Virus record (IMG/VR): IMGVR_UViG_3300044904_000056
Location: 32,001 to 96,000 of that record
DNA: 64,000 nt
Reading direction: 5' to 3' (one strand)
Origin: a virus
In this document: one piece after another, positions 1 through 64,000 of the stretch
How the letters are laid out: every line of letters begins with the position of its first letter
How positions within the stretch are numbered: the first letter of the stretch is position 1
Translations under genes and position numbers: made by a program
Notes under the pieces: generated by a model
Databases searched by the model: none
Seen by the model: the letters and a program-made list of their open reading frames with translations, nothing else
What the model was told of the DNA's origin: nothing

Positions 1-343
1 CTATCTTCCGGAATGGGGTGAGAGAGTGGCAGAGCTTACCGTCTAGTTCTGCATAGACATCGTGGTTCCCGAGGTTGATGACGATTTCCAGACCCGCGTC
101 GTATAGCATCTCCAGCTTCCGGTAGAGAGCATTGTACGTCTCAACTTCAATCCACCCACTGTCCTCTAGAATATCCCCGTTCAGGAGGATTCTCTTGATC
201 TGATGCTCTCTCGCTGTTTTGAGGATGGTGTCAAACACCTTGAGGCAATTATAGAGGCGTGAGTTCATCCCGTCCTTGCGAGTGTAGGAAAATTGCTGCC
301 AGCTCTTTACCTGAAGATCACCCGTAGCTACAAAAGGTTCCAC
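1..343 (-). CDS. Mre11/SbcD-like metallophosphoesterase (recombination endonuclease subunit), 3' part outside window
   Basis: Not in ORF track. Manual translation from GTG at 343 (overlapping the upstream TAG) gives MEPFVATGDLQ...LNGDILE...NLGNHD, i.e. calcineurin-like phosphoesterase motifs. Lies in the recombination cluster. Confidence 0.8.
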   Translation of the reverse strand, partial: MEPFVATGDLQVKSWQQFSYTRKDGMNSRLYNCLKVFDTILKTAREHQIKRILLNGDILEDSGWIEVETYNALYRKLEMLYDAGLEIVINLGNHDVYAELDGKLCHSLTPFRKI

Positions 344-588
344 TAAGCGTTGCCCTCAATTTGAAATTCTGATGTGAATTCGAGTATCTCAACAGGTATC
401 GGTTTCGCCTGGTCCTTCGCATGGACACACAGAGCCTTAAATTCTTCCACCGTGCCTGCCCTGCGATATCGCAGCAGGGCTATCGTCGCAGGAAGCACCC
501 ATAGCTCTAGGCCGATTGCAATTTGTGGGAACTTGAAACGCCCGTCATCTGTCTCGTTCTTGCTGACTCTACACTTTTGCAAAATCAC
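343..588 (-). CDS. hypothetical protein
   Basis: Tightly packed ORF in operon. Confidence 0.6.
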   Translation of the reverse strand: MILQKCRVSKNETDDGRFKFPQIAIGLELWVLPATIALLRYRRAGTVEEFKALCVHAKDQAKPIPVEILEFTSEFQIEGNA

Positions 589-849
589 TTAGACGCTCCC
601 CACATCCGTAGTGTCTGTCTCCATACCAATCTCATAAGGCACTAGTGTTTCGTACACCTTTGTTGTTCGAGCCTTGTTGCAACCCCGACAGCGGTAATGA
701 TGCCGGCTACCAACATACATCTTTTGAGCCGGAGCAAAGCTAGTCGCAGGTTTGATGTAGGACACCCACTCAATCTTTATTTCCACATCATCGTGGTTGA
801 AACAATGCAGCAATCGTTCCCAAAATGTCATCTCTTCCCAAGGTTTCAT
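589..849 (-). CDS. hypothetical protein (possible Zn-binding)
   Basis: ATGA overlap with upstream gene; HC..H and CRGC motifs. Confidence 0.6.
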   Translation of the reverse strand: MKPWEEMTFWERLLHCFNHDDVEIKIEWVSYIKPATSFAPAQKMYVGSRHHYRCRGCNKARTTKVYETLVPYEIGMETDTTDVGSV

Positions 850-1337
850 CCGATTTTCACCGTGCGCGGAAACCTCCGCGTCCTTTCCTCGTCTCTGTCT
901 TTCAGCAGGTACTTCTCGCCCTTGAGAACTTGTTTCATGTTGTCAAGGTGCAATCCGTAAGCTTCCCGTAGGAAACGGAAATCCTCCACATCGTGAGGTA
1001 CTGTTTTTCTGTAGCCCCGGGAGCCTTCCTCGTGGCCGTCTTCGGGGATGTGCACTGCTTCGTGGAGCATCAGGAATACCTTGAAATAGTCCTCCGCAGC
1101 ATCGTACCGCGTTGACCAGACGGATATCACATAGTCATAGTCGGGCAGAAGCAACGACCAGGGTTTGCGGTTCGGATAAATTCTTGCGCCTACCTTGCTA
1201 GACGCGCTGGTATATCCTACCAGAGCTATCCGGCTCGTATGCACGTGCCCGAGGATTGTTGGGAAGAGCTTCTTGGCCCGTTTCAGGTCTGCCCTGTAAT
1301 CGTCTCTCAGCTCCCAGAATTTGCTAGTGCGGCCCAC
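846..1337 (-). CDS. putative phage metallopeptidase, C-terminal RFPR motif
   Basis: LHEAVH (HExxH) and HDVEDF; ends RRFPRTVKIG. Confidence 0.7.
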   Translation of the reverse strand: MGRTSKFWELRDDYRADLKRAKKLFPTILGHVHTSRIALVGYTSASSKVGARIYPNRKPWSLLLPDYDYVISVWSTRYDAAEDYFKVFLMLHEAVHIPEDGHEEGSRGYRKTVPHDVEDFRFLREAYGLHLDNMKQVLKGEKYLLKDRDEERTRRFPRTVKIG

Positions 1338-1505
1338 CTACTTTTCCCTCATCATCTTACAGCAGGGGCATCTCCAGGAAACAAATAGGAAATGCCCTAG
1401 CCTAGCCCACCAAGGCCAGCGGTTCATCTGATCTTCATGCTGAGCCATTGCTAGGGCTTTGGGGAAGACTTCCTTTTTGAATCGCTCCCAATTCTCTTCA
1501 CTCAC
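1338..1505 (-). CDS. small hypothetical protein
   Basis: Likely GTG start at 1505 overlapping the end of the upstream small ORF; C-terminal CPCC. Confidence 0.5.
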   Translation of the reverse strand: MSEENWERFKKEVFPKALAMAQHEDQMNRWPWWARLGHFLFVSWRCPCCKMMREK

Positions 1506-1647
1506 GGGGGAATCTCCTTTGCTTCCAGCTATCATACCGTTTCGCGCATTCCTCATTGCAGAAATTCCGGCGGTACTTAGCACTGTAAATATGTGTCGGT
1601 TTCAAGCAGATGCAGGTCTGCTTGTCTAGCCTCGGGAATCGCCTCAT
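1498..1647 (-). CDS. 49-aa Cys-rich microprotein with RRFPR at both ends
   Basis: Below the ORF-track cut-off. ATG overlaps upstream TGA; translation MRRFPRLDKQTCICLKPTHIYSAKYRRNFCNEECAKRYDSWKQRRFPRE (CxC...FCxxxC, TRASH/MYM-like Zn site). Confidence 0.7.
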   Translation of the reverse strand: MRRFPRLDKQTCICLKPTHIYSAKYRRNFCNEECAKRYDSWKQRRFPRE

Positions 1648-1829
1648 CAAGCTTCTTCTGGCCTAGCAATATCAAGTAGCACCTTCAGGTTCTTGCCAGA
1701 TTGCTTGAGAAGGTCCCACATCTTAGTGCAGACTGAAGCGTGATCAACCTTTTCCGCCGCATACTTCTTTCTAGTTTTTCCTGTACGGCTGAATTGTTTC
1801 CCACACTCACAACGTCCTCCGTATTTCAA
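1647..1829 (-). CDS. small Zn-binding hypothetical protein
   Basis: CECG...HASVC; packed in operon. Confidence 0.55.
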   Translation of the reverse strand: MKYGGRCECGKQFSRTGKTRKKYAAEKVDHASVCTKMWDLLKQSGKNLKVLLDIARPEEA

Positions 1830-1837
1830 TTTTCACC

Positions 1838-2779
1838 TCACTTCGTATCAAGTTCCTCAAATGGTGTAATCCATTGAGCGAAATTCTTCAGTAGTGACTG
1901 GAACGACTTGCTGATGAAGTAGCGCGTAATCTCAGCTTTGTCAATCTTGCCGCGCTGTCGTACAGCCTCAAAGACAACCCGGCGTACCTTTTTCTCTTCT
2001 GGGTGATTATAGGAAGAAACAGAAAGGTCCATAAGCATCAGATTCAAATAGTATCTCTCGCGGACTCCTTTTCCATAGAGCAGCCGGTAGCGGTTGCCCC
2101 GCTTGTAGACTTTCTTCTCCACCTCGGGGGTGAACAGCTCTTCCATATCCTTGTAGGAAGCTAGAAGCTCCCGGATGGTTGTCTCGCCTAGACCTTTAGC
2201 AATTCCTGGAATGTTGTCACTCCCATCTCCTATCGCTGCCCGAAGCTGAAGAAATTGATGCGGGGTGAGTCCCACCTTCTGCCGGAAGTTGCCGTGCGTA
2301 TAGAGTTGCGTCTTTATCGGACTCCATACGCTGGTATTCTCTTGAACCAGTTGGAACATATCCATGTCCGAGGAAACAACAATCCGCTGCCCGTTCAAAG
2401 CTTTCTCCTGGCATATCATAGCTATCAAATCGTCAGCTTCTGTCTGAGGGAAGTACAGCTGCGAAAGATTCAGCTGCCGGAGGACTCGCTGGCACTCCTC
2501 GATTTGAGTGATGGTACTCTGAAATTGTTTTTCCTCTTCCTTCGTAAAGTGCTGATGTCGGTGGGCCTTATATTCAGGGAACTTCTGCTTGCGGTAGGCA
2601 CTATGCCCTGTATCCCAGCAGACAATCCCAACATCCGGCTGAAACTGAGCTAGCATTCCGTGGATAGCATTCAGAGCGCCATAGACAACTTGGACTGGTT
2701 TTCCGTTCGCTGTAAGAATCGGGAGGCGCTTGGCAATGCGCCAACAGAGATTGTGACCGTCAATGATGATGGTTTTCAT
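1838..2779 (-). CDS. 5'-3' exonuclease / flap endonuclease (PolI N-terminal, T4 RNase H-like)
   Basis: IIDGHN, SAYRKQKFPEYKAHR, EADD, SSDMDMFQ, GDGSDNIPGI; start reassigned to ATG 2779 (ATGA overlap). Confidence 0.93.
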   Translation of the reverse strand: MKTIIIDGHNLCWRIAKRLPILTANGKPVQVVYGALNAIHGMLAQFQPDVGIVCWDTGHSAYRKQKFPEYKAHRHQHFTKEEEKQFQSTITQIEECQRVLRQLNLSQLYFPQTEADDLIAMICQEKALNGQRIVVSSDMDMFQLVQENTSVWSPIKTQLYTHGNFRQKVGLTPHQFLQLRAAIGDGSDNIPGIAKGLGETTIRELLASYKDMEELFTPEVEKKVYKRGNRYRLLYGKGVRERYYLNLMLMDLSVSSYNHPEEKKVRRVVFEAVRQRGKIDKAEITRYFISKSFQSLLKNFAQWITPFEELDTK

Positions 2780-3102
2780 ATCAGGTCCATTGTCGCTTGC
2801 CTTCCGTACACTTGTGCCGCTGATAGATACTTCCCATCCTTGTAAGTCATCATTCCCCAAAACCACGAAGCCATATGTTCTGGGCCGCAGCAACAATCTA
2901 TAGTTGCATCTATCATCCAGAGTGCATCGGCTCCAAAGTTCAGACAATTTCTTCCGTAAGCAAGAGAAACTGCACCAAGAGGACTACATGCAACTCCTAC
3001 TGCCTGCTCTAGCCCACATACTTCGCACATCAACTTTTCGCCTCCGGGAAAAGTCTGGTCATGGAGTTCCTTCGCTTTGTGGTAACTAATCAACCCACTC
3101 AT
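2776..3102 (-). CDS. hypothetical protein (CxxC)
   Basis: ATG overlaps RecA stop; CEVCG; resembles common phage hypotheticals. Confidence 0.65.
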   Translation of the reverse strand: MSGLISYHKAKELHDQTFPGGEKLMCEVCGLEQAVGVACSPLGAVSLAYGRNCLNFGADALWMIDATIDCCCGPEHMASWFWGMMTYKDGKYLSAAQVYGRQATMDLI

Positions 3103-4163
3103 TCCCCCTCCAGACAACTCGCCTTACGCAATGCAGAGTCAATCTCCTCCTGATGCCTCGAATAGTATTTGGCGAGACTGCTGCGGGTCACGACATCCTT
3201 CCCGAAACGGTAAGTGGATTTGTTGCGAGTGAAAACTCCCCGGTCAACTGCGTACTCCCAAACTGCTTGAACTTTGTCTATCCCCTTCCCCCAGAGAATC
3301 GGAAACTGACAGCGCGTTTCATTTAGTCCTACCTTGTTTTTCACCACTTGCAATTCAATGAGTGCTCCGATTCTGTCCCCATCTCCGTTCTTGAGGCTTT
3401 TGATCTTCGCCGTTCGGCAGCGTACCCAGGAGTAGAATTTGAGAGCTTTTCCGCCATAGGTAGTCTCTTTGCTGCCCCAGGTCACGCCTATGTTTGTCCG
3501 GGTTTGATTGACACAGATCAGGCAGACTCCGTTTGTCCGTAGGAACTTCACCATACGCCTGAAAAACCTCGATATTTGCAGAGCTGATCTCCCCATATCG
3601 CTCTTATCCAAGCTGGCTTTTTCCTCTATCTCGCTCCTGGTAGGTGTTGACGCTACAGAATCCCAGCCAAATACGATGGGTGTCGTCTTATCCTTCTCCC
3701 GAAGCGTTTTCACTGTCTCACGGATGTAATCATAAATGTCCTCGATGGTCTCGCACTCGTCAAATATCAGGAGGCGCTTTACGTCAATGCCAACCTTCTT
3801 CATCCGCTTGTAGTTGGCAGAGTATTCGGTCGGAAAAAGTCCTGCATAATAGTCAAGATGTTGAGCTTCCGCTATTATGTTCTCCATCACCCCAGTTTTG
3901 AATGATCCTTCTGGCCCAAATATCTCAATGATCCCAGATGGGAACCCAAGGCCATAGCAAACGCAACAATCTACTGAAATGATCCCGCTTGGGACATAGA
4001 CCAGGGGCTGCGAGAAGATAGAGTTCTCCAGAGTGGTAAGAACCCCATCGCTATGTTCCTTTTCAAACTTCTTATTGATAGCCTCTACTGCTGAGAACAA
4101 AGTCTTGTCCTGTACCCCTTTGTACCCAGATGGGCCTCTGTACCTCGGAAATCTTGGTGGCAT
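3099..4163 (-). CDS. recA: RecA/UvsX-like recombinase, N-terminal RFPR motif
   Basis: EIFGPEGSFKT (Walker A variant), WDSVAS, NQTR, GGKALKFYS, VVKNKV; begins MPPRFPR. Confidence 0.92.
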   Translation of the reverse strand: MPPRFPRYRGPSGYKGVQDKTLFSAVEAINKKFEKEHSDGVLTTLENSIFSQPLVYVPSGIISVDCCVCYGLGFPSGIIEIFGPEGSFKTGVMENIIAEAQHLDYYAGLFPTEYSANYKRMKKVGIDVKRLLIFDECETIEDIYDYIRETVKTLREKDKTTPIVFGWDSVASTPTRSEIEEKASLDKSDMGRSALQISRFFRRMVKFLRTNGVCLICVNQTRTNIGVTWGSKETTYGGKALKFYSWVRCRTAKIKSLKNGDGDRIGALIELQVVKNKVGLNETRCQFPILWGKGIDKVQAVWEYAVDRGVFTRNKSTYRFGKDVVTRSSLAKYYSRHQEEIDSALRKASCLEGE

Positions 4164-4164
4164 G

Positions 4165-4353
4165 CTATTCCCCGCCTAGGAACTTGCCTTCAATCTCGTT
4201 CAGTTTTCGGACATCATCCAACGTTGTTGTACCTTCAAGGAGGTGGTCGCATACCTCCTTGAAAGTGTCGAGGTCTGATTCAGTCATCAGAGGAGTAACC
4301 GTCCTGAGAAATGCGACTGTTGAAGAGATTGCTCCACTGAATGACTCAATCAT
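4165..4353 (-). CDS. hypothetical protein
   Basis: RBS-preceded ORF between SSB and RecA. Confidence 0.6.
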   Translation of the reverse strand: MIESFSGAISSTVAFLRTVTPLMTESDLDTFKEVCDHLLEGTTTLDDVRKLNEIEGKFLGGE

Positions 4354-4376
4354 TTTGTTCCCTTCTCCTGTTCGCG

Positions 4377-5330
4377 TTAGTGATGATGATGATGATGTTG
4401 CTTCTTTTTGCGCTCTATCTTACGCTGAAGCTCCTTGTACTGCTTTTCAAGGTCATCCTCATCTGAACTGTCTTCAGAATGGTCGCTGTTATCGGACTTA
4501 TCGCTGCTATCCTCGGATTTGTCAGAAGCATCCGAATCATCGGACGCATCAGACTTATCCGCATCGGAGCTATCATCTGAGTAGTCACTTCCGTCCTCCT
4601 CAGCCGCTATGTGTTTCGCAACCTTCTCCATCTTAGCAACGAAGGTTTCAATCTCTTCGCTGCTGCTCGCACTGACGATTTCATCCAGGTTGGTCAAGGT
4701 CTTGAGGAGCTTATGCCGCTCGTGCTCGTCTGAGGAGATTGGCGTCTCCTTCTCCATAACCTTGAAGTGGTAGTCCGTATCGTCCCGCCCCTTGCCTTCC
4801 CGCTTCACACGGATCAGCCGGCCATATTTCGGATGGGCTACTCCTAGGACTGATTTCCTCCGGTAGTCATCGTCAGAGAAAATTTCTAGCACAAGATTCT
4901 GCCATTTAGCAGAAAGCCGCAGGAGCTTGAATTGCCTATCCTCATACTTCCGGACTTCAATCGTACCATCGCTATGTTTCTTGACCTTGGCTCGGAGGAT
5001 GTTCCAGATACTCTCAGATTTCTGCCGTAGCAGCCCAAATAGAGCCTTAGCAACGGGCGAGCGTTCCTTCTTGACTTCCTCCCAACGGCGGCAGGCTTTG
5101 CACTTCCCTGGCTTGCCTGTCTTCTCGTCAACATCGTTCTTTCCACAGTAGACTTTGTTCTTGAAATCTCCATGGAAGAGAACATCCTTCCAAACTTCGC
5201 CATCCTTCTCCCAAGGAGGCCCAATGCGGAAGTACCATTCTCCTGGGTCAAAGCTCGTCCAGGGGCGGCCACTTGTTTTCTTCTTCCTCTTGGAAAGTTC
5301 CTCACGAATTTCTTCAGCCGTCTTCGTCAC
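4377..5330 (-). CDS. gp32-like single-stranded DNA-binding protein with Ser/Asp-rich tail and terminal His6
   Basis: RIGPP, H..C..CxxC, KREGKGRDDTDY, acidic tail; sits between UvsY-like and RecA genes. Confidence 0.75.
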   Translation of the reverse strand: MTKTAEEIREELSKRKKKTSGRPWTSFDPGEWYFRIGPPWEKDGEVWKDVLFHGDFKNKVYCGKNDVDEKTGKPGKCKACRRWEEVKKERSPVAKALFGLLRQKSESIWNILRAKVKKHSDGTIEVRKYEDRQFKLLRLSAKWQNLVLEIFSDDDYRRKSVLGVAHPKYGRLIRVKREGKGRDDTDYHFKVMEKETPISSDEHERHKLLKTLTNLDEIVSASSSEEIETFVAKMEKVAKHIAAEEDGSDYSDDSSDADKSDASDDSDASDKSEDSSDKSDNSDHSEDSSDEDDLEKQYKELQRKIERKKKQHHHHHH

Positions 5331-5341
5331 TATTGCCTCCC

Positions 5342-5797
5342 TTAGTAATCACCTTTTTCCTTGCGCTGGTTAGCATTCAACGATTGGAGCATAGACAACC
5401 GTTGTGTAAACGCGCGCTCAGCAAACTTTAACAGCCTTTCCGAGTCCTGCCACTTCCGGAGTTTCCGGTGAAGCCTCTGATATTTTGAATTGCGGACAAC
5501 GTAGTAGCGGATGTCTGTTACCCGCGTCCCTTTCTTCCCCTCACGAAGCATATTGGCATAGCGGATGAAGAGGTCAGCTTGCAGCTTCTCCATCACCTCT
5601 TCTAGCTTCGCTACCTTTCCTGATACTCTAGCCAACAATCCTGTCCATCTACCATATTTATCTGCTGCCACCTCCATCTCGTGGTCTAGATTGTCAAGGT
5701 GAATTTTCAACTCCGCATTGAGATCCTGACTCTTTATCCCGTGCACGAGAATTACCGGGGGGTCAGACTCCGAATTTTGCTTCTCTTTCCGCGACAA
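5342..5797 (-). CDS. UvsY-like recombination mediator
   Basis: Helical 151 aa with LxID..NLD.E and AFxQRxxMLQSL patterns; synteny with SSB and RecA. Confidence 0.6.
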   Translation of the reverse strand: MSRKEKQNSESDPPVILVHGIKSQDLNAELKIHLDNLDHEMEVAADKYGRWTGLLARVSGKVAKLEEVMEKLQADLFIRYANMLREGKKGTRVTDIRYYVVRNSKYQRLHRKLRKWQDSERLLKFAERAFTQRLSMLQSLNANQRKEKGDY

Positions 5798-5966
5798 GGA
5801 TGTGCTCCTTCATAATCTCAAAGCCGATGTCTTGCAAAGAAAGTTCTACATCAGGAACATCAAGTAGTGCGATTTGGTTCCGTTTCCCTTCAATGCGAAT
5901 AGCTTCTCCCATCACAAGCCTGCGAAACTGATCTCCTGATAAACTGATTCGAATAACTTCACCCAT
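5763..5966 (-). CDS. hypothetical protein
   Basis: RBS plus upstream GCGTTCTAT element. Confidence 0.6.
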   Translation of the reverse strand: MGEVIRISLSGDQFRRLVMGEAIRIEGKRNQIALLDVPDVELSLQDIGFEIMKEHILVAEREAKFGV

Positions 5967-5983
5967 ATCCGCTCCTGTTCTAA

Positions 5984-5992
5984 ATAGAACGC
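5984..5992 (-). promoter_or_regulatory. GCGTTCTAT phage promoter-like element
   Basis: Exact 9-mer, intergenic, ~18 nt upstream of start; recurs at 4 other gene starts. Confidence 0.65.
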
Positions 5993-5997
5993 CTGTC

Positions 5998-8664
5998 TCA
6001 TGTAAACTGGCTAGGGATTACAAATTGTCCCTTTTCGGAACCATGCTCTAGCTCCGTCATTGTTCCAAGATTAGGCCCTAAGAAACAATCAGTATCCAGC
6101 GGCACTTCGCAATACCATCCTGTCTTTTCCTCAATCCACTTCCGGTCGGTCATAAAGAGATGGTGCTGGTAAATTACGTCTTGGGCTTCCTTGTGATAGA
6201 TATCTATGTAGCCCGCATCGTGGACCGTGATAATGTATTTCGACTTCATCCTGTACTTGCGAAGCCAGTCCGCCATCCGCCATCCTGCGCACCACGTCAC
6301 ATCTGAAGCATCCCCTTGTATCGGTGCGTTGATTCCCTGCCGAACTGCTTCCGCCCTCTGGGCTTCGTTCTCACTATCAACTTCAGGAAGCCTTCTTGGC
6401 CTAAAGAAATGGGAGAAGACAATCTTGTGTTTCTTGATGTAGTTCTCACGCTCTAGACGGTAGGCTAGACAATCGTCATACTTGCCAAAATACCTATTGA
6501 TGAATTTCTCTGCCCAACGCTTTGATTTCTGAAAGTCTGCCGCAAGGGCTTCTGGCCCCCGTCCGTAAAGCACCCCAAAGGATACCATCGACTTAGAATC
6601 AGTCCGCTTCTGCTTCTGCTCCTCTTTCGGGAGAGCGTTCCACTGTTCCTCTGTAAGCTCAAATCCCGCCATCGCTCCCATCTTGTGCGGGTCCTTACCA
6701 GACAGAAACTCCTCCAACATCACATCGTCTTTTGCCCGGTCACAGAACAAGCGCATTTCGATTTGCCTGGAATCCTGTTCCATGATGAAGTACCCATCAC
6801 CATGGGAACAGAACTGAGTTCGCAACTCCATCGCCAGCTTGTTGCGCTTGGGAAAGTTTTCGTGATTCGGGTCCTCACTCGACACCCGGCCTGTTACCTG
6901 ACCGTCCACCCGGTAGGTCGTATGCGTCTTCCCATCTGTACCTCGCCATCGGGGCAGAGGGTCTATGTACTTAGATTTCGCTGAGACTAGCTCGCTGCGG
7001 TCAATGATAATCGTCAGAGGCCTACTCTTCCGCTTTTTGTTGAGGCGTTCTAGGACTTCCCGTTCAACTGATTCCTGTTTCCCTGAAGGAGTCTTCCAAA
7101 GAGGCTCATAGTCTAGGATATCAAAGACCAACTTGCGTTTCTCATCTGGGGAGTTCAGGTTGATGAGTTCACGGTTGGACTCGAACAGCTCAAAGACTTT
7201 CTTCTTAGGATTTGGGATTGGCCTCTTGTAGCTATTGACCCGCTCGATGAGTTCCTTGAGGAGTTCCTTGTCCTTCCATTTCTGAAGAGCCTTGATTTCA
7301 GACAGGTTGACTAGCTTTTCGTCGTGCTCTGCAATTCTCCTCTCATAGACCTTCTCTAGCTCCTTGTTACGCTCCTTGTCAATCCTGACCCCGTTGATCT
7401 CCTGTGTAGCGGCAGTCCAATTGTGATACATAATCGGAAACTTGAAAGGACGTTCCCAGAGATGTTGCCTCTTCAGCTTTTTCCGGAGATGGAAGAACAG
7501 CCTCCGGGTTGCGATGCAGTCCTTAATGTTGTAGTCATACAGGATATCAGCCGGGACAAGGTTCAGATTCCCACCACTCTCGGGATTTGCCTCAGGATGC
7601 TCAATGCAATACTGCTGCTTAGGCCGGTCATAGTCCATCATCCCTATGAATGCAGCCAGCTCTTTCAGGCCCTTCCCACCCCTTCGTTCGTTCAGGCAGT
7701 AGGCCATCAGCTCTGTATCAGCGTAATAGCCGTGACCTTTCCTTCCGCCTAGCCAGATGTCGTGCAGCACAGCGGTGTAGACAAAATCGTATTTGCCGTA
7801 ATGGAGCAACCACTTCAGGTCTTCGTCTTCCCAAAGCTCTCGGGTAGCCTCTAGGCATTCCTCAGGATGGACCTTGATACCGTCTATCTGAACGCGGCTA
7901 TAGACCGGCAGGACGGCTCCTACGTTGTCCCCCCAGGAGTAGCCTATGCAGCCGATTTGAGGCTTGCGAAACCGGGCGAACGGTGAGAGTGTACTGCCTT
8001 CAATATCGGTTGAAGGATACTCGGCTTTCTTGACGATGTCTACAACTTCCTGGAGAGTCCGCTTGTCCTTGACTACAATCTGTTCAAATTTCTCCCTGCT
8101 GATAGCGTGTTTCGGCGGATAGGCAATCCGCTTCGCTGTCTTCAGCACCTCTAGGAACTGCTTGTAGTTAGCCTCTGTTTTGTTGCGCAGGTACCACGCT
8201 GGGTGGAAGGATATGACATACTGCCAAGGCCCTCCGTTCACGACGTTCCCGTGAAGCTTTAGGACTCCAGTTTTGTTGAGAACACTGCGGAGAGGAGAGG
8301 CTCCAAGGAGGATGACTACTTTCGGACGGAGCGAATGTATTTCACGAAGCAGATGGGGCCGACAGTGATTAATAGCGTAGGCTGGTAGTTTGTTCCCTGG
8401 CGGACGGCACCTAGCCGCATTGGTGAAGCGGCATTTCTTCGGGTCAATCCCAACTTCCTCGATAGCTTCCCGGAGAACAAGGCCTGCTTCTCCACACCAA
8501 GGGTAGCCATTCTCATCCTCGTGCTCACCAGGCGCTTCCCCGACAAACAGGAATACCGGCTCCTCACTGCCCTCCCCATTCATCTGTGGGGATTTGCAGC
8601 CCTTATAGAGCTGGCAAGGCTTGCAAAATCTATCAGGTTGTCGGAGAACGTTGAGACTAAGCAT
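5998..8664 (-). CDS. polA: family A DNA polymerase with N-terminal family-4 uracil-DNA-glycosylase-like domain and 3'-5' exonuclease
   Basis: CKPC..GEAPG..CRPPGN..HP (UDG4 with Fe-S Cys); DIEG exo; TGRVSS; DSRQIEMR (motif A); KSMVSFGVLYG (motif B); TVHD (motif C). Confidence 0.95.
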   Translation of the reverse strand: MLSLNVLRQPDRFCKPCQLYKGCKSPQMNGEGSEEPVFLFVGEAPGEHEDENGYPWCGEAGLVLREAIEEVGIDPKKCRFTNAARCRPPGNKLPAYAINHCRPHLLREIHSLRPKVVILLGASPLRSVLNKTGVLKLHGNVVNGGPWQYVISFHPAWYLRNKTEANYKQFLEVLKTAKRIAYPPKHAISREKFEQIVVKDKRTLQEVVDIVKKAEYPSTDIEGSTLSPFARFRKPQIGCIGYSWGDNVGAVLPVYSRVQIDGIKVHPEECLEATRELWEDEDLKWLLHYGKYDFVYTAVLHDIWLGGRKGHGYYADTELMAYCLNERRGGKGLKELAAFIGMMDYDRPKQQYCIEHPEANPESGGNLNLVPADILYDYNIKDCIATRRLFFHLRKKLKRQHLWERPFKFPIMYHNWTAATQEINGVRIDKERNKELEKVYERRIAEHDEKLVNLSEIKALQKWKDKELLKELIERVNSYKRPIPNPKKKVFELFESNRELINLNSPDEKRKLVFDILDYEPLWKTPSGKQESVEREVLERLNKKRKSRPLTIIIDRSELVSAKSKYIDPLPRWRGTDGKTHTTYRVDGQVTGRVSSEDPNHENFPKRNKLAMELRTQFCSHGDGYFIMEQDSRQIEMRLFCDRAKDDVMLEEFLSGKDPHKMGAMAGFELTEEQWNALPKEEQKQKRTDSKSMVSFGVLYGRGPEALAADFQKSKRWAEKFINRYFGKYDDCLAYRLERENYIKKHKIVFSHFFRPRRLPEVDSENEAQRAEAVRQGINAPIQGDASDVTWCAGWRMADWLRKYRMKSKYIITVHDAGYIDIYHKEAQDVIYQHHLFMTDRKWIEEKTGWYCEVPLDTDCFLGPNLGTMTELEHGSEKGQFVIPSQFT

Positions 8665-8957
8665 TATTTTGACTTAGACTTTGTTCGCTTAACTTCCTGC
8701 AAGCCTAGATGGAACCCGATGCAGGTCAACAGCTTGAAAAGTTCAACTTGAGCCTTCGCAGCCTCTTTCTCGTTCTCAGAACCTGCTTCTGTTATTAGAA
8801 AGTCCGTAGCCATCATACCAATCTTCGGGTTGAGGCCGACTTTCCTGAAAACAGAATCCCAGTCCTTTGGCCACCGCTTGTCCTTCCTTGCTGCCTTCAG
8901 CAGGACATCGCAGCGATTCCAGAATTGTTTCTGCTTGTACTCTTCAAAACGGCTCAT
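8664..8957 (-). CDS. hypothetical protein
   Basis: Overlapping start/stop with neighbours. Confidence 0.65.
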   Translation of the reverse strand: MSRFEEYKQKQFWNRCDVLLKAARKDKRWPKDWDSVFRKVGLNPKIGMMATDFLITEAGSENEKEAAKAQVELFKLLTCIGFHLGLQEVKRTKSKSK

Positions 8958-9343
8958 TGCGCTTTCTCCTTCAACTCCTTGATACGGTCCATCGCGTCTT
9001 CTAGCTCAACTACGGTTGTATAGCAGAGCATAAGACAGACAACCTCCTTTTCCGCAGCAGCCAAACCATTCTGGACACTAAATATCTCTAGCTGCTGTGC
9101 CCAGCGATATTTGGGAAGAGGGAGAACTCCATCCCGGATAGACTCGATAAGCTTCTGAAGATAGTGCATTGCTTTATCGAGGTCCTGTAGTCCGTTTTTC
9201 TTACGCCAACGCGTCACATATTTCGTGACCTGCCCCTCGAAATATCCTAGATGGTTATGGGCTGCTAAGTCCCAGTGCTGAAATTTCGCCTGGTAGTGCT
9301 CTCCGCCCACCTGGTAGTCATTCGCCTTCTTGTCAGATTCCAA
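8954..9343 (-). CDS. DUF3310 / SaV-like protein
   Basis: QVGGEHY...GQVTKYVTRWRKKNGLQDLDKAMHYL; start TTG 9343 after GGAGG. Confidence 0.8.
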   Translation of the reverse strand: MESDKKANDYQVGGEHYQAKFQHWDLAAHNHLGYFEGQVTKYVTRWRKKNGLQDLDKAMHYLQKLIESIRDGVLPLPKYRWAQQLEIFSVQNGLAAAEKEVVCLMLCYTTVVELEDAMDRIKELKEKAQ

Positions 9344-9707
9344 TTTGTGCCTCCTTGGGAATGTCCTCCAAACGCGCCAGACCAACATCCCAGTGGTCCG
9401 CGTGATTCTCTTTAGCCAGACGTTCTGCTTCATTCCGAGCAGGCGTATGACTGGTAGCCTTGATAAATTTCGTATCCCAATCCCTGCGACCGTTGAAGTA
9501 GAGCTTGACTTCATACCAGTCTTCCTGAACAACAATCGGCAGGATAATCCGGTGCTCTGCCGGCTTCGTCATCACCTTCGGAAAGAAGTACCTCTTGCGA
9601 AACTCGTGAGGCTTAGGATGGAATCGCGTTGTCCGCTTCTCTGGGGCTTTCCTGGCCCGGACCTTCTTTGTCTTCCGTGTTGGTCCTGCCTTTTTCTTTT
9701 GCGTCAT
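9333..9707 (-). CDS. basic hypothetical protein
   Basis: RBS-preceded; overlaps the 3' end of the TS-like gene. Confidence 0.5.
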   Translation of the reverse strand: MTQKKKAGPTRKTKKVRARKAPEKRTTRFHPKPHEFRKRYFFPKVMTKPAEHRIILPIVVQEDWYEVKLYFNGRRDWDTKFIKATSHTPARNEAERLAKENHADHWDVGLARLEDIPKEAQIGI

Positions 9708-10800
9708 CGAGTAGCCTCACACAGGTGGAGTAGACTTCTTTCGATATTCCATACGTGCACTGCTCGTAATAGTTCAAAGCCAATTCCATAAACGGGGAGG
9801 GAAGGTGCAGAATTTCACTAGCGACCCACTCCGCCCTATACTGCCAACCTGGCTCTTTCACCCAGCGGAAAATAGTAAGCATTTGGGGAATGGTTTTTAT
9901 CCAGTACCCATCTGGAGGGGGAGGCCATGTCGGATTTGGAAGCTCTCTTGGTTTGTCCGTCTTGAAAGCCCTAATCTTCTCTACTTTGAGGAGGACGTGT
10001 TGAAACTCTTCGTCAGTAACTGTAGAGAATCCTGGTACGCATTCGGCCTTAACACTTGCTTGATTCATCACCTCTGATTCATCAAAGGCTCTTTCGAGGA
10101 TATTCCCTAGAGTCGGCTTGTAGAGTTCTTCATAATAGTGGAGATTTTGAATAATGTACGTCAGCTTCCCTATCTTCGCCCCCAGACAACCCGCTATATA
10201 GGCATGAATATGGGAGAACTGAACCGCGTTGTACGGCGCTCCCCAAATGAGGTCGCAACTCCGCTGCACTACAGTCTGGTCTAGAATCCCGTTTCTCAGC
10301 CGTAGATATATGACATTGTTGCACGGGTAGTCATTTGACTTCAGAAGATTGTCCCGCTCCGGGTCCCAAAGGCTGATAACTGCTTGTCTTGATAGAGGCT
10401 CCCGCTTTAGCTTGTCGATGGCAATGCTAATTTGGTCTACAGTTAGATATCCTCCAATTGCTGAAGGCCAGCGTCTCATCCGCAGCCCGTAGGCCCCATT
10501 GAAATCCTGCTGATTACCATCCGCAAACTTCCTCATGTTCTTGTTAAAGTAACATATCCACTCGACATTCCCGCTGCCTGAGAGAATCCAGATTACTTCA
10601 GCAAGGGCGAAGAATGGATTGAAGTTGCGTCCAGGAATCACCATCCAGCAATATCCTGGCAGCTCATAGTTCAAACAGACAGGTTCTTCTAGCTCTAAGC
10701 AAGGACCATGGCGGGTGGGAATCTCCTTCCCATGATTTGCTATTTCGCGGACCAGAGCGAAGTAGAAGTCGCCAAGACCACGGCCTGAATAAGTTTTCAC
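9613..10800 (-). CDS. thymidylate synthase-family enzyme, probable dUMP hydroxymethylase
   Basis: NPFFALAE, GAYGLR, SRQAVISLWDP, YPC (catalytic Cys), QRSCDLIWGAPYN (Asn indicates dUMP specificity), NLHYY; adjacent to hmU-modifying genes. Confidence 0.85.
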   Translation of the reverse strand: MKTYSGRGLGDFYFALVREIANHGKEIPTRHGPCLELEEPVCLNYELPGYCWMVIPGRNFNPFFALAEVIWILSGSGNVEWICYFNKNMRKFADGNQQDFNGAYGLRMRRWPSAIGGYLTVDQISIAIDKLKREPLSRQAVISLWDPERDNLLKSNDYPCNNVIYLRLRNGILDQTVVQRSCDLIWGAPYNAVQFSHIHAYIAGCLGAKIGKLTYIIQNLHYYEELYKPTLGNILERAFDESEVMNQASVKAECVPGFSTVTDEEFQHVLLKVEKIRAFKTDKPRELPNPTWPPPPDGYWIKTIPQMLTIFRWVKEPGWQYRAEWVASEILHLPSPFMELALNYYEQCTYGISKEVYSTCVRLLDDAKEKGRTNTEDKEGPGQESPREADNAIPS

Positions 10801-10816
10801 AATCGTTCCTCCTCAC

Positions 10817-11686
10817 CTAGATAGAACGCTCCCCTCTAGGAAAACGTAAGTTGCCTTGGAACCCGTTGTAGAGAGAGCGAGGCCTGCCTTCTCCCAGACG
10901 TACCCGCTCATACTTGTCCCACTCACAAAGTGCATTCTGCAAATCCTGCGCATGTATGTCCGGCATTCCTGCTTGAAAAATTTTCGGGCTGATTTTGTCG
11001 TAGAGTTCGTCTAGGCATTCCTTCCAATCCGCTTCCTTCCACTTAGCCCTCTTATCCCGCCCTATTACACGATTCAACCCTCGTTTGCTCCCAGGGCCAG
11101 AGATAGCCCAAGTTGACCAATCCTTTGCGTGCCGAAGCGTAGCATACTTCACATCAGCAATGACCTGCCCTGTCATAAAGCTTCCCATATCTTTCTGGTC
11201 GTGCAGCCTGTCGTAGAATTCCGCAAGCGTATCGCCATCTCTCGGGCGGATTTCTTTTCTTGCTCCCCACATCGGTGTCAGGACTTGCTTGGCTAGGTAT
11301 CGGGCTTTCGATTGATGATCTGGACCTGCGTGAATCATATATGCTCCGGTGAAGACTTTCTCGCCGTCTTTCTTTCGCTGCTCCAATACTCTGATGAACT
11401 CGTCTGGGTGCCAAGGAACAGGATAACCTAGCTCATCTAGGGTCTCCGGCCAATTGACAAAACGTGAAACCGTCATAGCGAACCAGAGGTCCTTATCTTC
11501 CGCGTGAGGCTCCCGCCAATGCTCCCGTACCCAAATCGTGACCGTGTCTAATTCCCGGAACACGTTGCAGAACCGATAGCGCTGAAGTATTGGGTCCCGT
11601 GTCCATGGTCGAGGCTTGCCAGCTTGCTTCCGCTTGTAGATTGCGTGGCGTTCAAGGATGAAGCGAAGGAGAGGATTGATGTTCAT
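10817..11686 (-). CDS. aGPT-Pplase1 / 5-hmdU DNA kinase helical-domain family (thymidine hypermodification), C-terminal RFPR
   Basis: ERHAIY..K..GKPRPWTRDPILQRYRFCNVFRELD, FTGAY, GPGSKRGLNR, QNALCEWDKY. Confidence 0.85.
   Translation of the reverse strand: MNINPLLRFILERHAIYKRKQAGKPRPWTRDPILQRYRFCNVFRELDTVTIWVREHWREPHAEDKDLWFAMTVSRFVNWPETLDELGYPVPWHPDEFIRVLEQRKKDGEKVFTGAYMIHAGPDHQSKARYLAKQVLTPMWGARKEIRPRDGDTLAEFYDRLHDQKDMGSFMTGQVIADVKYATLRHAKDWSTWAISGPGSKRGLNRVIGRDKRAKWKEADWKECLDELYDKISPKIFQAGMPDIHAQDLQNALCEWDKYERVRLGEGRPRSLYNGFQGNLRFPRGERSI
10821..10829 (-). promoter_or_regulatory. GCGTTCTAT phage promoter-like element
   Basis: Exact 9-mer 21 nt upstream of TS-like start, followed by GAGGAGG RBS. 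Confidence 0.65.
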
Positions 11687-12039
11687 CAGTTGCCTCTCCT
11701 TTGATTTTGATACAGACGTAGCCGTTCAGCCATATTCATCAGCTCGTTCGCCAGCTCTTCATCGCGGTAGGTGTAGTAACACTGAGTGTTGGACTTCTCT
11801 GCCATAGCTTCAAGATTGCTGATGATTTCGTCCAGGTCAACTCGGGGGCCACGGTGCTTCTTGCCGGCTTTCTTCTTATCTCGGCAGGATTTGCAGCGTT
11901 TTGGCATTTGGAATTCGGGATTTGTTGCCTGAAGACTTTTGTAGAAGCTTATCTCGCTCTCGTACATCCCCCAGTCCTCGTGGCAGTCTACGCATTGCCC
12001 CATCGAAACAAATGCTCCTCGATCTTTATCATCCCCCAT
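11686..12039 (-). CDS. zinc-ribbon (zf-trcl-like) protein
   Basis: CVDC..SE..FY..PKRCKSCR. Confidence 0.7.
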   Translation of the reverse strand: MGDDKDRGAFVSMGQCVDCHEDWGMYESEISFYKSLQATNPEFQMPKRCKSCRDKKKAGKKHRGPRVDLDEIISNLEAMAEKSNTQCYYTYRDEELANELMNMAERLRLYQNQRRGN

Positions 12040-12398
12040 TTTCTCTTCCTTTCCGCTTTCTCCACTCTACCCAACGTCTCTTCGTAGCTTTACCAATTTT
12101 TAGAAGAGCCTGCTTAGTATGCTTGTATCCTTTGCTATTTTGATTCCCAAATCCGAAATGTTTGCCCGCAGCATTTTTATTCCCTAATTTGGAGAGGCTC
12201 ATCTTTTTACGGCTCATAGGAGAAAGTTTTCGCCCTAAACAGTATTGATTTCCTGTATGAAGTTTGATTAGTCTGCGGCGGTGTTCTGCAGACAATTTCT
12301 TTCCCTTCCTGTTATGATTCCCCGCCCCAATCTTATTACCCATCAATCTTATTACCCATCATCCTTCTTCTCATCTTCTTTCGAGTAGTCGCAGACAT
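12029..12398 (-). pseudogene. NUMOD3-repeat protein (homing endonuclease remnant) frameshifted by a 16-bp tandem duplication
   Basis: ATG 12398 reads MSATTRKKMRRRMMGNKI then stops because AATCTTATTACCCATC is duplicated (12329-12344, 12345-12360); removing one copy restores the frame into the 105-aa NUMOD3 ORF; no nuclease domain. Confidence 0.65.
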
Positions 12399-12399
12399 T

Positions 12400-13023
12400 T
12401 TAATACCCAAGGAACCATCCCCACAACCAAGCTAGAATAGTTTGTAATCCATCCTGATAAGGGATAACTCTGACATCTGCCCCTACTTCTCTGAGTCTCT
12501 TCTCACTACCTAATACGGCCTTGTATTTTGGATAGAGGGATTTGTCCGGGTCAACTGGCCGAGGGTCCTTCCGCTGAATCCTGCGCTTTACCATCCGCTG
12601 AAGGCACTTCTCTAAGGGGGTATCCATAAAGCCAAATATCCAATGCGTATGCGGTAGGCTTCTTGCCAGGTCAATCCAACGCTGGGTCAGGGTAGCAGCC
12701 AGCGCTCCCTCGAAAACAACATTCCCCCGCCTGGAAAGGTCTGTGATTGCCTTGGAAGCGTAATCGGCACGGGTGCTGCCCCTGTAATAGCTTTCGTCAA
12801 TCGCGTCATAGCCGCCCGTTGTTATCCGGTAAGGCCCAAGCAGGGCTGTCTTCGTAGGCCCTGTATCGAGGACGTAGGCGAGCACCTTTCCATTCCCAGG
12901 GTTAATCAGAGGCGTATTGGAAAAGCTCTCTAGAAGGGATTTTGCTAGGGTTGTCTTGCCACTGGCATTCGTGCCCCTGATGTTGATGACGATATGCTTC
13001 AGCCGAGGAAATCGTTCCGTCAT
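12400..13023 (-). CDS. P-loop nucleotide/DNA kinase of the hmU hypermodification type, N-terminal RFPR
   Basis: INIRGTNASGKTT, GGYD, VVFEG, DTPLEKCLQRMVKRR. Confidence 0.8.
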   Translation of the reverse strand: MTERFPRLKHIVINIRGTNASGKTTLAKSLLESFSNTPLINPGNGKVLAYVLDTGPTKTALLGPYRITTGGYDAIDESYYRGSTRADYASKAITDLSRRGNVVFEGALAATLTQRWIDLARSLPHTHWIFGFMDTPLEKCLQRMVKRRIQRKDPRPVDPDKSLYPKYKAVLGSEKRLREVGADVRVIPYQDGLQTILAWLWGWFLGY

Positions 13024-13463
13024 TTCCCTTTCTCCAGCTTCGACAGATTCAAAACACCCGACTCGATAACCCGCATTGCCTTCATATAGTCGTCACCCTT
13101 GAGAAAGGGCAGGTCCGGTATGCGGATAACGGGAGGCTCCGCATACGCACCAAGAGGCGAGAACTTCCGCCGATGAGCTGGAAACTTTTTCAACAGCTGC
13201 TTGTAATGTACTGGGCTCATATAGATGATGCGGTCAGCCCATTCGACCATCTTCTGAGTCACAGGCTTTGACCTTTCGTCCTCCTCTAGATAGTACGCCT
13301 GGTTGAGGCTATAGAGAGCCTCCCGGACTTTCTTCGCAATGGTTCCCTGGTAGGGGCCTTTTTGCAGCCCTGCCGATTCAACGTTCATCCCGAGGTATCG
13401 CCCGATAGCCGCTGCGACCTGAGATCGGGAACGGTTGTTGGTGCAGATAAAGAGGATACGCAC
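13020..13463 (-). CDS. low-molecular-weight protein-tyrosine-phosphatase / ArsC-like protein
   Basis: ILFICTNNRSRS (CX5R), SAG, WADRIIYM, IPD. Confidence 0.85.
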   Translation of the reverse strand: MRILFICTNNRSRSQVAAAIGRYLGMNVESAGLQKGPYQGTIAKKVREALYSLNQAYYLEEDERSKPVTQKMVEWADRIIYMSPVHYKQLLKKFPAHRRKFSPLGAYAEPPVIRIPDLPFLKGDDYMKAMRVIESGVLNLSKLEKGK

Positions 13464-13610
13464 TGTGCTTTCGACTCCCTTCTAGGCCCGACTGGTTTTA
13501 GGCCAGCCTATTGTTGGTAGCGGACCCAACTAGCCAGTGGCAGGGTGCTAGCAGAGTTCGTTTACGTGGGGATATAGCTAAACTGGTGTAAAGGCTAGTT
13601 TTGAGCCCTG

Positions 13611-14222
13611 CTAGGGGCCTATCCGGGGGAAGCGTAGGGGGCCAGTCCTCCTGGCCCTGACTATTAGCTCAACAGTAGCCTTCAGCTTCTCCGCTGGGTG
13701 AAAGTAGAAGAACTTAGCTTGGGCCGAGAAGATAGGTATATGCCGCCACTTCCTAGCCGGAGGCTTCGCATAGCTCACGACCTCCATCCCCGCTAGCATC
13801 TCGTTCACACGTTCCCGGTGTTTTTGGACAAGGGCGTAGGGCTGTTCTAGGTAGAACCAGCAGCCCGGATATTGCAGCCACTGTCGGATATTCCAATGGT
13901 CCTGGGTATGCTCCGTCTGCTGAAGGGGAGCCACCCCTAGAGGCAGAATCACCGTAGAGTCCGGAGGGGGCCAAGTGTGGACTGGCTTGAGCATCTCTTT
14001 CCAATCGCAATCTCCTCCAATATAGTTGTATCCTTGCCAGTAAGCACCTACAGCATCGGCGTAAGTCTCCGCATCCCGCAGGGAGTTCTTCTTCACAGGG
14101 ACCATAGTCAGAATGGTAACCTGCTTGCCTTCCTGAATCCACTGCTCGATATGAGCCCCTAGCGAAAGGAAGGCATCATCACTGTGAGGCTCTACGATAA
14201 CCAGGCGGTCATTTATGGGCAC
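13611..14222 (-). CDS. PIG-L/LmbE-family N-deacetylase, C-terminal RFPR
   Basis: VEPHSDDAFLSLG, later DH, YLEQPY; start GTG 14222 after GGAGG. Confidence 0.8.
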   Translation of the reverse strand: MPINDRLVIVEPHSDDAFLSLGAHIEQWIQEGKQVTILTMVPVKKNSLRDAETYADAVGAYWQGYNYIGGDCDWKEMLKPVHTWPPPDSTVILPLGVAPLQQTEHTQDHWNIRQWLQYPGCWFYLEQPYALVQKHRERVNEMLAGMEVVSYAKPPARKWRHIPIFSAQAKFFYFHPAEKLKATVELIVRARRTGPLRFPRIGP

Positions 14223-14814
14223 GTTTCGGCCTCCGGAAGACGCTGAGATGCCGCCCATACCAGTTGGAAGTAATTCTTTCGTCAGCTAATATCGCTTCGC
14301 ACAACTCCTTGGTGACCTTCTTTTCAAAGGTGAATCCGGCAAGCACAAATAGTTGCCGCCAATAGCCTTTAGGCTTGCAGTTCACGTGGTACCGGCCCCA
14401 TTCAGAAGAGTCGATGGACAGGAGCACCCATTTTGAGGAGAGCCGTTTCACCGTATCCACTAAGACTTTCTCAGAGGACTCCGGGATGTGCTCGAATACA
14501 TCCCACGAGGTTACCAGGTCAAATTTTTTGTCCAAATGGAAGGACTTTGATAGGTCGTGGGCTATGTATTTCGCTCCTTCCGCGAATCTGCTGTTGAACT
14601 CAGAACCATCCACCCCATAAGCCCTTACTCCTAGCTCTGACAGCCGATTCACAAACGACATCGTACCACAACCCAGGTCAATGCAACGCTTGGGGTGAAA
14701 TCTGTTGAAGATGAGCTCTGCTAGATATTTCGAGGACACGTGGGGTCCTTTTGTGGACCTGGTGCGATTTTTGAACCACTTCAGTGGATAGAGTTCACTT
14801 AGCTTTTCTTCCAT
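14209..14814 (-). CDS. class I SAM-dependent methyltransferase
   Basis: IDLGCGT, GVDGS, FDLVTSWDVFEHI, HVNCKPKGYW. Confidence 0.88.
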   Translation of the reverse strand: MEEKLSELYPLKWFKNRTRSTKGPHVSSKYLAELIFNRFHPKRCIDLGCGTMSFVNRLSELGVRAYGVDGSEFNSRFAEGAKYIAHDLSKSFHLDKKFDLVTSWDVFEHIPESSEKVLVDTVKRLSSKWVLLSIDSSEWGRYHVNCKPKGYWRQLFVLAGFTFEKKVTKELCEAILADERITSNWYGRHLSVFRRPKRAHK

Positions 14815-15308
14815 AGTCGTGGGAACCTCATCGGGAAATTAGGTCTTGCAAATTCTCCGAAAAATTCTTTGGCAGCAGTATCATAAGCCTTCGCTGCGGC
14901 TATCGGATTGTCGAAGGAACCTAGATGAATAACTTTCCAATATACACAAATCTGCGCATACCATTTCCTAGCACCTTTGTGCCAAGAGACACCTTTGAAT
15001 CCTGATTTGTTATTTGAATGCTTTCCTTGGTTAGCCAGATTCTGCGAGTTAGAAGCATCTCTCAAATTATCTTTTTGACAATCTAGCCCATTTCCATTCT
15101 TATGGTCTATCCCTTTGCGCCCTAATATAAAATTGTGTAGAAGAAAATTAGGAACTCCCATTTGTCCGTGAGCTGCGTACGACTTACCCTTAGAGCCAGA
15201 TGTATAGTGCCATATGCCCTCAGCTGTTACACGTTCATAATCTTCGTCATCAACAAGTGCATAGGCTCTTATCTTTCCTTTTCGATTGCGAAGCGGAATT
15301 TTCTTCAT
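14799..15308 (-). CDS. HNH-AP2 homing endonuclease, C-terminal RFPR
   Basis: ALVDDEDY, IDHKNGNGLDCQKDNLR, SGFKGVSWHK..W.AQI..HLGSF..AAKAYD..FGEFARPNF. Confidence 0.9.
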   Translation of the reverse strand: MKKIPLRNRKGKIRAYALVDDEDYERVTAEGIWHYTSGSKGKSYAAHGQMGVPNFLLHNFILGRKGIDHKNGNGLDCQKDNLRDASNSQNLANQGKHSNNKSGFKGVSWHKGARKWYAQICVYWKVIHLGSFDNPIAAAKAYDTAAKEFFGEFARPNFPMRFPRLWKKS

Positions 15309-16426
15309 CGTCTAAACTCGTCAAAAACTTCATCATATAGTTTGTAGGCTGAATGATTGTCGTTTACATATTCCCTCGCTTCCTTTCTAGGATACCCTCT
15401 CACATCATATTTCATAATCGCTTCAGGATACTTGGCCAGGTCAGAGATAGGCAGTACCAAATTATCTGGGATGGCACTTCGGAGAAGGTTTTTGTGCACT
15501 ACAGGGACGCAGCCATAATATAGAGCCTCAACAATTGTGTTGTTGTAGGAACCTCTCCGGTAGGCTTTATATTTTGCCCTATGCCCTTGAAAGTCAGCCA
15601 TGAATCCCGCTCTGGAAAGGATTTTTGCCCGTCTCTCTACTGAGACCCAACCATAGTAGGTTGCTAAGCCCTTCCCTGAGTATTGTGGGGCAAAAAAATC
15701 CTTACCAACGACCTTCTTCCAGCCATTTTCTTTTCTCATGTTATAGTATTCAATGCCGGAATTGTAGAGCTTTACTTCGTAACCTTTGTCGAGGAGTCGA
15801 GGTACCCCATCAAAGAAGGGTTTGATTCCTTTCACATTCTTCCATTGAGGCATCCATACAACGCGATTCTCAATGCGTTCCTTTTCGGAAGGCTTTCCGA
15901 TAGGAATAAAAGGAATATAAACGGTCTGTACCGGATAGCCTGCTTTGACGAGAGGCTCTCCATAAGCAGGCTGAGTCACGAGAGTCTTCTCGCATAGCGG
16001 CAAAACTTGTTCCCCAAACTCCTTGTATGTATCCCAATAAGCATCCGAGATATAGCCGACAATCGGTATATCCAGTTTATTCAGCCTCTTTAACAAGGCC
16101 ATAAAGACAGGACTGCCCCCATAAGCTTTTGTCGGATGCGGACAGAGGAAGCTCAACATCACTACATCGTAGGATGTTAGAAAGGCTAAAGTCTCTCGAT
16201 AGTTTTCCCTATGGTGTGGAGCGTAGCCATCAATAGTGATGTAGGAATCCCCACCACGGATTAATTTTCTTTCAGGCAACAAGAGGGGATGTTTTGTTTT
16301 CTGGTTGGCGCTAACGAGGACGTGAAAGGTGTCACCTTTCTGGTCTGCTACCTTCCGATAGGTTCTCAGGCGAGTGTTGATGCCCCCTACGGAAGAGGTA
16401 GGCCAATGCAGGACTGCAATTTTCAC
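15305..16426 (-). CDS. GT-B glycosyltransferase (candidate DNA glycosyltransferase)
   Basis: N-terminal VGGINT, KNVKGI, TIVEALYYGCVPV; start GTG 16426 (GTGA overlap); embedded in the DNA-modification cluster. Confidence 0.75.
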   Translation of the reverse strand: MKIAVLHWPTSSVGGINTRLRTYRKVADQKGDTFHVLVSANQKTKHPLLLPERKLIRGGDSYITIDGYAPHHRENYRETLAFLTSYDVVMLSFLCPHPTKAYGGSPVFMALLKRLNKLDIPIVGYISDAYWDTYKEFGEQVLPLCEKTLVTQPAYGEPLVKAGYPVQTVYIPFIPIGKPSEKERIENRVVWMPQWKNVKGIKPFFDGVPRLLDKGYEVKLYNSGIEYYNMRKENGWKKVVGKDFFAPQYSGKGLATYYGWVSVERRAKILSRAGFMADFQGHRAKYKAYRRGSYNNTIVEALYYGCVPVVHKNLLRSAIPDNLVLPISDLAKYPEAIMKYDVRGYPRKEAREYVNDNHSAYKLYDEVFDEFRR

Positions 16427-17043
16427 GATGCTTTCCTGAAGAGGAGATAGATGCTCCTCTTGTTTGCTGATTGAGCTACTAGCCGATAGCCCAGCCCTAG
16501 GAAGCAAGTCTCCATCTCTAGAGCCGGCAGGCGTCTCGAATCGGTCAGGACTACCCAAGCGGCTTTGTCAAAGACGGCTTCTGTGACAGTTCTGTATTGC
16601 CTCTTGGCTTTACTGAGAGTCCAATCGGGGAAGTCTGCCACTACAAGGTCTGGATGCTGAAAGAGACTATCTATCACTACCGATTGAGCCCCACCAAGAG
16701 GCTCTATGATAGAGGTAGACCAGCTATGGTGCCGCCCTGCTTCCAGGATGTACGCATAGCAGCGCCTCTCATTTGAGTAGACTTCGTGCTTGTTGGGATT
16801 GAATAGCAGCTGAAGGATTTGAGCGTTGACTCCCACCCCACCAAACAGTTCAACGATGTTCTTTGGTTGCGGAGCAATTTGGCTGACGAGCTCAAAGAAT
16901 CGCCTAGCTTCAGCCTCGGTCTCCCCAGGTTCGTAACGGAGCCGCCAGAATATGCCCCGCTTCGATGGCAGAGTGTTCTTCGCAACTCGGGGGAGTTTAG
17001 AGGGGAGCATGATGCGTGCTCCGGCCACAAGGATTGATTGCAT
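16423..17043 (-). CDS. methyltransferase-fold protein
   Basis: IVELFGGVG SAM-binding-like motif; DLVVADFP. Confidence 0.55.
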   Translation of the reverse strand: MQSILVAGARIMLPSKLPRVAKNTLPSKRGIFWRLRYEPGETEAEARRFFELVSQIAPQPKNIVELFGGVGVNAQILQLLFNPNKHEVYSNERRCYAYILEAGRHHSWSTSIIEPLGGAQSVVIDSLFQHPDLVVADFPDWTLSKAKRQYRTVTEAVFDKAAWVVLTDSRRLPALEMETCFLGLGYRLVAQSANKRSIYLLFRKAS

Positions 17044-17062
17044 CTTGTTTCTCCTCTACAAC

Positions 17063-17105
17063 AAAAATGATGGCGGGAGGCTCCGAAGAGCAACTCCCGC
17101 CTATC
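17063..17105 (-). terminator. intrinsic terminator
   Basis: GGCGGGAG-TT-GCTC(TTCG)GAGC-CTCCCGCC followed by ATCATTTTTG. Confidence 0.75.
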
Positions 17106-17125
17106 AGCACTTTACCAGGACTGTA

Positions 17126-18304
17126 CTACGCTGCTGCCTTGCAAGCCTTCCCGAAGATTTTGAGCTTGGCCCCGAGATGAGACACGTCACCCGTGAACAG
17201 AAACTTCCCGGCAATCTTCGCCTCTTGCCAGTCCGACTTCTTGAGCCCCAGCTTCTCCAGCTTGGTCTTCGGATAGAGATAGACGCGAAAGCCTTCGTCC
17301 TTGTCCGGGCGGATGAATCGTGCCCAAGGCCCACCAGGATACTTGACATAAAGCTCCCCGCTGCTCTTGGTCTCAACCTCCGCACCCAGCGCCTCTGCCT
17401 TGCTAGACACTAGGATGTCCTTCACCGCACTGGAGAGCTTACCACTCTTGGAAGACTTCTGCTTCTTTTCCTTGTGATGGTGATGCTTGTGTTCCTTTTT
17501 GGACACTTCCTTGTCCTCCTCTTTCTCGTGCTTCTTTTCTTCCCTGGGATGGTGATGCTTATGACCCTTCTCCTTCTTTCTCTTGTCTCCCTCCTCTTCC
17601 CTATTAGCTTTCAGAACTGCGATACAATTCTTGGACTCAACGCAACGCTGGCACTCTGGCACATCCGGGTCGGGGTATTTCCCGAAGCAATCTTCAATTC
17701 CGGAGGGAATCGGTATGGACGGTGCCCGGGGTTTATACGTTGCCGGGTCAATCTGTACGAGGGGGGAGCCTTTCGACTCCCCCCTCTCGCTGCTGTCGTC
17801 CGAGGCATCCTCAGAGCTATCATCCTTCTTTTCTGAAGAATCGTCCTTCTCTTTCCCGTGGTGCTTCTTGCTACCCTTCCTGCCCTTCGGAGGCTCTGGC
17901 TCCTCAGAGCTGTCGTCCTTCTTGTCGGAGGCATCAGAGGCGTCACTAGCATCGCTCTTGTCCGATGCGTCGCTAGCATCCGAGGCATCACTGGCATCTG
18001 AAGCATCAGAGGCGTCAGAAGCGTCACTGGCGTCAGAAGCTTCAGAGGAGCTATCGTCCTTCTTGTCGGATGCGTCGGAAGCATCCGATGCGTCGCTAGC
18101 GTCCGAAGAATCTGGAGCTTCAGAACTGTCGTCTGGCTCCTTCTTCTTCGTTGAGGACTTCTTGGGAGACTTCTTTGAGGACTTTGGAGTTTCTTCCTCA
18201 GAGCTGTCGTCAGACTTGTCCGGCTCCTCTTCCGAGGAATCGTCAGCAGCCTTCCCTGGTTTTGCCTTGTGCTTTTTCTTCTTGTCTACTTTCTTTTCGG
18301 CCAT
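17126..18304 (-). CDS. low-complexity Ser/Asp/Lys/His-rich protein with SDA repeats, central Cys4 site and C-terminal folded domain
   Basis: (SDA)n and DDSS repeats, CFGKY..CQRC..C, HKHHH tracts. Confidence 0.8.
   Translation of the reverse strand: MAEKKVDKKKKHKAKPGKAADDSSEEEPDKSDDSSEEETPKSSKKSPKKSSTKKKEPDDSSEAPDSSDASDASDASDASDKKDDSSSEASDASDASDASDASDASDASDASDASDKSDASDASDASDKKDDSSEEPEPPKGRKGSKKHHGKEKDDSSEKKDDSSEDASDDSSERGESKGSPLVQIDPATYKPRAPSIPIPSGIEDCFGKYPDPDVPECQRCVESKNCIAVLKANREEEGDKRKKEKGHKHHHPREEKKHEKEEDKEVSKKEHKHHHHKEKKQKSSKSGKLSSAVKDILVSSKAEALGAEVETKSSGELYVKYPGGPWARFIRPDKDEGFRVYLYPKTKLEKLGLKKSDWQEAKIAGKFLFTGDVSHLGAKLKIFGKACKAAA
17925..18125 (-). repeat. degenerate 9-bp tandem repeat encoding Ser-Asp-Ala
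   Basis: Synonymously diversified repeats such as gcatcaga/gcgtcaga/gcgtcact. Confidence 0.85.
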
Positions 18305-18925
18305 CTACCATCCTCCTTCAGAGTCAACAACTGCGGTTCTTATTTCGTCCACTACACGCCGCACATCCCCACTTCGCATCCCTAGATACCCCCGGATGTG
18401 TCGCAGTTTGATGCGGAAGCTCTTTGCACCCCGGACATTCTGTCCCTGGGAAATAAGTTTGTTTCTCCGGCAGAAATCCCTCCACGCAAACTCAGAAACT
18501 TGAATTGGTGGGTCTAAAAGTATTTGCAGGAACATCCGGGCTTCACAGGAGAGTATCGGATATAGAACTTCCGCCCGTTCGTGCATCCGGTAAAGGAAGT
18601 TATCTGCATAGTCTGGCCAGTTGTCTGCCTCCCCTAATTGGACCTCAACTCCGTCCCGGCTCCAAGTTCTATCAAACCGGGAAAGGTCCCGAAGGCGGTT
18701 GTATAGGGCACGTTTGAAATATCGTGCGAAATAGATTTGACCATCTGGGAATTCTTCGCAGCATTGGACCAATATGAGCAGGCCCTCTGCTTCTAGCTCC
18801 TCTGATGATCTACGGAAATGACCAGGTATCGCGTAGTGATGCGCTACCCAGTGGATGAGATTCTTGAAACGACGCAAGGCAACGTCCGTATTGTATGCCA
18901 TGACGCTGGGATACGCCTCCTCCAA
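18305..18925 (-). CDS. phage sigma-70-like factor (region 2-like)
   Basis: FKNLIHWVAHHY..EELEAEGLLILVQCCEEF..FARYFKRALYNRLRD; possible C-terminal HTH. Confidence 0.65.
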   Translation of the reverse strand: MEEAYPSVMAYNTDVALRRFKNLIHWVAHHYAIPGHFRRSSEELEAEGLLILVQCCEEFPDGQIYFARYFKRALYNRLRDLSRFDRTWSRDGVEVQLGEADNWPDYADNFLYRMHERAEVLYPILSCEARMFLQILLDPPIQVSEFAWRDFCRRNKLISQGQNVRGAKSFRIKLRHIRGYLGMRSGDVRRVVDEIRTAVVDSEGGW

Positions 18926-18983
18926 GGCGAGTCGGAGTCTACTACTAAACTCGGAGCGAGTAAAGGAAAATTTTCCCCTTCAC

Positions 18984-19619
18984 CTACTTGCCTATTTTGG
19001 CTTTCCGGCGAGGCGTGGAAACCTTCTGACTCCTGGAAAGCGGTCTCTTCTTGGGAACAGCGGCTCTCTTGGTTTGCGCTTTATTCTTGCCAATTCTTCC
19101 TCCGTGTACACGACGTACTCGACTGGGATTTTTCTTCCATGCGTTGATGGAATGCTTAGGACCACGTGGCGCTTTCCGGTTGCTGGGTCTACTCTTTCGC
19201 TTTTGAACTTTGCTTCTGGGATCAGTTTTCTCAGGCTGGACAAAGTCGCATTTGCGTAATTTGACCTCGGCTCTACGGATGCGCTTTGGGAAGGACTCAG
19301 AGCCGATGAGCTTCCTGCACTTGAGACAACGGACTGTGCTTGCACCTTCTACCTCCTCTCTGCCTGATGGGCAATGGCATATCTCTGAAGGTACATCTCT
19401 TGGGAATCGGAGGGGCCTTGGATACCGCTTGATTGACCGGGGAGTTCTGACCGTTATCATACTCCAAAACCAATTTTGCCTAGTCTGGTCTTTCTGGGTC
19501 CACACTTGTACCCCAAATTTGGGGAGCAATTTGTAGACCTTTCCAGTGCGCCCGGTAACGGTATCCACAACATACGTCACTCCAGGGATGATAACTTTCT
19601 CACCGTAGGCCCCATCCAT
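18984..19619 (-). CDS. hypothetical protein with Zn ribbon and RYPR/RFPR motifs
   Basis: Promoter element and AGGAGG upstream; CHC..CLKC; 3' half overlaps another ORF. Confidence 0.55.
   Translation of the reverse strand: MDGAYGEKVIIPGVTYVVDTVTGRTGKVYKLLPKFGVQVWTQKDQTRQNWFWSMITVRTPRSIKRYPRPLRFPRDVPSEICHCPSGREEVEGASTVRCLKCRKLIGSESFPKRIRRAEVKLRKCDFVQPEKTDPRSKVQKRKSRPSNRKAPRGPKHSINAWKKNPSRVRRVHGGRIGKNKAQTKRAAVPKKRPLSRSQKVSTPRRKAKIGK
18992..19345 (-). CDS. hypothetical protein ending in tandem FPR-like motifs
   Basis: GTG 5 nt after GAGGAGGT; ends PLFPRRDRFPGVRRFPRLAGKPK. Confidence 0.55.
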   Translation of the reverse strand: MQAQSVVSSAGSSSALSPSQSASVEPRSNYANATLSSLRKLIPEAKFKSERVDPATGKRHVVLSIPSTHGRKIPVEYVVYTEEELARIKRKPREPLFPRRDRFPGVRRFPRLAGKPK

Positions 19620-19639
19620 TCCCGTTTCCTCCTGATTGA

Positions 19640-19648
19640 ATAGAACGC
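19640..19648 (-). promoter_or_regulatory. GCGTTCTAT phage promoter-like element
   Basis: Exact 9-mer 21 nt upstream of ATG, just after the HU terminator hairpin. Confidence 0.65.
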
Positions 19649-19659
19649 TGAGTTGTTGA

Positions 19660-19697
19660 TAACAGGGGGCAGAGGGGGTGGTTCAAGCCCCCTCTTC
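19660..19697 (-). terminator. hairpin / probable terminator after HU gene
   Basis: AGAGGGGG...CCCCCTCT inverted repeat. Confidence 0.5.
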
Positions 19698-20387
19698 CTA
19701 CTTCTTTTTCTTCGGAGCGACCACCTTCACCTTCGCAGCCACGTACTCCTTCAAAGGTTTTGCTGGCGAAAAGCGTATCTTATTACTTGCTGGCTTCGCA
19801 GGGAACGTCTTATGCTCCCCTGTGAATGGAACGATTCCCTTTCGTTTTGGCAGGGCCTTCCGGTAGGCAACCCGGATACGGCCAATCTCCGGCAGGCGGA
19901 AGAATCGGTCATTCTTCAGACCGTGGTGAGCTTCCGTCACCAGAGCTTCGTAGATGGACCGGACAATTTTGGTTGTCTGGCCTGTTTCCTTCGCAATTGC
20001 AGTGTAGAGTTTCATCTTGCGTGATTCTCCTTTGTCTCCCTCTTTGGGGAATATGATTATGTACTTCTGCCGGGTCCGGGGTCCGCTATAGAGCTTCGCA
20101 CCAAAATGCTCCTGGAGGAGGCTGATAATCTCCTCAGAAAGGTGCGTGGTGTAGCAGCCGTGAAACTTCTTCACTACGATTTCGTGAAGCTGTTCCTTGG
20201 GTACGTTGAAATAGTCAATTCCTAGACGGCGGTACAAATTCGCCATCTCGATATCGGCGTGGGCTCCTCCGTGGCGGAGGCGTTCTAGTTTATCTGTCTT
20301 TTCCTGACGGAAGAGACGGTTGTCAGCGAGACGCTTTGCTTTTTGTTCGGGAGTCTCGTTTGAGGTTATGTGGAAGGCGTGACTCAT
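19698..20387 (-). CDS. hup: HU/IHF-family DNA-binding protein (domain 19698-20015) with in-frame N-terminal extension
   Basis: IAKETG..RLPEIGRIRV..RKGIVPFTGE..PAKPASNKIRFSPAKPLKE; internal ATG 20015 has its own AAGGAG RBS. Confidence 0.85.
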   Translation of the reverse strand: MSHAFHITSNETPEQKAKRLADNRLFRQEKTDKLERLRHGGAHADIEMANLYRRLGIDYFNVPKEQLHEIVVKKFHGCYTTHLSEEIISLLQEHFGAKLYSGPRTRQKYIIIFPKEGDKGESRKMKLYTAIAKETGQTTKIVRSIYEALVTEAHHGLKNDRFFRLPEIGRIRVAYRKALPKRKGIVPFTGEHKTFPAKPASNKIRFSPAKPLKEYVAAKVKVVAPKKKK

Positions 20388-20734
20388 CCCCTCTTGTGCT
20401 CCTTCTGCCGTAGGAACTCTACTAAATTTTCAGTGTGCTTGCAGACGTGTGGAACTGCGTTCAGGACGGCCAGAGGCGCACGAAATTGTCCTTCAGGGCA
20501 GGTACAGAATTCGATTTGCTGACGGGTCTTGGCGTTGACGAGCAGAGTGCAGTAATAAGTCTTGCCTGAATCCCCGCTCGTTATTTTGTAGATGAATGCT
20601 GCCCAATCCTCCGGAAGTCCTAATTTCACATCATCCCGGAGCTGGACTTGGTCATACTTCCAGAGTTTAGACATTGATGGTACTCCTTCGCTGGTCGTAG
20701 TTGTAGAGGATGGCCTGAAAGACAAGCCTTGCAA
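20384..20734 (-). CDS. SWIM zinc-finger protein
   Basis: FCTCPEG...CKH. Confidence 0.7.
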   Translation of the reverse strand: MQGLSFRPSSTTTTSEGVPSMSKLWKYDQVQLRDDVKLGLPEDWAAFIYKITSGDSGKTYYCTLLVNAKTRQQIEFCTCPEGQFRAPLAVLNAVPHVCKHTENLVEFLRQKEHKRG

Positions 20735-20858
20735 CTTCCTGGTTCTCTAAGGCAAGGTTGAAGACTTTGTCAAAGGACTTCTCATCATTCGCCTGGAGAC
20801 TCCTAACAAGGCACTCAAATACAAACTTCTCCCAGCTCCTCATCGTCTCTGTCCTCAT
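20667..20858 (-). CDS. hypothetical protein
   Basis: ATGA overlap with upstream gene. Confidence 0.55.
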   Translation of the reverse strand: MRTETMRSWEKFVFECLVRSLQANDEKSFDKVFNLALENQEVARLVFQAILYNYDQRRSTINV

Positions 20859-21148
20859 TGCTTCTCTCCCTTGAGGTCTCGGGAGTCGTACTCCGCTGAG
20901 ATGTATTGTTTGAGACAGGTTAGGTTCCCATCAGAGCCTTCAATCAACCACCAGAAGTCCTGCATCTCTCGCACCATCTCTTCCATCTCCTCAAGCTCCT
21001 CTCTCCCACTTGCTACTGAGAAGATTCGCTGGAGTCCAAGCGGTGTCGGTTTGGAAACTAGAGGAGCAAGAAGGCGCAGACCAGCCCGTACATCCCACAG
21101 GCCTGCACGGATTCTCGAAAGCTTCTCACGGTTACTTAGCCTTGGCAC
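20855..21148 (-). CDS. hypothetical protein
   Basis: GGAGGAGG RBS. Confidence 0.6.
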   Translation of the reverse strand: MPRLSNREKLSRIRAGLWDVRAGLRLLAPLVSKPTPLGLQRIFSVASGREELEEMEEMVREMQDFWWLIEGSDGNLTCLKQYISAEYDSRDLKGEKQ

Positions 21149-21341
21149 GGTACGCCTCCTCCCGCTGCTTTAGCTTTAGCAGGTCATCTTCCAATCCTAG
21201 GGCCTTCGCAATCCGCAGGTAGACCTCACTCACAGTCGTATCCGCTAAGTGGATAGCTTCGCCTCCCGGAACGTTCTTGCCGTCCTCAAAGGCGTCTATC
21301 CGGATGCGGACCATCCTCCGGGGTTTCTCTACTACTCTCAT
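21132..21341 (-). CDS. hypothetical protein
   Basis: RBS-preceded. Confidence 0.6.
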   Translation of the reverse strand: MRVVEKPRRMVRIRIDAFEDGKNVPGGEAIHLADTTVSEVYLRIAKALGLEDDLLKLKQREEAYRAKAK

Positions 21342-21435
21342 AGCAACCTTCCTTTCAAGCCCTCCTCAGGAGAGGCTGAACGACCCACTTTACAGACGAT
21401 TTGAGCTGGTCTAGAGGCTAGGATAGGGCTTCCCC

Positions 21436-21798
21436 CTACCGGAACTCGATAGGACGGTGCTTCCGGACGGCCTCGTTCAAGCCTACGACTAGGAAGAGGG
21501 CCTGCACCCTATCGTCATCTTCAGCAGGCCAAGGACCAATTACGACACAGAGGCGGGTAGCTATCTTCTCACATTGGCGCCAGGGAATCTCCGCAGTAGA
21601 CTCATTAGCATAAAGTATGTATGCCAGAGGCTCCTTGTACGGTGGGGGAGGACAGGTTCCATCCTGCTTATGTGTTTGGAGGATTTCCCAGTTGACTCCT
21701 GCCAGAGCAGCCAATCTCTCCTGAAATTTCAGGAATGCTTCAGCACTCCAATGGGCACGTCCGAAGTTGAAATTGACACCTAGACTATCGTTCATCAT
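21436..21798 (-). CDS. hypothetical protein
   Basis: RBS-preceded; resembles common phage hypotheticals. Confidence 0.65.
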   Translation of the reverse strand: MMNDSLGVNFNFGRAHWSAEAFLKFQERLAALAGVNWEILQTHKQDGTCPPPPYKEPLAYILYANESTAEIPWRQCEKIATRLCVVIGPWPAEDDDRVQALFLVVGLNEAVRKHRPIEFR

Positions 21799-21839
21799 GT
21801 TAGTTCACCTTCTCACCCAAGTTGGGGTGTGTTAGATTT

Positions 21840-22232
21840 TCACTTCTGAATCTTCCGTTGAACTTCCCTCAGACGGGCCTTCGTCCAGTTCCGAGCAGCC
21901 GGATGGAGCATGTATATTGGTTTGCGTAGTGGTACATAGCCACATTCCTTGAAAGTTTTCTGTGCTACCCTACCACACACTAGTATAATGTCTGGGTCAA
22001 GCCTAATCAGATTTTCCGCAAGCCAATCCGGATCGGGTTTGCCGTGATGTTTGGCCTTAGTGACTAATTCCCGACAGACATTAGTCAACAACAGCCGTTC
22101 TTTATTCTGTTCGCCCACCAGCTTGTAGAGCCTACGGCCAGAAGCGTTCAGGGGGTTGATCTTGAAGTAGCGAGGAGCACGGCCAGTTCGATAGCCCCAC
22201 ATCGTTTCGAGGACTGCTACGATTGGCCCCAT
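21840..22232 (-). CDS. uracil-DNA-glycosylase-superfamily protein
   Basis: SGRRL, LTNVC, LDPDIILVCGRVA, MLHPAAR. Confidence 0.7.
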   Translation of the reverse strand: MGPIVAVLETMWGYRTGRAPRYFKINPLNASGRRLYKLVGEQNKERLLLTNVCRELVTKAKHHGKPDPDWLAENLIRLDPDIILVCGRVAQKTFKECGYVPLRKPIYMLHPAARNWTKARLREVQRKIQK

Positions 22233-22233
22233 G

Positions 22234-23616
22234 TCAATTCACCTTCTCTTTCGGAATTGGTTTAACTTCTGGAGTTGAGGCCGGGGGAAGAGTTGTTGCA
22301 TCAGCAGGGACGGACAGGACGTGCCCGCCTTCGATGGAGAGTTTCATCATCAGGTCAACATCAGCCTGCTTTGTATTCGGAGAGTGGAGGCGCTGCATTC
22401 CGCGTTCAGGGGAGATGTAGAACATATCACCTTTCCCGAGGAGGTGTTCCGCCCCCTTGCAGTTCAGGATGGTCTTACTATCTGCTGAGGACGGGACTCG
22501 GAATGCTGCGCGAGCCGGGAAGTTGACCTTGATCTTGCCGGAAACAACATCCACAGATGGGCGCTGCGTTGCAGCTATCACGTGGATACCGGCAGCGCGG
22601 GACATTGCCGATATTTGGGCCATCTTATCGGTGAAGGACTTCTTCTCTGACAGAACGAGGTCTGCCATCTCATCGATGACGACGACAATATAAGGCCAGC
22701 AGTCATCGGGCTTTCCTTCCGCCTTCATCTTGTCGTTGTACTCCTTGAGGTTCTTACACTTGAACCCGAAGAGGTTGGAAGTCCTACGGCGCATTTCCTG
22801 AATCAGCCTCTCCATAATCGAGAGGGCGTCATAGACTCCAGCAACCGGGGGCTGCATCAGGTGAGGCAGGCCTTGGTAGTGGAAGAGTTCCACGGACTTT
22901 GGGTCAATCAGGACCAGCTTCATCTGCTTCGGGGTACGCATGTAGAGGAGAGAGGTTAGGATACCGTTGATCCAAACGGATTTGCCTGCGCCTGTTGAGC
23001 CTGCGATAAGTAGGTGAGGCATCCTCGTTAGGTCCTCTACATAGGGCTGACCGTTGGACTGGACTCCGAAGTTGATCGGCAGTTCCATATCGTCCCTGTG
23101 GGCGATTGCGGCCCCTAGGCAGTCCGCAAATTGGATCTCCGTTCTCTCCTTATTCGGTACAGAAATAGCAACCGCACTCTTGCCGTGAAGCCTCTGGATG
23201 GAGACATCTTCCGCTGCTAGACCAATGGCTAGGTCCTCGTTAATGTCCTTGATTCTCCGGAGCCGGGTATAGCGGTCAGGGCTGAACTCATACTCCGTAA
23301 CGATAGGACCAACGCGGATATCCGTAACCTTCCCAGGACAATCGAAGTCGCGGGTGCGGGTCGTTATGATATCCACTACCTTCTGCTGTTCGGGGTTGGC
23401 AGCTAGTTCCCGAGGGAATCGCTGGACGCCCTTTGGGTAGGCTTTCTTGCCCTTCTCTAGTCCTTCCTTCTCTGGGTCGTACTTATCGATGAGATTCCCG
23501 CAGAGCAGGCAGCGCCTATAAAGGGTATAACGGGAAATGGAAACAGCATCCTTTCCACCTACACCTTTACAGCCTCGACAAATCGCCAGCTTGAAGCCGT
23601 TCGTATGATCCTTCAT
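22234..23616 (-). CDS. ftsK: FtsK/SpoIIIE-like DNA translocase with N-terminal Zn ribbon and RFPR motif
   Basis: PHLLIAGSTGAGKS, LIDPK, VVIDEMAD, ATQRPS, GAEHLLGKGDM; start ATG 23616. Confidence 0.92.
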   Translation of the reverse strand: MKDHTNGFKLAICRGCKGVGGKDAVSISRYTLYRRCLLCGNLIDKYDPEKEGLEKGKKAYPKGVQRFPRELAANPEQQKVVDIITTRTRDFDCPGKVTDIRVGPIVTEYEFSPDRYTRLRRIKDINEDLAIGLAAEDVSIQRLHGKSAVAISVPNKERTEIQFADCLGAAIAHRDDMELPINFGVQSNGQPYVEDLTRMPHLLIAGSTGAGKSVWINGILTSLLYMRTPKQMKLVLIDPKSVELFHYQGLPHLMQPPVAGVYDALSIMERLIQEMRRRTSNLFGFKCKNLKEYNDKMKAEGKPDDCWPYIVVVIDEMADLVLSEKKSFTDKMAQISAMSRAAGIHVIAATQRPSVDVVSGKIKVNFPARAAFRVPSSADSKTILNCKGAEHLLGKGDMFYISPERGMQRLHSPNTKQADVDLMMKLSIEGGHVLSVPADATTLPPASTPEVKPIPKEKVN

Positions 23617-23641
23617 TCTCTCTTCTCCTTGCCCAGAGACC

Positions 23642-23839
23642 CTAAAGGGTACTCGGGCGTTTCTTAACCTGAGCACTGCCTATGTCAATCACCTTCCTAC
23701 TACTCTGGCAGATCGGACAACGATTCCAATGGTCATACCACTGCAAAGTCGCGGCGATAAACCCGCCTATGGAGTTGTCCAGACGGTTTACCCTTTTCAC
23801 TAGCCTGTTCTCAACTCGACATCGGCGGCTTTGCACCAT
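23642..23839 (-). CDS. hypothetical protein
   Basis: GGAGGAGG RBS; H..CPIC. Confidence 0.55.
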   Translation of the reverse strand: MVQSRRCRVENRLVKRVNRLDNSIGGFIAATLQWYDHWNRCPICQSSRKVIDIGSAQVKKRPSTL

Positions 23840-23876
23840 GAGACCACCTCCTCCAGGTACTCGGGCTGTTGAATTG

Positions 23877-24098
23877 TTAGTCGTTGTAGACAGTAAGCAT
23901 CACGCCGCAACGGCAGCGTCCCTGCCACATCGAGACTTTCGTCTGCCGGGTTGTCTGGAATGGTTTCAGTTCAGGGATTAGTTTCTTGCAGCACGGAGCA
24001 GCCAGCGGGACTCGGCTCTGCTCTAGGTCAGATAGCTTGCAGGAATAGGAGCCGTCTTTGTTGAGTTGCCAGACTTGTATTTGAGTAGTTTCGTTCAC
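23877..24098 (-). CDS. small Cys-rich hypothetical protein
   Basis: GTGA overlap; CC..CRCG. Confidence 0.55.
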   Translation of the reverse strand: MNETTQIQVWQLNKDGSYSCKLSDLEQSRVPLAAPCCKKLIPELKPFQTTRQTKVSMWQGRCRCGVMLTVYND

Positions 24099-24826
24099 GG
24101 CTTCCTCGCTTTCCGGACGTACACCAAGTTGCCATTCGCGTCCTGAACAGCTATGACTTCAGTCTTAGAAGGATTAGCAGCCTTGGCTTTCGCTGCTTCT
24201 TCCTGCGCCTTCCGGGCAGCCTCTGCTATCGAGACACGGTTGTTAGCTAGACTGAGGGCTTGAAGGTTTGCCAAACGCTGCGCCTCCTCGATAGTGACGA
24301 TAAGGTTAGGGCCAGACCAAGGGGAGTCATTAGTGCTTCCCCGCTCTGCTGGCTGTACGGGTCCGTGGCTGTAGGGATGGGGGCCTTCTGGCTTATAGAC
24401 TGACTTCACGTTCTTGACGAGGCTGTTAGCCGAGTTGTTCCCCCAATCCGATGCCTGATTGATTGTTCCTGCATCGTTGAGAGACTGAACGTTCTGAGCC
24501 CCCGCATTGGAGGGAAGAACTGCAAAGAGAACTGCGACTGCTAGAATTGCGGATTTCATTTTCGAGTTTCCTTTCTGAATTGTTTTCTCCCACTCAATCA
24601 CCAGGTTGTTCGTTTCCATACTGCCTGTCTCAGTCCTAGTCAAAGTTGTCTGCAACTTTTTGTTGTGGAGGAAACCTTGATAGGTTCTACCATCTAGTAA
24701 TACCAGGACTTGGCCGGTAGGCACTACAAGTTCTGTCCGGCCATTCACCCAGTGAAACCGTACCAAACCACCGGAGTCTAATACTAGCTGAACGTCCTTC
24801 AGGAATGCCTTCAGGTTGTTTTTCAT
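24095..24826 (-). CDS. hypothetical protein; internal start 24559 would give a secreted protein with signal peptide
   Basis: MKSAILAVAVLFAVLPSNAGA-Q signal peptide after GAAAGG RBS. Confidence 0.65.
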   Translation of the reverse strand: MKNNLKAFLKDVQLVLDSGGLVRFHWVNGRTELVVPTGQVLVLLDGRTYQGFLHNKKLQTTLTRTETGSMETNNLVIEWEKTIQKGNSKMKSAILAVAVLFAVLPSNAGAQNVQSLNDAGTINQASDWGNNSANSLVKNVKSVYKPEGPHPYSHGPVQPAERGSTNDSPWSGPNLIVTIEEAQRLANLQALSLANNRVSIAEAARKAQEEAAKAKAANPSKTEVIAVQDANGNLVYVRKARKP

Positions 24827-24839
24827 TTCAGGCCTCCTC

Positions 24840-25470
24840 CACTTGTCAGATTCAAGCTAGACAGCGGCTAGGATGCTCTCCTGAAAGTCTCTTGTTGCAT
24901 TTCAGACGGCGCGATACAGAACGCGCCCAGATAACAAGAGTGCCTACTCTCAGATAGGCATTCAGAGCACCCGAGTCGCTGGACGGAGACGTTCCTAGCA
25001 AACTGCCTGCGGTATCCTCTTTCGAGGGCCTGATCTCCGTCTGCGCTGTTAGTGTTAGTGTTTGTAAAACTAGGTTCCACGCAGATTCACCTATACTTCG
25101 TTTTTACGTCCGTTCTGTCGGACGGTGGTAATATCTCGGGCCACCACGCCTAACCCTTTTGGATTCCTGGCTGGCTCTTTTTCCTCCGGAGAGGTATTTG
25201 TATGTTGAGCCGAGGTTCCGCACTCGAAAGTCCTTACGCGCCCTACTCGTGTACAGCGAATACAGGAGGGTTCAGACAGGCTACTCGGAAGGCTTTCGAG
25301 ACTCCTACGCTTTACGGTTTGAAGTATTCGCAACCCGGTTCAACGTCAACCCTCGACTTTCCCTGTTCGGTATTTCCGCTATGCAGGCCATAAGCCATAC
25401 GCGAAAAGGAGCCTAGCCCCCGAGACCGTCGTCGGTGGGGCAGAGGGTATATAAAGGATGTAGCTGAATC
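24840..25470 (-). ncRNA. candidate large structured non-coding RNA
   Basis: Dense nested helices, GNRA-capped stems and a crossing (pseudoknot) pair; only unconvincing ORFs. Confidence 0.55.
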
Positions 25471-25515
25471 GGTGGAGGTGGGAACTCTCTACGGGGGAAA
25501 CCCCCGTGCTACCTA

Positions 25516-25674
25516 CTACGCAGCGGTAGCCTGCCGGATAATCTGTTTCGCCGTCCGGATGACCTGTACGGGGGTCATGTGCTTGATTCCCCGCTTCCCG
25601 TGGCGGACCTTCGCAAATCCGCGAACGAGGGCACCCGTAAGAACGAGACCAGAATTTTTGGAATTGGTTTTCAT
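25516..25674 (-). CDS. 52-aa basic microprotein
   Basis: Not in track; AGGAG RBS, MKTNSKNSGLVLTGALVRGFAKVRHGKRGIKHMTPVQVIRTAKQIIRQATAA, double TAG, followed by CGGGGG/CCCCCG hairpin. Confidence 0.65.
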   Translation of the reverse strand: MKTNSKNSGLVLTGALVRGFAKVRHGKRGIKHMTPVQVIRTAKQIIRQATAA

Positions 25675-26003
25675 AACGTCTCCTAGGGTGATGGTTTCAC
25701 CCGTAGAGAATTCCGTCTCCTACTTCTCCGCGATATGGGGTAACTCGAATTGCTTTCTCTCCCGAGGCTGTTCCCCGCCTACTCCTTCCGCCGTTTCCGA
25801 GCTAAAAAGCTCTACGCGGTAGGACTCTAGGAGAGGCCGTCCGGAACGTCTCCGGGGCCTCGGGCTTTACTTACTTTCGGCTTTGCGTCCTTAATGCCCT
25901 AGCGTTTTTCGCTCCGGTCGGACTATTTTAGGTTAGTCCGTTAGGAGGTTCTCTCCTATGTCCGTGGCCTATCCCCGCTCTGCCTTTTCGGGATACCCTT
26001 TAT

Positions 26004-26078
26004 TTTTCAATGAGCAAAAGCTAGCGTCTAAACTCTAGCTTACAGGAATATCTTCCCCTTTTTAGAGGTAGAAGTAAA
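26004..26078 (-). promoter_or_regulatory. putative promoter with boxB-like hairpin and boxA-like antitermination site
   Basis: TTTACT-17-GAAGAT, then AAGCTAG..CTAGCTT hairpin, then TGCTCATTGAAAA. Confidence 0.5.
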
Positions 26079-26128
26079 GCACTATTTTCCAGTACTTTCG
26101 TTTGAGTTACCCCCTAAAAAGCCTGGGA

Positions 26129-26842
26129 TTATGCAGAATTTCTGTTGGCGTTCCAACAAAAAATAAACCTGTCAAAGTGAGGGTTGAATTTACCCCCCGC
26201 TGCCCCCCGGTCAAATTCTGGTGGGTAAAAAACGTTGTTAAAGCATCTTTTTAGGTATTCAAGCCTACGCATTACATTCTTCACTCCTGCTTTCTTCTCT
26301 CTGGAAAAATGGTATTCCATCACGAGTTTGTTACAACATGGAATCAATTCGTCATCCAACAACCCAAACTCGCTCCCTTCAACATCCATCTTCACCCCAT
26401 CGAATATTCTCCCTGCAAAGAAATTTGCGTGTAAATTCGGAAGCCTCCCAGAAGGGTGTTCAGGCAAATTCCCTTTCACAATTGTTGCCCTGCTGAAATC
26501 TGTTTCTCTCCTCCCTTTGTAAAATTGTAGGGAGGATTTATGGAGATTCGTTATAGCAAATCTACGACAGCAAAATTCAGGAATATTCAAACGGAGGAGT
26601 CGAAAGCATTTTGGGTCAGGTTCATAGCATTCAGCCTTTGCTCCAAGAGAACGACAATATAATGCAAACGCTCCGATGTTTGCACCCAAATCTAACCATA
26701 ATTCACCCTCCTCAACATCAAAGCCAAGTCCCACTCTCCGGTAGCACCTCTTCACTAGACACTCATTTAGAACACTCTCATCACTTGTCCCTGGACGAAA
26801 ATACGCCTCCTCTAAACCAAATTTTCTCTTCTCAATTTTCAT
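26129..26842 (-). CDS. FkbM-family methyltransferase
   Basis: RPGTSD, LDLGANIGAF, YEPD, KMDVEGSE, MEYH. Confidence 0.9.
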   Translation of the reverse strand: MKIEKRKFGLEEAYFRPGTSDESVLNECLVKRCYRRVGLGFDVEEGELWLDLGANIGAFALYCRSLGAKAECYEPDPKCFRLLRLNIPEFCCRRFAITNLHKSSLQFYKGRRETDFSRATIVKGNLPEHPSGRLPNLHANFFAGRIFDGVKMDVEGSEFGLLDDELIPCCNKLVMEYHFSREKKAGVKNVMRRLEYLKRCFNNVFYPPEFDRGAAGGKFNPHFDRFIFCWNANRNSA

Positions 26843-27136
26843 TCAACTTCCCCACTTCTGGAGGAGCTTTCGTATTCTCACTCCCTGAGGACCTAGAAAA
26901 TAAGGCTCTAGGCATTCCAAGAATTCCTTTGCATTTTGGCCATAGAGGCGTACTCTTTCTCGGCAACTTTCTCCTTTTCCAGTTTTACGGTAGCCCCCTC
27001 CAAAATAAGTATGCACTAGTTTTGGAAAAAAGGGTTTCATATTCAATTCCACAAATCCTTTTCGGACGAATGCGCGCGACAGAACTACTCCTGCAAGAAG
27101 TGTTCTCAATTCCAAAGTCATCTTCTCTCTCATCAT
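26843..27136 (-). CDS. degenerate single-motif LAGLIDADG endonuclease-like protein
   Basis: LLAGVVLSRA, YFGGG, G..AKEFLECLEPY pattern. Confidence 0.5.
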   Translation of the reverse strand: MMREKMTLELRTLLAGVVLSRAFVRKGFVELNMKPFFPKLVHTYFGGGYRKTGKGESCRERVRLYGQNAKEFLECLEPYFLGPQGVRIRKLLQKWGS

Positions 27137-28074
27137 CTCCAGTCTCCATAAAGGAATTCCGCTTCATTCTTGTTCTTCTGGAACGTCTTCGCCTTTTCGA
27201 TTATGTCCCAGGACTTTTCGCGCCCAACGGAATTGACATCCTCACCTTCCGGAAATTGAGCGATTTTAACAGCCGGGACTGCTCCTTCAAAAGCCTTCGC
27301 AATCTGGACCGCTACGTGTTTGGTATTATCCTTTTCCTGAGGGCCATCGAGCGCAACAATCAGTTCTCGCAGCCATTTCTGGTATTGCAAGATATAATCC
27401 TTCTGAATCTCAGAAATCGTCTTGCCAAAAATCCCTAACACCAAATCTCTCCGGCTCGACAAGGAAGTAATTGTCATCACATTGATGATAGACTCTACCA
27501 ATACAATCCTTCTCGGCTTTGCTGCGGTTCCAAGCTGGTAGAGTAGCTCAGTCTTTTTCGTAGAGGTTGGATTGCGGAATTTTGGTTCTCTGTTCTTGTA
27601 TCTCCTTGCCTGAAAATACTGGACACTGCCCTCTTCATCCAGAACTGGAAATATGAAATACCCCCAGTACTTTCCTTTCTGGCAATAGCCAACTTGAGCA
27701 GCCTGGATGATTTTCCGATGCAGGCCACGATTCTGCAAATAGATGTACAGGTCATCACTTAGGCGGTCAGGCAGCTCATCTAGGATTTCAAACTCATCAG
27801 GAAGAGATACATCACCAACCGGGGTGCGTTTCAGATTCTCGGGAATGCGGTAGGGAATTCCTTGTTTAGAGAAGAATGCCTGAAGCCTACGCTCCGTTAC
27901 TCCACCTTTTTCATAGTACCAAATACAGCCTGAGTGGAAACAGCAGCCCACCCGCTTCTCTTCGTTGAAGGCAAAACGTCTAGTGGTATCATCACAGGCC
28001 GGACAGTCTGCTACGAAACCTTCCGAGGTGTCGCGAAGATTCTGAAAATGCCCTCGCAGAGTATCGTCGCTCAT
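27133..28074 (-). CDS. DNA primase (Zn finger + TOPRIM)
   Basis: CPAC..CFHSGC, YLQNRG, FPV, LVESIIN, VALD, EDVN. Confidence 0.9.
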   Translation of the reverse strand: MSDDTLRGHFQNLRDTSEGFVADCPACDDTTRRFAFNEEKRVGCCFHSGCIWYYEKGGVTERRLQAFFSKQGIPYRIPENLKRTPVGDVSLPDEFEILDELPDRLSDDLYIYLQNRGLHRKIIQAAQVGYCQKGKYWGYFIFPVLDEEGSVQYFQARRYKNREPKFRNPTSTKKTELLYQLGTAAKPRRIVLVESIINVMTITSLSSRRDLVLGIFGKTISEIQKDYILQYQKWLRELIVALDGPQEKDNTKHVAVQIAKAFEGAVPAVKIAQFPEGEDVNSVGREKSWDIIEKAKTFQKNKNEAEFLYGDWR

Positions 28075-29435
28075 CTCTTCCTTGCCTTCTTCCAATTGTC
28101 CTCAGGCTGATGCTCACTCTCGTTGACGGTGAACCGGTCACGGTCCAATTCTACATTTACCACCCCGCCCATCCCAACATCTCTCGCATACATCAGATAG
28201 ACTCTCGCCTGCTCCGGCTTCTGCTCGGCTTCCTCTTCTGTTTGACAAAAAGCTACTAGGAAGTCAAGAGTGAAAAGTTGAGAGATATCCTCGGCTATAT
28301 CCTCTGCTGACAGCCGTTTCTTTTTCAGACCTGCCCGATTCGTCTGAGTTGCTGTCCAAACAGGAATATCCCGCTCCGTCGCAATTCCCCGGAGGTCAAG
28401 AGCTACTTGGCCTACAGATAGGCGCTGCTCATCAAATTTCTGAGTGGGCCGAAAGACACGGATGTAATCCACGAATAAAACATCAATCTTGTACCCAAAT
28501 TCGGCTTCTACATCATCCAGCCAAAGGGAGATATCTTCAGCCGTCCCTTTTCCTGAAGGCCACTGCTGTATGTGAAGGCCCCCTTTCATCTGCTTATGGG
28601 ACACCTTGAGCCGCCTTCTTGCTTTCTTCAAAACCTTATTCAGCTTAGACCCTGCTTCTGTTGAAAGACTTGCCTTTGTCAATTCACTTGCCGGAATTTG
28701 CGTAATCATCGAGTCGATGCGTTTCCGGTATTTCTCTTTCGAGAGTTCCCCTGTTGCAATCGCTACATTTTTCCCTTTCCAGAGTGCCCCAACTGCAAAT
28801 CTTGCTAGTAGTGTGCTCTTACCAGCTTTGCTCCCTGCCAATATGATTGCAAGCTCCCCCCCACCAGGCCCCCCTCCCATTCTCCTGTCAAGCCGGGGAA
28901 GAAAGTGTGTCCCAACGACATTCCTCCTGTCTTCAGCCCAGCGATGCCTACTCATAGTGTCTCCCCAGTAATCCACCCCAAGATTTTTTGTTGAGTGAAG
29001 ATTTTCAAGGGCCTTCATCCTTCGGAGAACTTTGTCAAAATCTCCCGCGTTGATATCCCGCTCTGAGTCAACCAGTGCCTTCCGGTATTTCTGATCCTTG
29101 GCAAAACGAGTAGCTTTGCTACGGACAACAAATATGTCATCCAGCTTTTCTTCGAACGCACCACGTATCACCCGTTTGTACAGCGGCCATACATCCCGCC
29201 TGCGTTTCCCAAGATAGTCCTTCACCAGCACGGACAGGGAAGCCTTGGAAATTGTAATCAGCCCCCGCTCCTGCCTCTCAACCACTTCCTCTTTCATCAG
29301 ACGGCAGATATCTACGAAGATTGGGTTGGTGAAGTAGGACGGCTCAACTACCGGATGCGCTGCCCTCGGCTCCCTGATGTACCACGCCAACAACAATTTC
29401 TGAAAACTTTCACCCCAAGGATACTCATCAGCCAC
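28071..29435 (-). CDS. dnaB: DnaB-like replicative helicase
   Basis: GELAIILAGSKAGKS, LFVDY, LRGIA..PVWTATQTNR, IAED. Confidence 0.92.
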   Translation of the reverse strand: MADEYPWGESFQKLLLAWYIREPRAAHPVVEPSYFTNPIFVDICRLMKEEVVERQERGLITISKASLSVLVKDYLGKRRRDVWPLYKRVIRGAFEEKLDDIFVVRSKATRFAKDQKYRKALVDSERDINAGDFDKVLRRMKALENLHSTKNLGVDYWGDTMSRHRWAEDRRNVVGTHFLPRLDRRMGGGPGGGELAIILAGSKAGKSTLLARFAVGALWKGKNVAIATGELSKEKYRKRIDSMITQIPASELTKASLSTEAGSKLNKVLKKARRRLKVSHKQMKGGLHIQQWPSGKGTAEDISLWLDDVEAEFGYKIDVLFVDYIRVFRPTQKFDEQRLSVGQVALDLRGIATERDIPVWTATQTNRAGLKKKRLSAEDIAEDISQLFTLDFLVAFCQTEEEAEQKPEQARVYLMYARDVGMGGVVNVELDRDRFTVNESEHQPEDNWKKARKR

Positions 29436-29455
29436 TGGCTATTGTCTCCTGTTAG

Positions 29456-29464
29456 ATAGAACGC
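29456..29464 (-). promoter_or_regulatory. GCGTTCTAT phage promoter-like element
   Basis: Exact 9-mer 21 nt upstream of helicase start. Confidence 0.65.
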
Positions 29465-29474
29465 GGAGTTGGCG

Positions 29475-30149
29475 CTATCGTTCCAACTCAGATTTGATAC
29501 CCCGAATCACGCTGTGCCGGAGCCTCGAATTTTTCCTAAGCTCCCACAAGGCCCTCCGCACGTGTCTCCACTCCCTACTACTGTACAAATAGCCTGCAAT
29601 GAATAGGGGGCTCAAATCCTTGAAGATTGCGAGGAAGACTTGGCTTGATGGAACCCCAAGCTGCCTTTTGGCTTCCATAAATATCCTCGTGGAAGATTTC
29701 GCACTAGCATAGGCATCCTCCTCTGTCCATACATTGAGATACCGCTTCCAGTCCTCCTCCAGCTTGTACAACTGCCTGTCTTTCTTAACCAACCAGGTGT
29801 AGATTTCCAGAGCCTTATCGCTCGCCAGAAATGCCGGATGGGGCATGGTCCTCGAATTCTTGTAGTGGCCATACCGACAAAGCACCTTCACATACAGGCT
29901 TGGGTCTAGCTTCTTTTCAACCAGCTTCGGAGCAAGAAGCATAAATGCTCGCATTGCTCTCCAGCCTACCTTCGTCCTGTAGATATCCCAATCCCAAGTC
30001 CGCTTGTTCTTGTACGACCTGCTACGTTTGCTAACATCCTTCGATTTCGCAATCTTGTTGTACGTCAGCCTCAGAATCCCCATCACCAGCTTTTCACTTC
30101 CTGTCAATTTCCATCTCGGGAATCTCTGTGAAGTCCTTGCCATTCGCAC
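29475..30149 (-). CDS. hypothetical basic protein (possible replication initiator / helicase loader), N-terminal RFPR
   Basis: Between putative origin and DnaB; function inferred from position only. Confidence 0.6.
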   Translation of the reverse strand: MRMARTSQRFPRWKLTGSEKLVMGILRLTYNKIAKSKDVSKRSRSYKNKRTWDWDIYRTKVGWRAMRAFMLLAPKLVEKKLDPSLYVKVLCRYGHYKNSRTMPHPAFLASDKALEIYTWLVKKDRQLYKLEEDWKRYLNVWTEEDAYASAKSSTRIFMEAKRQLGVPSSQVFLAIFKDLSPLFIAGYLYSSREWRHVRRALWELRKNSRLRHSVIRGIKSELER

Positions 30150-30420
30150 CTCTAGGATAAAAATAAATTTTTACTGCTAAAACAGGTATCAAACTAGTAT
30201 CAAACCCCTACAAAACAGGTAAAGCCAATCGAGAGAAACCTACCCTAGCCATATCAAATCCCCTTCAAACCCCCTTCAAGCCCTTTCAAACCCCTCCAAC
30301 TCTAGGTATTTTCCTGCCTATATAGCCGATATCGGCGTAACAGCTACTATAGCGAATAGTAGCGTATATATCAAATAGTAGAGAATAGCAGCGAGCGTAG
30401 CGAGCTGCCTTCACACTGGC
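30150..30420. other. putative replication origin
   Basis: Intergenic; AT-rich tract, ~10-bp iteron-like repeats, palindromes. Confidence 0.5.
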
Positions 30421-30441
30421 ACTGTTGGAATTTTCCTACCT

Positions 30442-30750
30442 TCACTCTTTCGCAATTCTCAACCCAGCAAGATTGATGCGCTGCTGTTCCTTATCATCGA
30501 GCATATTGAAGTCACTTTCAAGCCTTCTCACCTCCCGGAACATAGGAGCAATCCTTCTAATCATCTCTAGCTCGTGCAATTCACCAATGATGGTATTGGC
30601 TATATGGTTGATGACCTCCCCCTCATTCAACAGGATTGTCTGCTTTGTTTCCAAATTAGCAGTGATGAAATTTGCTTCCTTACACTCATCAAAGCACCTT
30701 TCTATCAGACTCTGAAGCTCATAGCTAGTCACTACAGTCTTTGTTGTCAC
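30442..30750 (-). CDS. hypothetical protein
   Basis: GTGA overlap with helicase. Confidence 0.6.
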   Translation of the reverse strand: MTTKTVVTSYELQSLIERCFDECKEANFITANLETKQTILLNEGEVINHIANTIIGELHELEMIRRIAPMFREVRRLESDFNMLDDKEQQRINLAGLRIAKE

Positions 30751-32228
30751 TTTTCCCTCCTGATGATTTTGATGTCTGCCATATCTTCCCTTTCATAGAG
30801 TTTCAGCCTCTTCACTGAATGCCGGAAGAGATATTTGTTGCCTTTGTCGATGAAATCAGTCACAAAAATTTTGTTAGGCCCCTTCTGCTTTGCCCTCAAG
30901 GTCCTCCCAAGCCTCTGGAGCACCAGCTCCATACCCTGACCCCCTGCACAGTTCACCCATGCGGAGATTTCAGGAACATCCATCCCCACGCTGAAAACGT
31001 CACTCACTACTAGAATAGGAACGCGGCCCCGCTTAAAATCGTTGATCATCCTTTCCCGTACAGGCAGAGGTGTTCTCCCGGAAAGGAACTCTGACTTCAA
31101 ATCTGTTGCCTGTTCTAGCTTATGGAGGAGCTTCAGCCCGTGTTTGATACGGACTACTGTAACTAGCACTTTCAAGTCCTTTTCAAGATAGCGGAGGACC
31201 TCTTTCACTGCTGTTCTGTTGCGCTTGCTGTTCCTAACTATCCCTTTCTGGTAGGATTCTGGATAGGTTGAATACTCCTCGCAAGGAACTTCGATGAACC
31301 GGATGTAAGGCTTTGCTGAACGGCCTTTCTCAACTAGCTCCTTGTTCCGAATTTCTGCTAGGACAGGCCCTGTCAGCCCAGTGTAGTGCATCATCTTGAC
31401 TTTGCTCTTCTCATCGATGGTTCCTGAAAGCCCAAAACGCATCGGAGCTTGGCAAAATTTCGTGATGCGGACAGCAGTAGCAGCCTTATTCAGATGGAAT
31501 TCGTCAAAGAACAGGATGTTGCACTTCTCAAGGAATCTCTTGAACTTCCATACGTGAAGGACATTGTTAGCCGTCTGAACTGTTGCAACAATAATCCCCT
31601 TGCTAGGAATCCGCTTCCTGCCTGCCCCTAGCATTGTGACAGGAATATCAAGGTGCTTCCGGAACCTCTCTGCCGTCTGCTTTACAAGGCTTGCCCGGTG
31701 AATAATTAGCAGAACTCTCGGGGCCTTCTTCAACTGCCTATGGTACTCTGCTATGATAGCGCAAGCCATCTCTGTCTTACCTGCGTTGGTAGCGCAGTGC
31801 AGAATCCCCCTACCGTTGAAGAGAGCCTGCCGGACAGCAGACAGTTGTTCCTCCCGGACTTCAACTTCATCCTGGAAATCGAACTTCTTGAAAGTCAGAT
31901 CAAACTTTGGGAGAGGCTTCCGCAGGTCGTGGATTTCAAGTTTCCCCTTATAGTGCTTCTTGACGTACTCGACTAGGCCTGATGCGAAGGTCCCTGACCT
32001 TTTATCATAAAACCGGATGTACTTGGCCTTGTTTTGAATCTCCTCAATTCTCTTCTTTCGCTCCCTCTTGTCAGGGATGCTACTGAACCAGGCGAGCCTC
32101 TTGAGAAGCTGAAAAGCACGCCATTCACCAGACTTATCTAGCACCCGCAAGATATGGTAGAGCTTCCTGCGTTCGTGCTTATCCCCACTGTATGACGTGC
32201 GGGCCTCGCGGATAGTCAGTTCAATCAC
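30747..32228 (-). CDS. superfamily 2 DEAD/DEAH helicase (UvsW-like)
   Basis: REEQ, ATNAGKT, DEFH, GLSGT, GMDVP, QRLGRTLR. Confidence 0.92.
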   Translation of the reverse strand: MIELTIREARTSYSGDKHERRKLYHILRVLDKSGEWRAFQLLKRLAWFSSIPDKRERKKRIEEIQNKAKYIRFYDKRSGTFASGLVEYVKKHYKGKLEIHDLRKPLPKFDLTFKKFDFQDEVEVREEQLSAVRQALFNGRGILHCATNAGKTEMACAIIAEYHRQLKKAPRVLLIIHRASLVKQTAERFRKHLDIPVTMLGAGRKRIPSKGIIVATVQTANNVLHVWKFKRFLEKCNILFFDEFHLNKAATAVRITKFCQAPMRFGLSGTIDEKSKVKMMHYTGLTGPVLAEIRNKELVEKGRSAKPYIRFIEVPCEEYSTYPESYQKGIVRNSKRNRTAVKEVLRYLEKDLKVLVTVVRIKHGLKLLHKLEQATDLKSEFLSGRTPLPVRERMINDFKRGRVPILVVSDVFSVGMDVPEISAWVNCAGGQGMELVLQRLGRTLRAKQKGPNKIFVTDFIDKGNKYLFRHSVKRLKLYEREDMADIKIIRREK

Positions 32229-32733
32229 GGGGTATCTCAGAGTATTTGCCCTTAATCCTCGGAAACCACTTTGACCGGGGGAATCTTACGTGGCCGTGCA
32301 GGAATAGGTCAAGCTGCCTTTTCCATATCTCTTGCTCCTTCAGCCTTTTCTCTTGCAGACCTTCTATGTAGTCCTTCCGGAGAAACCCGCAGGAGCAGTC
32401 TGGAATCCTCTGATATTCATAGCCTTTCCCATAGCCATAGTACACATCTCCAATTCTAAGCCTTGAAGCCCGCCAATGAAGGTATATCCGCTTGATAAGT
32501 CTCTTCCGGGAGCCTTTGCTCTTCAAAGCGTGTTTCTCGCATAGTTCCCGGAGACGTTCTGTTGTCTGCCTCATAGCCCAACTTGGGAGATAATCACCAG
32601 GATTCCAAGAACCATGTTTGTGCCGGTCGTACTTTGGTGCAGGATATTTCTTCCGAAGTTTGATAAACCATCGCACCATCTCCAGTTCATTCTCATCATC
32701 AATTCTTGGGAACCTGGGTTTATTCACTATCAC
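32221..32733 (-). CDS. SAP-domain-like protein with RFPR motifs at both ends
   Basis: TERLRELCEKHALKSKGSRKRLIKRI fits the SAP pattern; KPRFPRI and VRFPRSKWFPRI. Confidence 0.6.
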   Translation of the reverse strand: MIVNKPRFPRIDDENELEMVRWFIKLRKKYPAPKYDRHKHGSWNPGDYLPSWAMRQTTERLRELCEKHALKSKGSRKRLIKRIYLHWRASRLRIGDVYYGYGKGYEYQRIPDCSCGFLRKDYIEGLQEKRLKEQEIWKRQLDLFLHGHVRFPRSKWFPRIKGKYSEIPRD

Positions 32734-32755
32734 CGGGGCCTTTCCTCCTACTCAA

Positions 32756-32764
32756 ATAGAACGC
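32756..32764 (-). promoter_or_regulatory. GCGTTCTAT phage promoter-like element
   Basis: Exact 9-mer 23 nt upstream of the first replication-operon gene, before AGGAGG. Confidence 0.65.
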
Positions 32765-33018
32765 GGGGGTTTGGTTAGGACCAGCAACAAACTCAACTTT
32801 GGCCTACGGCGTGGTTTCCTGCCCACGTGCTTTTGGGCTGTTTTGTCAAGGACACTCATCCCAACAATGGGAAAACGTGGACGTTTCTACTCATTTGAGG
32901 CGGTTTTTGAATCCCCAAGCAGCCTTACCCTACTGGGGGTGGGGGTTGCTAGCAGCAGGCCAGCTTGAAAGTGGGTTTAACCACCAATCTGCGTGGGTGC
33001 TAATCCCAGTCTAACCGT

Positions 33019-34473
33019 TTAGGAGTCTGTATACCACCAACAGGCATTCTCACAAGATAAATCTGCTGGGTCAAGTATCCGGAGGATTGTTGGGTCAGGC
33101 ATACCCGGAGAGAATCCTGCCAGTGCAGCCCCTTTTGTGAGTGTTCCCCCGAGAGAGCCAGTCAGAAGATAGATTCTTGGCTTCCCATCAGTGTTGAGGT
33201 CAAAGTCAATAGCTGCATGTTTCTTCTTTCCAATATAGACAGACCAGAAAGCATCAGTAAACGGAATTGATGTAGCAGCCGTTAATTCCCCATAGGGAAC
33301 TCGCAAGAAGCTTGGGGAGGAACCATAACTAGTAAGTCCCACTATCTGGCTTCTGAGGATAGGACCACTACTCCCCACCTTAGAATACAAAATTGGTCTG
33401 ACATTTGGAGGACTCCCTCCTACCGGAAGCGAAGGAATCACTGCAGCCTTCCCCGCTTTGTTTTGATTACAGATTGCAACTGTAGTAACGGCAGGACTCT
33501 GAATGTTCTCTTGCAACAAGAATGATAGATCAGTTCCCAATATGGCAATAAGAGCATATGTAGTAATGAGGTCAGTGGAGACTCCTATAGAGTCTATTTC
33601 CGAACCAGGCCCGTCCCAGATTGTAAGAAATGGGGAGACAGTTCCTGTTGAGCCCGAGTCGGAGTCATAGCTTGCAAGAAGAGTAGGAACGGAGCCGTGC
33701 GGGGCTAGGGAGTACATCCGATAGAGTCTGTCAGAAGTGATTGGGTCAAACTCCTGTGTAACAAAGTAGATTGCCCCAGTGTCATCAGGCCAAACACTGA
33801 GGATATCAAGAGTGTTCGGGAACTCATAGCTTGTACTTGTAATAACATTTGCAAGAGCAAGGTCTGTTATGTCAAACACCTGCAAAGCTGAATCCAGTAG
33901 TATAGTGGAGGAGAATGGAGCTGTCCCTAGGTGTACACAGCAAAAGCTGATATTTGTGAAACTAGTCTCTGTTTGTTCTACAGCACTTGCAATATATGCA
34001 CCAGAAGGGGAGGGTCTCTTTGCATTCAACCCATTGATGTCGCTAGCCAGATTAACTAACACAGGGTTTGTTACATCAATTCTGTAAATCTTGCTGTCCC
34101 CAAACTGTTGGATATATAAATCCGAAAAATTGCAACCCACTGGAGTGTTGTCGGGGAAAGTACCAAAGACTCGAATTGCTGTTTTCACTGCCCCACTGAA
34201 GAATGGTGGATGTATGATTTCCACCTTTGGTGCATTTGGCGAGATTGGAGCAGCCTTGTAAATCCCCCCGGCTGGCATTACGATGACCTGCTGACCTGGT
34301 ACGCAAGGATAGAGTGTAGTTGCTGTAAGGAGCTGCCCACCAACCATGATAGCAGCTGTCCCATCAGAATTCACTAAGCTGACTACGCCTAGACGGTTTC
34401 CACTTGAACCCCCAACAGTCTTCTGATATTCCTGGCGGACTAGGTTGCGGATTGCACTTTTGAGGTCACTCAC
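33019..34473 (-). CDS. putative tail tip / receptor-binding protein
   Basis: Last gene of tail module; N-terminal OB-like module, beta-rich body. Confidence 0.6.
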   Translation of the reverse strand: MSDLKSAIRNLVRQEYQKTVGGSSGNRLGVVSLVNSDGTAAIMVGGQLLTATTLYPCVPGQQVIVMPAGGIYKAAPISPNAPKVEIIHPPFFSGAVKTAIRVFGTFPDNTPVGCNFSDLYIQQFGDSKIYRIDVTNPVLVNLASDINGLNAKRPSPSGAYIASAVEQTETSFTNISFCCVHLGTAPFSSTILLDSALQVFDITDLALANVITSTSYEFPNTLDILSVWPDDTGAIYFVTQEFDPITSDRLYRMYSLAPHGSVPTLLASYDSDSGSTGTVSPFLTIWDGPGSEIDSIGVSTDLITTYALIAILGTDLSFLLQENIQSPAVTTVAICNQNKAGKAAVIPSLPVGGSPPNVRPILYSKVGSSGPILRSQIVGLTSYGSSPSFLRVPYGELTAATSIPFTDAFWSVYIGKKKHAAIDFDLNTDGKPRIYLLTGSLGGTLTKGAALAGFSPGMPDPTILRILDPADLSCENACWWYTDS

Positions 34474-34721
34474 AGAGCAACCCGGATTCCCTCTTGAGAG
34501 GTTACAACGATGACCTGCTCCCCTATTGTCCGGACGATTGGAGTTCCAACACTCTGATAGGACCCACTAGGCGTCTCTACGTTCACTGTCCCATCAGCAT
34601 TGACGGCAGATACGATTCCCTGAACATTGTTCTGTTGGCTTAGGGAGGACGATTGGATTGCTGCAATCTCCTGCCGGATTAAGGTCCGGATTGCTTCCTT
34701 GATAGGATGACCGTCTGGCAT
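34470..34721 (-). CDS. small tail protein, paralog of the N-terminus of 33019-34473
   Basis: IKEAIRTLIRQE..GIVSAVNADGT..GEQVIV vs LKSAIRNLVRQE..GVVSLVNSDGT..GQQVIV. Confidence 0.65.
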   Translation of the reverse strand: MPDGHPIKEAIRTLIRQEIAAIQSSSLSQQNNVQGIVSAVNADGTVNVETPSGSYQSVGTPIVRTIGEQVIVVTSQEGIRVAL

Positions 34722-34727
34722 ATGCCC

Positions 34728-36419
34728 TTACTTACCCCACACGGTGCCCCCACCGCTGGTGGCTGAGAGATTGCCGTCAGTGCTGTAATCATAGACTTCT
34801 GCGGTGATATTCAGAAGGACAGCTGACCGGGAAAGGGTCAAACCAACCGATTGAATCCTCCCGCAAACAGGCTGGTCAACCCCTTTAGGGGAGGCTCCCC
34901 CCTGCGCTGTAATCAGGAGCTGGTCCCCTGGCTGGGGCATTGTGCCCCGGTAGAGGCAGGACATTGTTGTCCGGTAGCGGGGCGAGTTGATGCGCTTGTA
35001 GTTAGAGACATATTTCAAGTAGTAGCCCTGCTGCGCTGTGCCACTCCCAAAGTTCACCTGAGAGGAAGGATTGATGACAACGGTGTTGTTAGGAATTCCA
35101 AACGGATTTACAGGGTTGCCAACAGGGAAGGTCGTTGGAAGGACCCGAGGGAAGGTCCACAGTTCCATCGTGATAGAAAAGAAATTGCTCGCTGCCTCCC
35201 CACTATCCCCCATACCATTTGGACGAAGGACCAGACAGGAGGGGAGGTCAAAGAATTGGCTGCTAAGAGAATCAAATAATGTCGTCTCATCAGCAGTGAA
35301 CCCGTATATCCCTGACTCCGTCCCAGCGTTGTCAAATATGAATTCTTTTGTTGTCCCCTGCCGGGTTACTCCTGTTACCGGAGAGCCTACAAAGGGTGAG
35401 ACATTTCCCGGCAGATTTAGGGATTTTATCAGCCGTGTGAAATTCGTTATGCCCCTCAAGTTAGAAGGGTTGGTGGGGGACTGAAACACCTTCCAATACC
35501 TCCCACTAGCTACTGAAGGAGCAGGATTGGAGAAGTCTGTTCCAGGGGGAGGAGTCCACTCTTCAGAGTTCCCATCTATGAGCCAACCATCCGGAATAGG
35601 GATGAAGTCAGAGGCTCCTGTCCCACTCGGAGCACCTGCCTGCACGGTGAACTTCGGCTGCTTCTGAGCGTGAGCAGAATCAAAAACGAAATCGCCAGGA
35701 TTGTTGAAATTTACAGCAGTCAAGACAGGATTGAGGATGCTAGCAACATCCATCGAGTAGTCCTGAAGCTGAGATATGGAAACGATGTCTGTTACAGGGA
35801 CTCTGAAGGTATTGGCGTTGGGGGGTGAAACTCCAGGGTCTACTACATAAATGCCATCATTCCGGACGATTACATCAGCTAGCATAATGCTAGCAAGCTG
35901 TTGAATCCCTGAGAGGATATTTCCCCGGAAGGTAAATCCGGAGATTGGTGGGTTCATAGTATACCAATAGAGTAGTATTGCTCCCTGCTGACTAGCAAGC
36001 TGGGAAGCCAACCCAGCACAGAAGGCGTTGACTCCCCCAGGCACTCCAACAAAGCCTGTCAGGGTAGCAGCTGGGGAAGTGCAAGGGCCTCCCACAGTCT
36101 GAACTAATCCGCCTCTCCCAAGGGAGGAGCCTGTCTGTTTCAACGTGACAACCCTACCACTCGGCAATGAGAATGAGAGATTTTCTAGCAGGTTTACGAT
36201 GGAGCCTTGGAGAATGGTCGCTGAGAAGGAGCCGCCAGTCAGAGTGAAGTTTATCTGCAGGCTGATGAGGTTCTTCACCGTCAGGATGGATTGATTGTTC
36301 AGGATTACAGTTGGGTCAGGAAGGATGACATCTCTGGGAGTAACAGGAGATGTAGGTATGTATGGTGGGCCACCATAAGGGCCTAACCCAAATCCCGGAG
36401 GTCCACCAAAACCGCCCAT
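34728..36419 (-). CDS. putative tail hub / baseplate protein
   Basis: Position in tail module; G/T/P/N-rich; C-terminal PQPGD hub-like motif. Confidence 0.6.
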   Translation of the reverse strand: MGGFGGPPGFGLGPYGGPPYIPTSPVTPRDVILPDPTVILNNQSILTVKNLISLQINFTLTGGSFSATILQGSIVNLLENLSFSLPSGRVVTLKQTGSSLGRGGLVQTVGGPCTSPAATLTGFVGVPGGVNAFCAGLASQLASQQGAILLYWYTMNPPISGFTFRGNILSGIQQLASIMLADVIVRNDGIYVVDPGVSPPNANTFRVPVTDIVSISQLQDYSMDVASILNPVLTAVNFNNPGDFVFDSAHAQKQPKFTVQAGAPSGTGASDFIPIPDGWLIDGNSEEWTPPPGTDFSNPAPSVASGRYWKVFQSPTNPSNLRGITNFTRLIKSLNLPGNVSPFVGSPVTGVTRQGTTKEFIFDNAGTESGIYGFTADETTLFDSLSSQFFDLPSCLVLRPNGMGDSGEAASNFFSITMELWTFPRVLPTTFPVGNPVNPFGIPNNTVVINPSSQVNFGSGTAQQGYYLKYVSNYKRINSPRYRTTMSCLYRGTMPQPGDQLLITAQGGASPKGVDQPVCGRIQSVGLTLSRSAVLLNITAEVYDYSTDGNLSATSGGGTVWGK

Positions 36420-36433
36420 CTTTTCTCCCTATT

Positions 36434-38569
36434 CTAACTTTGACCCTGAAGCTTTTCGATACACTTCTGAAGTTTCTCTATTTGTTTCTGCTGAGCCTTT
36501 ACCGCATTCACGAGCGCCGCAATTACGGGGCGATCATCAAAACCAAGATATTCCGCACCGTCTTTCGCTACTTGCTTACCTACAATTGATTCCGGTATTT
36601 TCTTTTGGACATCCTGCGCGCTGAAACCCACATACTCCCTATCACTGGTATCACCCGCAACTTCCTGTCCTTTCTCGTTCCACTTATAACGGATGGGCGT
36701 TATGGACAGGATTTCATCAAGTCCACCCTTGTAGGGTACAGCGCTTTTCAGACGTTCATCCGAAGTCACGGTCAGGGTGGTTACAATTCCACCGATAGTT
36801 GCGATTGAAGTCGGCACTCCTGCCGTTTGAGTGACGCCCGGTGTTCCATTGATGTAATAAGCAGTCTCAACGTTTATGGTTCCTGTACCCTTGCCGCTTC
36901 CGGTCGGTGCCCCAACCCAGACTCCTTGTCCTGCTGAAGTATTGCCTATAGCAAATTGAAGGACATTGTTGTGGTCATAAAAACCAAGTAGATAGCCACC
37001 CGTCTGAATAGACCAATCTGCCCCTGCAACATCGTTCATACGCAGTATGGCTTGGCTCGAAGCATTCCCCACAGTGATTTGGTTTGCGCTAAGAATCGAG
37101 TTTGCAATATCAACTGTGCCTGTAAGTACTGGTGTGCCAGCAAGCACAACCGCCCCAGTTCCCGTGGTGCCGTTGCTCAGGTCGGAGGCCGCAAGGGCAG
37201 CATCTACAAACGTAGTGCCATTACTCCGTAACACATCCCCAGAAGGGGGTACAGCGGAACCAAGGATCAATCGTTTATAAGTGGTTGTTGCAAAGGGCTC
37301 TGCAAGACCGGAAGGAACTACACGAAACTCCATCTGTCCGTTACCCTCATGCATAATGAGAGCCATACCAACTTTTGCTGAGTCATCATAAACCCAATTG
37401 CCTAATTCGGGGTCATAGCGCAAATTTGAAGTAAAATTGAGTCCATTACCATCTTTCCCGAGACGTGTGTATGTACTGTCATTACCGGGACCACCAAATT
37501 GAGCCGCTTGCCAAGCAGGAACTTGAACATACAAAGGAAGACCAGTTGGTTGTAGATAATGCACTTTTTGAGTAATCAAATAGCGCAGGGAGCCTTGCGT
37601 AAAGTCTAGCCCCTCCAACTCATCGGCTATAGTGACGATGTATACTTGTGTCACTTGCCCTGTCAATGATACTTGGTAGATTGCTCCACCCAACCCGCTG
37701 GAATTGTCCGCAGCAATGAAGAAAGACTGTGTAGGTACATTGTAGGTAATACCCTGAATTCTGTTGATTGTCTGCGATAGAGACACAGTCCCCAACAACG
37801 TCAGCGTGGTTAGGTCGTATTTCCAAATCTTTGTCCCATCGCAGAAAGACGCAATATAGAGAGCAGATTGTAGGGGGACCACACAAATAGCTGAAACCTC
37901 ATGCCCATCCCCTGATATGTCATTGTAGGTCAGCAACGGTAGTCCGCTTGATGTGGCATCGTAGACAGCAAGCGTTTGATGGGCAGTATCCCCGCAAACA
38001 CCATCCCAATATTCTACAGGAATATATAACTTACCATTGTAGTAACAGCCGTCGCCGCAGTGGTTCACCCCAGGAGGAAGACCAGAAAACGGGGTGCTGT
38101 TTTGAGTTACAATACTCCAAGTCCCATCGTTATTCCGCTTATAGATTGTACCCGTGTCAATTGTATAATGGTACACTCCGTCAGTCGTGTAGCCTTGCTG
38201 GGACGAAGTAGCTGGCGAAGTAAAAATGTCAACCCAAGATGTAATAGAGAGGTCAGGTGCAACTGAAATCATCCCCGCAACAATCGGAGAGTCCCCCAAT
38301 ACAACAGCGCCGCTACCCGTCACACCGTTGCTCAGGTCGGAGGCAGCAAGCTGACTAACCGTAACCGCTGACCCCGCAGAAGTCTGTTTTAAGACTCGGG
38401 ATGTACCCCCTGTTCCTGATAAGTCTGCGCCTGTACCTCCCTTGTTAAGGGCAAGTTTACTACTTGGAAACAGCCCGTCAAGGATGTCTTCGTTAGCATT
38501 TAACGGAACATCCCAATTCGCGCTACCGTTTGCCGGCTTATTCAATCCTAAATTTGGAGTAGTCGTCAT
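36434..38569 (-). CDS. tail fiber with C-terminal peptidase S74 intramolecular chaperone
   Basis: TTTPNLGLNKP..WDVPLNAN N-terminus; SDERLK..PIRYKW..GFSAQDVQ..LVNAVK coiled coil. Confidence 0.88.
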   Translation of the reverse strand: MTTTPNLGLNKPANGSANWDVPLNANEDILDGLFPSSKLALNKGGTGADLSGTGGTSRVLKQTSAGSAVTVSQLAASDLSNGVTGSGAVVLGDSPIVAGMISVAPDLSITSWVDIFTSPATSSQQGYTTDGVYHYTIDTGTIYKRNNDGTWSIVTQNSTPFSGLPPGVNHCGDGCYYNGKLYIPVEYWDGVCGDTAHQTLAVYDATSSGLPLLTYNDISGDGHEVSAICVVPLQSALYIASFCDGTKIWKYDLTTLTLLGTVSLSQTINRIQGITYNVPTQSFFIAADNSSGLGGAIYQVSLTGQVTQVYIVTIADELEGLDFTQGSLRYLITQKVHYLQPTGLPLYVQVPAWQAAQFGGPGNDSTYTRLGKDGNGLNFTSNLRYDPELGNWVYDDSAKVGMALIMHEGNGQMEFRVVPSGLAEPFATTTYKRLILGSAVPPSGDVLRSNGTTFVDAALAASDLSNGTTGTGAVVLAGTPVLTGTVDIANSILSANQITVGNASSQAILRMNDVAGADWSIQTGGYLLGFYDHNNVLQFAIGNTSAGQGVWVGAPTGSGKGTGTINVETAYYINGTPGVTQTAGVPTSIATIGGIVTTLTVTSDERLKSAVPYKGGLDEILSITPIRYKWNEKGQEVAGDTSDREYVGFSAQDVQKKIPESIVGKQVAKDGAEYLGFDDRPVIAALVNAVKAQQKQIEKLQKCIEKLQGQS

Positions 38570-38605
38570 TTCTATCCCCCTTCCCTACTACTAGCAATTG
38601 CCATA

Positions 38606-40477
38606 TCATCCAAACCCCTGAGTGCCGTTTATCAAGTCGCTCCGTTCCTGCAAGATCATCTGGAGCTCGTAAACGTGAGGCTCTGTCCCCGGGATATATT
38701 TTGCGCGGAAAGCAGAAGCTGAATTAGCGAATACAACGTAGTAGGTCTTGCCGTTTGCCTGAAGTAACATTGGCCTCATACCACAGAGAGTCTCGTTGTA
38801 TTGGGTAATCAGCCTCTGGCGTAGCGCGTAGCTAAGATTGGCATTTCCTAGCTGCTGCCCGAAAAGTTCCTGGAGAGCGTACTGCTGCTGCGTTGTAATT
38901 TGAACCTCTAGTAGCGCGTTCATACTTAGCTGGTCCAACACGCACTCTAGAGTGTATTCCTGAATCCCGTAGACCTTCACCTTGTCGTTGACGATTGAGT
39001 CTTCAAAGTTGTTGTTAGTCGTTGTCGTGACTGTCGTCTTTGTAACTCCGCCCACCGTTACCTTCGTGGTAGTTGTGACCGTTTCTTCCGGCTGACCAGT
39101 CTGAGCATTTGTGAAAGTCTTTTTCTCGACAAACTGCACTGTAGTTGTAACTTGCCCATACTGGTCTGTATCAGTCGTTGTCGTAGTTGTTGTACTATCC
39201 CCAGTCAGGTCATTTGTTGTCGTATCTGTTATAGACTGCGAACCATCTGGGTAGGTAGTCACCTTATGGATTGTTGTAATGATCCCGTTGAAACTTGTGG
39301 TCGTGTCAGTTACTGTACTCCCAACATTAGGTTGCACCCCAACCTGGTCCACAGTAGTGGTAGTAGTTTTCCCTGTTGGGTCCGTCTCTGTGGTAACCGT
39401 ATGAAGGTCCATAATCGGGTTGCCAAATGAGTCGGTACTCTTCCCATTCAGAGTTGTAGGGAACATACTCTGCTGAGTTTTGGTTGTGGTAAGCCCCTCT
39501 GCGTCTCCCCCTGCCCATTCTTCGTTGGGAATGCCTCCCCCGCTGAACCATTGGTAGTGGGTTACCCCATCCAATGTAGTCACCTTAATAGGCTGGATGT
39601 TGTCAACAGTAGGCGGAGTGGTGAATACGTTTTTCTTTTCAACAGAGTTCTTGACCCCATTGATTGTATTCGTCTCTATCTCGCGGGAAGTAGACTGCCC
39701 GTTCCGGTTGATCTCTTGAATGCTAATTGAAGTCCGGGTAGGAGTCCCACTGTCTACTACAGTTATCGTGATGATCTGGGTATCTTGCTTCTGTTCCGTC
39801 ACGGTGGTTGTAGTTAGAACGTCCCCGTTAGGCAGCTGCTGTTTCTGTACCTGGGTGCTTGTTACAACCCCCCCAGGGGAGCCATCTACCAGAGTCATCC
39901 AGGACTTCGTTCGTGTCTGCCAGCTTATCACACCCATCGTAAACGCAGTGACGATGAGATTAATCCCCTTCAGGCTGAAGAGGGAGAACGGCTTGTAGGC
40001 AGACCCAGCGAGGCTTGAAGAGAGAAAGTCCTCATCTGGGGAGAATCCAGAGCCGGGCATCTGTACTGAGTCATTCTGCTTTACCAAATAGCCATCGAGA
40101 CGGACAAATCCAACAGGGGAGATTAGACTAGGGGCCTCTAACGAGCCGTTTAGGTTGACGAAACTCCCAACTGCTGTAATTGACACCAGAGCGTCAATCT
40201 GGTGAGAATCTCCCGGAGGAAGGAGAGTAGCGTTCAGCCTCACATACTGTCTTGTTGCTGGGGATTGCAGGGAAGCAGCCAGGTTAACAAAGAGCCGGGT
40301 TGCACCCTGGAGAGTTGCTGCAAGGTTTACAAATTGAAGGGTGGGTTGAAGGAGGGATGCGTTCAGCCGTACATAGCCAGTGGCTTTGACAGGCCAAATC
40401 AGATTCCCCCCCAGAGGGAGAAATGATCTGGTGGTTGTTAGGACATAGGCATCAATAGAATGAGAAAAATCTGCCAT
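38606..40477 (-). CDS. Thr-rich virion protein
   Basis: Long TTTT beta-hairpin-like tracts; N-terminal F/YVxLxAxL repeats; in tail module. Confidence 0.65.
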   Translation of the reverse strand: MADFSHSIDAYVLTTTRSFLPLGGNLIWPVKATGYVRLNASLLQPTLQFVNLAATLQGATRLFVNLAASLQSPATRQYVRLNATLLPPGDSHQIDALVSITAVGSFVNLNGSLEAPSLISPVGFVRLDGYLVKQNDSVQMPGSGFSPDEDFLSSSLAGSAYKPFSLFSLKGINLIVTAFTMGVISWQTRTKSWMTLVDGSPGGVVTSTQVQKQQLPNGDVLTTTTVTEQKQDTQIITITVVDSGTPTRTSISIQEINRNGQSTSREIETNTINGVKNSVEKKNVFTTPPTVDNIQPIKVTTLDGVTHYQWFSGGGIPNEEWAGGDAEGLTTTKTQQSMFPTTLNGKSTDSFGNPIMDLHTVTTETDPTGKTTTTTVDQVGVQPNVGSTVTDTTTSFNGIITTIHKVTTYPDGSQSITDTTTNDLTGDSTTTTTTTDTDQYGQVTTTVQFVEKKTFTNAQTGQPEETVTTTTKVTVGGVTKTTVTTTTNNNFEDSIVNDKVKVYGIQEYTLECVLDQLSMNALLEVQITTQQQYALQELFGQQLGNANLSYALRQRLITQYNETLCGMRPMLLQANGKTYYVVFANSASAFRAKYIPGTEPHVYELQMILQERSDLINGTQGFG

Positions 40478-40915
40478 TTATCCCGCTACTGCAGTTCCCT
40501 TTGAAATGACCACTTCCTCCCCATTCGTCCCCCGCTCTATGCAAGAGTAGGATGGGACCTTCTCGACTCGCTTCCCTGGAATCAAAATCGCAGGGGTGTA
40601 TTTGAACTTAGCAAGAGGATATGTGCTTCCTTGTACGTTCCCTTGGTACGTTAGCTTCATCTCGATTCCAATCCCAGACTCCAAATCCTGAGCACCGATA
40701 ATCTCTGCCAGAACATTGGGAGTTGCTTGCCCAGGGTAAGCCATTGCCTCAACAACGTAGTAGTAGTTGTCATAATCCTTGAGGCAGATATACAACTTTT
40801 GGAAATGAGGGTGAGTCAGTTGAACAGCCGTCAGCTTTCTTTCCTTAGAGAGATCAGTCCAATACATCATCTTGCTATTGACTGAGTCCCCATTAGATAA
40901 ATTGGCAGTCCACAT
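40478..40915 (-). CDS. hypothetical protein (tail module)
   Basis: RBS; position. Confidence 0.6.
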   Translation of the reverse strand: MWTANLSNGDSVNSKMMYWTDLSKERKLTAVQLTHPHFQKLYICLKDYDNYYYVVEAMAYPGQATPNVLAEIIGAQDLESGIGIEMKLTYQGNVQGSTYPLAKFKYTPAILIPGKRVEKVPSYSCIERGTNGEEVVISKGTAVAG

Positions 40916-40929
40916 AACACTTGCTCTCC

Positions 40930-41562
40930 TTATGTACTAGTCACCCATTGAGCTGGGGCGTCCAATACCCCAGAAAGAGGAATTGTAAAGAATACACTTG
41001 ATGAAGTTGCTCCGTTGTTCGCTGGGCGGATGAAACTCCCTGCTGACCCCGGAGTAAGAGTTGTCCAGGAGGGTGCTCCTTCTGTTCCTCCTGCGGAGTT
41101 GTCGTTGAACTGCCAGGTTAGGGTTGGAGTGGCCCCAGAATACGAAATCCGAACAGCAAGAACACCGTTCATAGTATTCGTACTTGGGACGGTAGCATCT
41201 GATGGGACTTCCCAATTCAGATTCCACCGGACTGCTCCCCCTGCTCCAGGTATGGTTGTTGAAAGGTTGACGTAACTCGTCAATCCTTGAAGGCGATTAA
41301 TTACTGCCCCTCCAGCTGCTGGTGCTGCAGGCTTCCAGCTAGACGTTGGAGCAGAATCTGTTGTGGCTACTCCGGACAAATATGGAATGTGCCCGTTGAC
41401 AGTAGTCCCTGTGAACATCTCTTTTGAGGTGCTAGAAAACGTAGAATCATCCCAGGACTCCAGAGTTGGGTTAGCCGAAAGAGCCTGGCTGAATACAACC
41501 CGGTAGACGTTCTGGGCTGAACTACTGTTTCCTGCGCCAGTTACAGCACTCGGGATTGACAC
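40930..41562 (-). CDS. putative minor tail protein
   Basis: S/T/G/A-rich; directly after tape measure. Confidence 0.65.
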   Translation of the reverse strand: MSIPSAVTGAGNSSSAQNVYRVVFSQALSANPTLESWDDSTFSSTSKEMFTGTTVNGHIPYLSGVATTDSAPTSSWKPAAPAAGGAVINRLQGLTSYVNLSTTIPGAGGAVRWNLNWEVPSDATVPSTNTMNGVLAVRISYSGATPTLTWQFNDNSAGGTEGAPSWTTLTPGSAGSFIRPANNGATSSSVFFTIPLSGVLDAPAQWVTST

Positions 41563-41589
41563 CTTGCTTTTACCTCCCTTTCCTTAAAA

Positions 41590-44349
41590 TCACCGCAATG
41601 CCTTTACCACGGTGTTCTCGACAACTTGAGCCATCAAGTCTCCTGTCCCGGGGTCAATTCCTACGTCCACTCGACTACTCAAAGGAGTTGCTCCAAGTGC
41701 AGAAGTTACACCCTCAGCTACGGAACTAGAAACGGCATCAGCAAATCCCGCAGCAAAGGCATTCTCCATCCGGTCATTCAACGATTTGATGGCAGCAGTT
41801 AGGTCGCGGGCAGTCGCTTGATCAAATGCTACACCTCCTACTGTTCCATAGCCACCTCCACCGCTGTAACTTGGTGTAAGCCCATACGCTGGCTGCGCGG
41901 GGGTTCCTGCCCCTGTTGGAGATGCTTCTCCGGGAGACCCTGCCCCATACCGGATTTGTCCTGGCCCCAGAGCTGGCGGGAGGTTGATAGGATTTCCTGA
42001 GGACCCTGTAACCATCTTTGTAGCAGCAGCTAGCGCACTCGAAAAGCTCTGGATATTTGGAATGGCTCCTAAGATCACGTCACGGATGCGGACAGCTAAG
42101 TCAGTGAAGGAAGTATCAAGTCTCGGAATATCGCTGCCCCTCGCCAACCCTTGAGTTGCTAGACCTTCTGTTGAGCTGAGGATGCTTCCAACTACTGGAG
42201 AAGGGCCTCCAGGTGCGCGGACCTCTTCCCCACCAGCTGCAGACTTCAGAACGTCCTTCGCAGCATTGGCTGCCTCTCGCATTGTACCACTGACTTCCTT
42301 GCCGGCGATTTGCATATCAGTGACTTGTTTCGTTATCATCTGAGCCCACTGAGTAGCCCAGTCCCTCTGTGCTTGCGTTCCCCCTCCACCACCAGCGATA
42401 GACGTGGCTTGCCGGCTCTCCTCAACAAGTTTCCTTTCTGCTTCACGCCTTGCCTGGGCAAAGGTCATTTCCTCCCCGCCCTTTTTTGAGGCGTCAACCA
42501 TCTGTTGGTAGCTGTCAACAACCGTCTTCGTGTAGTTCAGAGCAAGTTCAAGACGTTTCTCATACTGCTGTTTGTCAAGGTCAGCAATCTGACTGATGAC
42601 CTTCATTTCCTCTTCTGCATTTCCCTTGACAGCTTCTAGCTTCTGCTTCTGAAAGTCAATCTCATCCTGGAGGCTGATCATTCGGAGTTTCTTAACAAAG
42701 GCCATTTCCTCATCAGCCTGCTTGATAGCCAAGTCCCGAACCTTGACGATCTCTGATGCAGCTCCAGTAATGTCTCCCTTCCCAAGAGCCTCAGCTGCTC
42801 TTGCTTTCCGCATCTGAATTTCATCTTGGACGGAGAGAGCACCCAGCTGCCGGCCCACCTTGTAAATCTCTTCCTGGAATTGCTTCCGCTTCTGGTAGAC
42901 CTCCGCTTCAATCTTCAGCCGTTCCTCTCCTACAATCTTCTCGTCAGAGACTTTCCTTTCAAGGAGCTGGAGTTCCGTGGAGAGGCTCAAGGCTCCATTT
43001 GCTTTGAGCTGCAACTCCTCGTTGGCATACATCTCTTTCGTCTTCTGCGATACAATCTCAACAGAGCGTAGCCTGTTCTGAAGGAGTTCCTGTTCTAGCT
43101 TCTGCCGCTCTACTTCGTCAATACCGCCGTGCTCTCCACGGAGACGTTCTTGGAGAGTAACACGCTGTTGTTCGAGTTGTAGAAGTTCCTGCTCTCGGGC
43201 TATTTCTACTTCACCAAGAGTCGCTGCTCCCAATTTGTAGAGTTTCTCAAGAGCCTGCAGCCTCTGGTGAGCAAGCTGGGCTAACTTCTGTTGGTCCTCA
43301 ATTTCTTTTTCAGCCAACTCTCTTGCTGCTTGGTCGGCTTCGTTTGCCTTCTCTTTTTCGAGATTCGCTTTACGCGCTGCATCCAGAATCTTTTCGTAGT
43401 TGTTGAAAATCTCCAGAGTCCCTTTTGAATAGACTCCAAGGAACTCCCCTACACCAAGCCTCAACTGATTGATAGCATTAATCCCCCCTGCAGGAACAGC
43501 AAAGGGACTGGCCGCCTCAGCAATACCTGGGTGGGCTTTTGAAAACTCTTTCGTCCAAGAGATTGCTTCGGTTATGTAGTGGATGTACTCTGAGATTTTC
43601 GGCAGGAGTGCAGTACCAATTGAAACCGATATCCCCCGCAGCGTCTGGTCTAACTCTGTAGAAGCCTGCTTGTAAGCAAGAGAAGCTGCTGCAGCAGCCT
43701 CTACATCTCCCTGCGCTTTGACTACAGACTCAGAAACCTTCGCCCACTCTTCATTCGAGAGTTTCAGGACAGGTAGGAGCTGGCCCCCCATCCTTGCCCC
43801 AACCATCTGCTGAGCAACCTGAAGTTTCTCCATCTCACTGCCAGCTGCTCCTACCTTCTGACGCGCCAAATCGAAGACTTGCGACATATTTAGAGCAGCC
43901 CCGTGGGTATCGCGGAGACTCCCAAGGACTTTCCCCAGCTTCGTTTGGAACGGGTCCATAGCAGCATTCGTCTGATGAATCTGCATTGCCAAGATTTGGA
44001 GAGAGCGTGCGCCGATTCCTGCGTTGATTCCGAACCTCTCCATCACACCAACGAGCGTTGCGGCCTGAGTAGCAGTGAGCCCCATCCGGGCACCCATGTG
44101 CTCCATCTCCAGGCCCCATTGTGCTGTTTCTTTGACAGACTGCTCAATCTTCCCGATAAATCTTTCCAGCATCGGGATGACAGAAGCCCCGAGGCCAGCT
44201 GCGATAGCCACACCCATACCGCTGAAGCTCCCCGAAATTTTCTTGGAGCTTACTTCAGCCTGCCTCTCAGCCTTAGCAGTCCCAGCTTCAAACGAAGTCA
44301 GGTCTACTTCGATGCTGAATAGAGCTTTGAGTAGGTCAATTACGGCCAC
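41590..44349 (-). CDS. tail tape measure protein
   Basis: 919 aa, helical A/E/K/Q-rich, follows tail chaperones. Confidence 0.88.
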   Translation of the reverse strand: MAVIDLLKALFSIEVDLTSFEAGTAKAERQAEVSSKKISGSFSGMGVAIAAGLGASVIPMLERFIGKIEQSVKETAQWGLEMEHMGARMGLTATQAATLVGVMERFGINAGIGARSLQILAMQIHQTNAAMDPFQTKLGKVLGSLRDTHGAALNMSQVFDLARQKVGAAGSEMEKLQVAQQMVGARMGGQLLPVLKLSNEEWAKVSESVVKAQGDVEAAAAASLAYKQASTELDQTLRGISVSIGTALLPKISEYIHYITEAISWTKEFSKAHPGIAEAASPFAVPAGGINAINQLRLGVGEFLGVYSKGTLEIFNNYEKILDAARKANLEKEKANEADQAARELAEKEIEDQQKLAQLAHQRLQALEKLYKLGAATLGEVEIAREQELLQLEQQRVTLQERLRGEHGGIDEVERQKLEQELLQNRLRSVEIVSQKTKEMYANEELQLKANGALSLSTELQLLERKVSDEKIVGEERLKIEAEVYQKRKQFQEEIYKVGRQLGALSVQDEIQMRKARAAEALGKGDITGAASEIVKVRDLAIKQADEEMAFVKKLRMISLQDEIDFQKQKLEAVKGNAEEEMKVISQIADLDKQQYEKRLELALNYTKTVVDSYQQMVDASKKGGEEMTFAQARREAERKLVEESRQATSIAGGGGGTQAQRDWATQWAQMITKQVTDMQIAGKEVSGTMREAANAAKDVLKSAAGGEEVRAPGGPSPVVGSILSSTEGLATQGLARGSDIPRLDTSFTDLAVRIRDVILGAIPNIQSFSSALAAATKMVTGSSGNPINLPPALGPGQIRYGAGSPGEASPTGAGTPAQPAYGLTPSYSGGGGYGTVGGVAFDQATARDLTAAIKSLNDRMENAFAAGFADAVSSSVAEGVTSALGATPLSSRVDVGIDPGTGDLMAQVVENTVVKALR

Positions 44350-45276
44350 GTCGTCTGTTCTCCCAATAATTTCTGCAAACTTCCGTCATCGACTTGCCAC
44401 TAGCATCCTTCGTAGAATCAAACCTTGCTTTGATCTCCTCAAATGCCGCTTTGTTCGTTATCAACCTCAAGCCTAGCGAACCTCTGCCAAGAAACGGTTT
44501 TGCCTCCCCCGTTATCGGATTCTTGAGGGTGGTATTCCTATCCAGTAGCCTCTGAATCTTTTCGTAGGCACTAGGCTCTTTCGGAAGAGGCGGTGTCTCG
44601 GGTGCCACAACCGCTTCATTTCTCCCATCCTCCAAAGGCAGTACCTTTGCTACATCTTGTACGCTGGTCCTGGTGTCGAGACTGGCCCCTTTGTCGAAAC
44701 CGTTACGGGGCCATTTTCCCGTGTACCTCCGGTAACAGCCTCGGAGGTATTGTCCAAGCTGGGGGAAGCTGAGCCTTCCAATGTCGAGGGGAGTGAATCC
44801 GTACTCGTTTGCAAATGTTTCAAAAATGGAAGTCCAAAAGTCGTTTTCAGCGCTTCCATTAGACTCCCCACTACTGGAAGGCTTTGCAAGTTTTTTAGTG
44901 CTTCTTCCAGTTCGTTGATTTCGATGAACGCTAGGATGATCTGCCGGGTTGCCGGCGTGTCTAGGTATTCCTCTAGATACTCGCGGGTGAGCTCCTTGTT
45001 AATAGGCTCTCCCGTCTCGGGGTGTTTCCTCTCAAATATCTTCACGCAGAGGTCATAGACATCAACCTGCATAAGGACATTCGCAACCAGACCCCAAGGG
45101 CTAGGGGTGTCCTCTTCTTTCAAAGCTTCAAGGAGAACTCCCTTTGTCGTATCGTCTAACCAGTTCTGGATTCCCCGCAGTTTAGCAATGGGGGTAGGAA
45201 GCAAGGTGAAGGTTTTGGGGCCTATGCGAATTTCCCGCCCCTGTTGCAACCACAACTCTAAACCTGATGGTTTCAT
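44336..45276 (-). CDS. tail assembly chaperone, long form (gpGT-like) via -1 frameshift at A AAA AAC (44896-44890)
   Basis: The -1 frame is open from the slippery site through FANEYGFTPLDIGRLSFPQL into ORF 44336-44635. Confidence 0.85.
44650..45276 (-). CDS. tail assembly chaperone, short form (gpG-like)
   Basis: Between tail tube and tape measure. Confidence 0.8.
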   Translation of the reverse strand: MKPSGLELWLQQGREIRIGPKTFTLLPTPIAKLRGIQNWLDDTTKGVLLEALKEEDTPSPWGLVANVLMQVDVYDLCVKIFERKHPETGEPINKELTREYLEEYLDTPATRQIILAFIEINELEEALKNLQSLPVVGSLMEALKTTFGLPFLKHLQTSTDSLPSTLEGSASPSLDNTSEAVTGGTRENGPVTVSTKGPVSTPGPAYKM

Positions 45277-45319
45277 AAATTTCTCCTAAGCCTCTGGTAG
45301 AGACTCTAGAATTGCCTCC

Positions 45320-45901
45320 TTATGAAATCGGTGCTACGAATACATCGAACTGTCCGAGCTGTTGGCCCGGATTCTTGGTGATGTCATGTTTGAACTCGAA
45401 CACCGCATCAATGATTGACTCCCTCTGCTCTGGAAAGGGCAGCCGGAGGTCAAGCGGGGGATACACAACCCATCCGAGGATTTGGATGTATCCACCCTCT
45501 GGGGTTGGATGTTCAAACTTCATGTTGGAGAAGGGCATGTGCGCGTTGCCACCGAACTGCTGGCTGTAGAGAGTCCCTCCACCGGAAGGAGTCCCAACGA
45601 CAGAGGCAGCACCGCCTGCAAAGTTGCGGAAATATAGCGCTGCACTTGTAGGCGCAATTTCCAACAACGGGACCGTCACATTGCAACGTTCCTCCAGGGT
45701 GAATCTCCGGAGAAGGATGATGGGGTTTCCACCAACCACGTCATATGGACGGAGGTTGTAATTGAAGGAAGCATCTCCCTTGATCTGACCCAGATTCACA
45801 TAGGTTGGACCGTAGTAGATGATTCCGTTGCCCAGCAATATATTTCGCTGGTCTTGTAGCTGTAACAGACCTGAACTTTGTACACCAGGAGGCAAACTCA
45901 T
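45320..45901 (-). CDS. major tail (tube) protein
   Basis: NILLGNG..NLGQIKG..VPLLE pattern; position. Confidence 0.75.
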   Translation of the reverse strand: MSLPPGVQSSGLLQLQDQRNILLGNGIIYYGPTYVNLGQIKGDASFNYNLRPYDVVGGNPIILLRRFTLEERCNVTVPLLEIAPTSAALYFRNFAGGAASVVGTPSGGGTLYSQQFGGNAHMPFSNMKFEHPTPEGGYIQILGWVVYPPLDLRLPFPEQRESIIDAVFEFKHDITKNPGQQLGQFDVFVAPIS

Positions 45902-45921
45902 TTACTTGTTACTCCTTTCAA

Positions 45922-46416
45922 TCAATACCAGCCTACGTTGCTCAACGCTTCTACACGATATGCAACGCTGACGTGGTAAACTTTGTTGGTCGGCTCGAAC
46001 AACATTGGGCTACGTTCTATTTCGTAGCAGCGCTGAATCCGGACTCCTTGCCCACTCCAATTCGTATTTTGCAGACACCGGCTCAGGTACTCATACAGGA
46101 TACCCATAAACTTCCGCTCGTCAACGTTTGGTCCGGGATTAGTACACGGTGCCCAAGGTTCTACGTGGAGGGTAAGGTGTCGGAAGACATTGACCAGCCC
46201 TTCCTGCGCCCCTTCTGCATAGACGAATATGCCGGGCAGAGTTGCATTAGCCCCGTAATCCTGGTATTGCCCTACTACTGCATTCGGAACTTGGGTGCTG
46301 CCGCTAACAAGTGGGTCTGAAATCAGGGGGAACTTTTTTGCCACCCCCGCAGGAAGAGCAGGGAACATGTAAGTTCTCAGCTGCTTCACGGCCAATCTGG
46401 CTACCAGTTCTGACAC
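45922..46416 (-). CDS. tail terminator-like protein
   Basis: Position; C-terminal YHVSVAYRV. Confidence 0.6.
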   Translation of the reverse strand: MSELVARLAVKQLRTYMFPALPAGVAKKFPLISDPLVSGSTQVPNAVVGQYQDYGANATLPGIFVYAEGAQEGLVNVFRHLTLHVEPWAPCTNPGPNVDERKFMGILYEYLSRCLQNTNWSGQGVRIQRCYEIERSPMLFEPTNKVYHVSVAYRVEALSNVGWY

Positions 46417-46854
46417 TTAGTTCTCACCCAAAGCTGCATCTTCAACCTGTTCAAAGTCATTCCCCAAAGTTGGCATAGGAGGGTCTTTCACAGTAACCCA
46501 ACAGCCCTCTCCATTCACCGCGGCTTCAATTAGCGGGAAGATGTACTCAAACTCATCCCGTGTTCCAAAAATCTCGTCATCTTTCAGGTCCTGCGTCTCT
46601 CCTGTAAGTATGCAGCCGTTGCTGTTCTTTGGGAAGCTGCCCCAGTGCATCAGGATGTACTGCCGCGTAGGAATCTGAATCCAGGGCATCAGCCTACCAA
46701 AATGGGGAGAATCGTAGAGCTTTACTTGGAACCGGCCTGTAGGGATTGCTACATCAGTGCGCTCTAGCGTCCAGCCGATATGCTGCGAACCGTTGAGGAG
46801 TTCTCCAGGGATTCCCTCAGCGTCTTTTCGTTCACGTTGTACGAAGAGTTCCAT
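46417..46854 (-). CDS. DUF5675-family protein (candidate cell-wall enzyme)
   Basis: TLE..AIPTG..SPHFG..ILMHWG..NSNGCILTG. Confidence 0.8.
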   Translation of the reverse strand: MELFVQRERKDAEGIPGELLNGSQHIGWTLERTDVAIPTGRFQVKLYDSPHFGRLMPWIQIPTRQYILMHWGSFPKNSNGCILTGETQDLKDDEIFGTRDEFEYIFPLIEAAVNGEGCWVTVKDPPMPTLGNDFEQVEDAALGEN

Positions 46855-46882
46855 AGGTGAGAACTTATTGTCTCACCTAAAG

Positions 46883-47377
46883 TTACTTGTTTCTGATGAC
46901 AGAGGAAATTCGATGTTCGACTTTTTTCAAGCGGGAAATTATCGGTTCCCAGAAGCGCTCTTTGATCTCTTCATAGGCTTTCTGATGGAACCTTCTGGGC
47001 CTCATTGTTTTCGTACCGTAGAGGAGAAAGGGAGTTTCAGGAGCAGAGCTTGTAATGAAGACTTCAAACCGGCTGCGGGTTATCTGTTCTGGGGGATTGG
47101 ATTGAATCCCTCTCTTCAGGACTCCCTCTTGAATATGAACCATCCTATCATCGTGAGGGAAGTCCTCAGGCTTGCCTCTCGCATAGGGGTAGCCTAATTC
47201 ACGGAGGTCCTTCAAGTCGTGGTCTGTCAAGCTGATATTCTTGATGACCTGCTTCTTGTAGTTGGAGGTTACGTCCCTCAGCCCATCGAGAATAGCAGCC
47301 TGTACCTTTTCTGAGACAGAGCCAGAGGATATGATTAGCTGAAAGCCAGCGCCTTGAACTTTTCGGTCCTTTGCCAT
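46883..47377 (-). CDS. neck / tail completion protein (HK97 gp10-like)
   Basis: G.LKRGI..YGTKTMRPRRF. Confidence 0.7.
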   Translation of the reverse strand: MAKDRKVQGAGFQLIISSGSVSEKVQAAILDGLRDVTSNYKKQVIKNISLTDHDLKDLRELGYPYARGKPEDFPHDDRMVHIQEGVLKRGIQSNPPEQITRSRFEVFITSSAPETPFLLYGTKTMRPRRFHQKAYEEIKERFWEPIISRLKKVEHRISSVIRNK

Positions 47378-47859
47378 TATTGCGGTCCTGGGGTAGTCCC
47401 AAGACCAGAACGCTGGGCACGGCGCAGAACAGAATTGTACCAGACCTGTTTCGTCTTCGTACCAAACTGAATCGGGTCTAGCTGGTCTGCAACAACCCAG
47501 ATTTTGCCGTTCCAGACGATTTCATCCCCAGCATACTCGGGTAGGACAGTCCCATCAGGGAGGGTATATGCAGCTGAGCAGCCTTGAAGAATAAAAGTCG
47601 AGCTGACATTCAAATCACCCGTTGTAAAATACCCACCCTTGACCGTATCGAAGACCTTAACCTGGCTAAGCCACACTGTATCGTTGCGGGAGGAGAATTT
47701 TGCTTCCCGGTAGGTCTCATTATCGTTAGAAAGATTGCCGGCTACAACCCAGCCTTGAAACTTTCTGACAAGAACGCGGCGGTTGCTATATCCTCGGGTT
47801 GAGAGCCAGGAATCTTTTGCGTTGAGGTAATCTTGCAAATTCCACAGATTGGTCGCCAT
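47377..47859 (-). CDS. head closure protein
   Basis: GDEIVWNGKIWVV; position. Confidence 0.6.
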   Translation of the reverse strand: MATNLWNLQDYLNAKDSWLSTRGYSNRRVLVRKFQGWVVAGNLSNDNETYREAKFSSRNDTVWLSQVKVFDTVKGGYFTTGDLNVSSTFILQGCSAAYTLPDGTVLPEYAGDEIVWNGKIWVVADQLDPIQFGTKTKQVWYNSVLRRAQRSGLGTTPGPQ

Positions 47860-47865
47860 AATTCC

Positions 47866-48594
47866 TCAACGCTGCGGCGTCACAGGGGGGAGCACAAACC
47901 CAGTGAAGGAAGTAGCAGGTTTGTAAGCTCTGCCTTGACTTTTGTAGTAGTCATCCCTTGCATTCAATCCGCTCTTCTCAAGCTTTACAGCGCGCTTATC
48001 GAAAGCCTCCGCCATCTGGGACGGACTGAAACTCTGATCCCCTGCTGAAATATCGTAACGGGTAGCAAATCTCTGCGCGAGAGCCTCTGCTGCCATTGAA
48101 GCAGCAAGCTGGGTAATCGCATCAAATAGCCCGTCAGGAATATCAGCTGGTGCTGTTCCCCCAGTTGGCAATTGGAAGCTACCTGAAATGGTAGAGGCCC
48201 CAACATAGTAGAGAGTAAAGCTAATCTTGTTCGCAGCAGAGCAGAGATAGCGGTCCCATTCAAGGTCGTCAAACCAGGTGTAGTTGAAATCCACCGCAAG
48301 CGAATCTTCCTCAAGAGGAGCAGTCGCAAATATGATCTGTCCATTCTTGGGGTTTGGTACGGTGTAGCCTACGTTGAAAGTCAGAGGGGAGCCATCAACG
48401 TAAGCCTTCGGAAAGATTGTCGGGCTGGACGCAGGATAGATTACCAGCCGCCCACCAACAATGCTGAATATCGTGTTCGTGCCGTCCTGGTTGCCCTGGA
48501 GGTCTGTAAACTGAGAGACAAATTTGGAATCGTACCAATCGTCAATCAGCCTCCGGGCCGCATCGATTCCATTTTGCTGGTTGTATTGTGGCAC
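47866..48594 (-). CDS. head-tail adaptor protein
   Basis: ARRLIDD..FDDLE..LAASMAAEALA..ISAGD pattern; position. Confidence 0.6.
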   Translation of the reverse strand: MPQYNQQNGIDAARRLIDDWYDSKFVSQFTDLQGNQDGTNTIFSIVGGRLVIYPASSPTIFPKAYVDGSPLTFNVGYTVPNPKNGQIIFATAPLEEDSLAVDFNYTWFDDLEWDRYLCSAANKISFTLYYVGASTISGSFQLPTGGTAPADIPDGLFDAITQLAASMAAEALAQRFATRYDISAGDQSFSPSQMAEAFDKRAVKLEKSGLNARDDYYKSQGRAYKPATSFTGFVLPPVTPQR

Positions 48595-49032
48595 TTAGGA
48601 AACCTGTTTCTTTCTCTTCCCAACCAGAGAGATTCCCACGATTTTCAGAATTTCCGCAAGCACAAGAACCCCAACACCGATTACAATACCACGGATCATC
48701 AGCTGATTCTCATTGCTGATAGTTTCCAGCCTCGTTAGGCGCTCAATATTTGTTGCTCTGTCTGTTGATTCTTGGACCTCAAGCCTGTCTAGACGAGTTT
48801 GGAGAGCCTTCATTTCCTGCTCTGCTACAGTTAGCCTCTTGTCTGTGTCAAACTGCAGCCGCTGAACATCTTGAAAATCGGAGTGGGGGACGCGCTGCGA
48901 CAAAACGACGTGCGAGGACATTGCCAATAACGCGAAGAACATCAAGGCCAAAATAGTCCTTCGCGCAACATTACCTGCGGTAGTCAATTCTGTCACCTCT
49001 CCTGGAGGATAGAAGCCCATTAACCCTCTCAC
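48595..49032 (-). CDS. membrane protein with coiled coil (holin/lysis candidate)
   Basis: N- and C-terminal hydrophobic helices flanking a coiled coil; basic C-tail. Confidence 0.55.
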   Translation of the reverse strand: MRGLMGFYPPGEVTELTTAGNVARRTILALMFFALLAMSSHVVLSQRVPHSDFQDVQRLQFDTDKRLTVAEQEMKALQTRLDRLEVQESTDRATNIERLTRLETISNENQLMIRGIVIGVGVLVLAEILKIVGISLVGKRKKQVS

Positions 49033-49038
49033 CTAAAT

Positions 49039-49752
49039 TTACTTTTCCAGGAGGCTGATAACTTTGTCAGCAACGACCTTCGGATTGTGCTTTACGTCCC
49101 GTTCCTTGAAGTGGACAACCCGGTAGCCGAGCTTTCGGAGATCACGGTCTCTTTTACGGTCTCTAGCTTTGTTTCGATGCCAATAGGAACCATCTACTTC
49201 AATTAGCAACTTAGATTTTGGGATCAAAAAATCAGGAAAATATGGCCCAACCCAAACTTGAAATCTGTACTTGATTTTGAGCCCTTTCAGAATCTCTATC
49301 ATTCGCTGTTCGAGGCCATTCGGATGTTTTGATACACTAGAAAATACCTTTGGAAGAAACTTCCTTCTTGCAGCTATCATCTTTTCACTACGTTTCAATC
49401 CTCTGCTTATTGCTCGCCCCCAAGCTTTTGAATGTTTTCTTCCCTTACGGGTCTTACTCATCTTCTCTTTTGTTTCTTGGGTACAGACCTGGCCCATATG
49501 CGCCAGGCTAAGATTTTCACAATGTTTTTTAGAAAGCTTCTTGCCTTTATTCCACGCTTTAATTTTTCCTTGTCTCTTAAGCTTGCGAAATGTAGCTCTC
49601 AACTTCTTTGTCATTTTTGCAATTTTAGGGTCAGTTTCAGCAGTTTTTCCTTTGTTCCAGGGAGGGAAATCGTTACCATTCTCCCTTCGAACAGCCCAAC
49701 CCTTGATAGCATACAAACTTCTCTGATCCGAAGACCAATCTTCAAAAGACAT
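49039..49752 (-). CDS. NUMOD3 + DUF559/Vsr-like endonuclease
   Basis: PWNKGK, ETKEKMS repeats; YFPDF..IEVDGSYWH..DRKRD..GYRVVHF. Confidence 0.85.
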   Translation of the reverse strand: MSFEDWSSDQRSLYAIKGWAVRRENGNDFPPWNKGKTAETDPKIAKMTKKLRATFRKLKRQGKIKAWNKGKKLSKKHCENLSLAHMGQVCTQETKEKMSKTRKGRKHSKAWGRAISRGLKRSEKMIAARRKFLPKVFSSVSKHPNGLEQRMIEILKGLKIKYRFQVWVGPYFPDFLIPKSKLLIEVDGSYWHRNKARDRKRDRDLRKLGYRVVHFKERDVKHNPKVVADKVISLLEK

Positions 49753-49755
49753 ATC

Positions 49756-50907
49756 TTAGCTCAGGATTTCCATAATTTTTGAAGCAACTACTCGGGGGCT
49801 CAACTGTTCTAAACAAGGAGAAAATTTCGACCCGTTTATAGATTTGCATTGGCAAGTATCTATAAAACATGCGCTTGTGCAGCACTCCTTGCCGTCTGGT
49901 AGAAGCCCTTTCACTGATTCAACCCGGAGTCCGTGAGCGCTGGGAAAGTGCCACAAAAACGGCTGCGGCTCATGGGGGCCATACGTAACCACACAGGGTT
50001 TCCCTCTTGCTGCACGAGGGTACAGAAGCCCCGTGTCTGAACTGCAGTGCAAATCAGCTTCGATGATGACGGCTGCTGAATGGCGTATCCTGAAGACTCC
50101 CGAACAATCTTCAACATTCGCACCCCGCCAAGGCTCTCTCCGGTTTGAATCAAGGATAAGCCATAGGTAGTTTTTCGGGCATAGGCGGATGACTTCCTTC
50201 CAATGTGGGTAGTTTTTGTATGGAGTGCTCGCATACGGGAGCAGGGTAATAACCTTACGCCCTTTGTCCTTGAGGGGCTTGAGGAACTTCCGCGCTGTTT
50301 CCATCTCGTGCTCAAACGGATAGTAATAAATCGTGTTCTTTTCAGGAGGTGGGTCAATGAACGCGTGCATGCAGTACATATCCAGCGCAATCATCCGGTA
50401 GCGGGAAATGACAGAGGTAGAAGCCTGATTCACAAAGTCCAGCTCGTCTGTAGTCAGGGATTTCGGGTCCTTCGCTAGAAGGCTGACAAGAAATTCGTTG
50501 AGATGGGGCTTCGTGCGAAGGTGGATTTTGTAGTTGTACCCCCCCTTCAAGGGGACATCGTAGTCGAGCCAGCACCAGTCTTCCTTGAAGGTGTCACCGA
50601 TTTCTTCCATACTGCTATACTCCATATAGTGATAGACCTTTTCGATATCAGGATTATTCTCTAGGATTTCAGGGCAAGTGCAAATGTAATGAATCTTACA
50701 AGTAGGGAATTTCTTCTTAATTTCATGTACGGCTGCTGTTGAATACAGGATGTCCCCAATTCCCCACGTGTGCTTGATAACAAGTCGCCTTCCGGACAGA
50801 TTAGTTTCCCTACGAAGAGGTTCCCTCCTGCGCAATCGCTCTTGATATTCCTCCCAGGAAAATTCCTTCACGCGCTGCCCATATTCATTAATCAGAATGC
50901 GTGGCAT
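49756..50907 (-). CDS. GT9-like glycosyltransferase
   Basis: GIGDIL, LENNPDI, KNYPHW, SSDTG..GKPCVVTYGP, C-terminal Cys cluster. Confidence 0.85.
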   Translation of the reverse strand: MPRILINEYGQRVKEFSWEEYQERLRRREPLRRETNLSGRRLVIKHTWGIGDILYSTAAVHEIKKKFPTCKIHYICTCPEILENNPDIEKVYHYMEYSSMEEIGDTFKEDWCWLDYDVPLKGGYNYKIHLRTKPHLNEFLVSLLAKDPKSLTTDELDFVNQASTSVISRYRMIALDMYCMHAFIDPPPEKNTIYYYPFEHEMETARKFLKPLKDKGRKVITLLPYASTPYKNYPHWKEVIRLCPKNYLWLILDSNRREPWRGANVEDCSGVFRIRHSAAVIIEADLHCSSDTGLLYPRAARGKPCVVTYGPHEPQPFLWHFPSAHGLRVESVKGLLPDGKECCTSACFIDTCQCKSINGSKFSPCLEQLSPRVVASKIMEILS

Positions 50908-51376
50908 GTATAGTAGTCCTTCCTTTCTTCACATTTTTCCAACGAATTGATTGTGCTTTTCTCATCTTGCAGCGTGCTGTCTTGGTGTGTTTATGGCCTA
51001 GGAAATTCTGGTTGCCTTTCATTCCTTCGCTTAACCTGCGCCGATGATCCTCGGTGAATTTGTACCCGAGACAATTATGGTTACCTTTCAGGGCCCTACT
51101 CTTGGCTTCGCTGTTTGTCAGCCTTCTCGGGAACCTAGCAATTCTAGGAATCCCTAGATAGTGAATAGCCCTTTGCAACAATTCAAGACTATCACAAAAG
51201 GAACCAAGCCCCATATTACATCTGATACAAAGAACTCCTCTAAATGCTCCTGTTCTATGGTTATGGTCTAGCTGAGGCCGGTCTGGGGGCTTATCCCCAC
51301 AGACAGCACAGCAGCCTTCTTGAAGTTTTAGAAAATCCTTTTTCAACTCTTGGTTTTGATTAGAGTTGTATGCCAT
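50888..51376 (-). CDS. endonuclease VII-type homing endonuclease + NUMOD3, with RFPR
   Basis: QEGCCAVC..LDHNHRTG..RGVLCIRCNMGLG. Confidence 0.88.
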   Translation of the reverse strand: MAYNSNQNQELKKDFLKLQEGCCAVCGDKPPDRPQLDHNHRTGAFRGVLCIRCNMGLGSFCDSLELLQRAIHYLGIPRIARFPRRLTNSEAKSRALKGNHNCLGYKFTEDHRRRLSEGMKGNQNFLGHKHTKTARCKMRKAQSIRWKNVKKGRTTIHATHSD

Positions 51377-52277
51377 TACTCTCTCCTCCTTTCCATTTTC
51401 TTTTCCTCAGTCTGTATTGAAATTGCAACAACCCTGGACCCTTGACAAAATCTTTTGCTGAATCTTCAGGAATGTCAAAATTGAGATGTACAGTCCGTCC
51501 AATATCCCGGTTAACAGGGTCAACGAATGTGTAACGCATACGGTCCAATTTCGACGGGAACCACATTGTGTTCGGCGTGTTTACAACATCCGCCAAAAAT
51601 CCGATACCTGAGGGAAACGAAAATAGGTAGTCCAGCTCTCGGATAACTTCAATCGTCCCGCCTATCTCCAGCTTCCCCACCAAGTCAAGAGAGTTGTAGC
51701 CGTTCTCTTGTAGCCATTTGTGGACGTATTCCGAAATGGCAAGATCATATTCAGCCCCAATGAATATAAAGTATGTCTCCTTCGGGAGTTCCTCGGCTAC
51801 GGATTTGAGGAAGTCCCGCCACATTTCCCAGTCCCAGAACCCCCAATGCCGGGAGTTCCCATATGCTGAAGTGTAGACACCTACTTTAGGGGCATCTCCA
51901 ATAGGGGATAGGAGCAAACTAGCGTGTACTTTGTCCACAGCCAGAATTTTGAAATCATAGTGGAATGTAGTCCCTCCAGGAATCCAATCTTCAACCCTGT
52001 TCCCTTCTTCAAGATGCTGGTTAATGGAGAGAAAATAATCGCCGTCAGGAATCTCTCTAAGGTCTGTTCCCGAGGGAAGAGTATTCACTACTGATGCCAT
52101 CGTACCATGTGCAGAATAGCCCCCATTTTTCACCTTTGGGAGGAGGTCTAGAAAAGGGCTTAGGCGTTGAGGACCATCGAGGGAGGAACGGATTGTGATG
52201 TCCCGCCCAACATTGCACAATTTTGCATACATGGCAGAAAAATCGCCAATGCCTGGGGGAACGTAGAAGACCAACAT
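51360..52277 (-). CDS. GT9-like glycosyltransferase
   Basis: PPGIGDF, FIGAEYD, DLVGK, PSGIG. Confidence 0.75.
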   Translation of the reverse strand: MLVFYVPPGIGDFSAMYAKLCNVGRDITIRSSLDGPQRLSPFLDLLPKVKNGGYSAHGTMASVVNTLPSGTDLREIPDGDYFLSINQHLEEGNRVEDWIPGGTTFHYDFKILAVDKVHASLLLSPIGDAPKVGVYTSAYGNSRHWGFWDWEMWRDFLKSVAEELPKETYFIFIGAEYDLAISEYVHKWLQENGYNSLDLVGKLEIGGTIEVIRELDYLFSFPSGIGFLADVVNTPNTMWFPSKLDRMRYTFVDPVNRDIGRTVHLNFDIPEDSAKDFVKGPGLLQFQYRLRKRKWKGGESNGIQL

Positions 52278-52991
52278 TCAGTTTCTCCCCTTACGCAAAA
52301 TCCGCCGCTTCATACGAGCTTTACTAATTTTGCGACGGGTTTCAGCAGAGCGAACAGCACCAAGCGCATACTTGTTGCCTTTTGCGGCTTCACTTCTCTT
52401 GCGGCGGGTTTCAGCAGAGAGATTTTCTCGTTTACTAGCTTCGCTTATCTTGCGGCGAGTCTCCTTGGAGAACTTTCTGCCTTTTTGGGCCTCTCTAATC
52501 TTTCTGAGACCTTCTTCAGTGTGCTTGTAGCCAAGCGAATTCTTGTTCCCTTTTTGGGATTTGCTCATCTTGAGGCGGGTTTCTTTAGAAGCTCTTTTAC
52601 CTTTGTTTGCCTCACTCAACTTACGGCGGTGCTCTTTAGATTTTTTCTTGCCTTTCATTGTTTCGCTGAGCTTGTGTCGTGTTTCAGGAGAAGGGTTGCA
52701 AAGACCCCTCCCACCAGCTGTGAGATTGTATCCGTAGCGAGGACTGTTAGACTTGTACATTTGAATATATAGCGTTTCTCGTTGATTCAATTCCTCTTCT
52801 GTAACAGCGTCAGGATAGAGAACCCAAACATCAAATTTTTCAGGACCGTGTTTCTGAATTGCGCTGTATAGATATGGAGCGTTGCCATGCCCCAATATGT
52901 GCTGTTTCCAGCGCCCATCCACAGTCTGCATAGTCTTTCCGATGTAGACCTTGTTATTGATGCGGTTGCGAATTTGGTAGATGGTGTTCAT
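52278..52991 (-). CDS. GIY-YIG homing endonuclease with NUMOD3 repeats
   Basis: TIYQIRN..VYIG..RWKQH..GYNLTAGG; multiple S.ETRRK(I/M)S repeats. Confidence 0.92.
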   Translation of the reverse strand: MNTIYQIRNRINNKVYIGKTMQTVDGRWKQHILGHGNAPYLYSAIQKHGPEKFDVWVLYPDAVTEEELNQRETLYIQMYKSNSPRYGYNLTAGGRGLCNPSPETRHKLSETMKGKKKSKEHRRKLSEANKGKRASKETRLKMSKSQKGNKNSLGYKHTEEGLRKIREAQKGRKFSKETRRKISEASKRENLSAETRRKRSEAAKGNKYALGAVRSAETRRKISKARMKRRILRKGRN

Positions 52992-52994
52992 ATT

Positions 52995-53960
52995 CTACCA
53001 CTTTCTATCTGTTATCTCTTTGCAAATATATTCTACGTGGTGCCTACCGTATATCAATGGAAGGTGTCGCCCAGACGCTAGCATCTTAGGATTTACCCAG
53101 GCACTCGACATCGCCTCCTCGAAAGAAATATAACATTCTGGATTCAGGGAATCTCCTTTTGCCCTCCAGAAAATACCAGTTGGGATTCCCAAATAACTTG
53201 CAAAAATACCTATCCCCGATTGATAAGAAATCGTAAAGCGTGCACGTTTGATGATAGCATAAGTCCCACCAATCCCTAATTTTCCGATAAGGTTAATCCA
53301 GTGCTTCTGGGGGAACTTCTTGACTTCGGGGGCTACATAGTAGTCATAGTACATACTGTCGTAATCTGCTCCAAGGACTACAACTCGCAATCCTAGCTTC
53401 TCTTGGCAGTACTGTCCTAGTCTTGCCCAATCCTCCCCAGACCAGATTGCTCCGCGGTTGTGCCCCTCACCGAAATTCCCAGCCAGAGGACCAGGATAGA
53501 AAGTACAGTACGGCCCAGCAGATTGATAAAGGTCATCGGCAAACAGTTCCTCCTCTTCTTCAAACCGAAACTCCTTAGCAGCATCCCAGTTGATAGGGTA
53601 TTCAGGAAGCCAGTCTTCCAGCCGGATTCCTCTCTCCAAAGGAGCATTTGGCATCATAACGAAATATCTTTCCCCACAGTAATCCATCCAACCGTCAGGA
53701 AGGTAGATGTACCGCCCTTCTGAATCCACCCGTTCGTCAGGAGGATGGATATCAACTATGAGCATAGCAGCAGAGTCAACAAAAGAAAATCTCTGGACGA
53801 AGCCTAAGGCCCGGACCTGGATATGGTCGGGACCAGAGCAGTTCAAAGACACGTCAATCCTATCTGCATCGTAATGCTTCGCAACAGATTGTATCTTATG
53901 GAGAGCCCAAACTGAATCTCCGATACCCTGTGGGAGTAGAAAGTTCACATCTTCCTCCAA
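52995..53960 (-). CDS. GT9-like glycosyltransferase
   Basis: PQGIGDS, VLGADYD, NLIGK, QSGIG; paralog of 51360-52277. Confidence 0.75.
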   Translation of the reverse strand: MEEDVNFLLPQGIGDSVWALHKIQSVAKHYDADRIDVSLNCSGPDHIQVRALGFVQRFSFVDSAAMLIVDIHPPDERVDSEGRYIYLPDGWMDYCGERYFVMMPNAPLERGIRLEDWLPEYPINWDAAKEFRFEEEEELFADDLYQSAGPYCTFYPGPLAGNFGEGHNRGAIWSGEDWARLGQYCQEKLGLRVVVLGADYDSMYYDYYVAPEVKKFPQKHWINLIGKLGIGGTYAIIKRARFTISYQSGIGIFASYLGIPTGIFWRAKGDSLNPECYISFEEAMSSAWVNPKMLASGRHLPLIYGRHHVEYICKEITDRKW

Positions 53961-54937
53961 GAGTCTGGCAATTCCTTCTCAATCTCGATGTTCTCAAAAG
54001 GCTTCCCCTGTCGAATGCCCACTTCTTTTACCCATTGAGCCATCCGCCGCAGCCCTTCTGACAAAGAGACAGTTGAATCTGAGCCTAGAACTGTTCTGCA
54101 CTTCGTATTATCGCAGAAAGCATGCAGCACTTCCTTACGAGCCGGCAGATGAATTGCTCCAGTTTTTCTCCCCATAGCTGCCTGCACGTTATGGAGAAGA
54201 TTGTTCACTGTATAGGGGATGTCAGCACCAATATTGAAAACGTGATTGTATGCATCCGACCAGAACGGCGCTTTAGCAATCACCGGAACTACATCCGCAA
54301 TATGGGTGAAAGCCCTTGTCTGTTCCCCGTTTCCAAAGATTGTACAAGGCTTCCCTTGAAGAATCTGGTTCATGAAAATGCCAACCACGTTCCGGTAGGG
54401 GTCTCCGATATTCTGTCGTTCACCATAGACATTGTGGGGGCGGAAGATGATGTAGTTGAGGCCGAACATCTTGTGGGCTGCTTCAAGGTCAAGCTCTACA
54501 GCATATTTTGAGATTCCATACGGGTCCTCAGGCCGGGGAATCATATCCTCTTGCATAGGAACCTGCCCCGCTCCATACACCGCAATACTGGAAGTAAACA
54601 CGAAACATTTGACGTTGTGACGGATAGCAGCATTGATAAGGTTCACAGAGCCTAGAAGGTTGTTCGTGTAGTTGAATCCCCGGATGAAATGACTAAGCCC
54701 TTCAGCAGCATAAGCCGCAATGTGGAAGACGTACTCAAAATTGCTGGCTGTAAAGATGTGGTCAACTAACACAGAATCGGTAATCGAGCCGGGAAAGAAA
54801 CGTGCGTATGGATTGATATTTTCTGCGAAGCCTCCGGAAAGATCATCCAACACTCCCACCTCGTACCCTGATTTGAGTAAGCAGTCAACTACGTGGCTCC
54901 CAATGAATCCTGCACCACCTGTTACGAGAATTCTCAT
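53945..54937 (-). CDS. NAD-dependent nucleotide-sugar epimerase/dehydratase
   Basis: VTGGAGFIG, TSSIAVYG, YGISK, NVYG. Confidence 0.93.
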   Translation of the reverse strand: MRILVTGGAGFIGSHVVDCLLKSGYEVGVLDDLSGGFAENINPYARFFPGSITDSVLVDHIFTASNFEYVFHIAAYAAEGLSHFIRGFNYTNNLLGSVNLINAAIRHNVKCFVFTSSIAVYGAGQVPMQEDMIPRPEDPYGISKYAVELDLEAAHKMFGLNYIIFRPHNVYGERQNIGDPYRNVVGIFMNQILQGKPCTIFGNGEQTRAFTHIADVVPVIAKAPFWSDAYNHVFNIGADIPYTVNNLLHNVQAAMGRKTGAIHLPARKEVLHAFCDNTKCRTVLGSDSTVSLSEGLRRMAQWVKEVGIRQGKPFENIEIEKELPDSWRKM

Positions 54938-55755
54938 AATTGTCCTTTCAAAAAATCTTCTGTAAAGTGCTCGTACCTTTTAAGGTTGTTCAAAAAGTGA
55001 GATGGCAGTCTAGGGTCTGTTGTCTCCCGCCAAATAAAGGGTGCACCGCCCCTTCTGAAAATGTCTTTTCCTAGTGCTATGTCTGCAGCGGCCTGGCTCT
55101 CACTCCTACTAAGAAACTCTGTACAGATGTCGTCAGACGAATGAGAGAAGCTTCCTACTTTCTCACGAATCTGTTGAGCACCCCCAAAATAGCTAAAGTG
55201 CCAGCCAGCATTTTCTATTTGTTGAGAAGACGGAATGATAGCACGTGCACTCTCAGGACCCCCCAACCGTTGTATTTCTCCTACTGTTCCAGCTACAGCC
55301 TTATTCCAGCTGTCCACATATCTATTAATGCTGTAGTGGAACATCTCTTGTTTCAGTCTAAATGTCCGTGTTATTAGCTTTGAGAGATTCTCTTTGATTG
55401 TAACAGCACGAGGGATTTCATCGCAGTCAGAGATTATGACTACATCCTCGGGGGCGGCAACCTCAAGGATTCCTCCCATCAAAGAGTTGCGTTGATAGTA
55501 CTCCCTTAGCCAACCACTATCCCTCCCAGTGAATTCTGGGGTAAGGCTTTGAAGGAGAATGTGCCGTATTTTCCCTGTGAAAGGATTGAACCGCTCCCAA
55601 TTCTGGTAGAGGATTGGGGGCTTCTTTTCTGCAGAGCCGACTCTCTCTAGTGATTCGACTATGACAAAGGTGTCTACAATAGGAGACATCTCATTCAAGC
55701 GGATTTCTAGCAAATCTAGTTCGTCAAAAAACATGAAAGCATCAATAAGTTTCAC
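54934..55755 (-). CDS. GT17-like (beta-1,4-GlcNAc transferase) glycosyltransferase
   Basis: IDAFMFFDELDLLEIRLNE, REYYQRN, SDCDEIP, GWHFSY. Confidence 0.88.
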   Translation of the reverse strand: MKLIDAFMFFDELDLLEIRLNEMSPIVDTFVIVESLERVGSAEKKPPILYQNWERFNPFTGKIRHILLQSLTPEFTGRDSGWLREYYQRNSLMGGILEVAAPEDVVIISDCDEIPRAVTIKENLSKLITRTFRLKQEMFHYSINRYVDSWNKAVAGTVGEIQRLGGPESARAIIPSSQQIENAGWHFSYFGGAQQIREKVGSFSHSSDDICTEFLSRSESQAAADIALGKDIFRRGGAPFIWRETTDPRLPSHFLNNLKRYEHFTEDFLKGQL

Positions 55756-55763
55756 GTTTCACT

Positions 55764-56312
55764 TCACCTCTTAAACAAAACCCCAATGCCGCAATTCCGC
55801 AGAGGGTCTTCCCCGCTTTCTCCCATGTCCTGCCTTGACCGGGTATCTCTCGCCACGATTTCTACGGAGTACTTGTCCTTGCTAATCTCCAACCACACCT
55901 TACCTACCCCTGAGTTAAAGTCCACGATGTCGTGAAAACCAAGAATGGTCTCAGCATAGGGCCACCACAGCTCAAAATCTTTCCGTACAGATTCTTCAGA
56001 ATGATCAGCGTCGATGAATACCGCTTGTGGGAAGGCTCCGAGAAAATCAACAGCCTCACGGACAGTTTCTTCGCTCCTACTATCTCCAGGGATGAAATAC
56101 ACATCCGTAGAAAGTCCTACAGGGCGGTCACCAGGCCTGTTATCAACTGTAACAATCTTTTCAATCCCCGCCTCTCTTGCAAACGCTGCTGAATACCCTT
56201 TCCAGGAGCCCAGCTCAACGTACCGATGAACTCCCAAGGCCAAGCAAAGAGCTATCCAAGTGTGATATTCCCTCCCTCTCTGGAGCATCTCGGGATGTAA
56301 CTTTGGTAACAT
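55764..56312 (-). CDS. class I SAM methyltransferase (Methyltransf_24-like)
   Basis: VELGSWKGYS, GDS, FIDADH, FHD. Confidence 0.85.
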   Translation of the reverse strand: MLPKLHPEMLQRGREYHTWIALCLALGVHRYVELGSWKGYSAAFAREAGIEKIVTVDNRPGDRPVGLSTDVYFIPGDSRSEETVREAVDFLGAFPQAVFIDADHSEESVRKDFELWWPYAETILGFHDIVDFNSGVGKVWLEISKDKYSVEIVARDTRSRQDMGESGEDPLRNCGIGVLFKR

Positions 56313-56314
56313 GA

Positions 56315-57235
56315 CTAGTAGCCCCTCCCCTGCTCCTTCCAGAACTCTGCAGGGTCCCAGCCGTAGTGCTCAATGAATGACTTCAAGCAGTTGTCCCAGA
56401 TTCCAATAGCTAAGTCTGAATAACCAATGCTCTGGTTGTGAAGGTGAAGATGGGGGATATTTGGGACGATCACTACAGGTTCTAGCCCTTTCAATATAGC
56501 AGCTACAGGGTAATCCATATCGTAGACTAAGCCATACTTCTCATCAAATCCCCCAACTGCTTCCCAAGCCTCTATGGGAACGATCTGACCAGTTGGCCCC
56601 AGCTTCTGATGGAGGCAAGTCTTAGCAACTCCCCGGTATTGTACATACCAGCCGTCAAACTGAACCTCCCCAACGGGCTTCTCTCCCCCAAAATACCCAA
56701 CAGGCTTTCCTTCAGGGAGGAGTTTTCTCCAAAACTCTTCGCTCTCCAAATCCATAATATCCCATTTCGTTGCGTGTTGGTGCCAATGACCAGGTATTCC
56801 CCTCACGCAATCTTTATGGGGTACAAGAGCTTCCATACAGCCAAGACTTACCCCAGCAGCCTTCTGAAGTCTCTCGTCAGTGTCTAGGGCTTGAAACCAT
56901 TCTGAAACGTGCTCGTGATTCTCCCACAAGGGGGAAAAGATGATGTCGTCATGGAATAAGCAGGCGTGGGTATAGCCCAGGTCCTTCATCCATCTCATTG
57001 CGGCATTGAGTGCCCCGTTGATCCAGTGATTAGTTGGGTCATTGTAACGGAGAACTTCTAGGTTAGGCTCAGCCCTAAACCAGTCAAGAGAGGGGCTATT
57101 GTTTTCTTTCCAAGTCTTGCTCTGAATATCAAGAGCAACATGGATTATCAGACGAGGTTCTGACCTACGAAGAGAACGAATGGCCCGGATAAGCTTCTGT
57201 CCCCCAGTGCTGGCAAACACTACCCCTACTCTCAT
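56315..57235 (-). CDS. GT-A (GT2-like) glycosyltransferase
   Basis: ALNAAM, LFHDD, WEAVGGFDE, YDMDY. Confidence 0.75.
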   Translation of the reverse strand: MRVGVVFASTGGQKLIRAIRSLRRSEPRLIIHVALDIQSKTWKENNSPSLDWFRAEPNLEVLRYNDPTNHWINGALNAAMRWMKDLGYTHACLFHDDIIFSPLWENHEHVSEWFQALDTDERLQKAAGVSLGCMEALVPHKDCVRGIPGHWHQHATKWDIMDLESEEFWRKLLPEGKPVGYFGGEKPVGEVQFDGWYVQYRGVAKTCLHQKLGPTGQIVPIEAWEAVGGFDEKYGLVYDMDYPVAAILKGLEPVVIVPNIPHLHLHNQSIGYSDLAIGIWDNCLKSFIEHYGWDPAEFWKEQGRGY

Positions 57236-58101
57236 CGCATACCTCTTTCAATTATCCGCTTTGCCAACGCTTCAGTAGTCAGCTTCTCATATAGAACTTT
57301 ACGGAGCCTGTTGTACATATCTTGCCAAATCCCCAGGTCCCACTGAGCCTCCGGAAACTTGCTCCACACGTCGTATATCTTCCTTGCTTCAATCAGAAGT
57401 TCCTTCGGCATATGTTCCATCGTGGTAGGTGGGCAGTTTTCTAGCCCTGCAAAATATGGAATTGCACCAGCAGCTAGAATCTCATAGTGCCGCATACAAT
57501 CCCATCCGCCCTTCTTCATGGTGTACCCAAAATAGCTTTCTGTGTACTGCCGGTAGTACCAAGGCTCGTCGGTGTAGATGTAAGTACTCCGGTCACGAGG
57601 GTCTAGCTGAGACATCAACCGGATTTTATCAACAATACGGATATTGTTGTCATGGATGATTTTCTCTCGGGGGATAGCAAACTGAATAGACTCCCTCGGC
57701 TGGTTGGAATCTGAAAATTCCCGCTTGAGATAGATTCCCTTGCTGTCTACTTCCTGCATCACGCGGCTATCATCCAGCCCGTCAACAAAGATGACTCGGG
57801 AAGGGGGATAAGCCGATACAACCTGATCGAAGAAAGATAAGTCATGGAAGATGTCCCCATAGACTACTATGTCAAAATAGCGGGTGGAAATCTTCTTCGG
57901 GATATCCGTCCTGTCTACAAACGAATCATGAGGCAACAAACCCCATACCGTATAGCTGCCTGGTCCTGAGGTACGGTACATTGCGCTGATCCGCTGTATG
58001 TCAACGACATCAGGCCCTAGCAAGGAGCGTAGGCCGTGAAGAAGCATATCACATTGGTAGTCGTTAAACTGCCCTTGGGATATATAAAGGACTTTCGGCA
58101 T
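57232..58101 (-). CDS. putative glycosyltransferase
   Basis: DYQCD..HGLR, DG.D, KRE, KKGGWDCMRHYEILAAGAIPYF; start ATG 58101. Confidence 0.65.
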   Translation of the reverse strand: MPKVLYISQGQFNDYQCDMLLHGLRSLLGPDVVDIQRISAMYRTSGPGSYTVWGLLPHDSFVDRTDIPKKISTRYFDIVVYGDIFHDLSFFDQVVSAYPPSRVIFVDGLDDSRVMQEVDSKGIYLKREFSDSNQPRESIQFAIPREKIIHDNNIRIVDKIRLMSQLDPRDRSTYIYTDEPWYYRQYTESYFGYTMKKGGWDCMRHYEILAAGAIPYFAGLENCPPTTMEHMPKELLIEARKIYDVWSKFPEAQWDLGIWQDMYNRLRKVLYEKLTTEALAKRIIERGMR

Positions 58102-58102
58102 G

Positions 58103-58993
58103 TTAGATTCCTTGCTCTTTGCAAAATTCCCCGAGTGTTTTCCCAAACTTCTTGGTGAACGCAGCTGTTACATCACCCCACAATCCAACAGAAGGATCAG
58201 CATAACCGATACTCTGATTGTGAAGGTGTAGGAAGGGACCATCAGGGGCGTACAAGATTGGTTTGAGGTTCTTGTAAGCGCAAGCCGCAATGTAGTCGTG
58301 ATCGTAATGAACCCCCCATTCCTCATCAAAGCCTCCGACAGCTTCCCACGAAGCAACAGACACAATCTGAGCTGCTGGGCCAAGACGGAAACAGCGCCCA
58401 AATTCTTGAGAGTGGCAAGCGATATATTCGACAAAGAAAGTCGGGAAATCAATCTCACCTCTGACCGGCTTTCCTCCAACATACAGCTTCTTCCACAACT
58501 CCTCACTCTCCAAGTCCATGGCATCCCACACGTGGGGAGGATAATGCCAGTTGCCTTCCGTGTGCCGAATGTTTCCTGGATTCAGAGCAAAGGTCTCCAT
58601 GTATCCGAAGGAGAGGCCAGAGGCTTCCCGAGGAGTCTCCTCAGCTGCTATCCTCTCAGCCCAGTGAGAGATGTACTCTCTGTTTTCGGGTAAGGGGGAA
58701 AAGATCAGGTCATCGTGGAACAGACAGACGTGAGTATGCTTTAGGTTCTTCATCCAGAGCATAGCGTGGTTGAGAGTCCCATTGATATGAAATTTGTTCT
58801 TGAATTCCCTCACAAACGTGTTTGTCCCGTCCACCCCTGGGAGTCTCGGGTTGGTATTCCAGGTGTTACTTGATGTATCCACAGCTACGTGAATAGGGAG
58901 TTCCGGCTCCATCCTACGAAAAGAGCGAACGGCACGGCCAATCTTCTCCCCTCCTGTTGTCACAAATGCTACACCAACGCTCGTTTTCACCAT
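58103..58993 (-). CDS. GT-A (GT2-like) glycosyltransferase, paralog of 56315-57235
   Basis: Shared GG.K..RA.RS.RR.EP, LFHDD.IFSPL, MDLESEE, WEAVGGFDE, LHLHNQSIGY. Confidence 0.75.
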   Translation of the reverse strand: MVKTSVGVAFVTTGGEKIGRAVRSFRRMEPELPIHVAVDTSSNTWNTNPRLPGVDGTNTFVREFKNKFHINGTLNHAMLWMKNLKHTHVCLFHDDLIFSPLPENREYISHWAERIAAEETPREASGLSFGYMETFALNPGNIRHTEGNWHYPPHVWDAMDLESEELWKKLYVGGKPVRGEIDFPTFFVEYIACHSQEFGRCFRLGPAAQIVSVASWEAVGGFDEEWGVHYDHDYIAACAYKNLKPILYAPDGPFLHLHNQSIGYADPSVGLWGDVTAAFTKKFGKTLGEFCKEQGI

Positions 58994-59544
58994 ACGTGTT
59001 CTCCTCGAATAACAATCAATCTATCATCTTCAACATCAGGACGGGCTGTCTCAGGCTGAACTATTTCATACCTAAAACGAAGCTGCGGGATTACCGCCTC
59101 AGGATGCCCGACATCCTCGATTACATACACCCCGTCAATACCTAGCAAAGAAGCCAGAATGTTAGCTGTTTGAATCTGATGTTGAGGCTGGTGGGAACCA
59201 TCATCTACCATAAAGTCAAAGTCAGGACCAGCCCACCCTCCCGCGTTCACGAGATCAACAGTATAGCTTTGATCACATTGGAAGAATGTCATTCTCTCTT
59301 CGTGCCGTAATCTTTCAATCCAGTTCGGATTAGACTCTAAGCCATAGATGATAGCATTTGGGAAATAGTCCCTCCACATAAAGAGGCTCCAGCCCTGGTC
59401 TATCCCCAGCTCCAAGACTTTCTTGACTGATTCCCGCCTGTCCTTAAAGAGACTGTGATAGTATGGAGTGTAGTTATGCCCCCCAGGACCTTTGTCAGTG
59501 CCGTACTTGAGAGCAAGTTTGCAAAGCTCTGTTTCTTGAGCCAT
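58987..59544 (-). CDS. sugar O-methyltransferase-like (MycE/TylE-type motifs)
   Basis: YGTDK..HNYTPYY, VLELG, WRDYFP, DQS, DDGSH, YVIED. Confidence 0.82.
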   Translation of the reverse strand: MAQETELCKLALKYGTDKGPGGHNYTPYYHSLFKDRRESVKKVLELGIDQGWSLFMWRDYFPNAIIYGLESNPNWIERLRHEERMTFFQCDQSYTVDLVNAGGWAGPDFDFMVDDGSHQPQHQIQTANILASLLGIDGVYVIEDVGHPEAVIPQLRFRYEIVQPETARPDVEDDRLIVIRGEHVW

Positions 59545-59590
59545 CCTACCCCCTTTGTAAAGGGGTGAGTTTCCCCACCCCCTCAAAAAA

Positions 59591-60055
59591 CTAGAATTGA
59601 TCTTTCAGGATGATAAATTGCGAGCCATTCAATGTAAATCTAGGGATACTACAACAGGTTGGAGGGTCTATCTCCATTTGGGGGACAACATCCGGGGATG
59701 ATGTTGTAATCTCAACTGCAAAATAGTCGGTAATCCCTCCTGGGACAGTGTACTGGAAGACAGCGCGAGTCCCTGGGGGAATGGGGGTAAACGTGCCGGA
59801 GTATACCAAATTTGTAGCACAAGGAAATCCGGTACACCGCCAGATGTTAACTGTAGAGGTCTGATTATTAGGCCCCGCGTTCCAGGAGTTTATTGTAAAG
59901 GTCTCTGCAGACTGAGCAAATACAACCCCAGAGAGATAAGCATAGTTGTGAGCGGAAACAACTTGAGCCTTCACTTCCCGAACTTGGTTGAAGATTAGCC
60001 CAAAGCCCACAAGTACAAACAGCAACAGACTGATTACAGCAATTCTCTTTCTCAT
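59591..60055 (-). CDS. secreted / membrane-anchored protein
   Basis: N-terminal signal (MRKRIAVISLLLFVLVGFGL..VKA), beta-rich body. Confidence 0.65.
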   Translation of the reverse strand: MRKRIAVISLLLFVLVGFGLIFNQVREVKAQVVSAHNYAYLSGVVFAQSAETFTINSWNAGPNNQTSTVNIWRCTGFPCATNLVYSGTFTPIPPGTRAVFQYTVPGGITDYFAVEITTSSPDVVPQMEIDPPTCCSIPRFTLNGSQFIILKDQF

Positions 60056-60795
60056 CTTGATTCTCCTTTTCCCATAGCGAAGGTGATGATATCCCCCCGT
60101 TCATTTCCGGGACGGATATCACTTTCTTCCCTTCCCCTATATAGAACGCGCAACCCTAGCTTTTCAGCGAGAATGCCCAGACTAGGCTCTGTCCACAGCC
60201 ACAAATGCTCCTTCGCCTTCCAATGTTTCCAAGCCCGGAGTTGCGCGTCTTCCCATAGCGGCACGACTGAGACGTTCGGAGTCACCAATATAAGTACCCC
60301 GCCGCCAGTCAGGCACGCCCGTAGGCTGGACTTGAGGCTCTCTAAGGGGTCTTCTAGGTGTTCCAAAACGTCAAACATGGTGATAATGTGGGCTTTGACG
60401 TCAGAATCGAGCATTTCAATGACTTTCGACTGGATTCTCTGCCTCGCTAAACCAGCTGCTATTTGGTTCGGCTCGAAACCCACACAATTGTAGTGCTGCT
60501 CTGCGAATCGTAGGAACTCCCCTATGCAACAGCCGATATCCAGCAGAGTCTGCCCCGGACGGAGCCAGCGGGAGACTACGCCTAGGCGGGAGAGATTCAG
60601 GGGGGTATTGACTTGAGGATTGGTTGCGTATCTAAGGTAGGTTTCAGCGTAGTCTTCCCGATAGATTGTTGAATCATAGTGATACTTTGTACGGATTGCC
60701 CCGCAGCTAATGCAACGGATGTACTCTTGGTCTTCGGGGGTTATGGTGGGATGCTTGCAAATTGGGCAGGAGATGCTGCTCCCATAGAGTTTCAC
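60052..60795 (-). CDS. class I SAM methyltransferase with N-terminal Zn ribbon
   Basis: CPIC..CISC, LLDIGCCIG, FDVLEHLEDP, TPN, EHLW. Confidence 0.88.
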   Translation of the reverse strand: MKLYGSSISCPICKHPTITPEDQEYIRCISCGAIRTKYHYDSTIYREDYAETYLRYATNPQVNTPLNLSRLGVVSRWLRPGQTLLDIGCCIGEFLRFAEQHYNCVGFEPNQIAAGLARQRIQSKVIEMLDSDVKAHIITMFDVLEHLEDPLESLKSSLRACLTGGGVLILVTPNVSVVPLWEDAQLRAWKHWKAKEHLWLWTEPSLGILAEKLGLRVLYRGREESDIRPGNERGDIITFAMGKGESR

Positions 60796-60813
60796 TGGGC
60801 TAGTTCCCCTGAA

Positions 60814-61515
60814 TTACTGGCCGTAGGCTACTGGGAACAGCCGCTGCCCTTCAGCAATGAAGGGATTGCGGAAAGGAGTCCCGTTCTGCAGAGAACGGCG
60901 CAGACGGCGATGGCACTTCGCACGGAGCTTCTCAAATTTGACTTCGCTCTTGCTAAGTTTGACTCCGCCCTTTTTGAGTTCTCTCTCCTGTTCCCGGCTG
61001 CCGATGATCTTGCCCCCCGGCTTCACGTCAATAGCAGTCACTATGGCCCGGCGCATATTGCCCTTCTCGTCCATCAGGGTAGTTTCCTGAAGGACTGCTG
61101 GGCGCGGATGACGCTCCTCATAGGCCGCATAATCCTGGAGGGAAGCTTCGTACAGTTTCCGGATAGCTTCTGCGTCCTGGGGGAAGTTTGGAGGAATGCA
61201 GAGATAACCAAGCCCACTCCGGAAAAGAACTTTCCGCTTTTTCTTTGCCAAGTCAGACTCAGGATCACCGATGTCTACGCAAACTTTTGAGTCATAGTAG
61301 AACCGGGAACACGTGCCATCCTTACCAAGCTCCCGTTGGAGTGCGTCCCCATTCCAATTCGAGAAATAGCCGCCCTGTACTACAAAGGAAATCGCATCTG
61401 ACGGAACTCCGAATTCAGATTTGCTCTTTGAAACCCGGTGTTCTGGGCCCTCAATGATTTGACCTTTTTCCCCCATCGTCCCTGTCCTGGAAAACAACTC
61501 TGTCTGCAACTCCAT
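60814..61515 (-). CDS. hypothetical protein downstream of capsid
   Basis: AGGAGG RBS; 233 aa. Confidence 0.7.
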   Translation of the reverse strand: MELQTELFSRTGTMGEKGQIIEGPEHRVSKSKSEFGVPSDAISFVVQGGYFSNWNGDALQRELGKDGTCSRFYYDSKVCVDIGDPESDLAKKKRKVLFRSGLGYLCIPPNFPQDAEAIRKLYEASLQDYAAYEERHPRPAVLQETTLMDEKGNMRRAIVTAIDVKPGGKIIGSREQERELKKGGVKLSKSEVKFEKLRAKCHRRLRRSLQNGTPFRNPFIAEGQRLFPVAYGQ

Positions 61516-61535
61516 TTGAACCCTCCTTGCATAGA

Positions 61536-61563
61536 CAAAGGGGCTTCGTTATGGAAGCCCCTC
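61536..61563 (-). terminator. terminator after major capsid gene
   Basis: AGGGGCTTC-CATAAC-GAAGCCCCT then TTGTCT. Confidence 0.65.
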
Positions 61564-61589
61564 CGTACTAAAAGAACTTGTGCAGTGCC

Positions 61590-62684
61590 TTAGATTGAAC
61601 CATCGTCTCCGCAGTAAATGAACCTGCTCTCAACGATGCCCACTTCAAACCTAGAGCGAGACTTGAAGCGGTACACTTCAGAACTGAAAGAGACGCCAGA
61701 TGCCGGATTCTCTTGGAGGATTTCCAGGGGATCACGGCGCTGGAACACGACTGCTTTCTTGAAGTCACCCAGATACCAGGACTTGGCCGGTAGGAACCTC
61801 GACACAAGGAGCTTGTACAGCCCCTGCAGTGGGTTGATGGTCATTGTGAACCCAGTTGTGTCTGCCGTTCCCGAAGGTACGGAAGGCTGCAACGTAGAGT
61901 TCAACAGCTTCGCAGCAACGAACTTATCGAGAGTGGAAACCAGAATAGTATTCGGACTCACGAGGAACTTGTTCCCCAGCGGGTCCACGATACTCATCAG
62001 GTTGATATCTGCCGTTTCAAGGAAGGCCTGCGACAGCCGGTTGAAGCCCGCTGCAACAGTTGGGCGGTTGCCCTTGAATGTGCTGTAAGTTCCGCCTCCG
62101 CCAGTCCCGGTATAGCCGGTAGGAACTGTATCAGAGAAGCTCACGTCTGGATCAACGGTAACTCCCTGCAAAGTCCCACCAAGTCCGGTGACTTTCAAGA
62201 TCACATAAATCTCTTCCATGATCTTGAAGTTCTCGCCCATCTGCGAAGCCCGGTTCTTGATCTGACCTGTCTGGTCATCGTCAAAGAGTTCCCTCTCAAA
62301 CGACTCGATCATACCGACCTTCACGTTGGTGAGAACACGGCTCAGGCCGACAACTGGATTGTCCTGGAATTCCTGCCCGCGGTCAACTCTCTTAGGCAGG
62401 TTCGGACGGTACAGTGGCGCATAGTATTCCTGGAAGCGGCGGGATGCAATCTCCGTCACTAGGTCAGGGTACACTACGGGCACTGTCTGGTAGCTGTTGA
62501 TTGCGTAAGTCTGGATGCCAGCCCTCAGAAGCTGTCCAAAAGCAGACTCCGCATTTGCTTCACGCAGTCTCGCGGCCTGATTGTAAACAGACTCACGAAG
62601 ACGGCGGAAGCTGAGTTGAGGATTCAGCCAATCAATCTTGGCCGCTGCCTCTTCCCAAATTGTTACGGGCCTTCCGTTATGCAT
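61590..62684 (-). CDS. major capsid protein (HK97 fold, Mu gpT-like)
   Basis: KVG..SFERELFDDDQTGQI, P.TILV, INPL, SWYL, followed by terminator. Confidence 0.85.
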   Translation of the reverse strand: MHNGRPVTIWEEAAAKIDWLNPQLSFRRLRESVYNQAARLREANAESAFGQLLRAGIQTYAINSYQTVPVVYPDLVTEIASRRFQEYYAPLYRPNLPKRVDRGQEFQDNPVVGLSRVLTNVKVGMIESFERELFDDDQTGQIKNRASQMGENFKIMEEIYVILKVTGLGGTLQGVTVDPDVSFSDTVPTGYTGTGGGGTYSTFKGNRPTVAAGFNRLSQAFLETADINLMSIVDPLGNKFLVSPNTILVSTLDKFVAAKLLNSTLQPSVPSGTADTTGFTMTINPLQGLYKLLVSRFLPAKSWYLGDFKKAVVFQRRDPLEILQENPASGVSFSSEVYRFKSRSRFEVGIVESRFIYCGDDGSI

Positions 62685-62702
62685 GTTGTCTTCGCTCCTC
62701 TG

Positions 62703-63230
62703 TTAAATTGTCGCGAGCCTATTGTACGGCACTGATGCAACCGCAGCGTTCTGTCCAGGAACGATTGCGATCAACAGTGGGGTTACGTGAGCAGTTGCTG
62801 AAATACCAACGGATGCGCCGGCAGTGACCGTGAAAAAGTTCTCGGGTGCGACGAAGCCGATGATGTTGTTTGCCGATGACCCTGTATGAGTGACCTCTTG
62901 AGGGTCTGCTCCAATGGTCACGGCGTCTCCTGGATAATACGTAGCGTAGTCACCCGCTGTGAACTGAATAATCCCACGGGTGATGACGGTGATCCTAGAC
63001 ACGGGCAAGTTCTGCCCGAGGTTGTTGATCGGGTTCGTATCATTCGAGACGCCAATGAAGTACTGCGCTGCCGCTTGAGAGCCGGCATCGCCTGCGACCA
63101 TAGGAGTGGCAATCGCGGTAGCAACGACCCATTTCATCATGTCACCAGAGTTGAAGCTGGTACTTAGATTGACAGGTACGCCACTGACCCGCTCTTTTTC
63201 AACCTTAACGTTATTTAACGGCTGACTCAC
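62703..63230 (-). CDS. capsid cement / decoration protein
   Basis: Directly upstream of MCP; GD..FIGV..V.TRG..GDAV..IGFV pattern. Confidence 0.65.
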   Translation of the reverse strand: MSQPLNNVKVEKERVSGVPVNLSTSFNSGDMMKWVVATAIATPMVAGDAGSQAAAQYFIGVSNDTNPINNLGQNLPVSRITVITRGIIQFTAGDYATYYPGDAVTIGADPQEVTHTGSSANNIIGFVAPENFFTVTAGASVGISATAHVTPLLIAIVPGQNAAVASVPYNRLATI

Positions 63231-63247
63231 TTGTCATCTCCTGACTG

Positions 63248-64000
63248 CTATTCGTCTTCCTTCACTGGGATGCCATCGCTGGCAAGCCCGTCAAGAAGCT
63301 CAGAGTTTTCTGCTCCGGTGGGTCTCCAGGATACAACACCGCCTCTGGCTCCTGCACCATCAACGCTTTCAGACAACCTGGCAATCGCGCCTTCTGTAGC
63401 AGATTCCAAGAGGCGTGCTGCCATCTTGATCTCGTGGACCTGTTCCTTGCGGTTGAGACCATACAGGCTCTCACGCAGAGTGCGAGCAGCTCCAAGAGTC
63501 AGAATTTCCTTTTCGACGGCCAGCGAAGTCAGCTGGTTGGCAGACTTCACTGATTCGTTGAACCGCATAATGCCCTTGTAGCGGACAATCTTGCGGTCCT
63601 TCGCCCGATTCGATTCGCGGAGGCGAGCAATGAAACCCTCCAGCTTCTCGATGCGGCGATTTGCTTCACGGACGATGGGCTTTGCGAACTTCCGCGCACG
63701 GCGGTTGCGAGCAAAGCGGGAGGTTTTGATCTTGTAGGATTTGCCAACGCCTGAGGTGGAATCATCTTCCGTTCCAAAATCCTCATCGCTGTCTTCGTAA
63801 CCACGGTCAGGGTCTGCACCCTTCGGAAGCGCCGAATGACCCGAGTGTCCGAGACCACCCGCGAAAGACGCCTTCTTGACTTGTGGACCTTGCGAGGAGC
63901 CATCAGCTTCACGACCACGTGAACGGTGACGGCGGTTGCGGCCAGACTCTGCGACGTTTCCTGGTCTCATCATGTCGTGTTCGTCCTCATCCTCCAATGC
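63248..64000 (-). CDS. scaffold (or protease-scaffold) protein, C-terminal part
   Basis: Open to window edge; charged, coiled-coil, repeated (L)RES/RE motifs also seen at the MCP N-terminus. Confidence 0.6.
   Translation of the reverse strand, partial: ALEDEDEHDMMRPGNVAESGRNRRHRSRGREADGSSQGPQVKKASFAGGLGHSGHSALPKGADPDRGYEDSDEDFGTEDDSTSGVGKSYKIKTSRFARNRRARKFAKPIVREANRRIEKLEGFIARLRESNRAKDRKIVRYKGIMRFNESVKSANQLTSLAVEKEILTLGAARTLRESLYGLNRKEQVHEIKMAARLLESATEGAIARLSESVDGAGARGGVVSWRPTGAENSELLDGLASDGIPVKEDE

Follow-up and report, generated by a model that had tools for sequence, protein, structure and literature searches.

RFPR, a selected peptide motif shared by DNA-acting proteins of uncultured peat and soil phages

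Uncultured phages of peat and soil, with genomes of ~100 kb, form a clade in which a defined set of proteins bears the tetrapeptide RFPR. Here we report that RFPR is a genuine short linear motif, strongly selected at the peptide level, and that it is conserved across the clade and modular, being gained and lost among orthologous proteins. We tentatively propose, as a reading that falls somewhat short of probable, that RFPR is a portable motif through which its carriers dock on a single common partner, a DNA-associated protein that is probably polyanionic. A literature search yielded nothing on an RFPR tag.

Abundance, coding and placement of RFPR

The window analysed here is a 64-kb stretch of a 104,040-bp phage genome (G000). 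A six-frame scan of the window reproduced the 15 exact copies in 13 ORFs listed in the original prediction, all on the minus (coding) strand; the plus strand holds two further copies, inside 40- and 69-aa frames, which is the chance level. The whole genome contains 19 copies on the coding strand, of which 16 are in frame with the calls of our simple gene caller and the remaining three belong to two genuine ORFs that it overlooked, encoding a microprotein and the product of an overlapping ORF (18992-19345). In the called proteome, RFPR was observed 16 times versus 0.27-0.29 expected (Poisson P ~1e-22), in keeping with the earlier estimate of well under one chance copy. With 15 carrier proteins, it is also the 4-mer of widest distribution, and a comparison with shuffled proteomes, proposed along with the original prediction, bore out the enrichment: in 300 within-protein shuffles, none of the 4-mers spread to more than 9 proteins, and the mean for RFPR was 0.3. 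Throughout the called proteome, the tripeptide RFP is always followed by R.

The corresponding degenerate DNA pattern, MGNTTYCCNMG, has 18 matches, 15 of them on the coding strand, versus 5.0 ± 2.2 in dinucleotide shuffles (0 of 100 shuffles reached 18). Among the RFPR copies, Arg is encoded by each of its six codons and every Pro and Phe codon is likewise in use, confirming the codon diversity noticed at the outset; the nucleotides that vary among copies are those at synonymous positions, and the flanking DNA lacks conservation. Because the codons vary synonymously, the flanks are unconserved and the copies are in frame, the peptide rather than the DNA is under selection, as had been claimed.

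Consensus and placement were derived from 64 copies pooled from G000 and ten relatives. The pooled copies define a wider consensus of about seven residues, [I/V/P]-x-R-F-P-R-[L or other hydrophobic], in which 46 of the 64 copies have I, V or P at −2 and the commonest residue at +1 is L; peptides seated in a protein groove typically have such hydrophobic anchors. RYPR is the sole tolerated variant (9 versus 0.9 expected), Lys is not accepted for Arg (KFPR never occurs and RFPK once), and RGPR is at background (2 versus 1.9 expected). The variants RYPR, WFPR, LFPR and RFPG do adjoin some exact copies, as first described. The distance to the nearest terminus has a median of 8 residues, with 51 of the 64 copies within 30 residues and 13 farther inside; tags occur at both N- and C-ends and in linkers of cytoplasmic enzymes, and tandem arrays have a period of 6-7 residues. 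The claim that the motif sits on tails and linkers outside the folds holds up, in that the copies lie outside Pfam domain boundaries and the one modelled tail is disordered (pLDDT <35). The residues around the tags carry a net positive charge (+2.0 per 16 residues versus +0.6 in control termini; P 6e-7), which fits a polyanionic partner, and 31% of tags have neutral or acidic flanks, for example those of the SAP-domain protein N-end, FtsK and some RecA and portal copies.

Tagged and untagged proteins

All tagged ORFs in the window lie on the minus strand. The PF18894 metallopeptidase (846-1337) carries the tag (864-875) five residues from its C-end; its orthologs keep the tail RFPR-T-V-K-I-G/A, and residues 148-163 are disordered in an AF2 model (pLDDT 27-34). 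A 49-aa zf-FCS-like zinc microprotein (1498-1650) has RFPR at both ends (1630-1641 and 1504-1515), and its orthologs in four relatives (L014, L016, L019 and L021) bear one to four tags each. In RecA (3099-4163), the tag comprises residues 4-7 (4143-4154), ahead of the RecA core. The HMUDK_hel protein (10817-11686), named for the 5-hmdU DNA kinase helical domain, which ends at residue 265, is tagged near its C-end at residues 281-284 (10835-10846), and the P-loop 5-hmdU DNA kinase (12400-13023) at residues 4-7 (13003-13014), a tag that is doubled in its G001 ortholog. A PIG-L-like deacetylase (13611-14258) bears the motif three residues from its C-end (13623-13634). Among these phages, G000 encodes sugar-type tailoring enzymes and G001 an amino-acid:DNA transferase and a radical-SAM enzyme; the tag is identical in both.

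Homing endonucleases of two families, which are mobile, have gained the tag. In the HNH-AP2 enzyme (14799-15308), it follows the AP2 domain (residues 102-151) at residues 161-164 (14817-14828), and two of three family members are tagged. In the Endonuclease_7/NUMOD3 enzyme (50888-51376), it occupies the linker (51125-51136) between Endonuclease_7 (8-74) and NUMOD3 (104-139); two paralogs that lie beyond the window are tagged in the same position, and a G002 homolog has two C-end copies instead.

The FtsK/SpoIIIE-like ATPase (22234-23676) is tagged at residues 86-89 (23410-23421), directly preceding the FtsK_alpha domain, which starts at residue 96. A 224-aa protein without family assignment (29475-30149) has the motif at residues 9-12 (30114-30125), and three of three orthologs are tagged; the 170-aa SAP-domain protein (32221-32733) combines an N-end copy (32704-32715) with a C-end pair, RFPR (32275-32286) and WFPR (32257-32268). 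A 211-aa zinc-finger-like protein with a basic tail (18984-19619) contains RYPR (19416-19427) and RFPR (19398-19409) in a linker, and four of its five orthologs are tagged. The 3′ half of this gene is overprinted in another frame by a 117-aa ORF (18992-19345), whose product ends in LFPR, RFPG and RFPR, the exact copy lying at 19013-19024. Conservation of this product extends to G001 (56% identity, E 1e-24), G002 (E 3e-9) and G006 (E 0.003); the G001 and G002 homologs end in RFPR arrays, and the G006 alignment stops at a single RFPR.

Just outside the window, the portal protein and the small terminase are also tagged. The portal C-tail bears the motif in five of six genomes, 2 to 133 residues before the stop, and the small terminase (TerS-like) in four of four family members, ahead of its HTH. 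The motif was originally thought to be confined to non-structural proteins, which these two carriers contradict; the related statement that capsid and tail genes lack it stands within the window but does not extend to the portal and small terminase beyond it. Capsid and tail proteins themselves have no RFPR, and it is likewise missing from the core replisome, namely PolA (5998-8664, together with its clade orthologs), primase, the DnaB-like helicase, the 5′-3′ exonuclease and SSB. The carriers are low-copy enzymes and the low-copy portal, the abundant capsid and tail proteins being untagged. Of the carriers whose function can be recognised, all bind or act on DNA apart from the metallopeptidase. 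Head proteins have a recurrent word of their own, RLRE[A/S], which fits a prohead protease.

Conservation and modularity among relatives

In eleven related IMG/VR contigs (RecA 45-71% identical), the same protein families are tagged, and the tag is conserved while its surroundings diverge. The 64 pooled copies compare with 1.13 expected; RFPR is strongly enriched in every contig of the clade and is the most widely shared 4-mer in G000, G001 and G002. The tag is present in 12 of 12 clade RecAs and missing from ~147 other listed RecA representatives, all ≤38% identical, the pattern of tailed close homologs and tailless distant ones for which the original prediction had suggested looking. Besides RecA, the FtsK-like (6/6) and TerS-like (4/4) proteins are always tagged in the clade, whereas the orthologs of the peptidase (6/9), the HMUDK_hel protein (4/8) and the kinase (2/4) are tagged only in part. 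In a sister lineage, a related but different motif, R-x-P-V-R, stands at the homologous RecA N-end, and it recurs on the SbcC C-end and the N-end of the TerL ORF (4 versus 0.56 expected in G007; 4 versus 0.18 expected in L023). The sister-lineage motif hints at a lineage-specific code.

Possible readers and alternative explanations

We infer that RFPR binds something, that its partner is a protein and which protein this may be. According to the docking proposal, the lineage would attach RFPR, as single or tandem copies, to the disordered ends and linkers of proteins working on finished double-stranded phage DNA, comprising the recombinase, the FtsK-like translocase, thymidine-hypermodification enzymes, homing endonucleases, SAP/zinc DNA-binding proteins, the small terminase and the portal tail. 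One common partner, most likely a polyanionic DNA-associated protein platform, would read the tag and thereby concentrate the tagged proteins at one place, and small proteins made of little beyond two to four tags could serve as cross-linkers or competitors. Comparative genomics of the clade brought out no conserved reader. Furthermore, the C-tail of a portal normally points towards the inside of the capsid and its DNA, so a cytoplasmic protein hub is a non-obvious partner for the portal copy, and tandem copies 6-7 residues apart are spaced more tightly than separate pockets on a globular hub would usually require.

The first candidate reader is the acidic tail or core of the gp32-like SSB (4377-5330, minus strand). 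Its AF2 model (pLDDT 78) matches the T4 gp32 core (1gpc) in Foldseek (E 1.7e-8, prob 1.0), its gene adjoins those of RecA and a UvsY-like mediator, and the protein is universal in the clade, with an acidic tail of 60-200 residues in all 11 orthologs. The proposed link is one of analogy: T4 gp32 and T7 gp2.5 recruit partners via acidic tails, and the chemistry of the RFPR tags, basic-aromatic and set in basic tails, is complementary to such tails. However, in the known hubs (T4 gp32 A-domain, T7 gp2.5 C-tail and E. coli SSB-Ct), the SSB bears the conserved peptide and its clients engage through folded basic pockets, whereas here the peptide is on the putative clients. That PolA, helicase and primase, the classical SSB-tail clients, are untagged also counts against this link.

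The clamp-binding peptides (β-clamp QL[SD]LF, T4/RB69 gp45-binding tails and the PIP box), which are read by one hub, resemble RFPR in being short, modular and easily gained motifs that occur at either end or in linkers of a wide range of unrelated DNA enzymes. The RFPR consensus is nevertheless unrelated to Q-L-x-L-F or Q-x-x-L-x-x-F-F, and the archetypal clamp client, DNA polymerase, is untagged here, whereas terminase and portal are tagged. Searches with PF02916 and PF00712 had no match in G000 at E ≤0.1, and thus no phage-encoded sliding clamp of gp45 or β type was found, although a host clamp could be available. In its simple form, the earlier idea of an address for a replication compartment or clamp is disfavoured by the untagged core replisome.

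The foremost alternative, which we regard as unlikely but well worth weighing, is that RFPR is a minimal DNA-binding hook with no protein reader, its Arg residues lying in the minor groove or on phosphates, Pro kinking the chain and Phe wedging or stacking, so as to add DNA affinity to any carrier. DNA alone could explain the carrier set without a receptor, because the recognisable carriers, the metallopeptidase excepted, all bind or act on DNA; tags adjoin DNA-binding modules (the TerS HTH, Endonuclease_7/NUMOD3, AP2 and SAP), and the portal tag lies in a C-tail that, in textbook portals, faces packaged DNA. The net basic flanks and the absence of an emerging reader point the same way. RFPR also shares with the AT-hook (RGRP), the Hin GRPR arm and SPKK repeats an Arg-Pro unit of four to five residues, often in tandem (here with the 6-7-residue period), that is auxiliary on diverse DNA-binding proteins and in which Lys cannot replace Arg, as with minor-groove readers. 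Yet its core has a bulky Phe where hooks carry Gly or Arg and lacks the essential Gly of the AT-hook, and the hydrophobic preferences at −2 and +1 and the non-basic flanks of about a third of the copies are unlike known groove-binding hooks. Moreover, a hook could not read the final modified base, as the tailoring enzymes differ between G000 and G001 and the tag does not, and a universal ligand leaves the different motif of the sister lineage unexplained.

Improbable, in our judgement, is a turnover or processing signal, either a degron or adaptor site for a host AAA+ protease or a site cleaved by a protease such as the tagged PF18894 zincin or one of trypsin-like type that cuts after F-P-R; either would restrict the level or the persistence of the tagged proteins. 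The closeness of tags to termini, the low copy number of the carriers and the conservation of the small tagged metallopeptidase beside the tag-rich microprotein are consistent with such a role. By contrast, linker copies (FtsK, EndoVII and the 211-aa protein) and tandem arrays are unexpected of a degron; ssrA-like/ClpX degrons sit at the extreme terminus, which most RFPR copies approach (median 8 residues) but the 13 lying more than 30 residues inside do not, and the tagged portal is a stable virion part. Clipping 3-7 terminal residues would have no obvious purpose, and the peptidase's own tail is disordered in the AF2 model rather than docked in the active site. A capsid-targeting or prohead-protease site was rejected, as RFPR occupies both ends and linkers of cytoplasmic enzymes and RLRE[A/S] already matches a prohead protease in the head proteins; the T4 CTS, an N-terminal-only leader on internal head proteins with a protease site at its end, is unlike RFPR.

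A nascent-chain effect appears very improbable. RFPR would slow or arrest the ribosome like the RAPP or RAGP arrest motifs and, from its place close to the beginnings and ends of genes, would adjust initiation or the coupling of translation in tight operons, as the conserved peptide with its variable codons, the strong bias to the first or last few codons and the dense single-strand gene array might suggest. However, portal copies scattered over such a range from the stop, internal-linker copies and tandem arrays do not fit, a purely translational device does not predict a coherent DNA-related carrier set, and we know of no arrest motif of this sequence. Chance, or a promoter, operator or repeat element translating as RFPR, is effectively refuted despite the many copies near gene boundaries, because conservation is restricted to codon-constrained positions with all Arg, Pro and Phe codons in use, the flanks are unconserved, every copy on the coding strand shares the reading frame of a real ORF, shuffles never approach the observed count, and the peptide recurs in relatives as diverged in RecA as those above.

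The docking proposal has a bolder form, to which we give a slightly lower probability than to the DNA hook: RFPR may be a virus-private address code with a dedicated reader, drifting between lineages and directing proteins to a DNA maturation and packaging factory. The reader would perhaps be the SSB acidic tail, acting as a condensate scaffold; the factory would gather recombinase, DNA-hypermodification enzymes, homing nucleases, small terminase and portal, and the multi-tag microproteins would tune it. If so, the factory of each lineage would admit only its own proteins, those of the sister group being addressed by R-x-P-V-R.

Recurrence of RFPR in the genome and its clade

The sequence analysed comprises bases 32001–96000 of a 104,040-bp virus record held as a single contig, and nearly all genes in the window lie on the minus strand. 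A six-frame scan of the window recovered 15 coding-strand copies of the tetrapeptide RFPR (hereafter, the tag), at the same places and in the same 13 ORFs as in the original prediction; the whole genome holds 19, and the plus strand of the window has two stray copies, in frames of 40 and 69 amino acids. In the proteome obtained by simple gene calling (~140–150 ORFs and ~32,000 residues), RFPR occurs 16 times versus 0.27–0.29 expected (Poisson P ~1e-22), and the tripeptide RFP always continues with R. Only one 4-mer, part of a Ser/Asp low-complexity repeat, shows a greater Poisson excess, and RFPR has the widest spread of any 4-mer: 15 proteins share it, whereas across 300 within-protein shuffles the widest spread of any word was at most 9 proteins, with a mean of 0.3 for RFPR. 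The degenerate DNA pattern of RFPR has 18 matches, compared with 5.0 ± 2.2 after dinucleotide shuffling. This genome is likely to be nearly complete; in the related contig G003, the counterparts of genes lying at its opposite ends are joined via ~12 kb of large, variable genes, and an identical single-stranded DNA-binding protein (SSB) is also encoded on a contig of 207.6 kb, roughly double 104 kb.

Called genes contain 16 of the 19 copies in frame, and the remaining three lie in two real but uncalled ORFs. The ORF of a tagged 49-aa microprotein is real and was missed by simple gene calling. A further tagged ORF (18992–19345, minus strand) is overprinted in another frame of the 3′ half of the gene at 18984–19619 (minus strand). 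This ORF is genuine, since its product is recovered by tblastn in three relatives, G001 (56% identity, E 1e-24), G002 (E 3e-9) and G006 (E 0.003), and RFPR arrays terminate the product in G001 and G002. The two-frame overlap spans ~350 nt, with both products kept in relatives, and contigs from several peat metagenomes and metatranscriptomes match positions 846–20400 without indels, so the overlap is not an assembly error; occurrence of such contigs in RNA libraries is not proof of transcription.

RecA-based scans of IMG/VR gathered 11 related contigs, with RecA proteins 45–71% identical, and RFPR is enriched in all of them (for example, 12 copies versus 0.17 expected in G001, 15 versus 0.24 in G002 and 9 versus 0.18 in G003). 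Pooling the genome with ten of the eleven relatives gave 64 copies versus 1.13 expected, and the core marks about one-tenth of genes across the clade. In this pool, RYPR is the sole tolerated core variant (9 versus 0.9 expected), and arginine is not replaced by lysine, with KFPR absent and RFPK found once. At position −2, 46 of the 64 copies have I, V or P, and the commonest +1 residue is L, defining an extended unit [IVP]-x-R-F-P-R-[L]. Copies lie a median of 8 residues from the nearer terminus; RFPR forms the very end of some proteins, and tandem copies follow one another at intervals of 6–7 residues. Variation in the 12 bases of the motif is confined to positions that the genetic code leaves free, all six kinds of arginine codon are used, and the 36 bases on each side are not conserved, in agreement with the earlier proposal that selection acts on the peptide and not on the DNA.

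The tag thus occurs in same-clade relatives, and distant homologs lack it: a search of 1.84 billion representatives returned three clade RecAs, the next best match having ≤38% identity, and RFPR is absent from the other 147 RecA matches listed. RecA residues up to 10 fall outside every tblastn alignment to cultured-phage RecAs, and, as the alignments begin after residue 10, the tag precedes the RecA core. The clade is isolated. The search for cultured relatives or a host yielded nothing usable: megablast and tblastn against INPHARED gave a best RecA match of only 34% identity, Tunturiibacter phage Tunturi_3 differs in gene layout, and a GTDB genome scan with an SSB profile gave no match. A sister lineage (contigs G007 and L023; RecA 28% identical) shows no excess of RFPR. 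There, R-x-P-V-R occurs at the N-end of RecA, in a position homologous to that of RFPR, at the C-end of SbcC and, as tandem copies, at the N-end of the large terminase (TerL) ORF (4 versus 0.56 expected in G007 and 4 versus 0.18 in L023), which hints, tentatively, at a variant particular to that lineage. A second scan for sister-lineage relatives found nothing beyond these two contigs.

A second recurrent word, RLRE[A/S], has 14 copies in 12 proteins versus 0.8 expected; its copies cluster towards the N-ends of head-module proteins and are kept in the G002 orthologs. Its sites include positions 28 and 39 of the major capsid protein (61590–62684) and, in L051, a stretch with its own coordinates, a 740-aa protease fusion (5248–7470) and the genes at 9400–10677 and 8582–9289. 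The word looks like a prohead-protease cleavage site, L-x-E followed by A or S, as for T4 gp21.

Tagged and untagged proteins

Carriers were identified by Pfam and PHROG searches, and tagged fractions were derived from ortholog grouping. Always or nearly always tagged are RecA (N-end, 12/12), an FtsK-like ATPase (linker, 6/6), a small-terminase-like HTH protein (N-end, 4/4), the portal (C-tail, 5/6), an unknown protein of 224 aa (3/3), a zinc protein of 211 aa (4/5), and zinc or helical microproteins with two to four tags each. The tag is present in 6/9 PF18894 metallopeptidases, 4/8 HMUDK_hel proteins and 2/4 P-loop hmU kinases, and sometimes in the PIG-L deacetylase, the homing endonucleases HNH-AP2 and EndoVII-NUMOD3, a SAP protein (both ends) and, in relatives, a radical-SAM enzyme and a GT-like protein; the amino-acid:DNA transferase of relatives carries RYPR. 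The tags fall beyond Pfam domain limits, and the only tail modelled, that of the metallopeptidase, is disordered (AF2 pLDDT 27–34), consistent with the predicted placement on tails or linkers outside the folds.

Among the ortholog groups, the tag was never found on PolA, which is fused to a UDG-family domain, primase, the DnaB-like helicase, the 5′–3′ exonuclease, the gp32-like SSB, the UvsY-like mediator, SbcCD, the sigma-like protein, the SNF2-type helicase, the thymidylate-synthase-like enzyme, methyltransferases, the HU-like protein, both TerL ORFs, capsid, protease or tail proteins. The rule that only non-structural proteins are tagged therefore fails on the portal and the small-terminase-like protein, and a simple replisome address fails on the untagged PolA, primase, DnaB-like helicase and SSB. 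The carriers are better described as handlers of finished duplex phage DNA, acting in modification, recombination, cutting, translocation and packaging.

Several of these genes have further features. The portal gene, just outside the window (L031:821–4606, minus strand; genome 18821–22606), contains an intein with an HNH endonuclease; the protein has 1261 aa here versus 883 aa in G002, which has no intein, and the G001 and G003 portals (1320–1332 aa) may hold more than one insertion. In all clade members two ORFs make up the large terminase, one for the ATPase (401 aa; L031:7283–8488, minus strand; genome 25283–26488) and one for the nuclease (222 aa; L031:5521–6189, minus strand; genome 23521–24189), separated by zero to two other genes, depending on the genome. 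The family-A DNA polymerase (5998–8664, minus strand) has its UDG-superfamily domain at the N-terminus, and a separate gene (21840–22232, minus strand) encodes a further, small UDG-like protein; UDG domains are unusual for a phage replacing thymidine through a 5-hmdU pathway. The thymidine-hypermodification clusters (8954–17043 here) share a kinase and HMUDK_hel core, and their tailoring enzymes vary among clade members: GT, PIG-L, methyltransferase and LMW phosphatase types in this genome, and an amino-acid:DNA transferase with a radical-SAM enzyme in G001 and G006.

Candidate partners and readings of the tag

The acidic tails of T4 gp32 and T7 gp2.5 recruit partners, and by analogy the first candidate for a partner recognizing the tag (a reader) would be the 317-aa protein adjoining RecA (4377–5330, minus strand), which is a gp32-fold SSB (AF2 pLDDT 78; Foldseek match 1gpc, E 1.7e-8). 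Its N-end is basic and LAST-like and its acidic tail spans 60–200 residues; the protein is universal in the clade, without a tag, and missing from the sister lineage. Tag-bearing tails are net basic on average (+2.0 versus +0.6 per 16 residues, P 6e-7), with neutral or acidic flanks in 31% of tags. Co-folding of the SSB (28-row alignment) with a two-tag microprotein scored 0.00, which counts neither for nor against binding. The SSB tail is very long and rich in Ser/Asp/Glu, with a conserved short helix, D-L-E-x-x-Y-K-x-M-K-K-K, and His6 is its natural C-terminus in this genome.

No clamp gene was found in the genome. Untagged, clade-specific and near-universal proteins comprise the SSB, the UvsY-like mediator, the 5′–3′ exonuclease, the thymidylate-synthase-like enzyme, the sigma-like protein, the TerL nuclease ORF and a few unknowns, a list too long for comparative genomics to name the reader. 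Self-docking of the metallopeptidase tail was rejected, as the AF2 model leaves it disordered; Foldseek gave only weak minimal-zincin matches for this protein, such as an HtpX domain and selecase. A conserved 392-aa protein had no usable match in the ESM Atlas.

We tentatively favour a reading in which RFPR docks its carriers on a protein platform that they share and that is probably polyanionic. A protein reader is suggested by the hydrophobic anchors that flank a strict core, the tolerance of acidic flanks, the seemingly distinct code of the sister lineage and the bivalent microproteins. Direct anchoring of the carriers to DNA is a less likely but serious rival: the carriers are almost entirely DNA-related, DNA-binding modules adjoin tags, the chemistry is Arg-only, tandem spacing is tight and the portal copy sits in the C-tail, the part that faces DNA in known portals. 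The tag is identical in this genome, with its sugar-type tailoring, and in G001, with its amino-acid transferase and radical-SAM enzyme, so the modified base in its finished form cannot be what the tag reads. The terminal bias of the tags could also be accounted for by a turnover or processing signal (a degron or protease site), which we consider improbable, or by a nascent-chain effect on translation, which is more improbable still; both fail to account for tags in linkers or in arrays, for tagging of the stable portal and for the coherence of the carrier set. Chance or a DNA-level signal can be dismissed with near certainty.

Biological meaning of a proposed phage docking tag

Full-text literature searches on RFPR with phage, phage docking tags of the short-linear-motif type and PF18894 returned nothing relevant and no description of the motif. 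In kind, RFPR would be a short linear docking motif, a known principle, in a form that is undescribed, genome-wide and phage-private. Hub-wiring short linear motifs are central to eukaryotic cell biology, and to our knowledge only a few phage cases exist, among them the tails of clamp-binding proteins and of SSBs. RFPR connects the packaging machine with selfish nucleases, recombination and DNA hypermodification, and even mobile genes acquire it. Identifying its reader would explain how hypermodification enzymes locate their polymer substrate and reveal the spatial organization of DNA maturation in a non-jumbo phage; it would also yield a portable tag of very small size with which cargo could be brought to phage DNA or factories.

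Follow-up and report, generated by a model that had tools for sequence, protein, structure and literature searches.

Background

Thymidine hypermodification in phages M6, PaMx11, ViI, PhiW-14 and SH-Ab 15599 proceeds via a dUMP hydroxymethylase, 5-HMUDK and aGPT-Pplase2 (ADDT), followed by tailoring with PLP, radical SAM, FAD or acetyltransferase enzymes. To our knowledge, all characterised post-replicative thymine hypermodifications pass through phosphorylated hmU and an amine:DNA transferase. A different logic operates in the T-even phages, in which the gp42 hydroxymethylase and alpha- and beta-glucosyltransferases give rise to glucosyl-hydroxymethylcytosine, and in kinetoplastids, where base J is glucosyl-hmU. 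Sequential action of a GT4 GlcNAc transferase and an LmbE deacetylase is established for the MshA/MshB, BshA/BshB and PIG-A/PIG-L pairs. Glycosylated thymines have additionally been described in SP-15, YerA41 and Carin-5, the last of which carries a UDG-PolA polymerase with glycosyltransferase genes and a GlcNAc-deacetylase-like gene as its neighbours (PMC12686479, PMC13697223), and UDG-fused PolA has been reported from phages with T-modified genomes (PMC13697223). A sugar-type thymine hypermodification, although treated as atypical in the initial annotation of the locus considered here, accordingly has precedents in these three phages.

Gene content of the cluster

The locus belongs to an uncultured phage from peat and was analysed within a 64,000-nucleotide stretch of DNA (the window); searches for further genes covered the 104-kb record, which is approximately 72% complete. 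The enzymes named in the initial annotation were all recovered, on the minus strand, by Pfam matches, homologues or fold, and are listed with their neighbours in order of transcription:

8954-17043, minus strand: thymidine-hypermodification cluster
16423-17043, minus strand: second class I methyltransferase-fold protein, 206 aa (Atlas feature and structure scores)
15305-16426, minus strand: GT-B glycosyltransferase, 373 aa, a small family of its own (fold)
14799-15308, minus strand: HNH-AP2 homing endonuclease (AP2, 6e-7; HNH_3, 3e-4)
14209-14814, minus strand: class I SAM methyltransferase, Methyltransf_23 (PF13489, 4e-11)
13611-14222, minus strand: PIG-L/LmbE-family N-acetyl-sugar deacetylase, 203 aa from a GTG start (homologues, metal motif, fold)
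13020-13463, minus strand: LMW phosphatase-fold protein, LMWPc (PF01451, 4e-11)
12400-13023, minus strand: P-loop 5-hmdU DNA kinase, HMUDK, HMUDK_HMUD1 (PF18748, 3e-6)
12029-12346, minus strand: NUMOD3 protein (PF07460, 3e-5)
11686-12039, minus strand: 117-aa zinc-ribbon (treble clef) protein (PF13451, 5e-6)
10817-11686, minus strand: aGPT-Pplase1 / HMUDK_hel (PF18723, 4e-47)
9613-10800, minus strand: putative dUMP hydroxymethylase-type thymidylate synthase (TS) homologue, 395 aa (PF00303, Thymidylat_synt, 2e-28)
8954-9535, minus strand: DUF3310 protein (PF11753, E 6e-7; conserved domain at residues 70-191)
5998-8664, minus strand: UDG-exonuclease-PolA fusion DNA polymerase, 888 aa (Pfam UDG, 2e-27; DNA_pol_A_exo1; DNA_pol_A, 5e-64)

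The initial annotation had proposed a thymidine-hypermodification locus with sugar enzymes in place of the known downstream enzymes, and this is supported. The order of kinase, aGPT-Pplase1, TS homologue and then PolA is that of M6/SN1, with the sugar genes occupying the slot that holds the ADDT, PLP and radical SAM tailoring genes there. Two homing-endonuclease genes interrupt the cluster, namely the NUMOD3 gene, the product of which is probably a homing-endonuclease remnant, and the HNH-AP2 gene, which sits between the glycosyltransferase and Methyltransf_23 genes. No counterpart of the zinc-ribbon protein was found in the related loci described below.

Putative genes for the supply and phosphorylation of hmU

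In common with SPO1 gp29 and with the M6-type enzyme, the TS homologue has the PCN and NPFF motifs and the Asn typical of dUMP enzymes; it is without the TS C-terminus. It falls outside the ThyA plus td clade (clade support 99/96) and reaches 82 bits with the ThyA equivalog model, the cut-off of which is 327 bits. Motifs, tree and equivalog score together indicate a putative hydroxymethylase rather than a true TS. The DUF3310 protein, which had been counted among the tailoring enzymes, matches phrog_5839 (3e-34), several of its matched PHROGs are labelled 'nucleotide kinase', and five relatives (L003, L008, L009, L010 and L011) have a homologue after the TS gene; these observations point to a role in the nucleotide pool instead, probably as a nucleotide kinase-type enzyme. 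The gene directly downstream of the cluster encodes the polymerase, in which Pfam places UDG at residues 30-175, the exonuclease at 197-398 and the polymerase at 486-866, i.e. a UDG domain at the N-terminus of a family A polymerase, as in SP-15. Among deposited phages it is most similar to the polymerases of the SPO1 type and of SP-10, which come from hmU phages (26-27% identity). A search of the 104-kb record for a dCMP deaminase, a dUTPase or a dTMP nucleotidase found none, so that complete replacement of T is not supported.

The aGPT-Pplase1 protein shares 40% identity with M6-type gp55 homologues, and because it keeps a Cys-Glu motif that is invariant across 10 sequences (Cys254-Glu255..Lys258-Tyr259.Arg261), it probably has a catalytic role in an early, shared step on hmU-DNA. 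The kinase scores 27.3 bits with PF18748 against a cut-off of 27, but it shares 29% identity with the SN1/M6-type kinase from end to end (E 4e-14), and PF18748 is carried by 9 of its 14 homologues; it can be assigned on these grounds to the P-loop 5-hmdU DNA kinases of the M6/ViI/PhiW-14 pathway. One kinase homologue lies on a contig of 7178 bp, a length shared by the contig of a deacetylase homologue. The phosphatase has at its N-terminus the CX5R(S/T) loop of LMW enzymes (CTNNRSRS; C7-TNNRS-R13-S14), and its closest solved sequences are the YwlE arginine/tyrosine phosphatases (E 9e-7), which are protein phosphatases.

Search for the known downstream enzymes

The initial annotation recognised none of the usual downstream enzymes in the window and suggested that aGPT-Pplase2 be looked for outside it. 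This picture held across the 104-kb record: PF18724 (ADDT) gave no match at E <= 10, radical SAM (PF04055) gave none, and the SN1 aGPT-Pplase2, PLP, radical SAM and Nmad5 proteins had no tblastn match, the PLP enzyme having been looked for by tblastn only and ADDT and radical SAM by profile too. Of the enzymes that mark the M6/ViI/PhiW-14 pathways, ADDT and radical SAM are thus missing from the record, and a PLP enzyme was not found there by tblastn. Given its completeness, and the finding of an identical deacetylase on a contig of 207,626 bp, genes for ADDT or other tailoring enzymes could sit in unseen DNA.

Enzymes of the proposed sugar-type tailoring set

The glycosyltransferase reading frame as originally listed (417 aa, TTG start) is too long, the real start being the GTG at 16426, just past the upstream stop. 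The protein has no Pfam, PHROG or NCBIfam match, and no family model names its acceptor. Its predicted structure is a confident model with two Rossmann-like domains and a C-terminal nucleotide-sugar site, i.e. a GT-B (GT4-like) fold. Both Z (27.6) and aligned length place T4 AGT bound to HMU-DNA first among the structure matches, followed by the GlcNAc transferases BshA, TarM and MshA; AGT leads BshA by about 2 Z units, among GT-B folds that resemble each other, and sequence identity to AGT is only 14-16%. The family has 227 representatives in 1.84 billion, none of them in cultured phages, and tblastn against 50,697 deposited phages returned no match for either the glycosyltransferase or the deacetylase. 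By structure match and gene context, the protein is a candidate hmU-DNA N-acetylhexosaminyltransferase.

The deacetylase's own Pfam match is weak (E 9e-4) and under the cut-off, but its homologues carry PF02585 above it. Across 26 sequences, E11, H13, D15, D16 and H109 do not vary, giving the motif EPHSDD plus His109 (PHxDD...H), which corresponds to the N-terminal (A/P)HxDD motif and later His metal ligands of the PIG-L/LmbE family. The model (pLDDT 90) has the LmbE fold, and in Foldseek its best matches are without exception GlcNAc deacetylases of the LmbE family (chitobiose deacetylase, teicoplanin Orf2*, Dbv21, BshB and MshB). In one relative the Methyltransf_23 methyltransferase and the glycosyltransferase are fused in a single protein of 589 aa, the two parts being 64% and 66% identical to those of the present phage, respectively. 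The second methyltransferase-fold protein has no Pfam, PHROG or PDB sequence match; in the Atlas, it has a feature score of 0.93 to methyltransferase clusters and structure TM values of 0.66-0.71 to PrmA/MTS/tRNA-U5 methyltransferases.

Conservation in related loci

The glycosyltransferase and deacetylase genes are adjacent in all 11 related IMG/VR loci, which come from phages of widely differing size (contigs of 40-171 kb). In 8 of these, the pair has both aGPT-Pplase1 and the TS homologue no more than a few kb away; two more have aGPT-Pplase1 elsewhere in the record, and the remaining one has a Tet_JBP dioxygenase. In L009 and L011, TAGT, a known family of DNA-base glycosyltransferases, adjoins the pair, and an NT5C nucleotidase precedes the TS gene. 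Glycosyltransferase, deacetylase and aGPT-Pplase1 form the conserved unit, which in most cases also includes the TS homologue. These neighbourhoods, together with the structure matches, favour the earlier suggestion of a DNA-directed glycosyltransferase/deacetylase pair.

By comparison, the 11 related contigs yielded no match to the kinase, the LMW phosphatase or either methyltransferase, and HMUDK was not found in five related records that have the glycosyltransferase/deacetylase/aGPT-Pplase1 trio, two of which are at least 95% complete. This distribution does not favour phospho-hmU as the substrate for glycosylation, which the initial annotation had offered beside hmU. The kinase and phosphatase seem to be confined to the close lineage of this phage and would not be obligatory before glycosylation; most likely, although this is a guess, they add and edit a further mark, based on phosphate, on a fraction of the hmU.

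Proposed pathway and alternative explanations

Because hmU genes adjoin genes for a DNA sugar-transferase resembling that of T4 and for a deacetylase of the GlcNAc type, the phage DNA probably carries an amino-sugar base. From family membership, the pre-replicative steps would comprise synthesis of 5-hydroxymethyl-dUMP by the TS homologue, phosphorylation of this nucleotide with the aid of the DUF3310 protein, and incorporation of hmU in place of T by the UDG-PolA polymerase. After replication, the GT-B enzyme, of which the T4 DNA alpha-glucosyltransferase (AGT) is the nearest solved relative, would glycosylate hmU in DNA at its hydroxymethyl oxygen; the sugar would be an N-acetylhexosamine, most likely GlcNAc, with UDP-GlcNAc as donor. 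The PIG-L/LmbE enzyme would strip the acetyl group to leave a protonatable amino sugar, which may subsequently be methylated by either methyltransferase or by both. The constant companion of the pair is aGPT-Pplase1. On balance, we think this sugar-type hypermodification of thymine, in which hmU in DNA receives an N-acetylhexosamine that is then de-N-acetylated and possibly methylated, is somewhat more probable than otherwise, with donor sugar and acceptor assigned provisionally from fold and context.

A rival reading is an N-linked route via phospho-hmU, in which the kinase would generate 5-phosphomethyl-dU, the glycosyltransferase and deacetylase would make a free glucosamine small molecule (cf. 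the GlcN-malate of BshA/BshB), and aGPT-Pplase1, in the manner of its paralogue ADDT, would join the amine to the base and displace the phosphate. The kinase is present and of a tested HMUDK family (PMC8989533), aGPT-Pplase1 has an invariant cysteine and the paralogous Pplase2 enzymes use a catalytic one (PMC13458397), BshA and MshA are among the top structure matches, and deacetylation would unmask an amine nucleophile of the type used by all characterised 5-PmdU-consuming enzymes. We consider the route unlikely, however, given the five trio-bearing records without HMUDK, the single small P-loop protein found near the cluster in related loci, the precedence of T4 AGT over BshA as best structure match, and the dispensability of M6 gp55 (aGPT-Pplase1) for group transfer in vitro (PMC8989533).

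Alternatively, the glycosyltransferase, deacetylase and methyltransferases may act on a non-DNA target, for example a small metabolite or the glycans of virion or host, and lie beside the hmU genes by chance, in which case the DNA would contain plain or phosphorylated hmU. A second, large sugar island (GT9, GT17, an epimerase and a methyltransferase) is present in the window among the head genes, indicating that sugar enzymes of this phage also have targets unconnected with the cluster, and the acceptor of the glycosyltransferase is fixed neither by a family model nor by GT-B similarity. Against this, the pair is linked to a hydroxymethylpyrimidine gene (aGPT-Pplase1, TS homologue or Tet_JBP) in 11 of 11 related records and to an adjoining TAGT in two, and its closest solved structure is a DNA glucosyltransferase, and we consider a non-DNA target unlikely. 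The same island would extend the glycan if the product were, as in SP-15, YerA41 and Carin-5, a thymine bearing an oligosaccharide or a phospho-sugar on a linker, with the cluster providing only the first steps. A UDG-fused PolA next to glycosyltransferase, deacetylase-like and aGPT-Pplase genes is the pattern of that group (PMC12686479, PMC13697223), and a kinase, a phosphatase and many more glycosyltransferases are present in the window. Nevertheless, the lack of tblastn matches among deposited phages indicates that the glycosyltransferase and deacetylase differ from the enzymes of Carin-5, YerA41 and SP-15, the nearest polymerases are of the SPO1 type (at low identity), and the position of the island inside the head morphogenesis genes points to virion glycosylation; we regard such a base as very unlikely here.

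Comparison with known systems

The cluster shares with the M6/ViI/PhiW-14 pathways the hydroxymethylase-type TS homologue, the P-loop kinase family and aGPT-Pplase1, but differs in having a GT-B enzyme, an LmbE deacetylase, methyltransferases and an LMW phosphatase as the tailoring set, in the absence from the record of ADDT and radical SAM (and, by tblastn, of PLP and Nmad5 proteins), and in the occurrence of the sugar pair without the kinase in relatives. The proposed order of a hydroxymethylpyrimidine first, then O-glycosylation in DNA by an NDP-sugar enzyme, is that of the T-even phages and base J. Unlike in T-even phages, the base would be uracil-derived, judging from the conserved Asn, and neither of these systems has the deacetylase partner, which implies conversion of an N-acetyl sugar to an amino sugar. 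A further difference is aGPT-Pplase1, the constant companion of the pair here. The folds and order of action are those of MshA/MshB, BshA/BshB and PIG-A/PIG-L, with the metal motif of the deacetylase intact and a phosphatase nearby, as in mycothiol synthesis; those enzymes act on small molecules or lipids, whereas the context here points to DNA. The gene neighbourhood described for SP-15, YerA41 and Carin-5 is similar, and their thymines carry sugars (PMC12686479, PMC13697223), but the glycosyltransferase and deacetylase here come from families with no homologue in deposited phages, and no linker-building genes were recognised.

The cluster and its relatives point to a second route to hypermodified thymine, beside that through phosphorylated hmU, by direct addition of an N-acetyl sugar to hmU and subsequent deacetylation, the product of which would be a positively charged sugar base resembling an aminated base J. 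If this is true, it would represent a new natural DNA base and a new family of DNA glycosyltransferases, and would provide the first functional handle on aGPT-Pplase1, the role of which has been open since 2013. Such enzymes would also be useful as tools for labelling hmU in DNA.

RFPR tags

The RFPR tags that had been noticed on three enzymes are present, at the C-terminal end of aGPT-Pplase1, the N-terminal end of the kinase and the C-terminal end of the deacetylase, and are kept in orthologues; the HNH-AP2 endonuclease also ends in an RFPR tail:

14817-14828, minus strand: RFPR of the HNH-AP2 endonuclease
13623-13634, minus strand: RFPR of the deacetylase
13003-13014, minus strand: RFPR of the kinase (residues 4-7)
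10835-10846, minus strand: RFPR of aGPT-Pplase1

Genome-wide, 16 occurrences were seen against 0.30 expected, with a maximum of 3 in 2000 shuffles. A more elaborate and rather doubtful proposal is that an undescribed cationic base, 5-(hexosaminyl-oxymethyl)uracil with N- or O-methylation, exists alongside phosphorylated hmU, and that its builders (aGPT-Pplase1, kinase and deacetylase) are docked to DNA via RFPR, with either a hub protein or the DNA and its sugars as the binding partner. RFPR would then be a lineage-specific docking tag, shared with RecA, TerS, the portal protein, FtsK and homing endonucleases.

Organisation of the cluster

The cluster lies on a linear IMG/VR record of 104,040 bp, estimated by CheckV to be ~72% complete, in which the window spans positions 32001-96000 and the genes of the region are carried throughout on the minus strand. 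The gene identities proposed in the initial annotation were confirmed in the window, with two corrections to the inventory: the glycosyltransferase starts at a GTG codon at position 16426, and two of the cluster genes are homing endonucleases rather than pathway enzymes.

Genes of the cluster region (window coordinates, all on the minus strand)
16423-17043, minus: 206-aa methyltransferase-fold protein, first in transcription order
15305-16426, minus: GT-B glycosyltransferase, 373 aa
14799-15308, minus: HNH-AP2 homing endonuclease
14209-14814, minus: Methyltransf_23 enzyme
13611-14222, minus: PIG-L/LmbE deacetylase
13020-13463, minus: LMW phosphatase
12400-13023, minus: P-loop 5-hmdU DNA kinase
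12029-12346, minus: NUMOD3 remnant
11686-12039, minus: zinc-ribbon protein
10817-11686, minus: aGPT-Pplase1 (Pfam HMUDK_hel)
9613-10800, minus: thymidylate synthase (TS) homologue
8954-9535, minus: DUF3310 protein
8664-8957, minus: 97-aa protein
5998-8664, minus: UDG-exonuclease-PolA polymerase, 888 aa, last in transcription order

The gene order kinase, aGPT-Pplase1, TS homologue and polymerase mirrors that of the amino-acid-type thymidine-hypermodification phages M6 and SN1, in which genes for amino-acid:DNA transferase (ADDT), PLP and radical SAM enzymes precede the kinase gene; in the peat phage, the sugar genes occupy the same position. The distinctive feature of its cluster is that these sugar genes occur together with the kinase of the classical pathway, a phosphatase and a pair of methyltransferases. 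The downstream amino-acid-type enzymes had gone unrecognised in the initial annotation, and indeed neither an ADDT nor a radical SAM protein was found in the 104-kb record, in which the SN1 ADDT, PLP, radical SAM and Nmad5 proteins had zero tblastn matches. Megablast comparison of the cluster with deposited phages likewise returned zero matches.

Sugar-bearing thymines have been described in SP-15, YerA41 and Carin-5 (PMC12686479, PMC13697223). Glycosyltransferases and a GlcNAc-deacetylase-like gene adjoin a UDG-fused PolA in Carin-5 (PMC12686479), such UDG-PolA fusions being a reported mark of T-modified phages (PMC13697223), and viral glycosyltransferases near TS homologues have already been surveyed (bioRxiv 10.1101/2023.12.21.572611). 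In the papers searched, neither the combination of glycosyltransferase, LmbE enzyme and aGPT-Pplase1 nor an amino-sugar hydroxymethyluracil (hmU) base was found to be described.

Several other genes in the window were noted. A 229-aa protein with a C-terminal HU-type DNA-binding domain is encoded at 19698-20387; in SPO1, the polymerase gene and that of the hydroxymethylase gp29 flank the gene for the HU-family protein TF1, which prefers hmU-DNA. Besides the polymerase-fused UDG domain there is a UDG-superfamily protein of 130 aa that stands alone (21840-22232), and a 392-aa protein without a family match (17126-18304) combines long acidic repeats (DASDAS/DDSSE) with segments rich in His and Lys.

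Predicted synthesis of hydroxymethyluracil

The TS homologue is predicted from its sequence not to be a thymidylate synthase. In common with the SPO1 dUMP hydroxymethylase gp29 and the M6-type enzyme, it has an extended C-terminal region along with the motifs NPFF and PCN; it is missing the thymidylate synthase C-terminus and reaches only 82 bits with the ThyA equivalog model (cut-off 327). A small maximum-likelihood tree places it outside the clade formed by E. coli ThyA and a T4-type td (support 99/96). Of the deposited phages, those of SPO1 type and M6 type match it best. A dCMP hydroxymethylase, as part of an hmC system, was rejected because the Asn that marks dUMP-specific enzymes is kept at the place where T4 gp42 has Asp.

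The kinase only just passes its own Pfam threshold; it can nevertheless be aligned along its entire length to the SN1/M6-type kinase, and the 5-hmdU DNA kinase domain (HMUDK, PF18748) is present in 9 of its 14 homologues, while comparison with PDB sequences returned noise only. Members of this family phosphorylate hmU in DNA (PMC8989533). The closest solved relatives of the LMW phosphatase are YwlE-type protein phosphatases, and it might be guessed that kinase and phosphatase write and edit a second mark. The aGPT-Pplase1 protein is a clear family member (E 4e-47), 40% identical to M6 gp55 homologues and with an invariant Cys-Glu..Lys-Tyr.Arg motif; a PDB sequence search with its profile found nothing. 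The family accompanies both amino-acid-type and sugar-type clusters, and M6 gp55 is dispensable in vitro (PMC8989533). A single complex prediction for aGPT-Pplase1 with the glycosyltransferase scored 0.00, which speaks neither for nor against an interaction.

Glycosyltransferase, deacetylase and methyltransferases

The glycosyltransferase had no match in Pfam, PHROG, NCBIfam or PDB sequences. Its structural model, built from 40 homologues, is confident (pLDDT 95), with T4 AGT as the top structural match (Z 27.6) followed by the UDP-GlcNAc enzymes BshA (25.5), TarM (25.1) and MshA (23.8). The family is small, with sharp boundaries: when 1.84 billion representatives were searched with its profile, 227 proteins were recovered, of which 56 had E ≤ 1e-30. 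By tblastn, no homologue of the glycosyltransferase or of the deacetylase was found in 50,697 deposited phages.

The LmbE metal motif of the deacetylase (EPHSDD and a later His) is invariant in 26 sequences, and the structural neighbours of the model (pLDDT 90) are GlcNAc deacetylases only, namely chitobiose deacetylase, teicoplanin Orf2*, Dbv21, BshB and MshB. The pair has a parallel in the synthesis of mycothiol, bacillithiol and GPI anchors, which proceeds via a GT4 GlcNAc transferase and then an LmbE deacetylase. The 206-aa methyltransferase-fold protein had no PDB sequence match.

A second sugar island is located among the head genes (49756-60795), with GT9-like, GT17-like, NAD epimerase/dehydratase, Methyltransf_23 and GIY-YIG/NUMOD3 endonuclease genes; it may serve virion-protein glycosylation or extension of a DNA glycan.

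Related loci and the proposed route to a modified base

With the alignment of the glycosyltransferase as query, 11 related loci were identified in IMG/VR, on contigs of 17 to 171 kb. The deacetylase gene adjoins the glycosyltransferase gene in all 11, and in eight both aGPT-Pplase1 and the TS homologue are encoded no more than a few kb away; two of the three remaining records have aGPT-Pplase1 elsewhere on the contig, and the last has a TET/JBP dioxygenase. The glycosyltransferase-deacetylase pair is therefore tied to a gene of hydroxymethylpyrimidine metabolism in every relative. A 171-kb record rated 100% complete has the glycosyltransferase, deacetylase and aGPT-Pplase1, with neither a PF00303 TS homologue nor Tet_JBP.

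Decoration around this core differs between loci. A TAGT-family glycosyltransferase gene lies beside that of the GT-B enzyme in two of them (L009:11107-11964 and L011:9156-9974), both of which also have an NT5C nucleotidase gene preceding the TS gene, and in a third an APS-kinase-like gene and a sulfotransferase-like gene are found between aGPT-Pplase1 and the TS gene (L013:2031-3022), which suggests that sugar-type thymine modifications form a family with variable decoration. The kinase, LMW phosphatase, both methyltransferases and zinc-ribbon protein were detected in none of the 11 loci. Searches for related loci found none with the kinase as query, and a single weak, unrelated locus with the methyltransferase. 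The extra genes are retained in close relatives of the peat phage. Homologues of the kinase (61% identity) and deacetylase (71%) are each on a 7178-bp contig and, given this equal length, may be linked; an identical deacetylase is present on a 207-kb contig, and in one relative the methyltransferase and glycosyltransferase are a single 589-aa protein.

The simplest account of these data is one in which hmU would take the place of T before replication, the AGT-like enzyme would add an N-acetylhexosamine to the hydroxymethyl oxygen in DNA, the LmbE enzyme would free the amine and, in the peat-phage lineage, methyltransferases would trim the sugar. The chief alternative is an N-linked route, in which a glucosamine compound, through its freed amine, would displace the phosphate of 5-phosphomethyl-dU. 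Such a route fits the gene set of the window, but not the relatives that have no kinase: the HMUDK model had zero matches in five related records, two of them ≥ 95% complete. Since the same trio of glycosyltransferase, deacetylase and aGPT-Pplase1 occurs there without it, the kinase cannot serve as a required activation step, and glycosylation of phospho-hmU, one of the two substrates considered in the initial annotation, is disfavoured.

The RFPR peptide

The initial annotation had described RFPR tags on three cluster enzymes, and these are indeed present on aGPT-Pplase1, the kinase and the deacetylase, as well as on the HNH-AP2 endonuclease.

RFPR sites in the cluster (window coordinates)
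10835-10846, minus: C-terminal end of aGPT-Pplase1
13003-13014, minus: kinase residues 4-7
13623-13634, minus: C-terminal end of the deacetylase
14817-14828, minus: C-terminal end of the HNH-AP2 endonuclease

No tetrapeptide in the proteome is more enriched than RFPR, which occurs 16 times among the 151 called ORFs, compared with an expectation of 0.30 and a maximum of 3 in 2000 shuffles. Kinase orthologues (52-83% identity) all begin ..(R/K)RFPR.., doubled in two, and deacetylase orthologues (59-80% identity) carry LRFPR, LHFPR or RRFPR at their C-terminus; the entire RFPR-bearing tail is missing from distant homologues. On this evidence, RFPR is an appended peptide that is under selection. 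An origin as a DNA motif was rejected, given the conservation of the peptide in orthologues, the variation of both arginine codons (CGN or AGR) and the distribution of sites, 19 of which are on the coding strand (16 in frame in called genes) and 2 on the other. Most carriers are DNA-acting proteins, including RecA, FtsK, homing endonucleases and DNA-modifying enzymes.

Occurrence in peat

The stretch is present in at least six peat metagenome runs from different studies. Contigs of peat runs aligned to it show no differences and no joints; base modification is not visible in contigs. Identical contigs cover most of the stretch in a peat metatranscriptome, which fits expression, carried-over DNA being also possible; two uncovered bins in the RNA data carry no meaning. 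One metagenome run reached a contig depth of ~2000-3900x. Over window positions 8954-17043, its contigs are fragmented to 400-900 bases, some being variants of 95-99% identity, and this conjunction of high depth with fragmented, variant contigs suggests a bloom with strain diversity.
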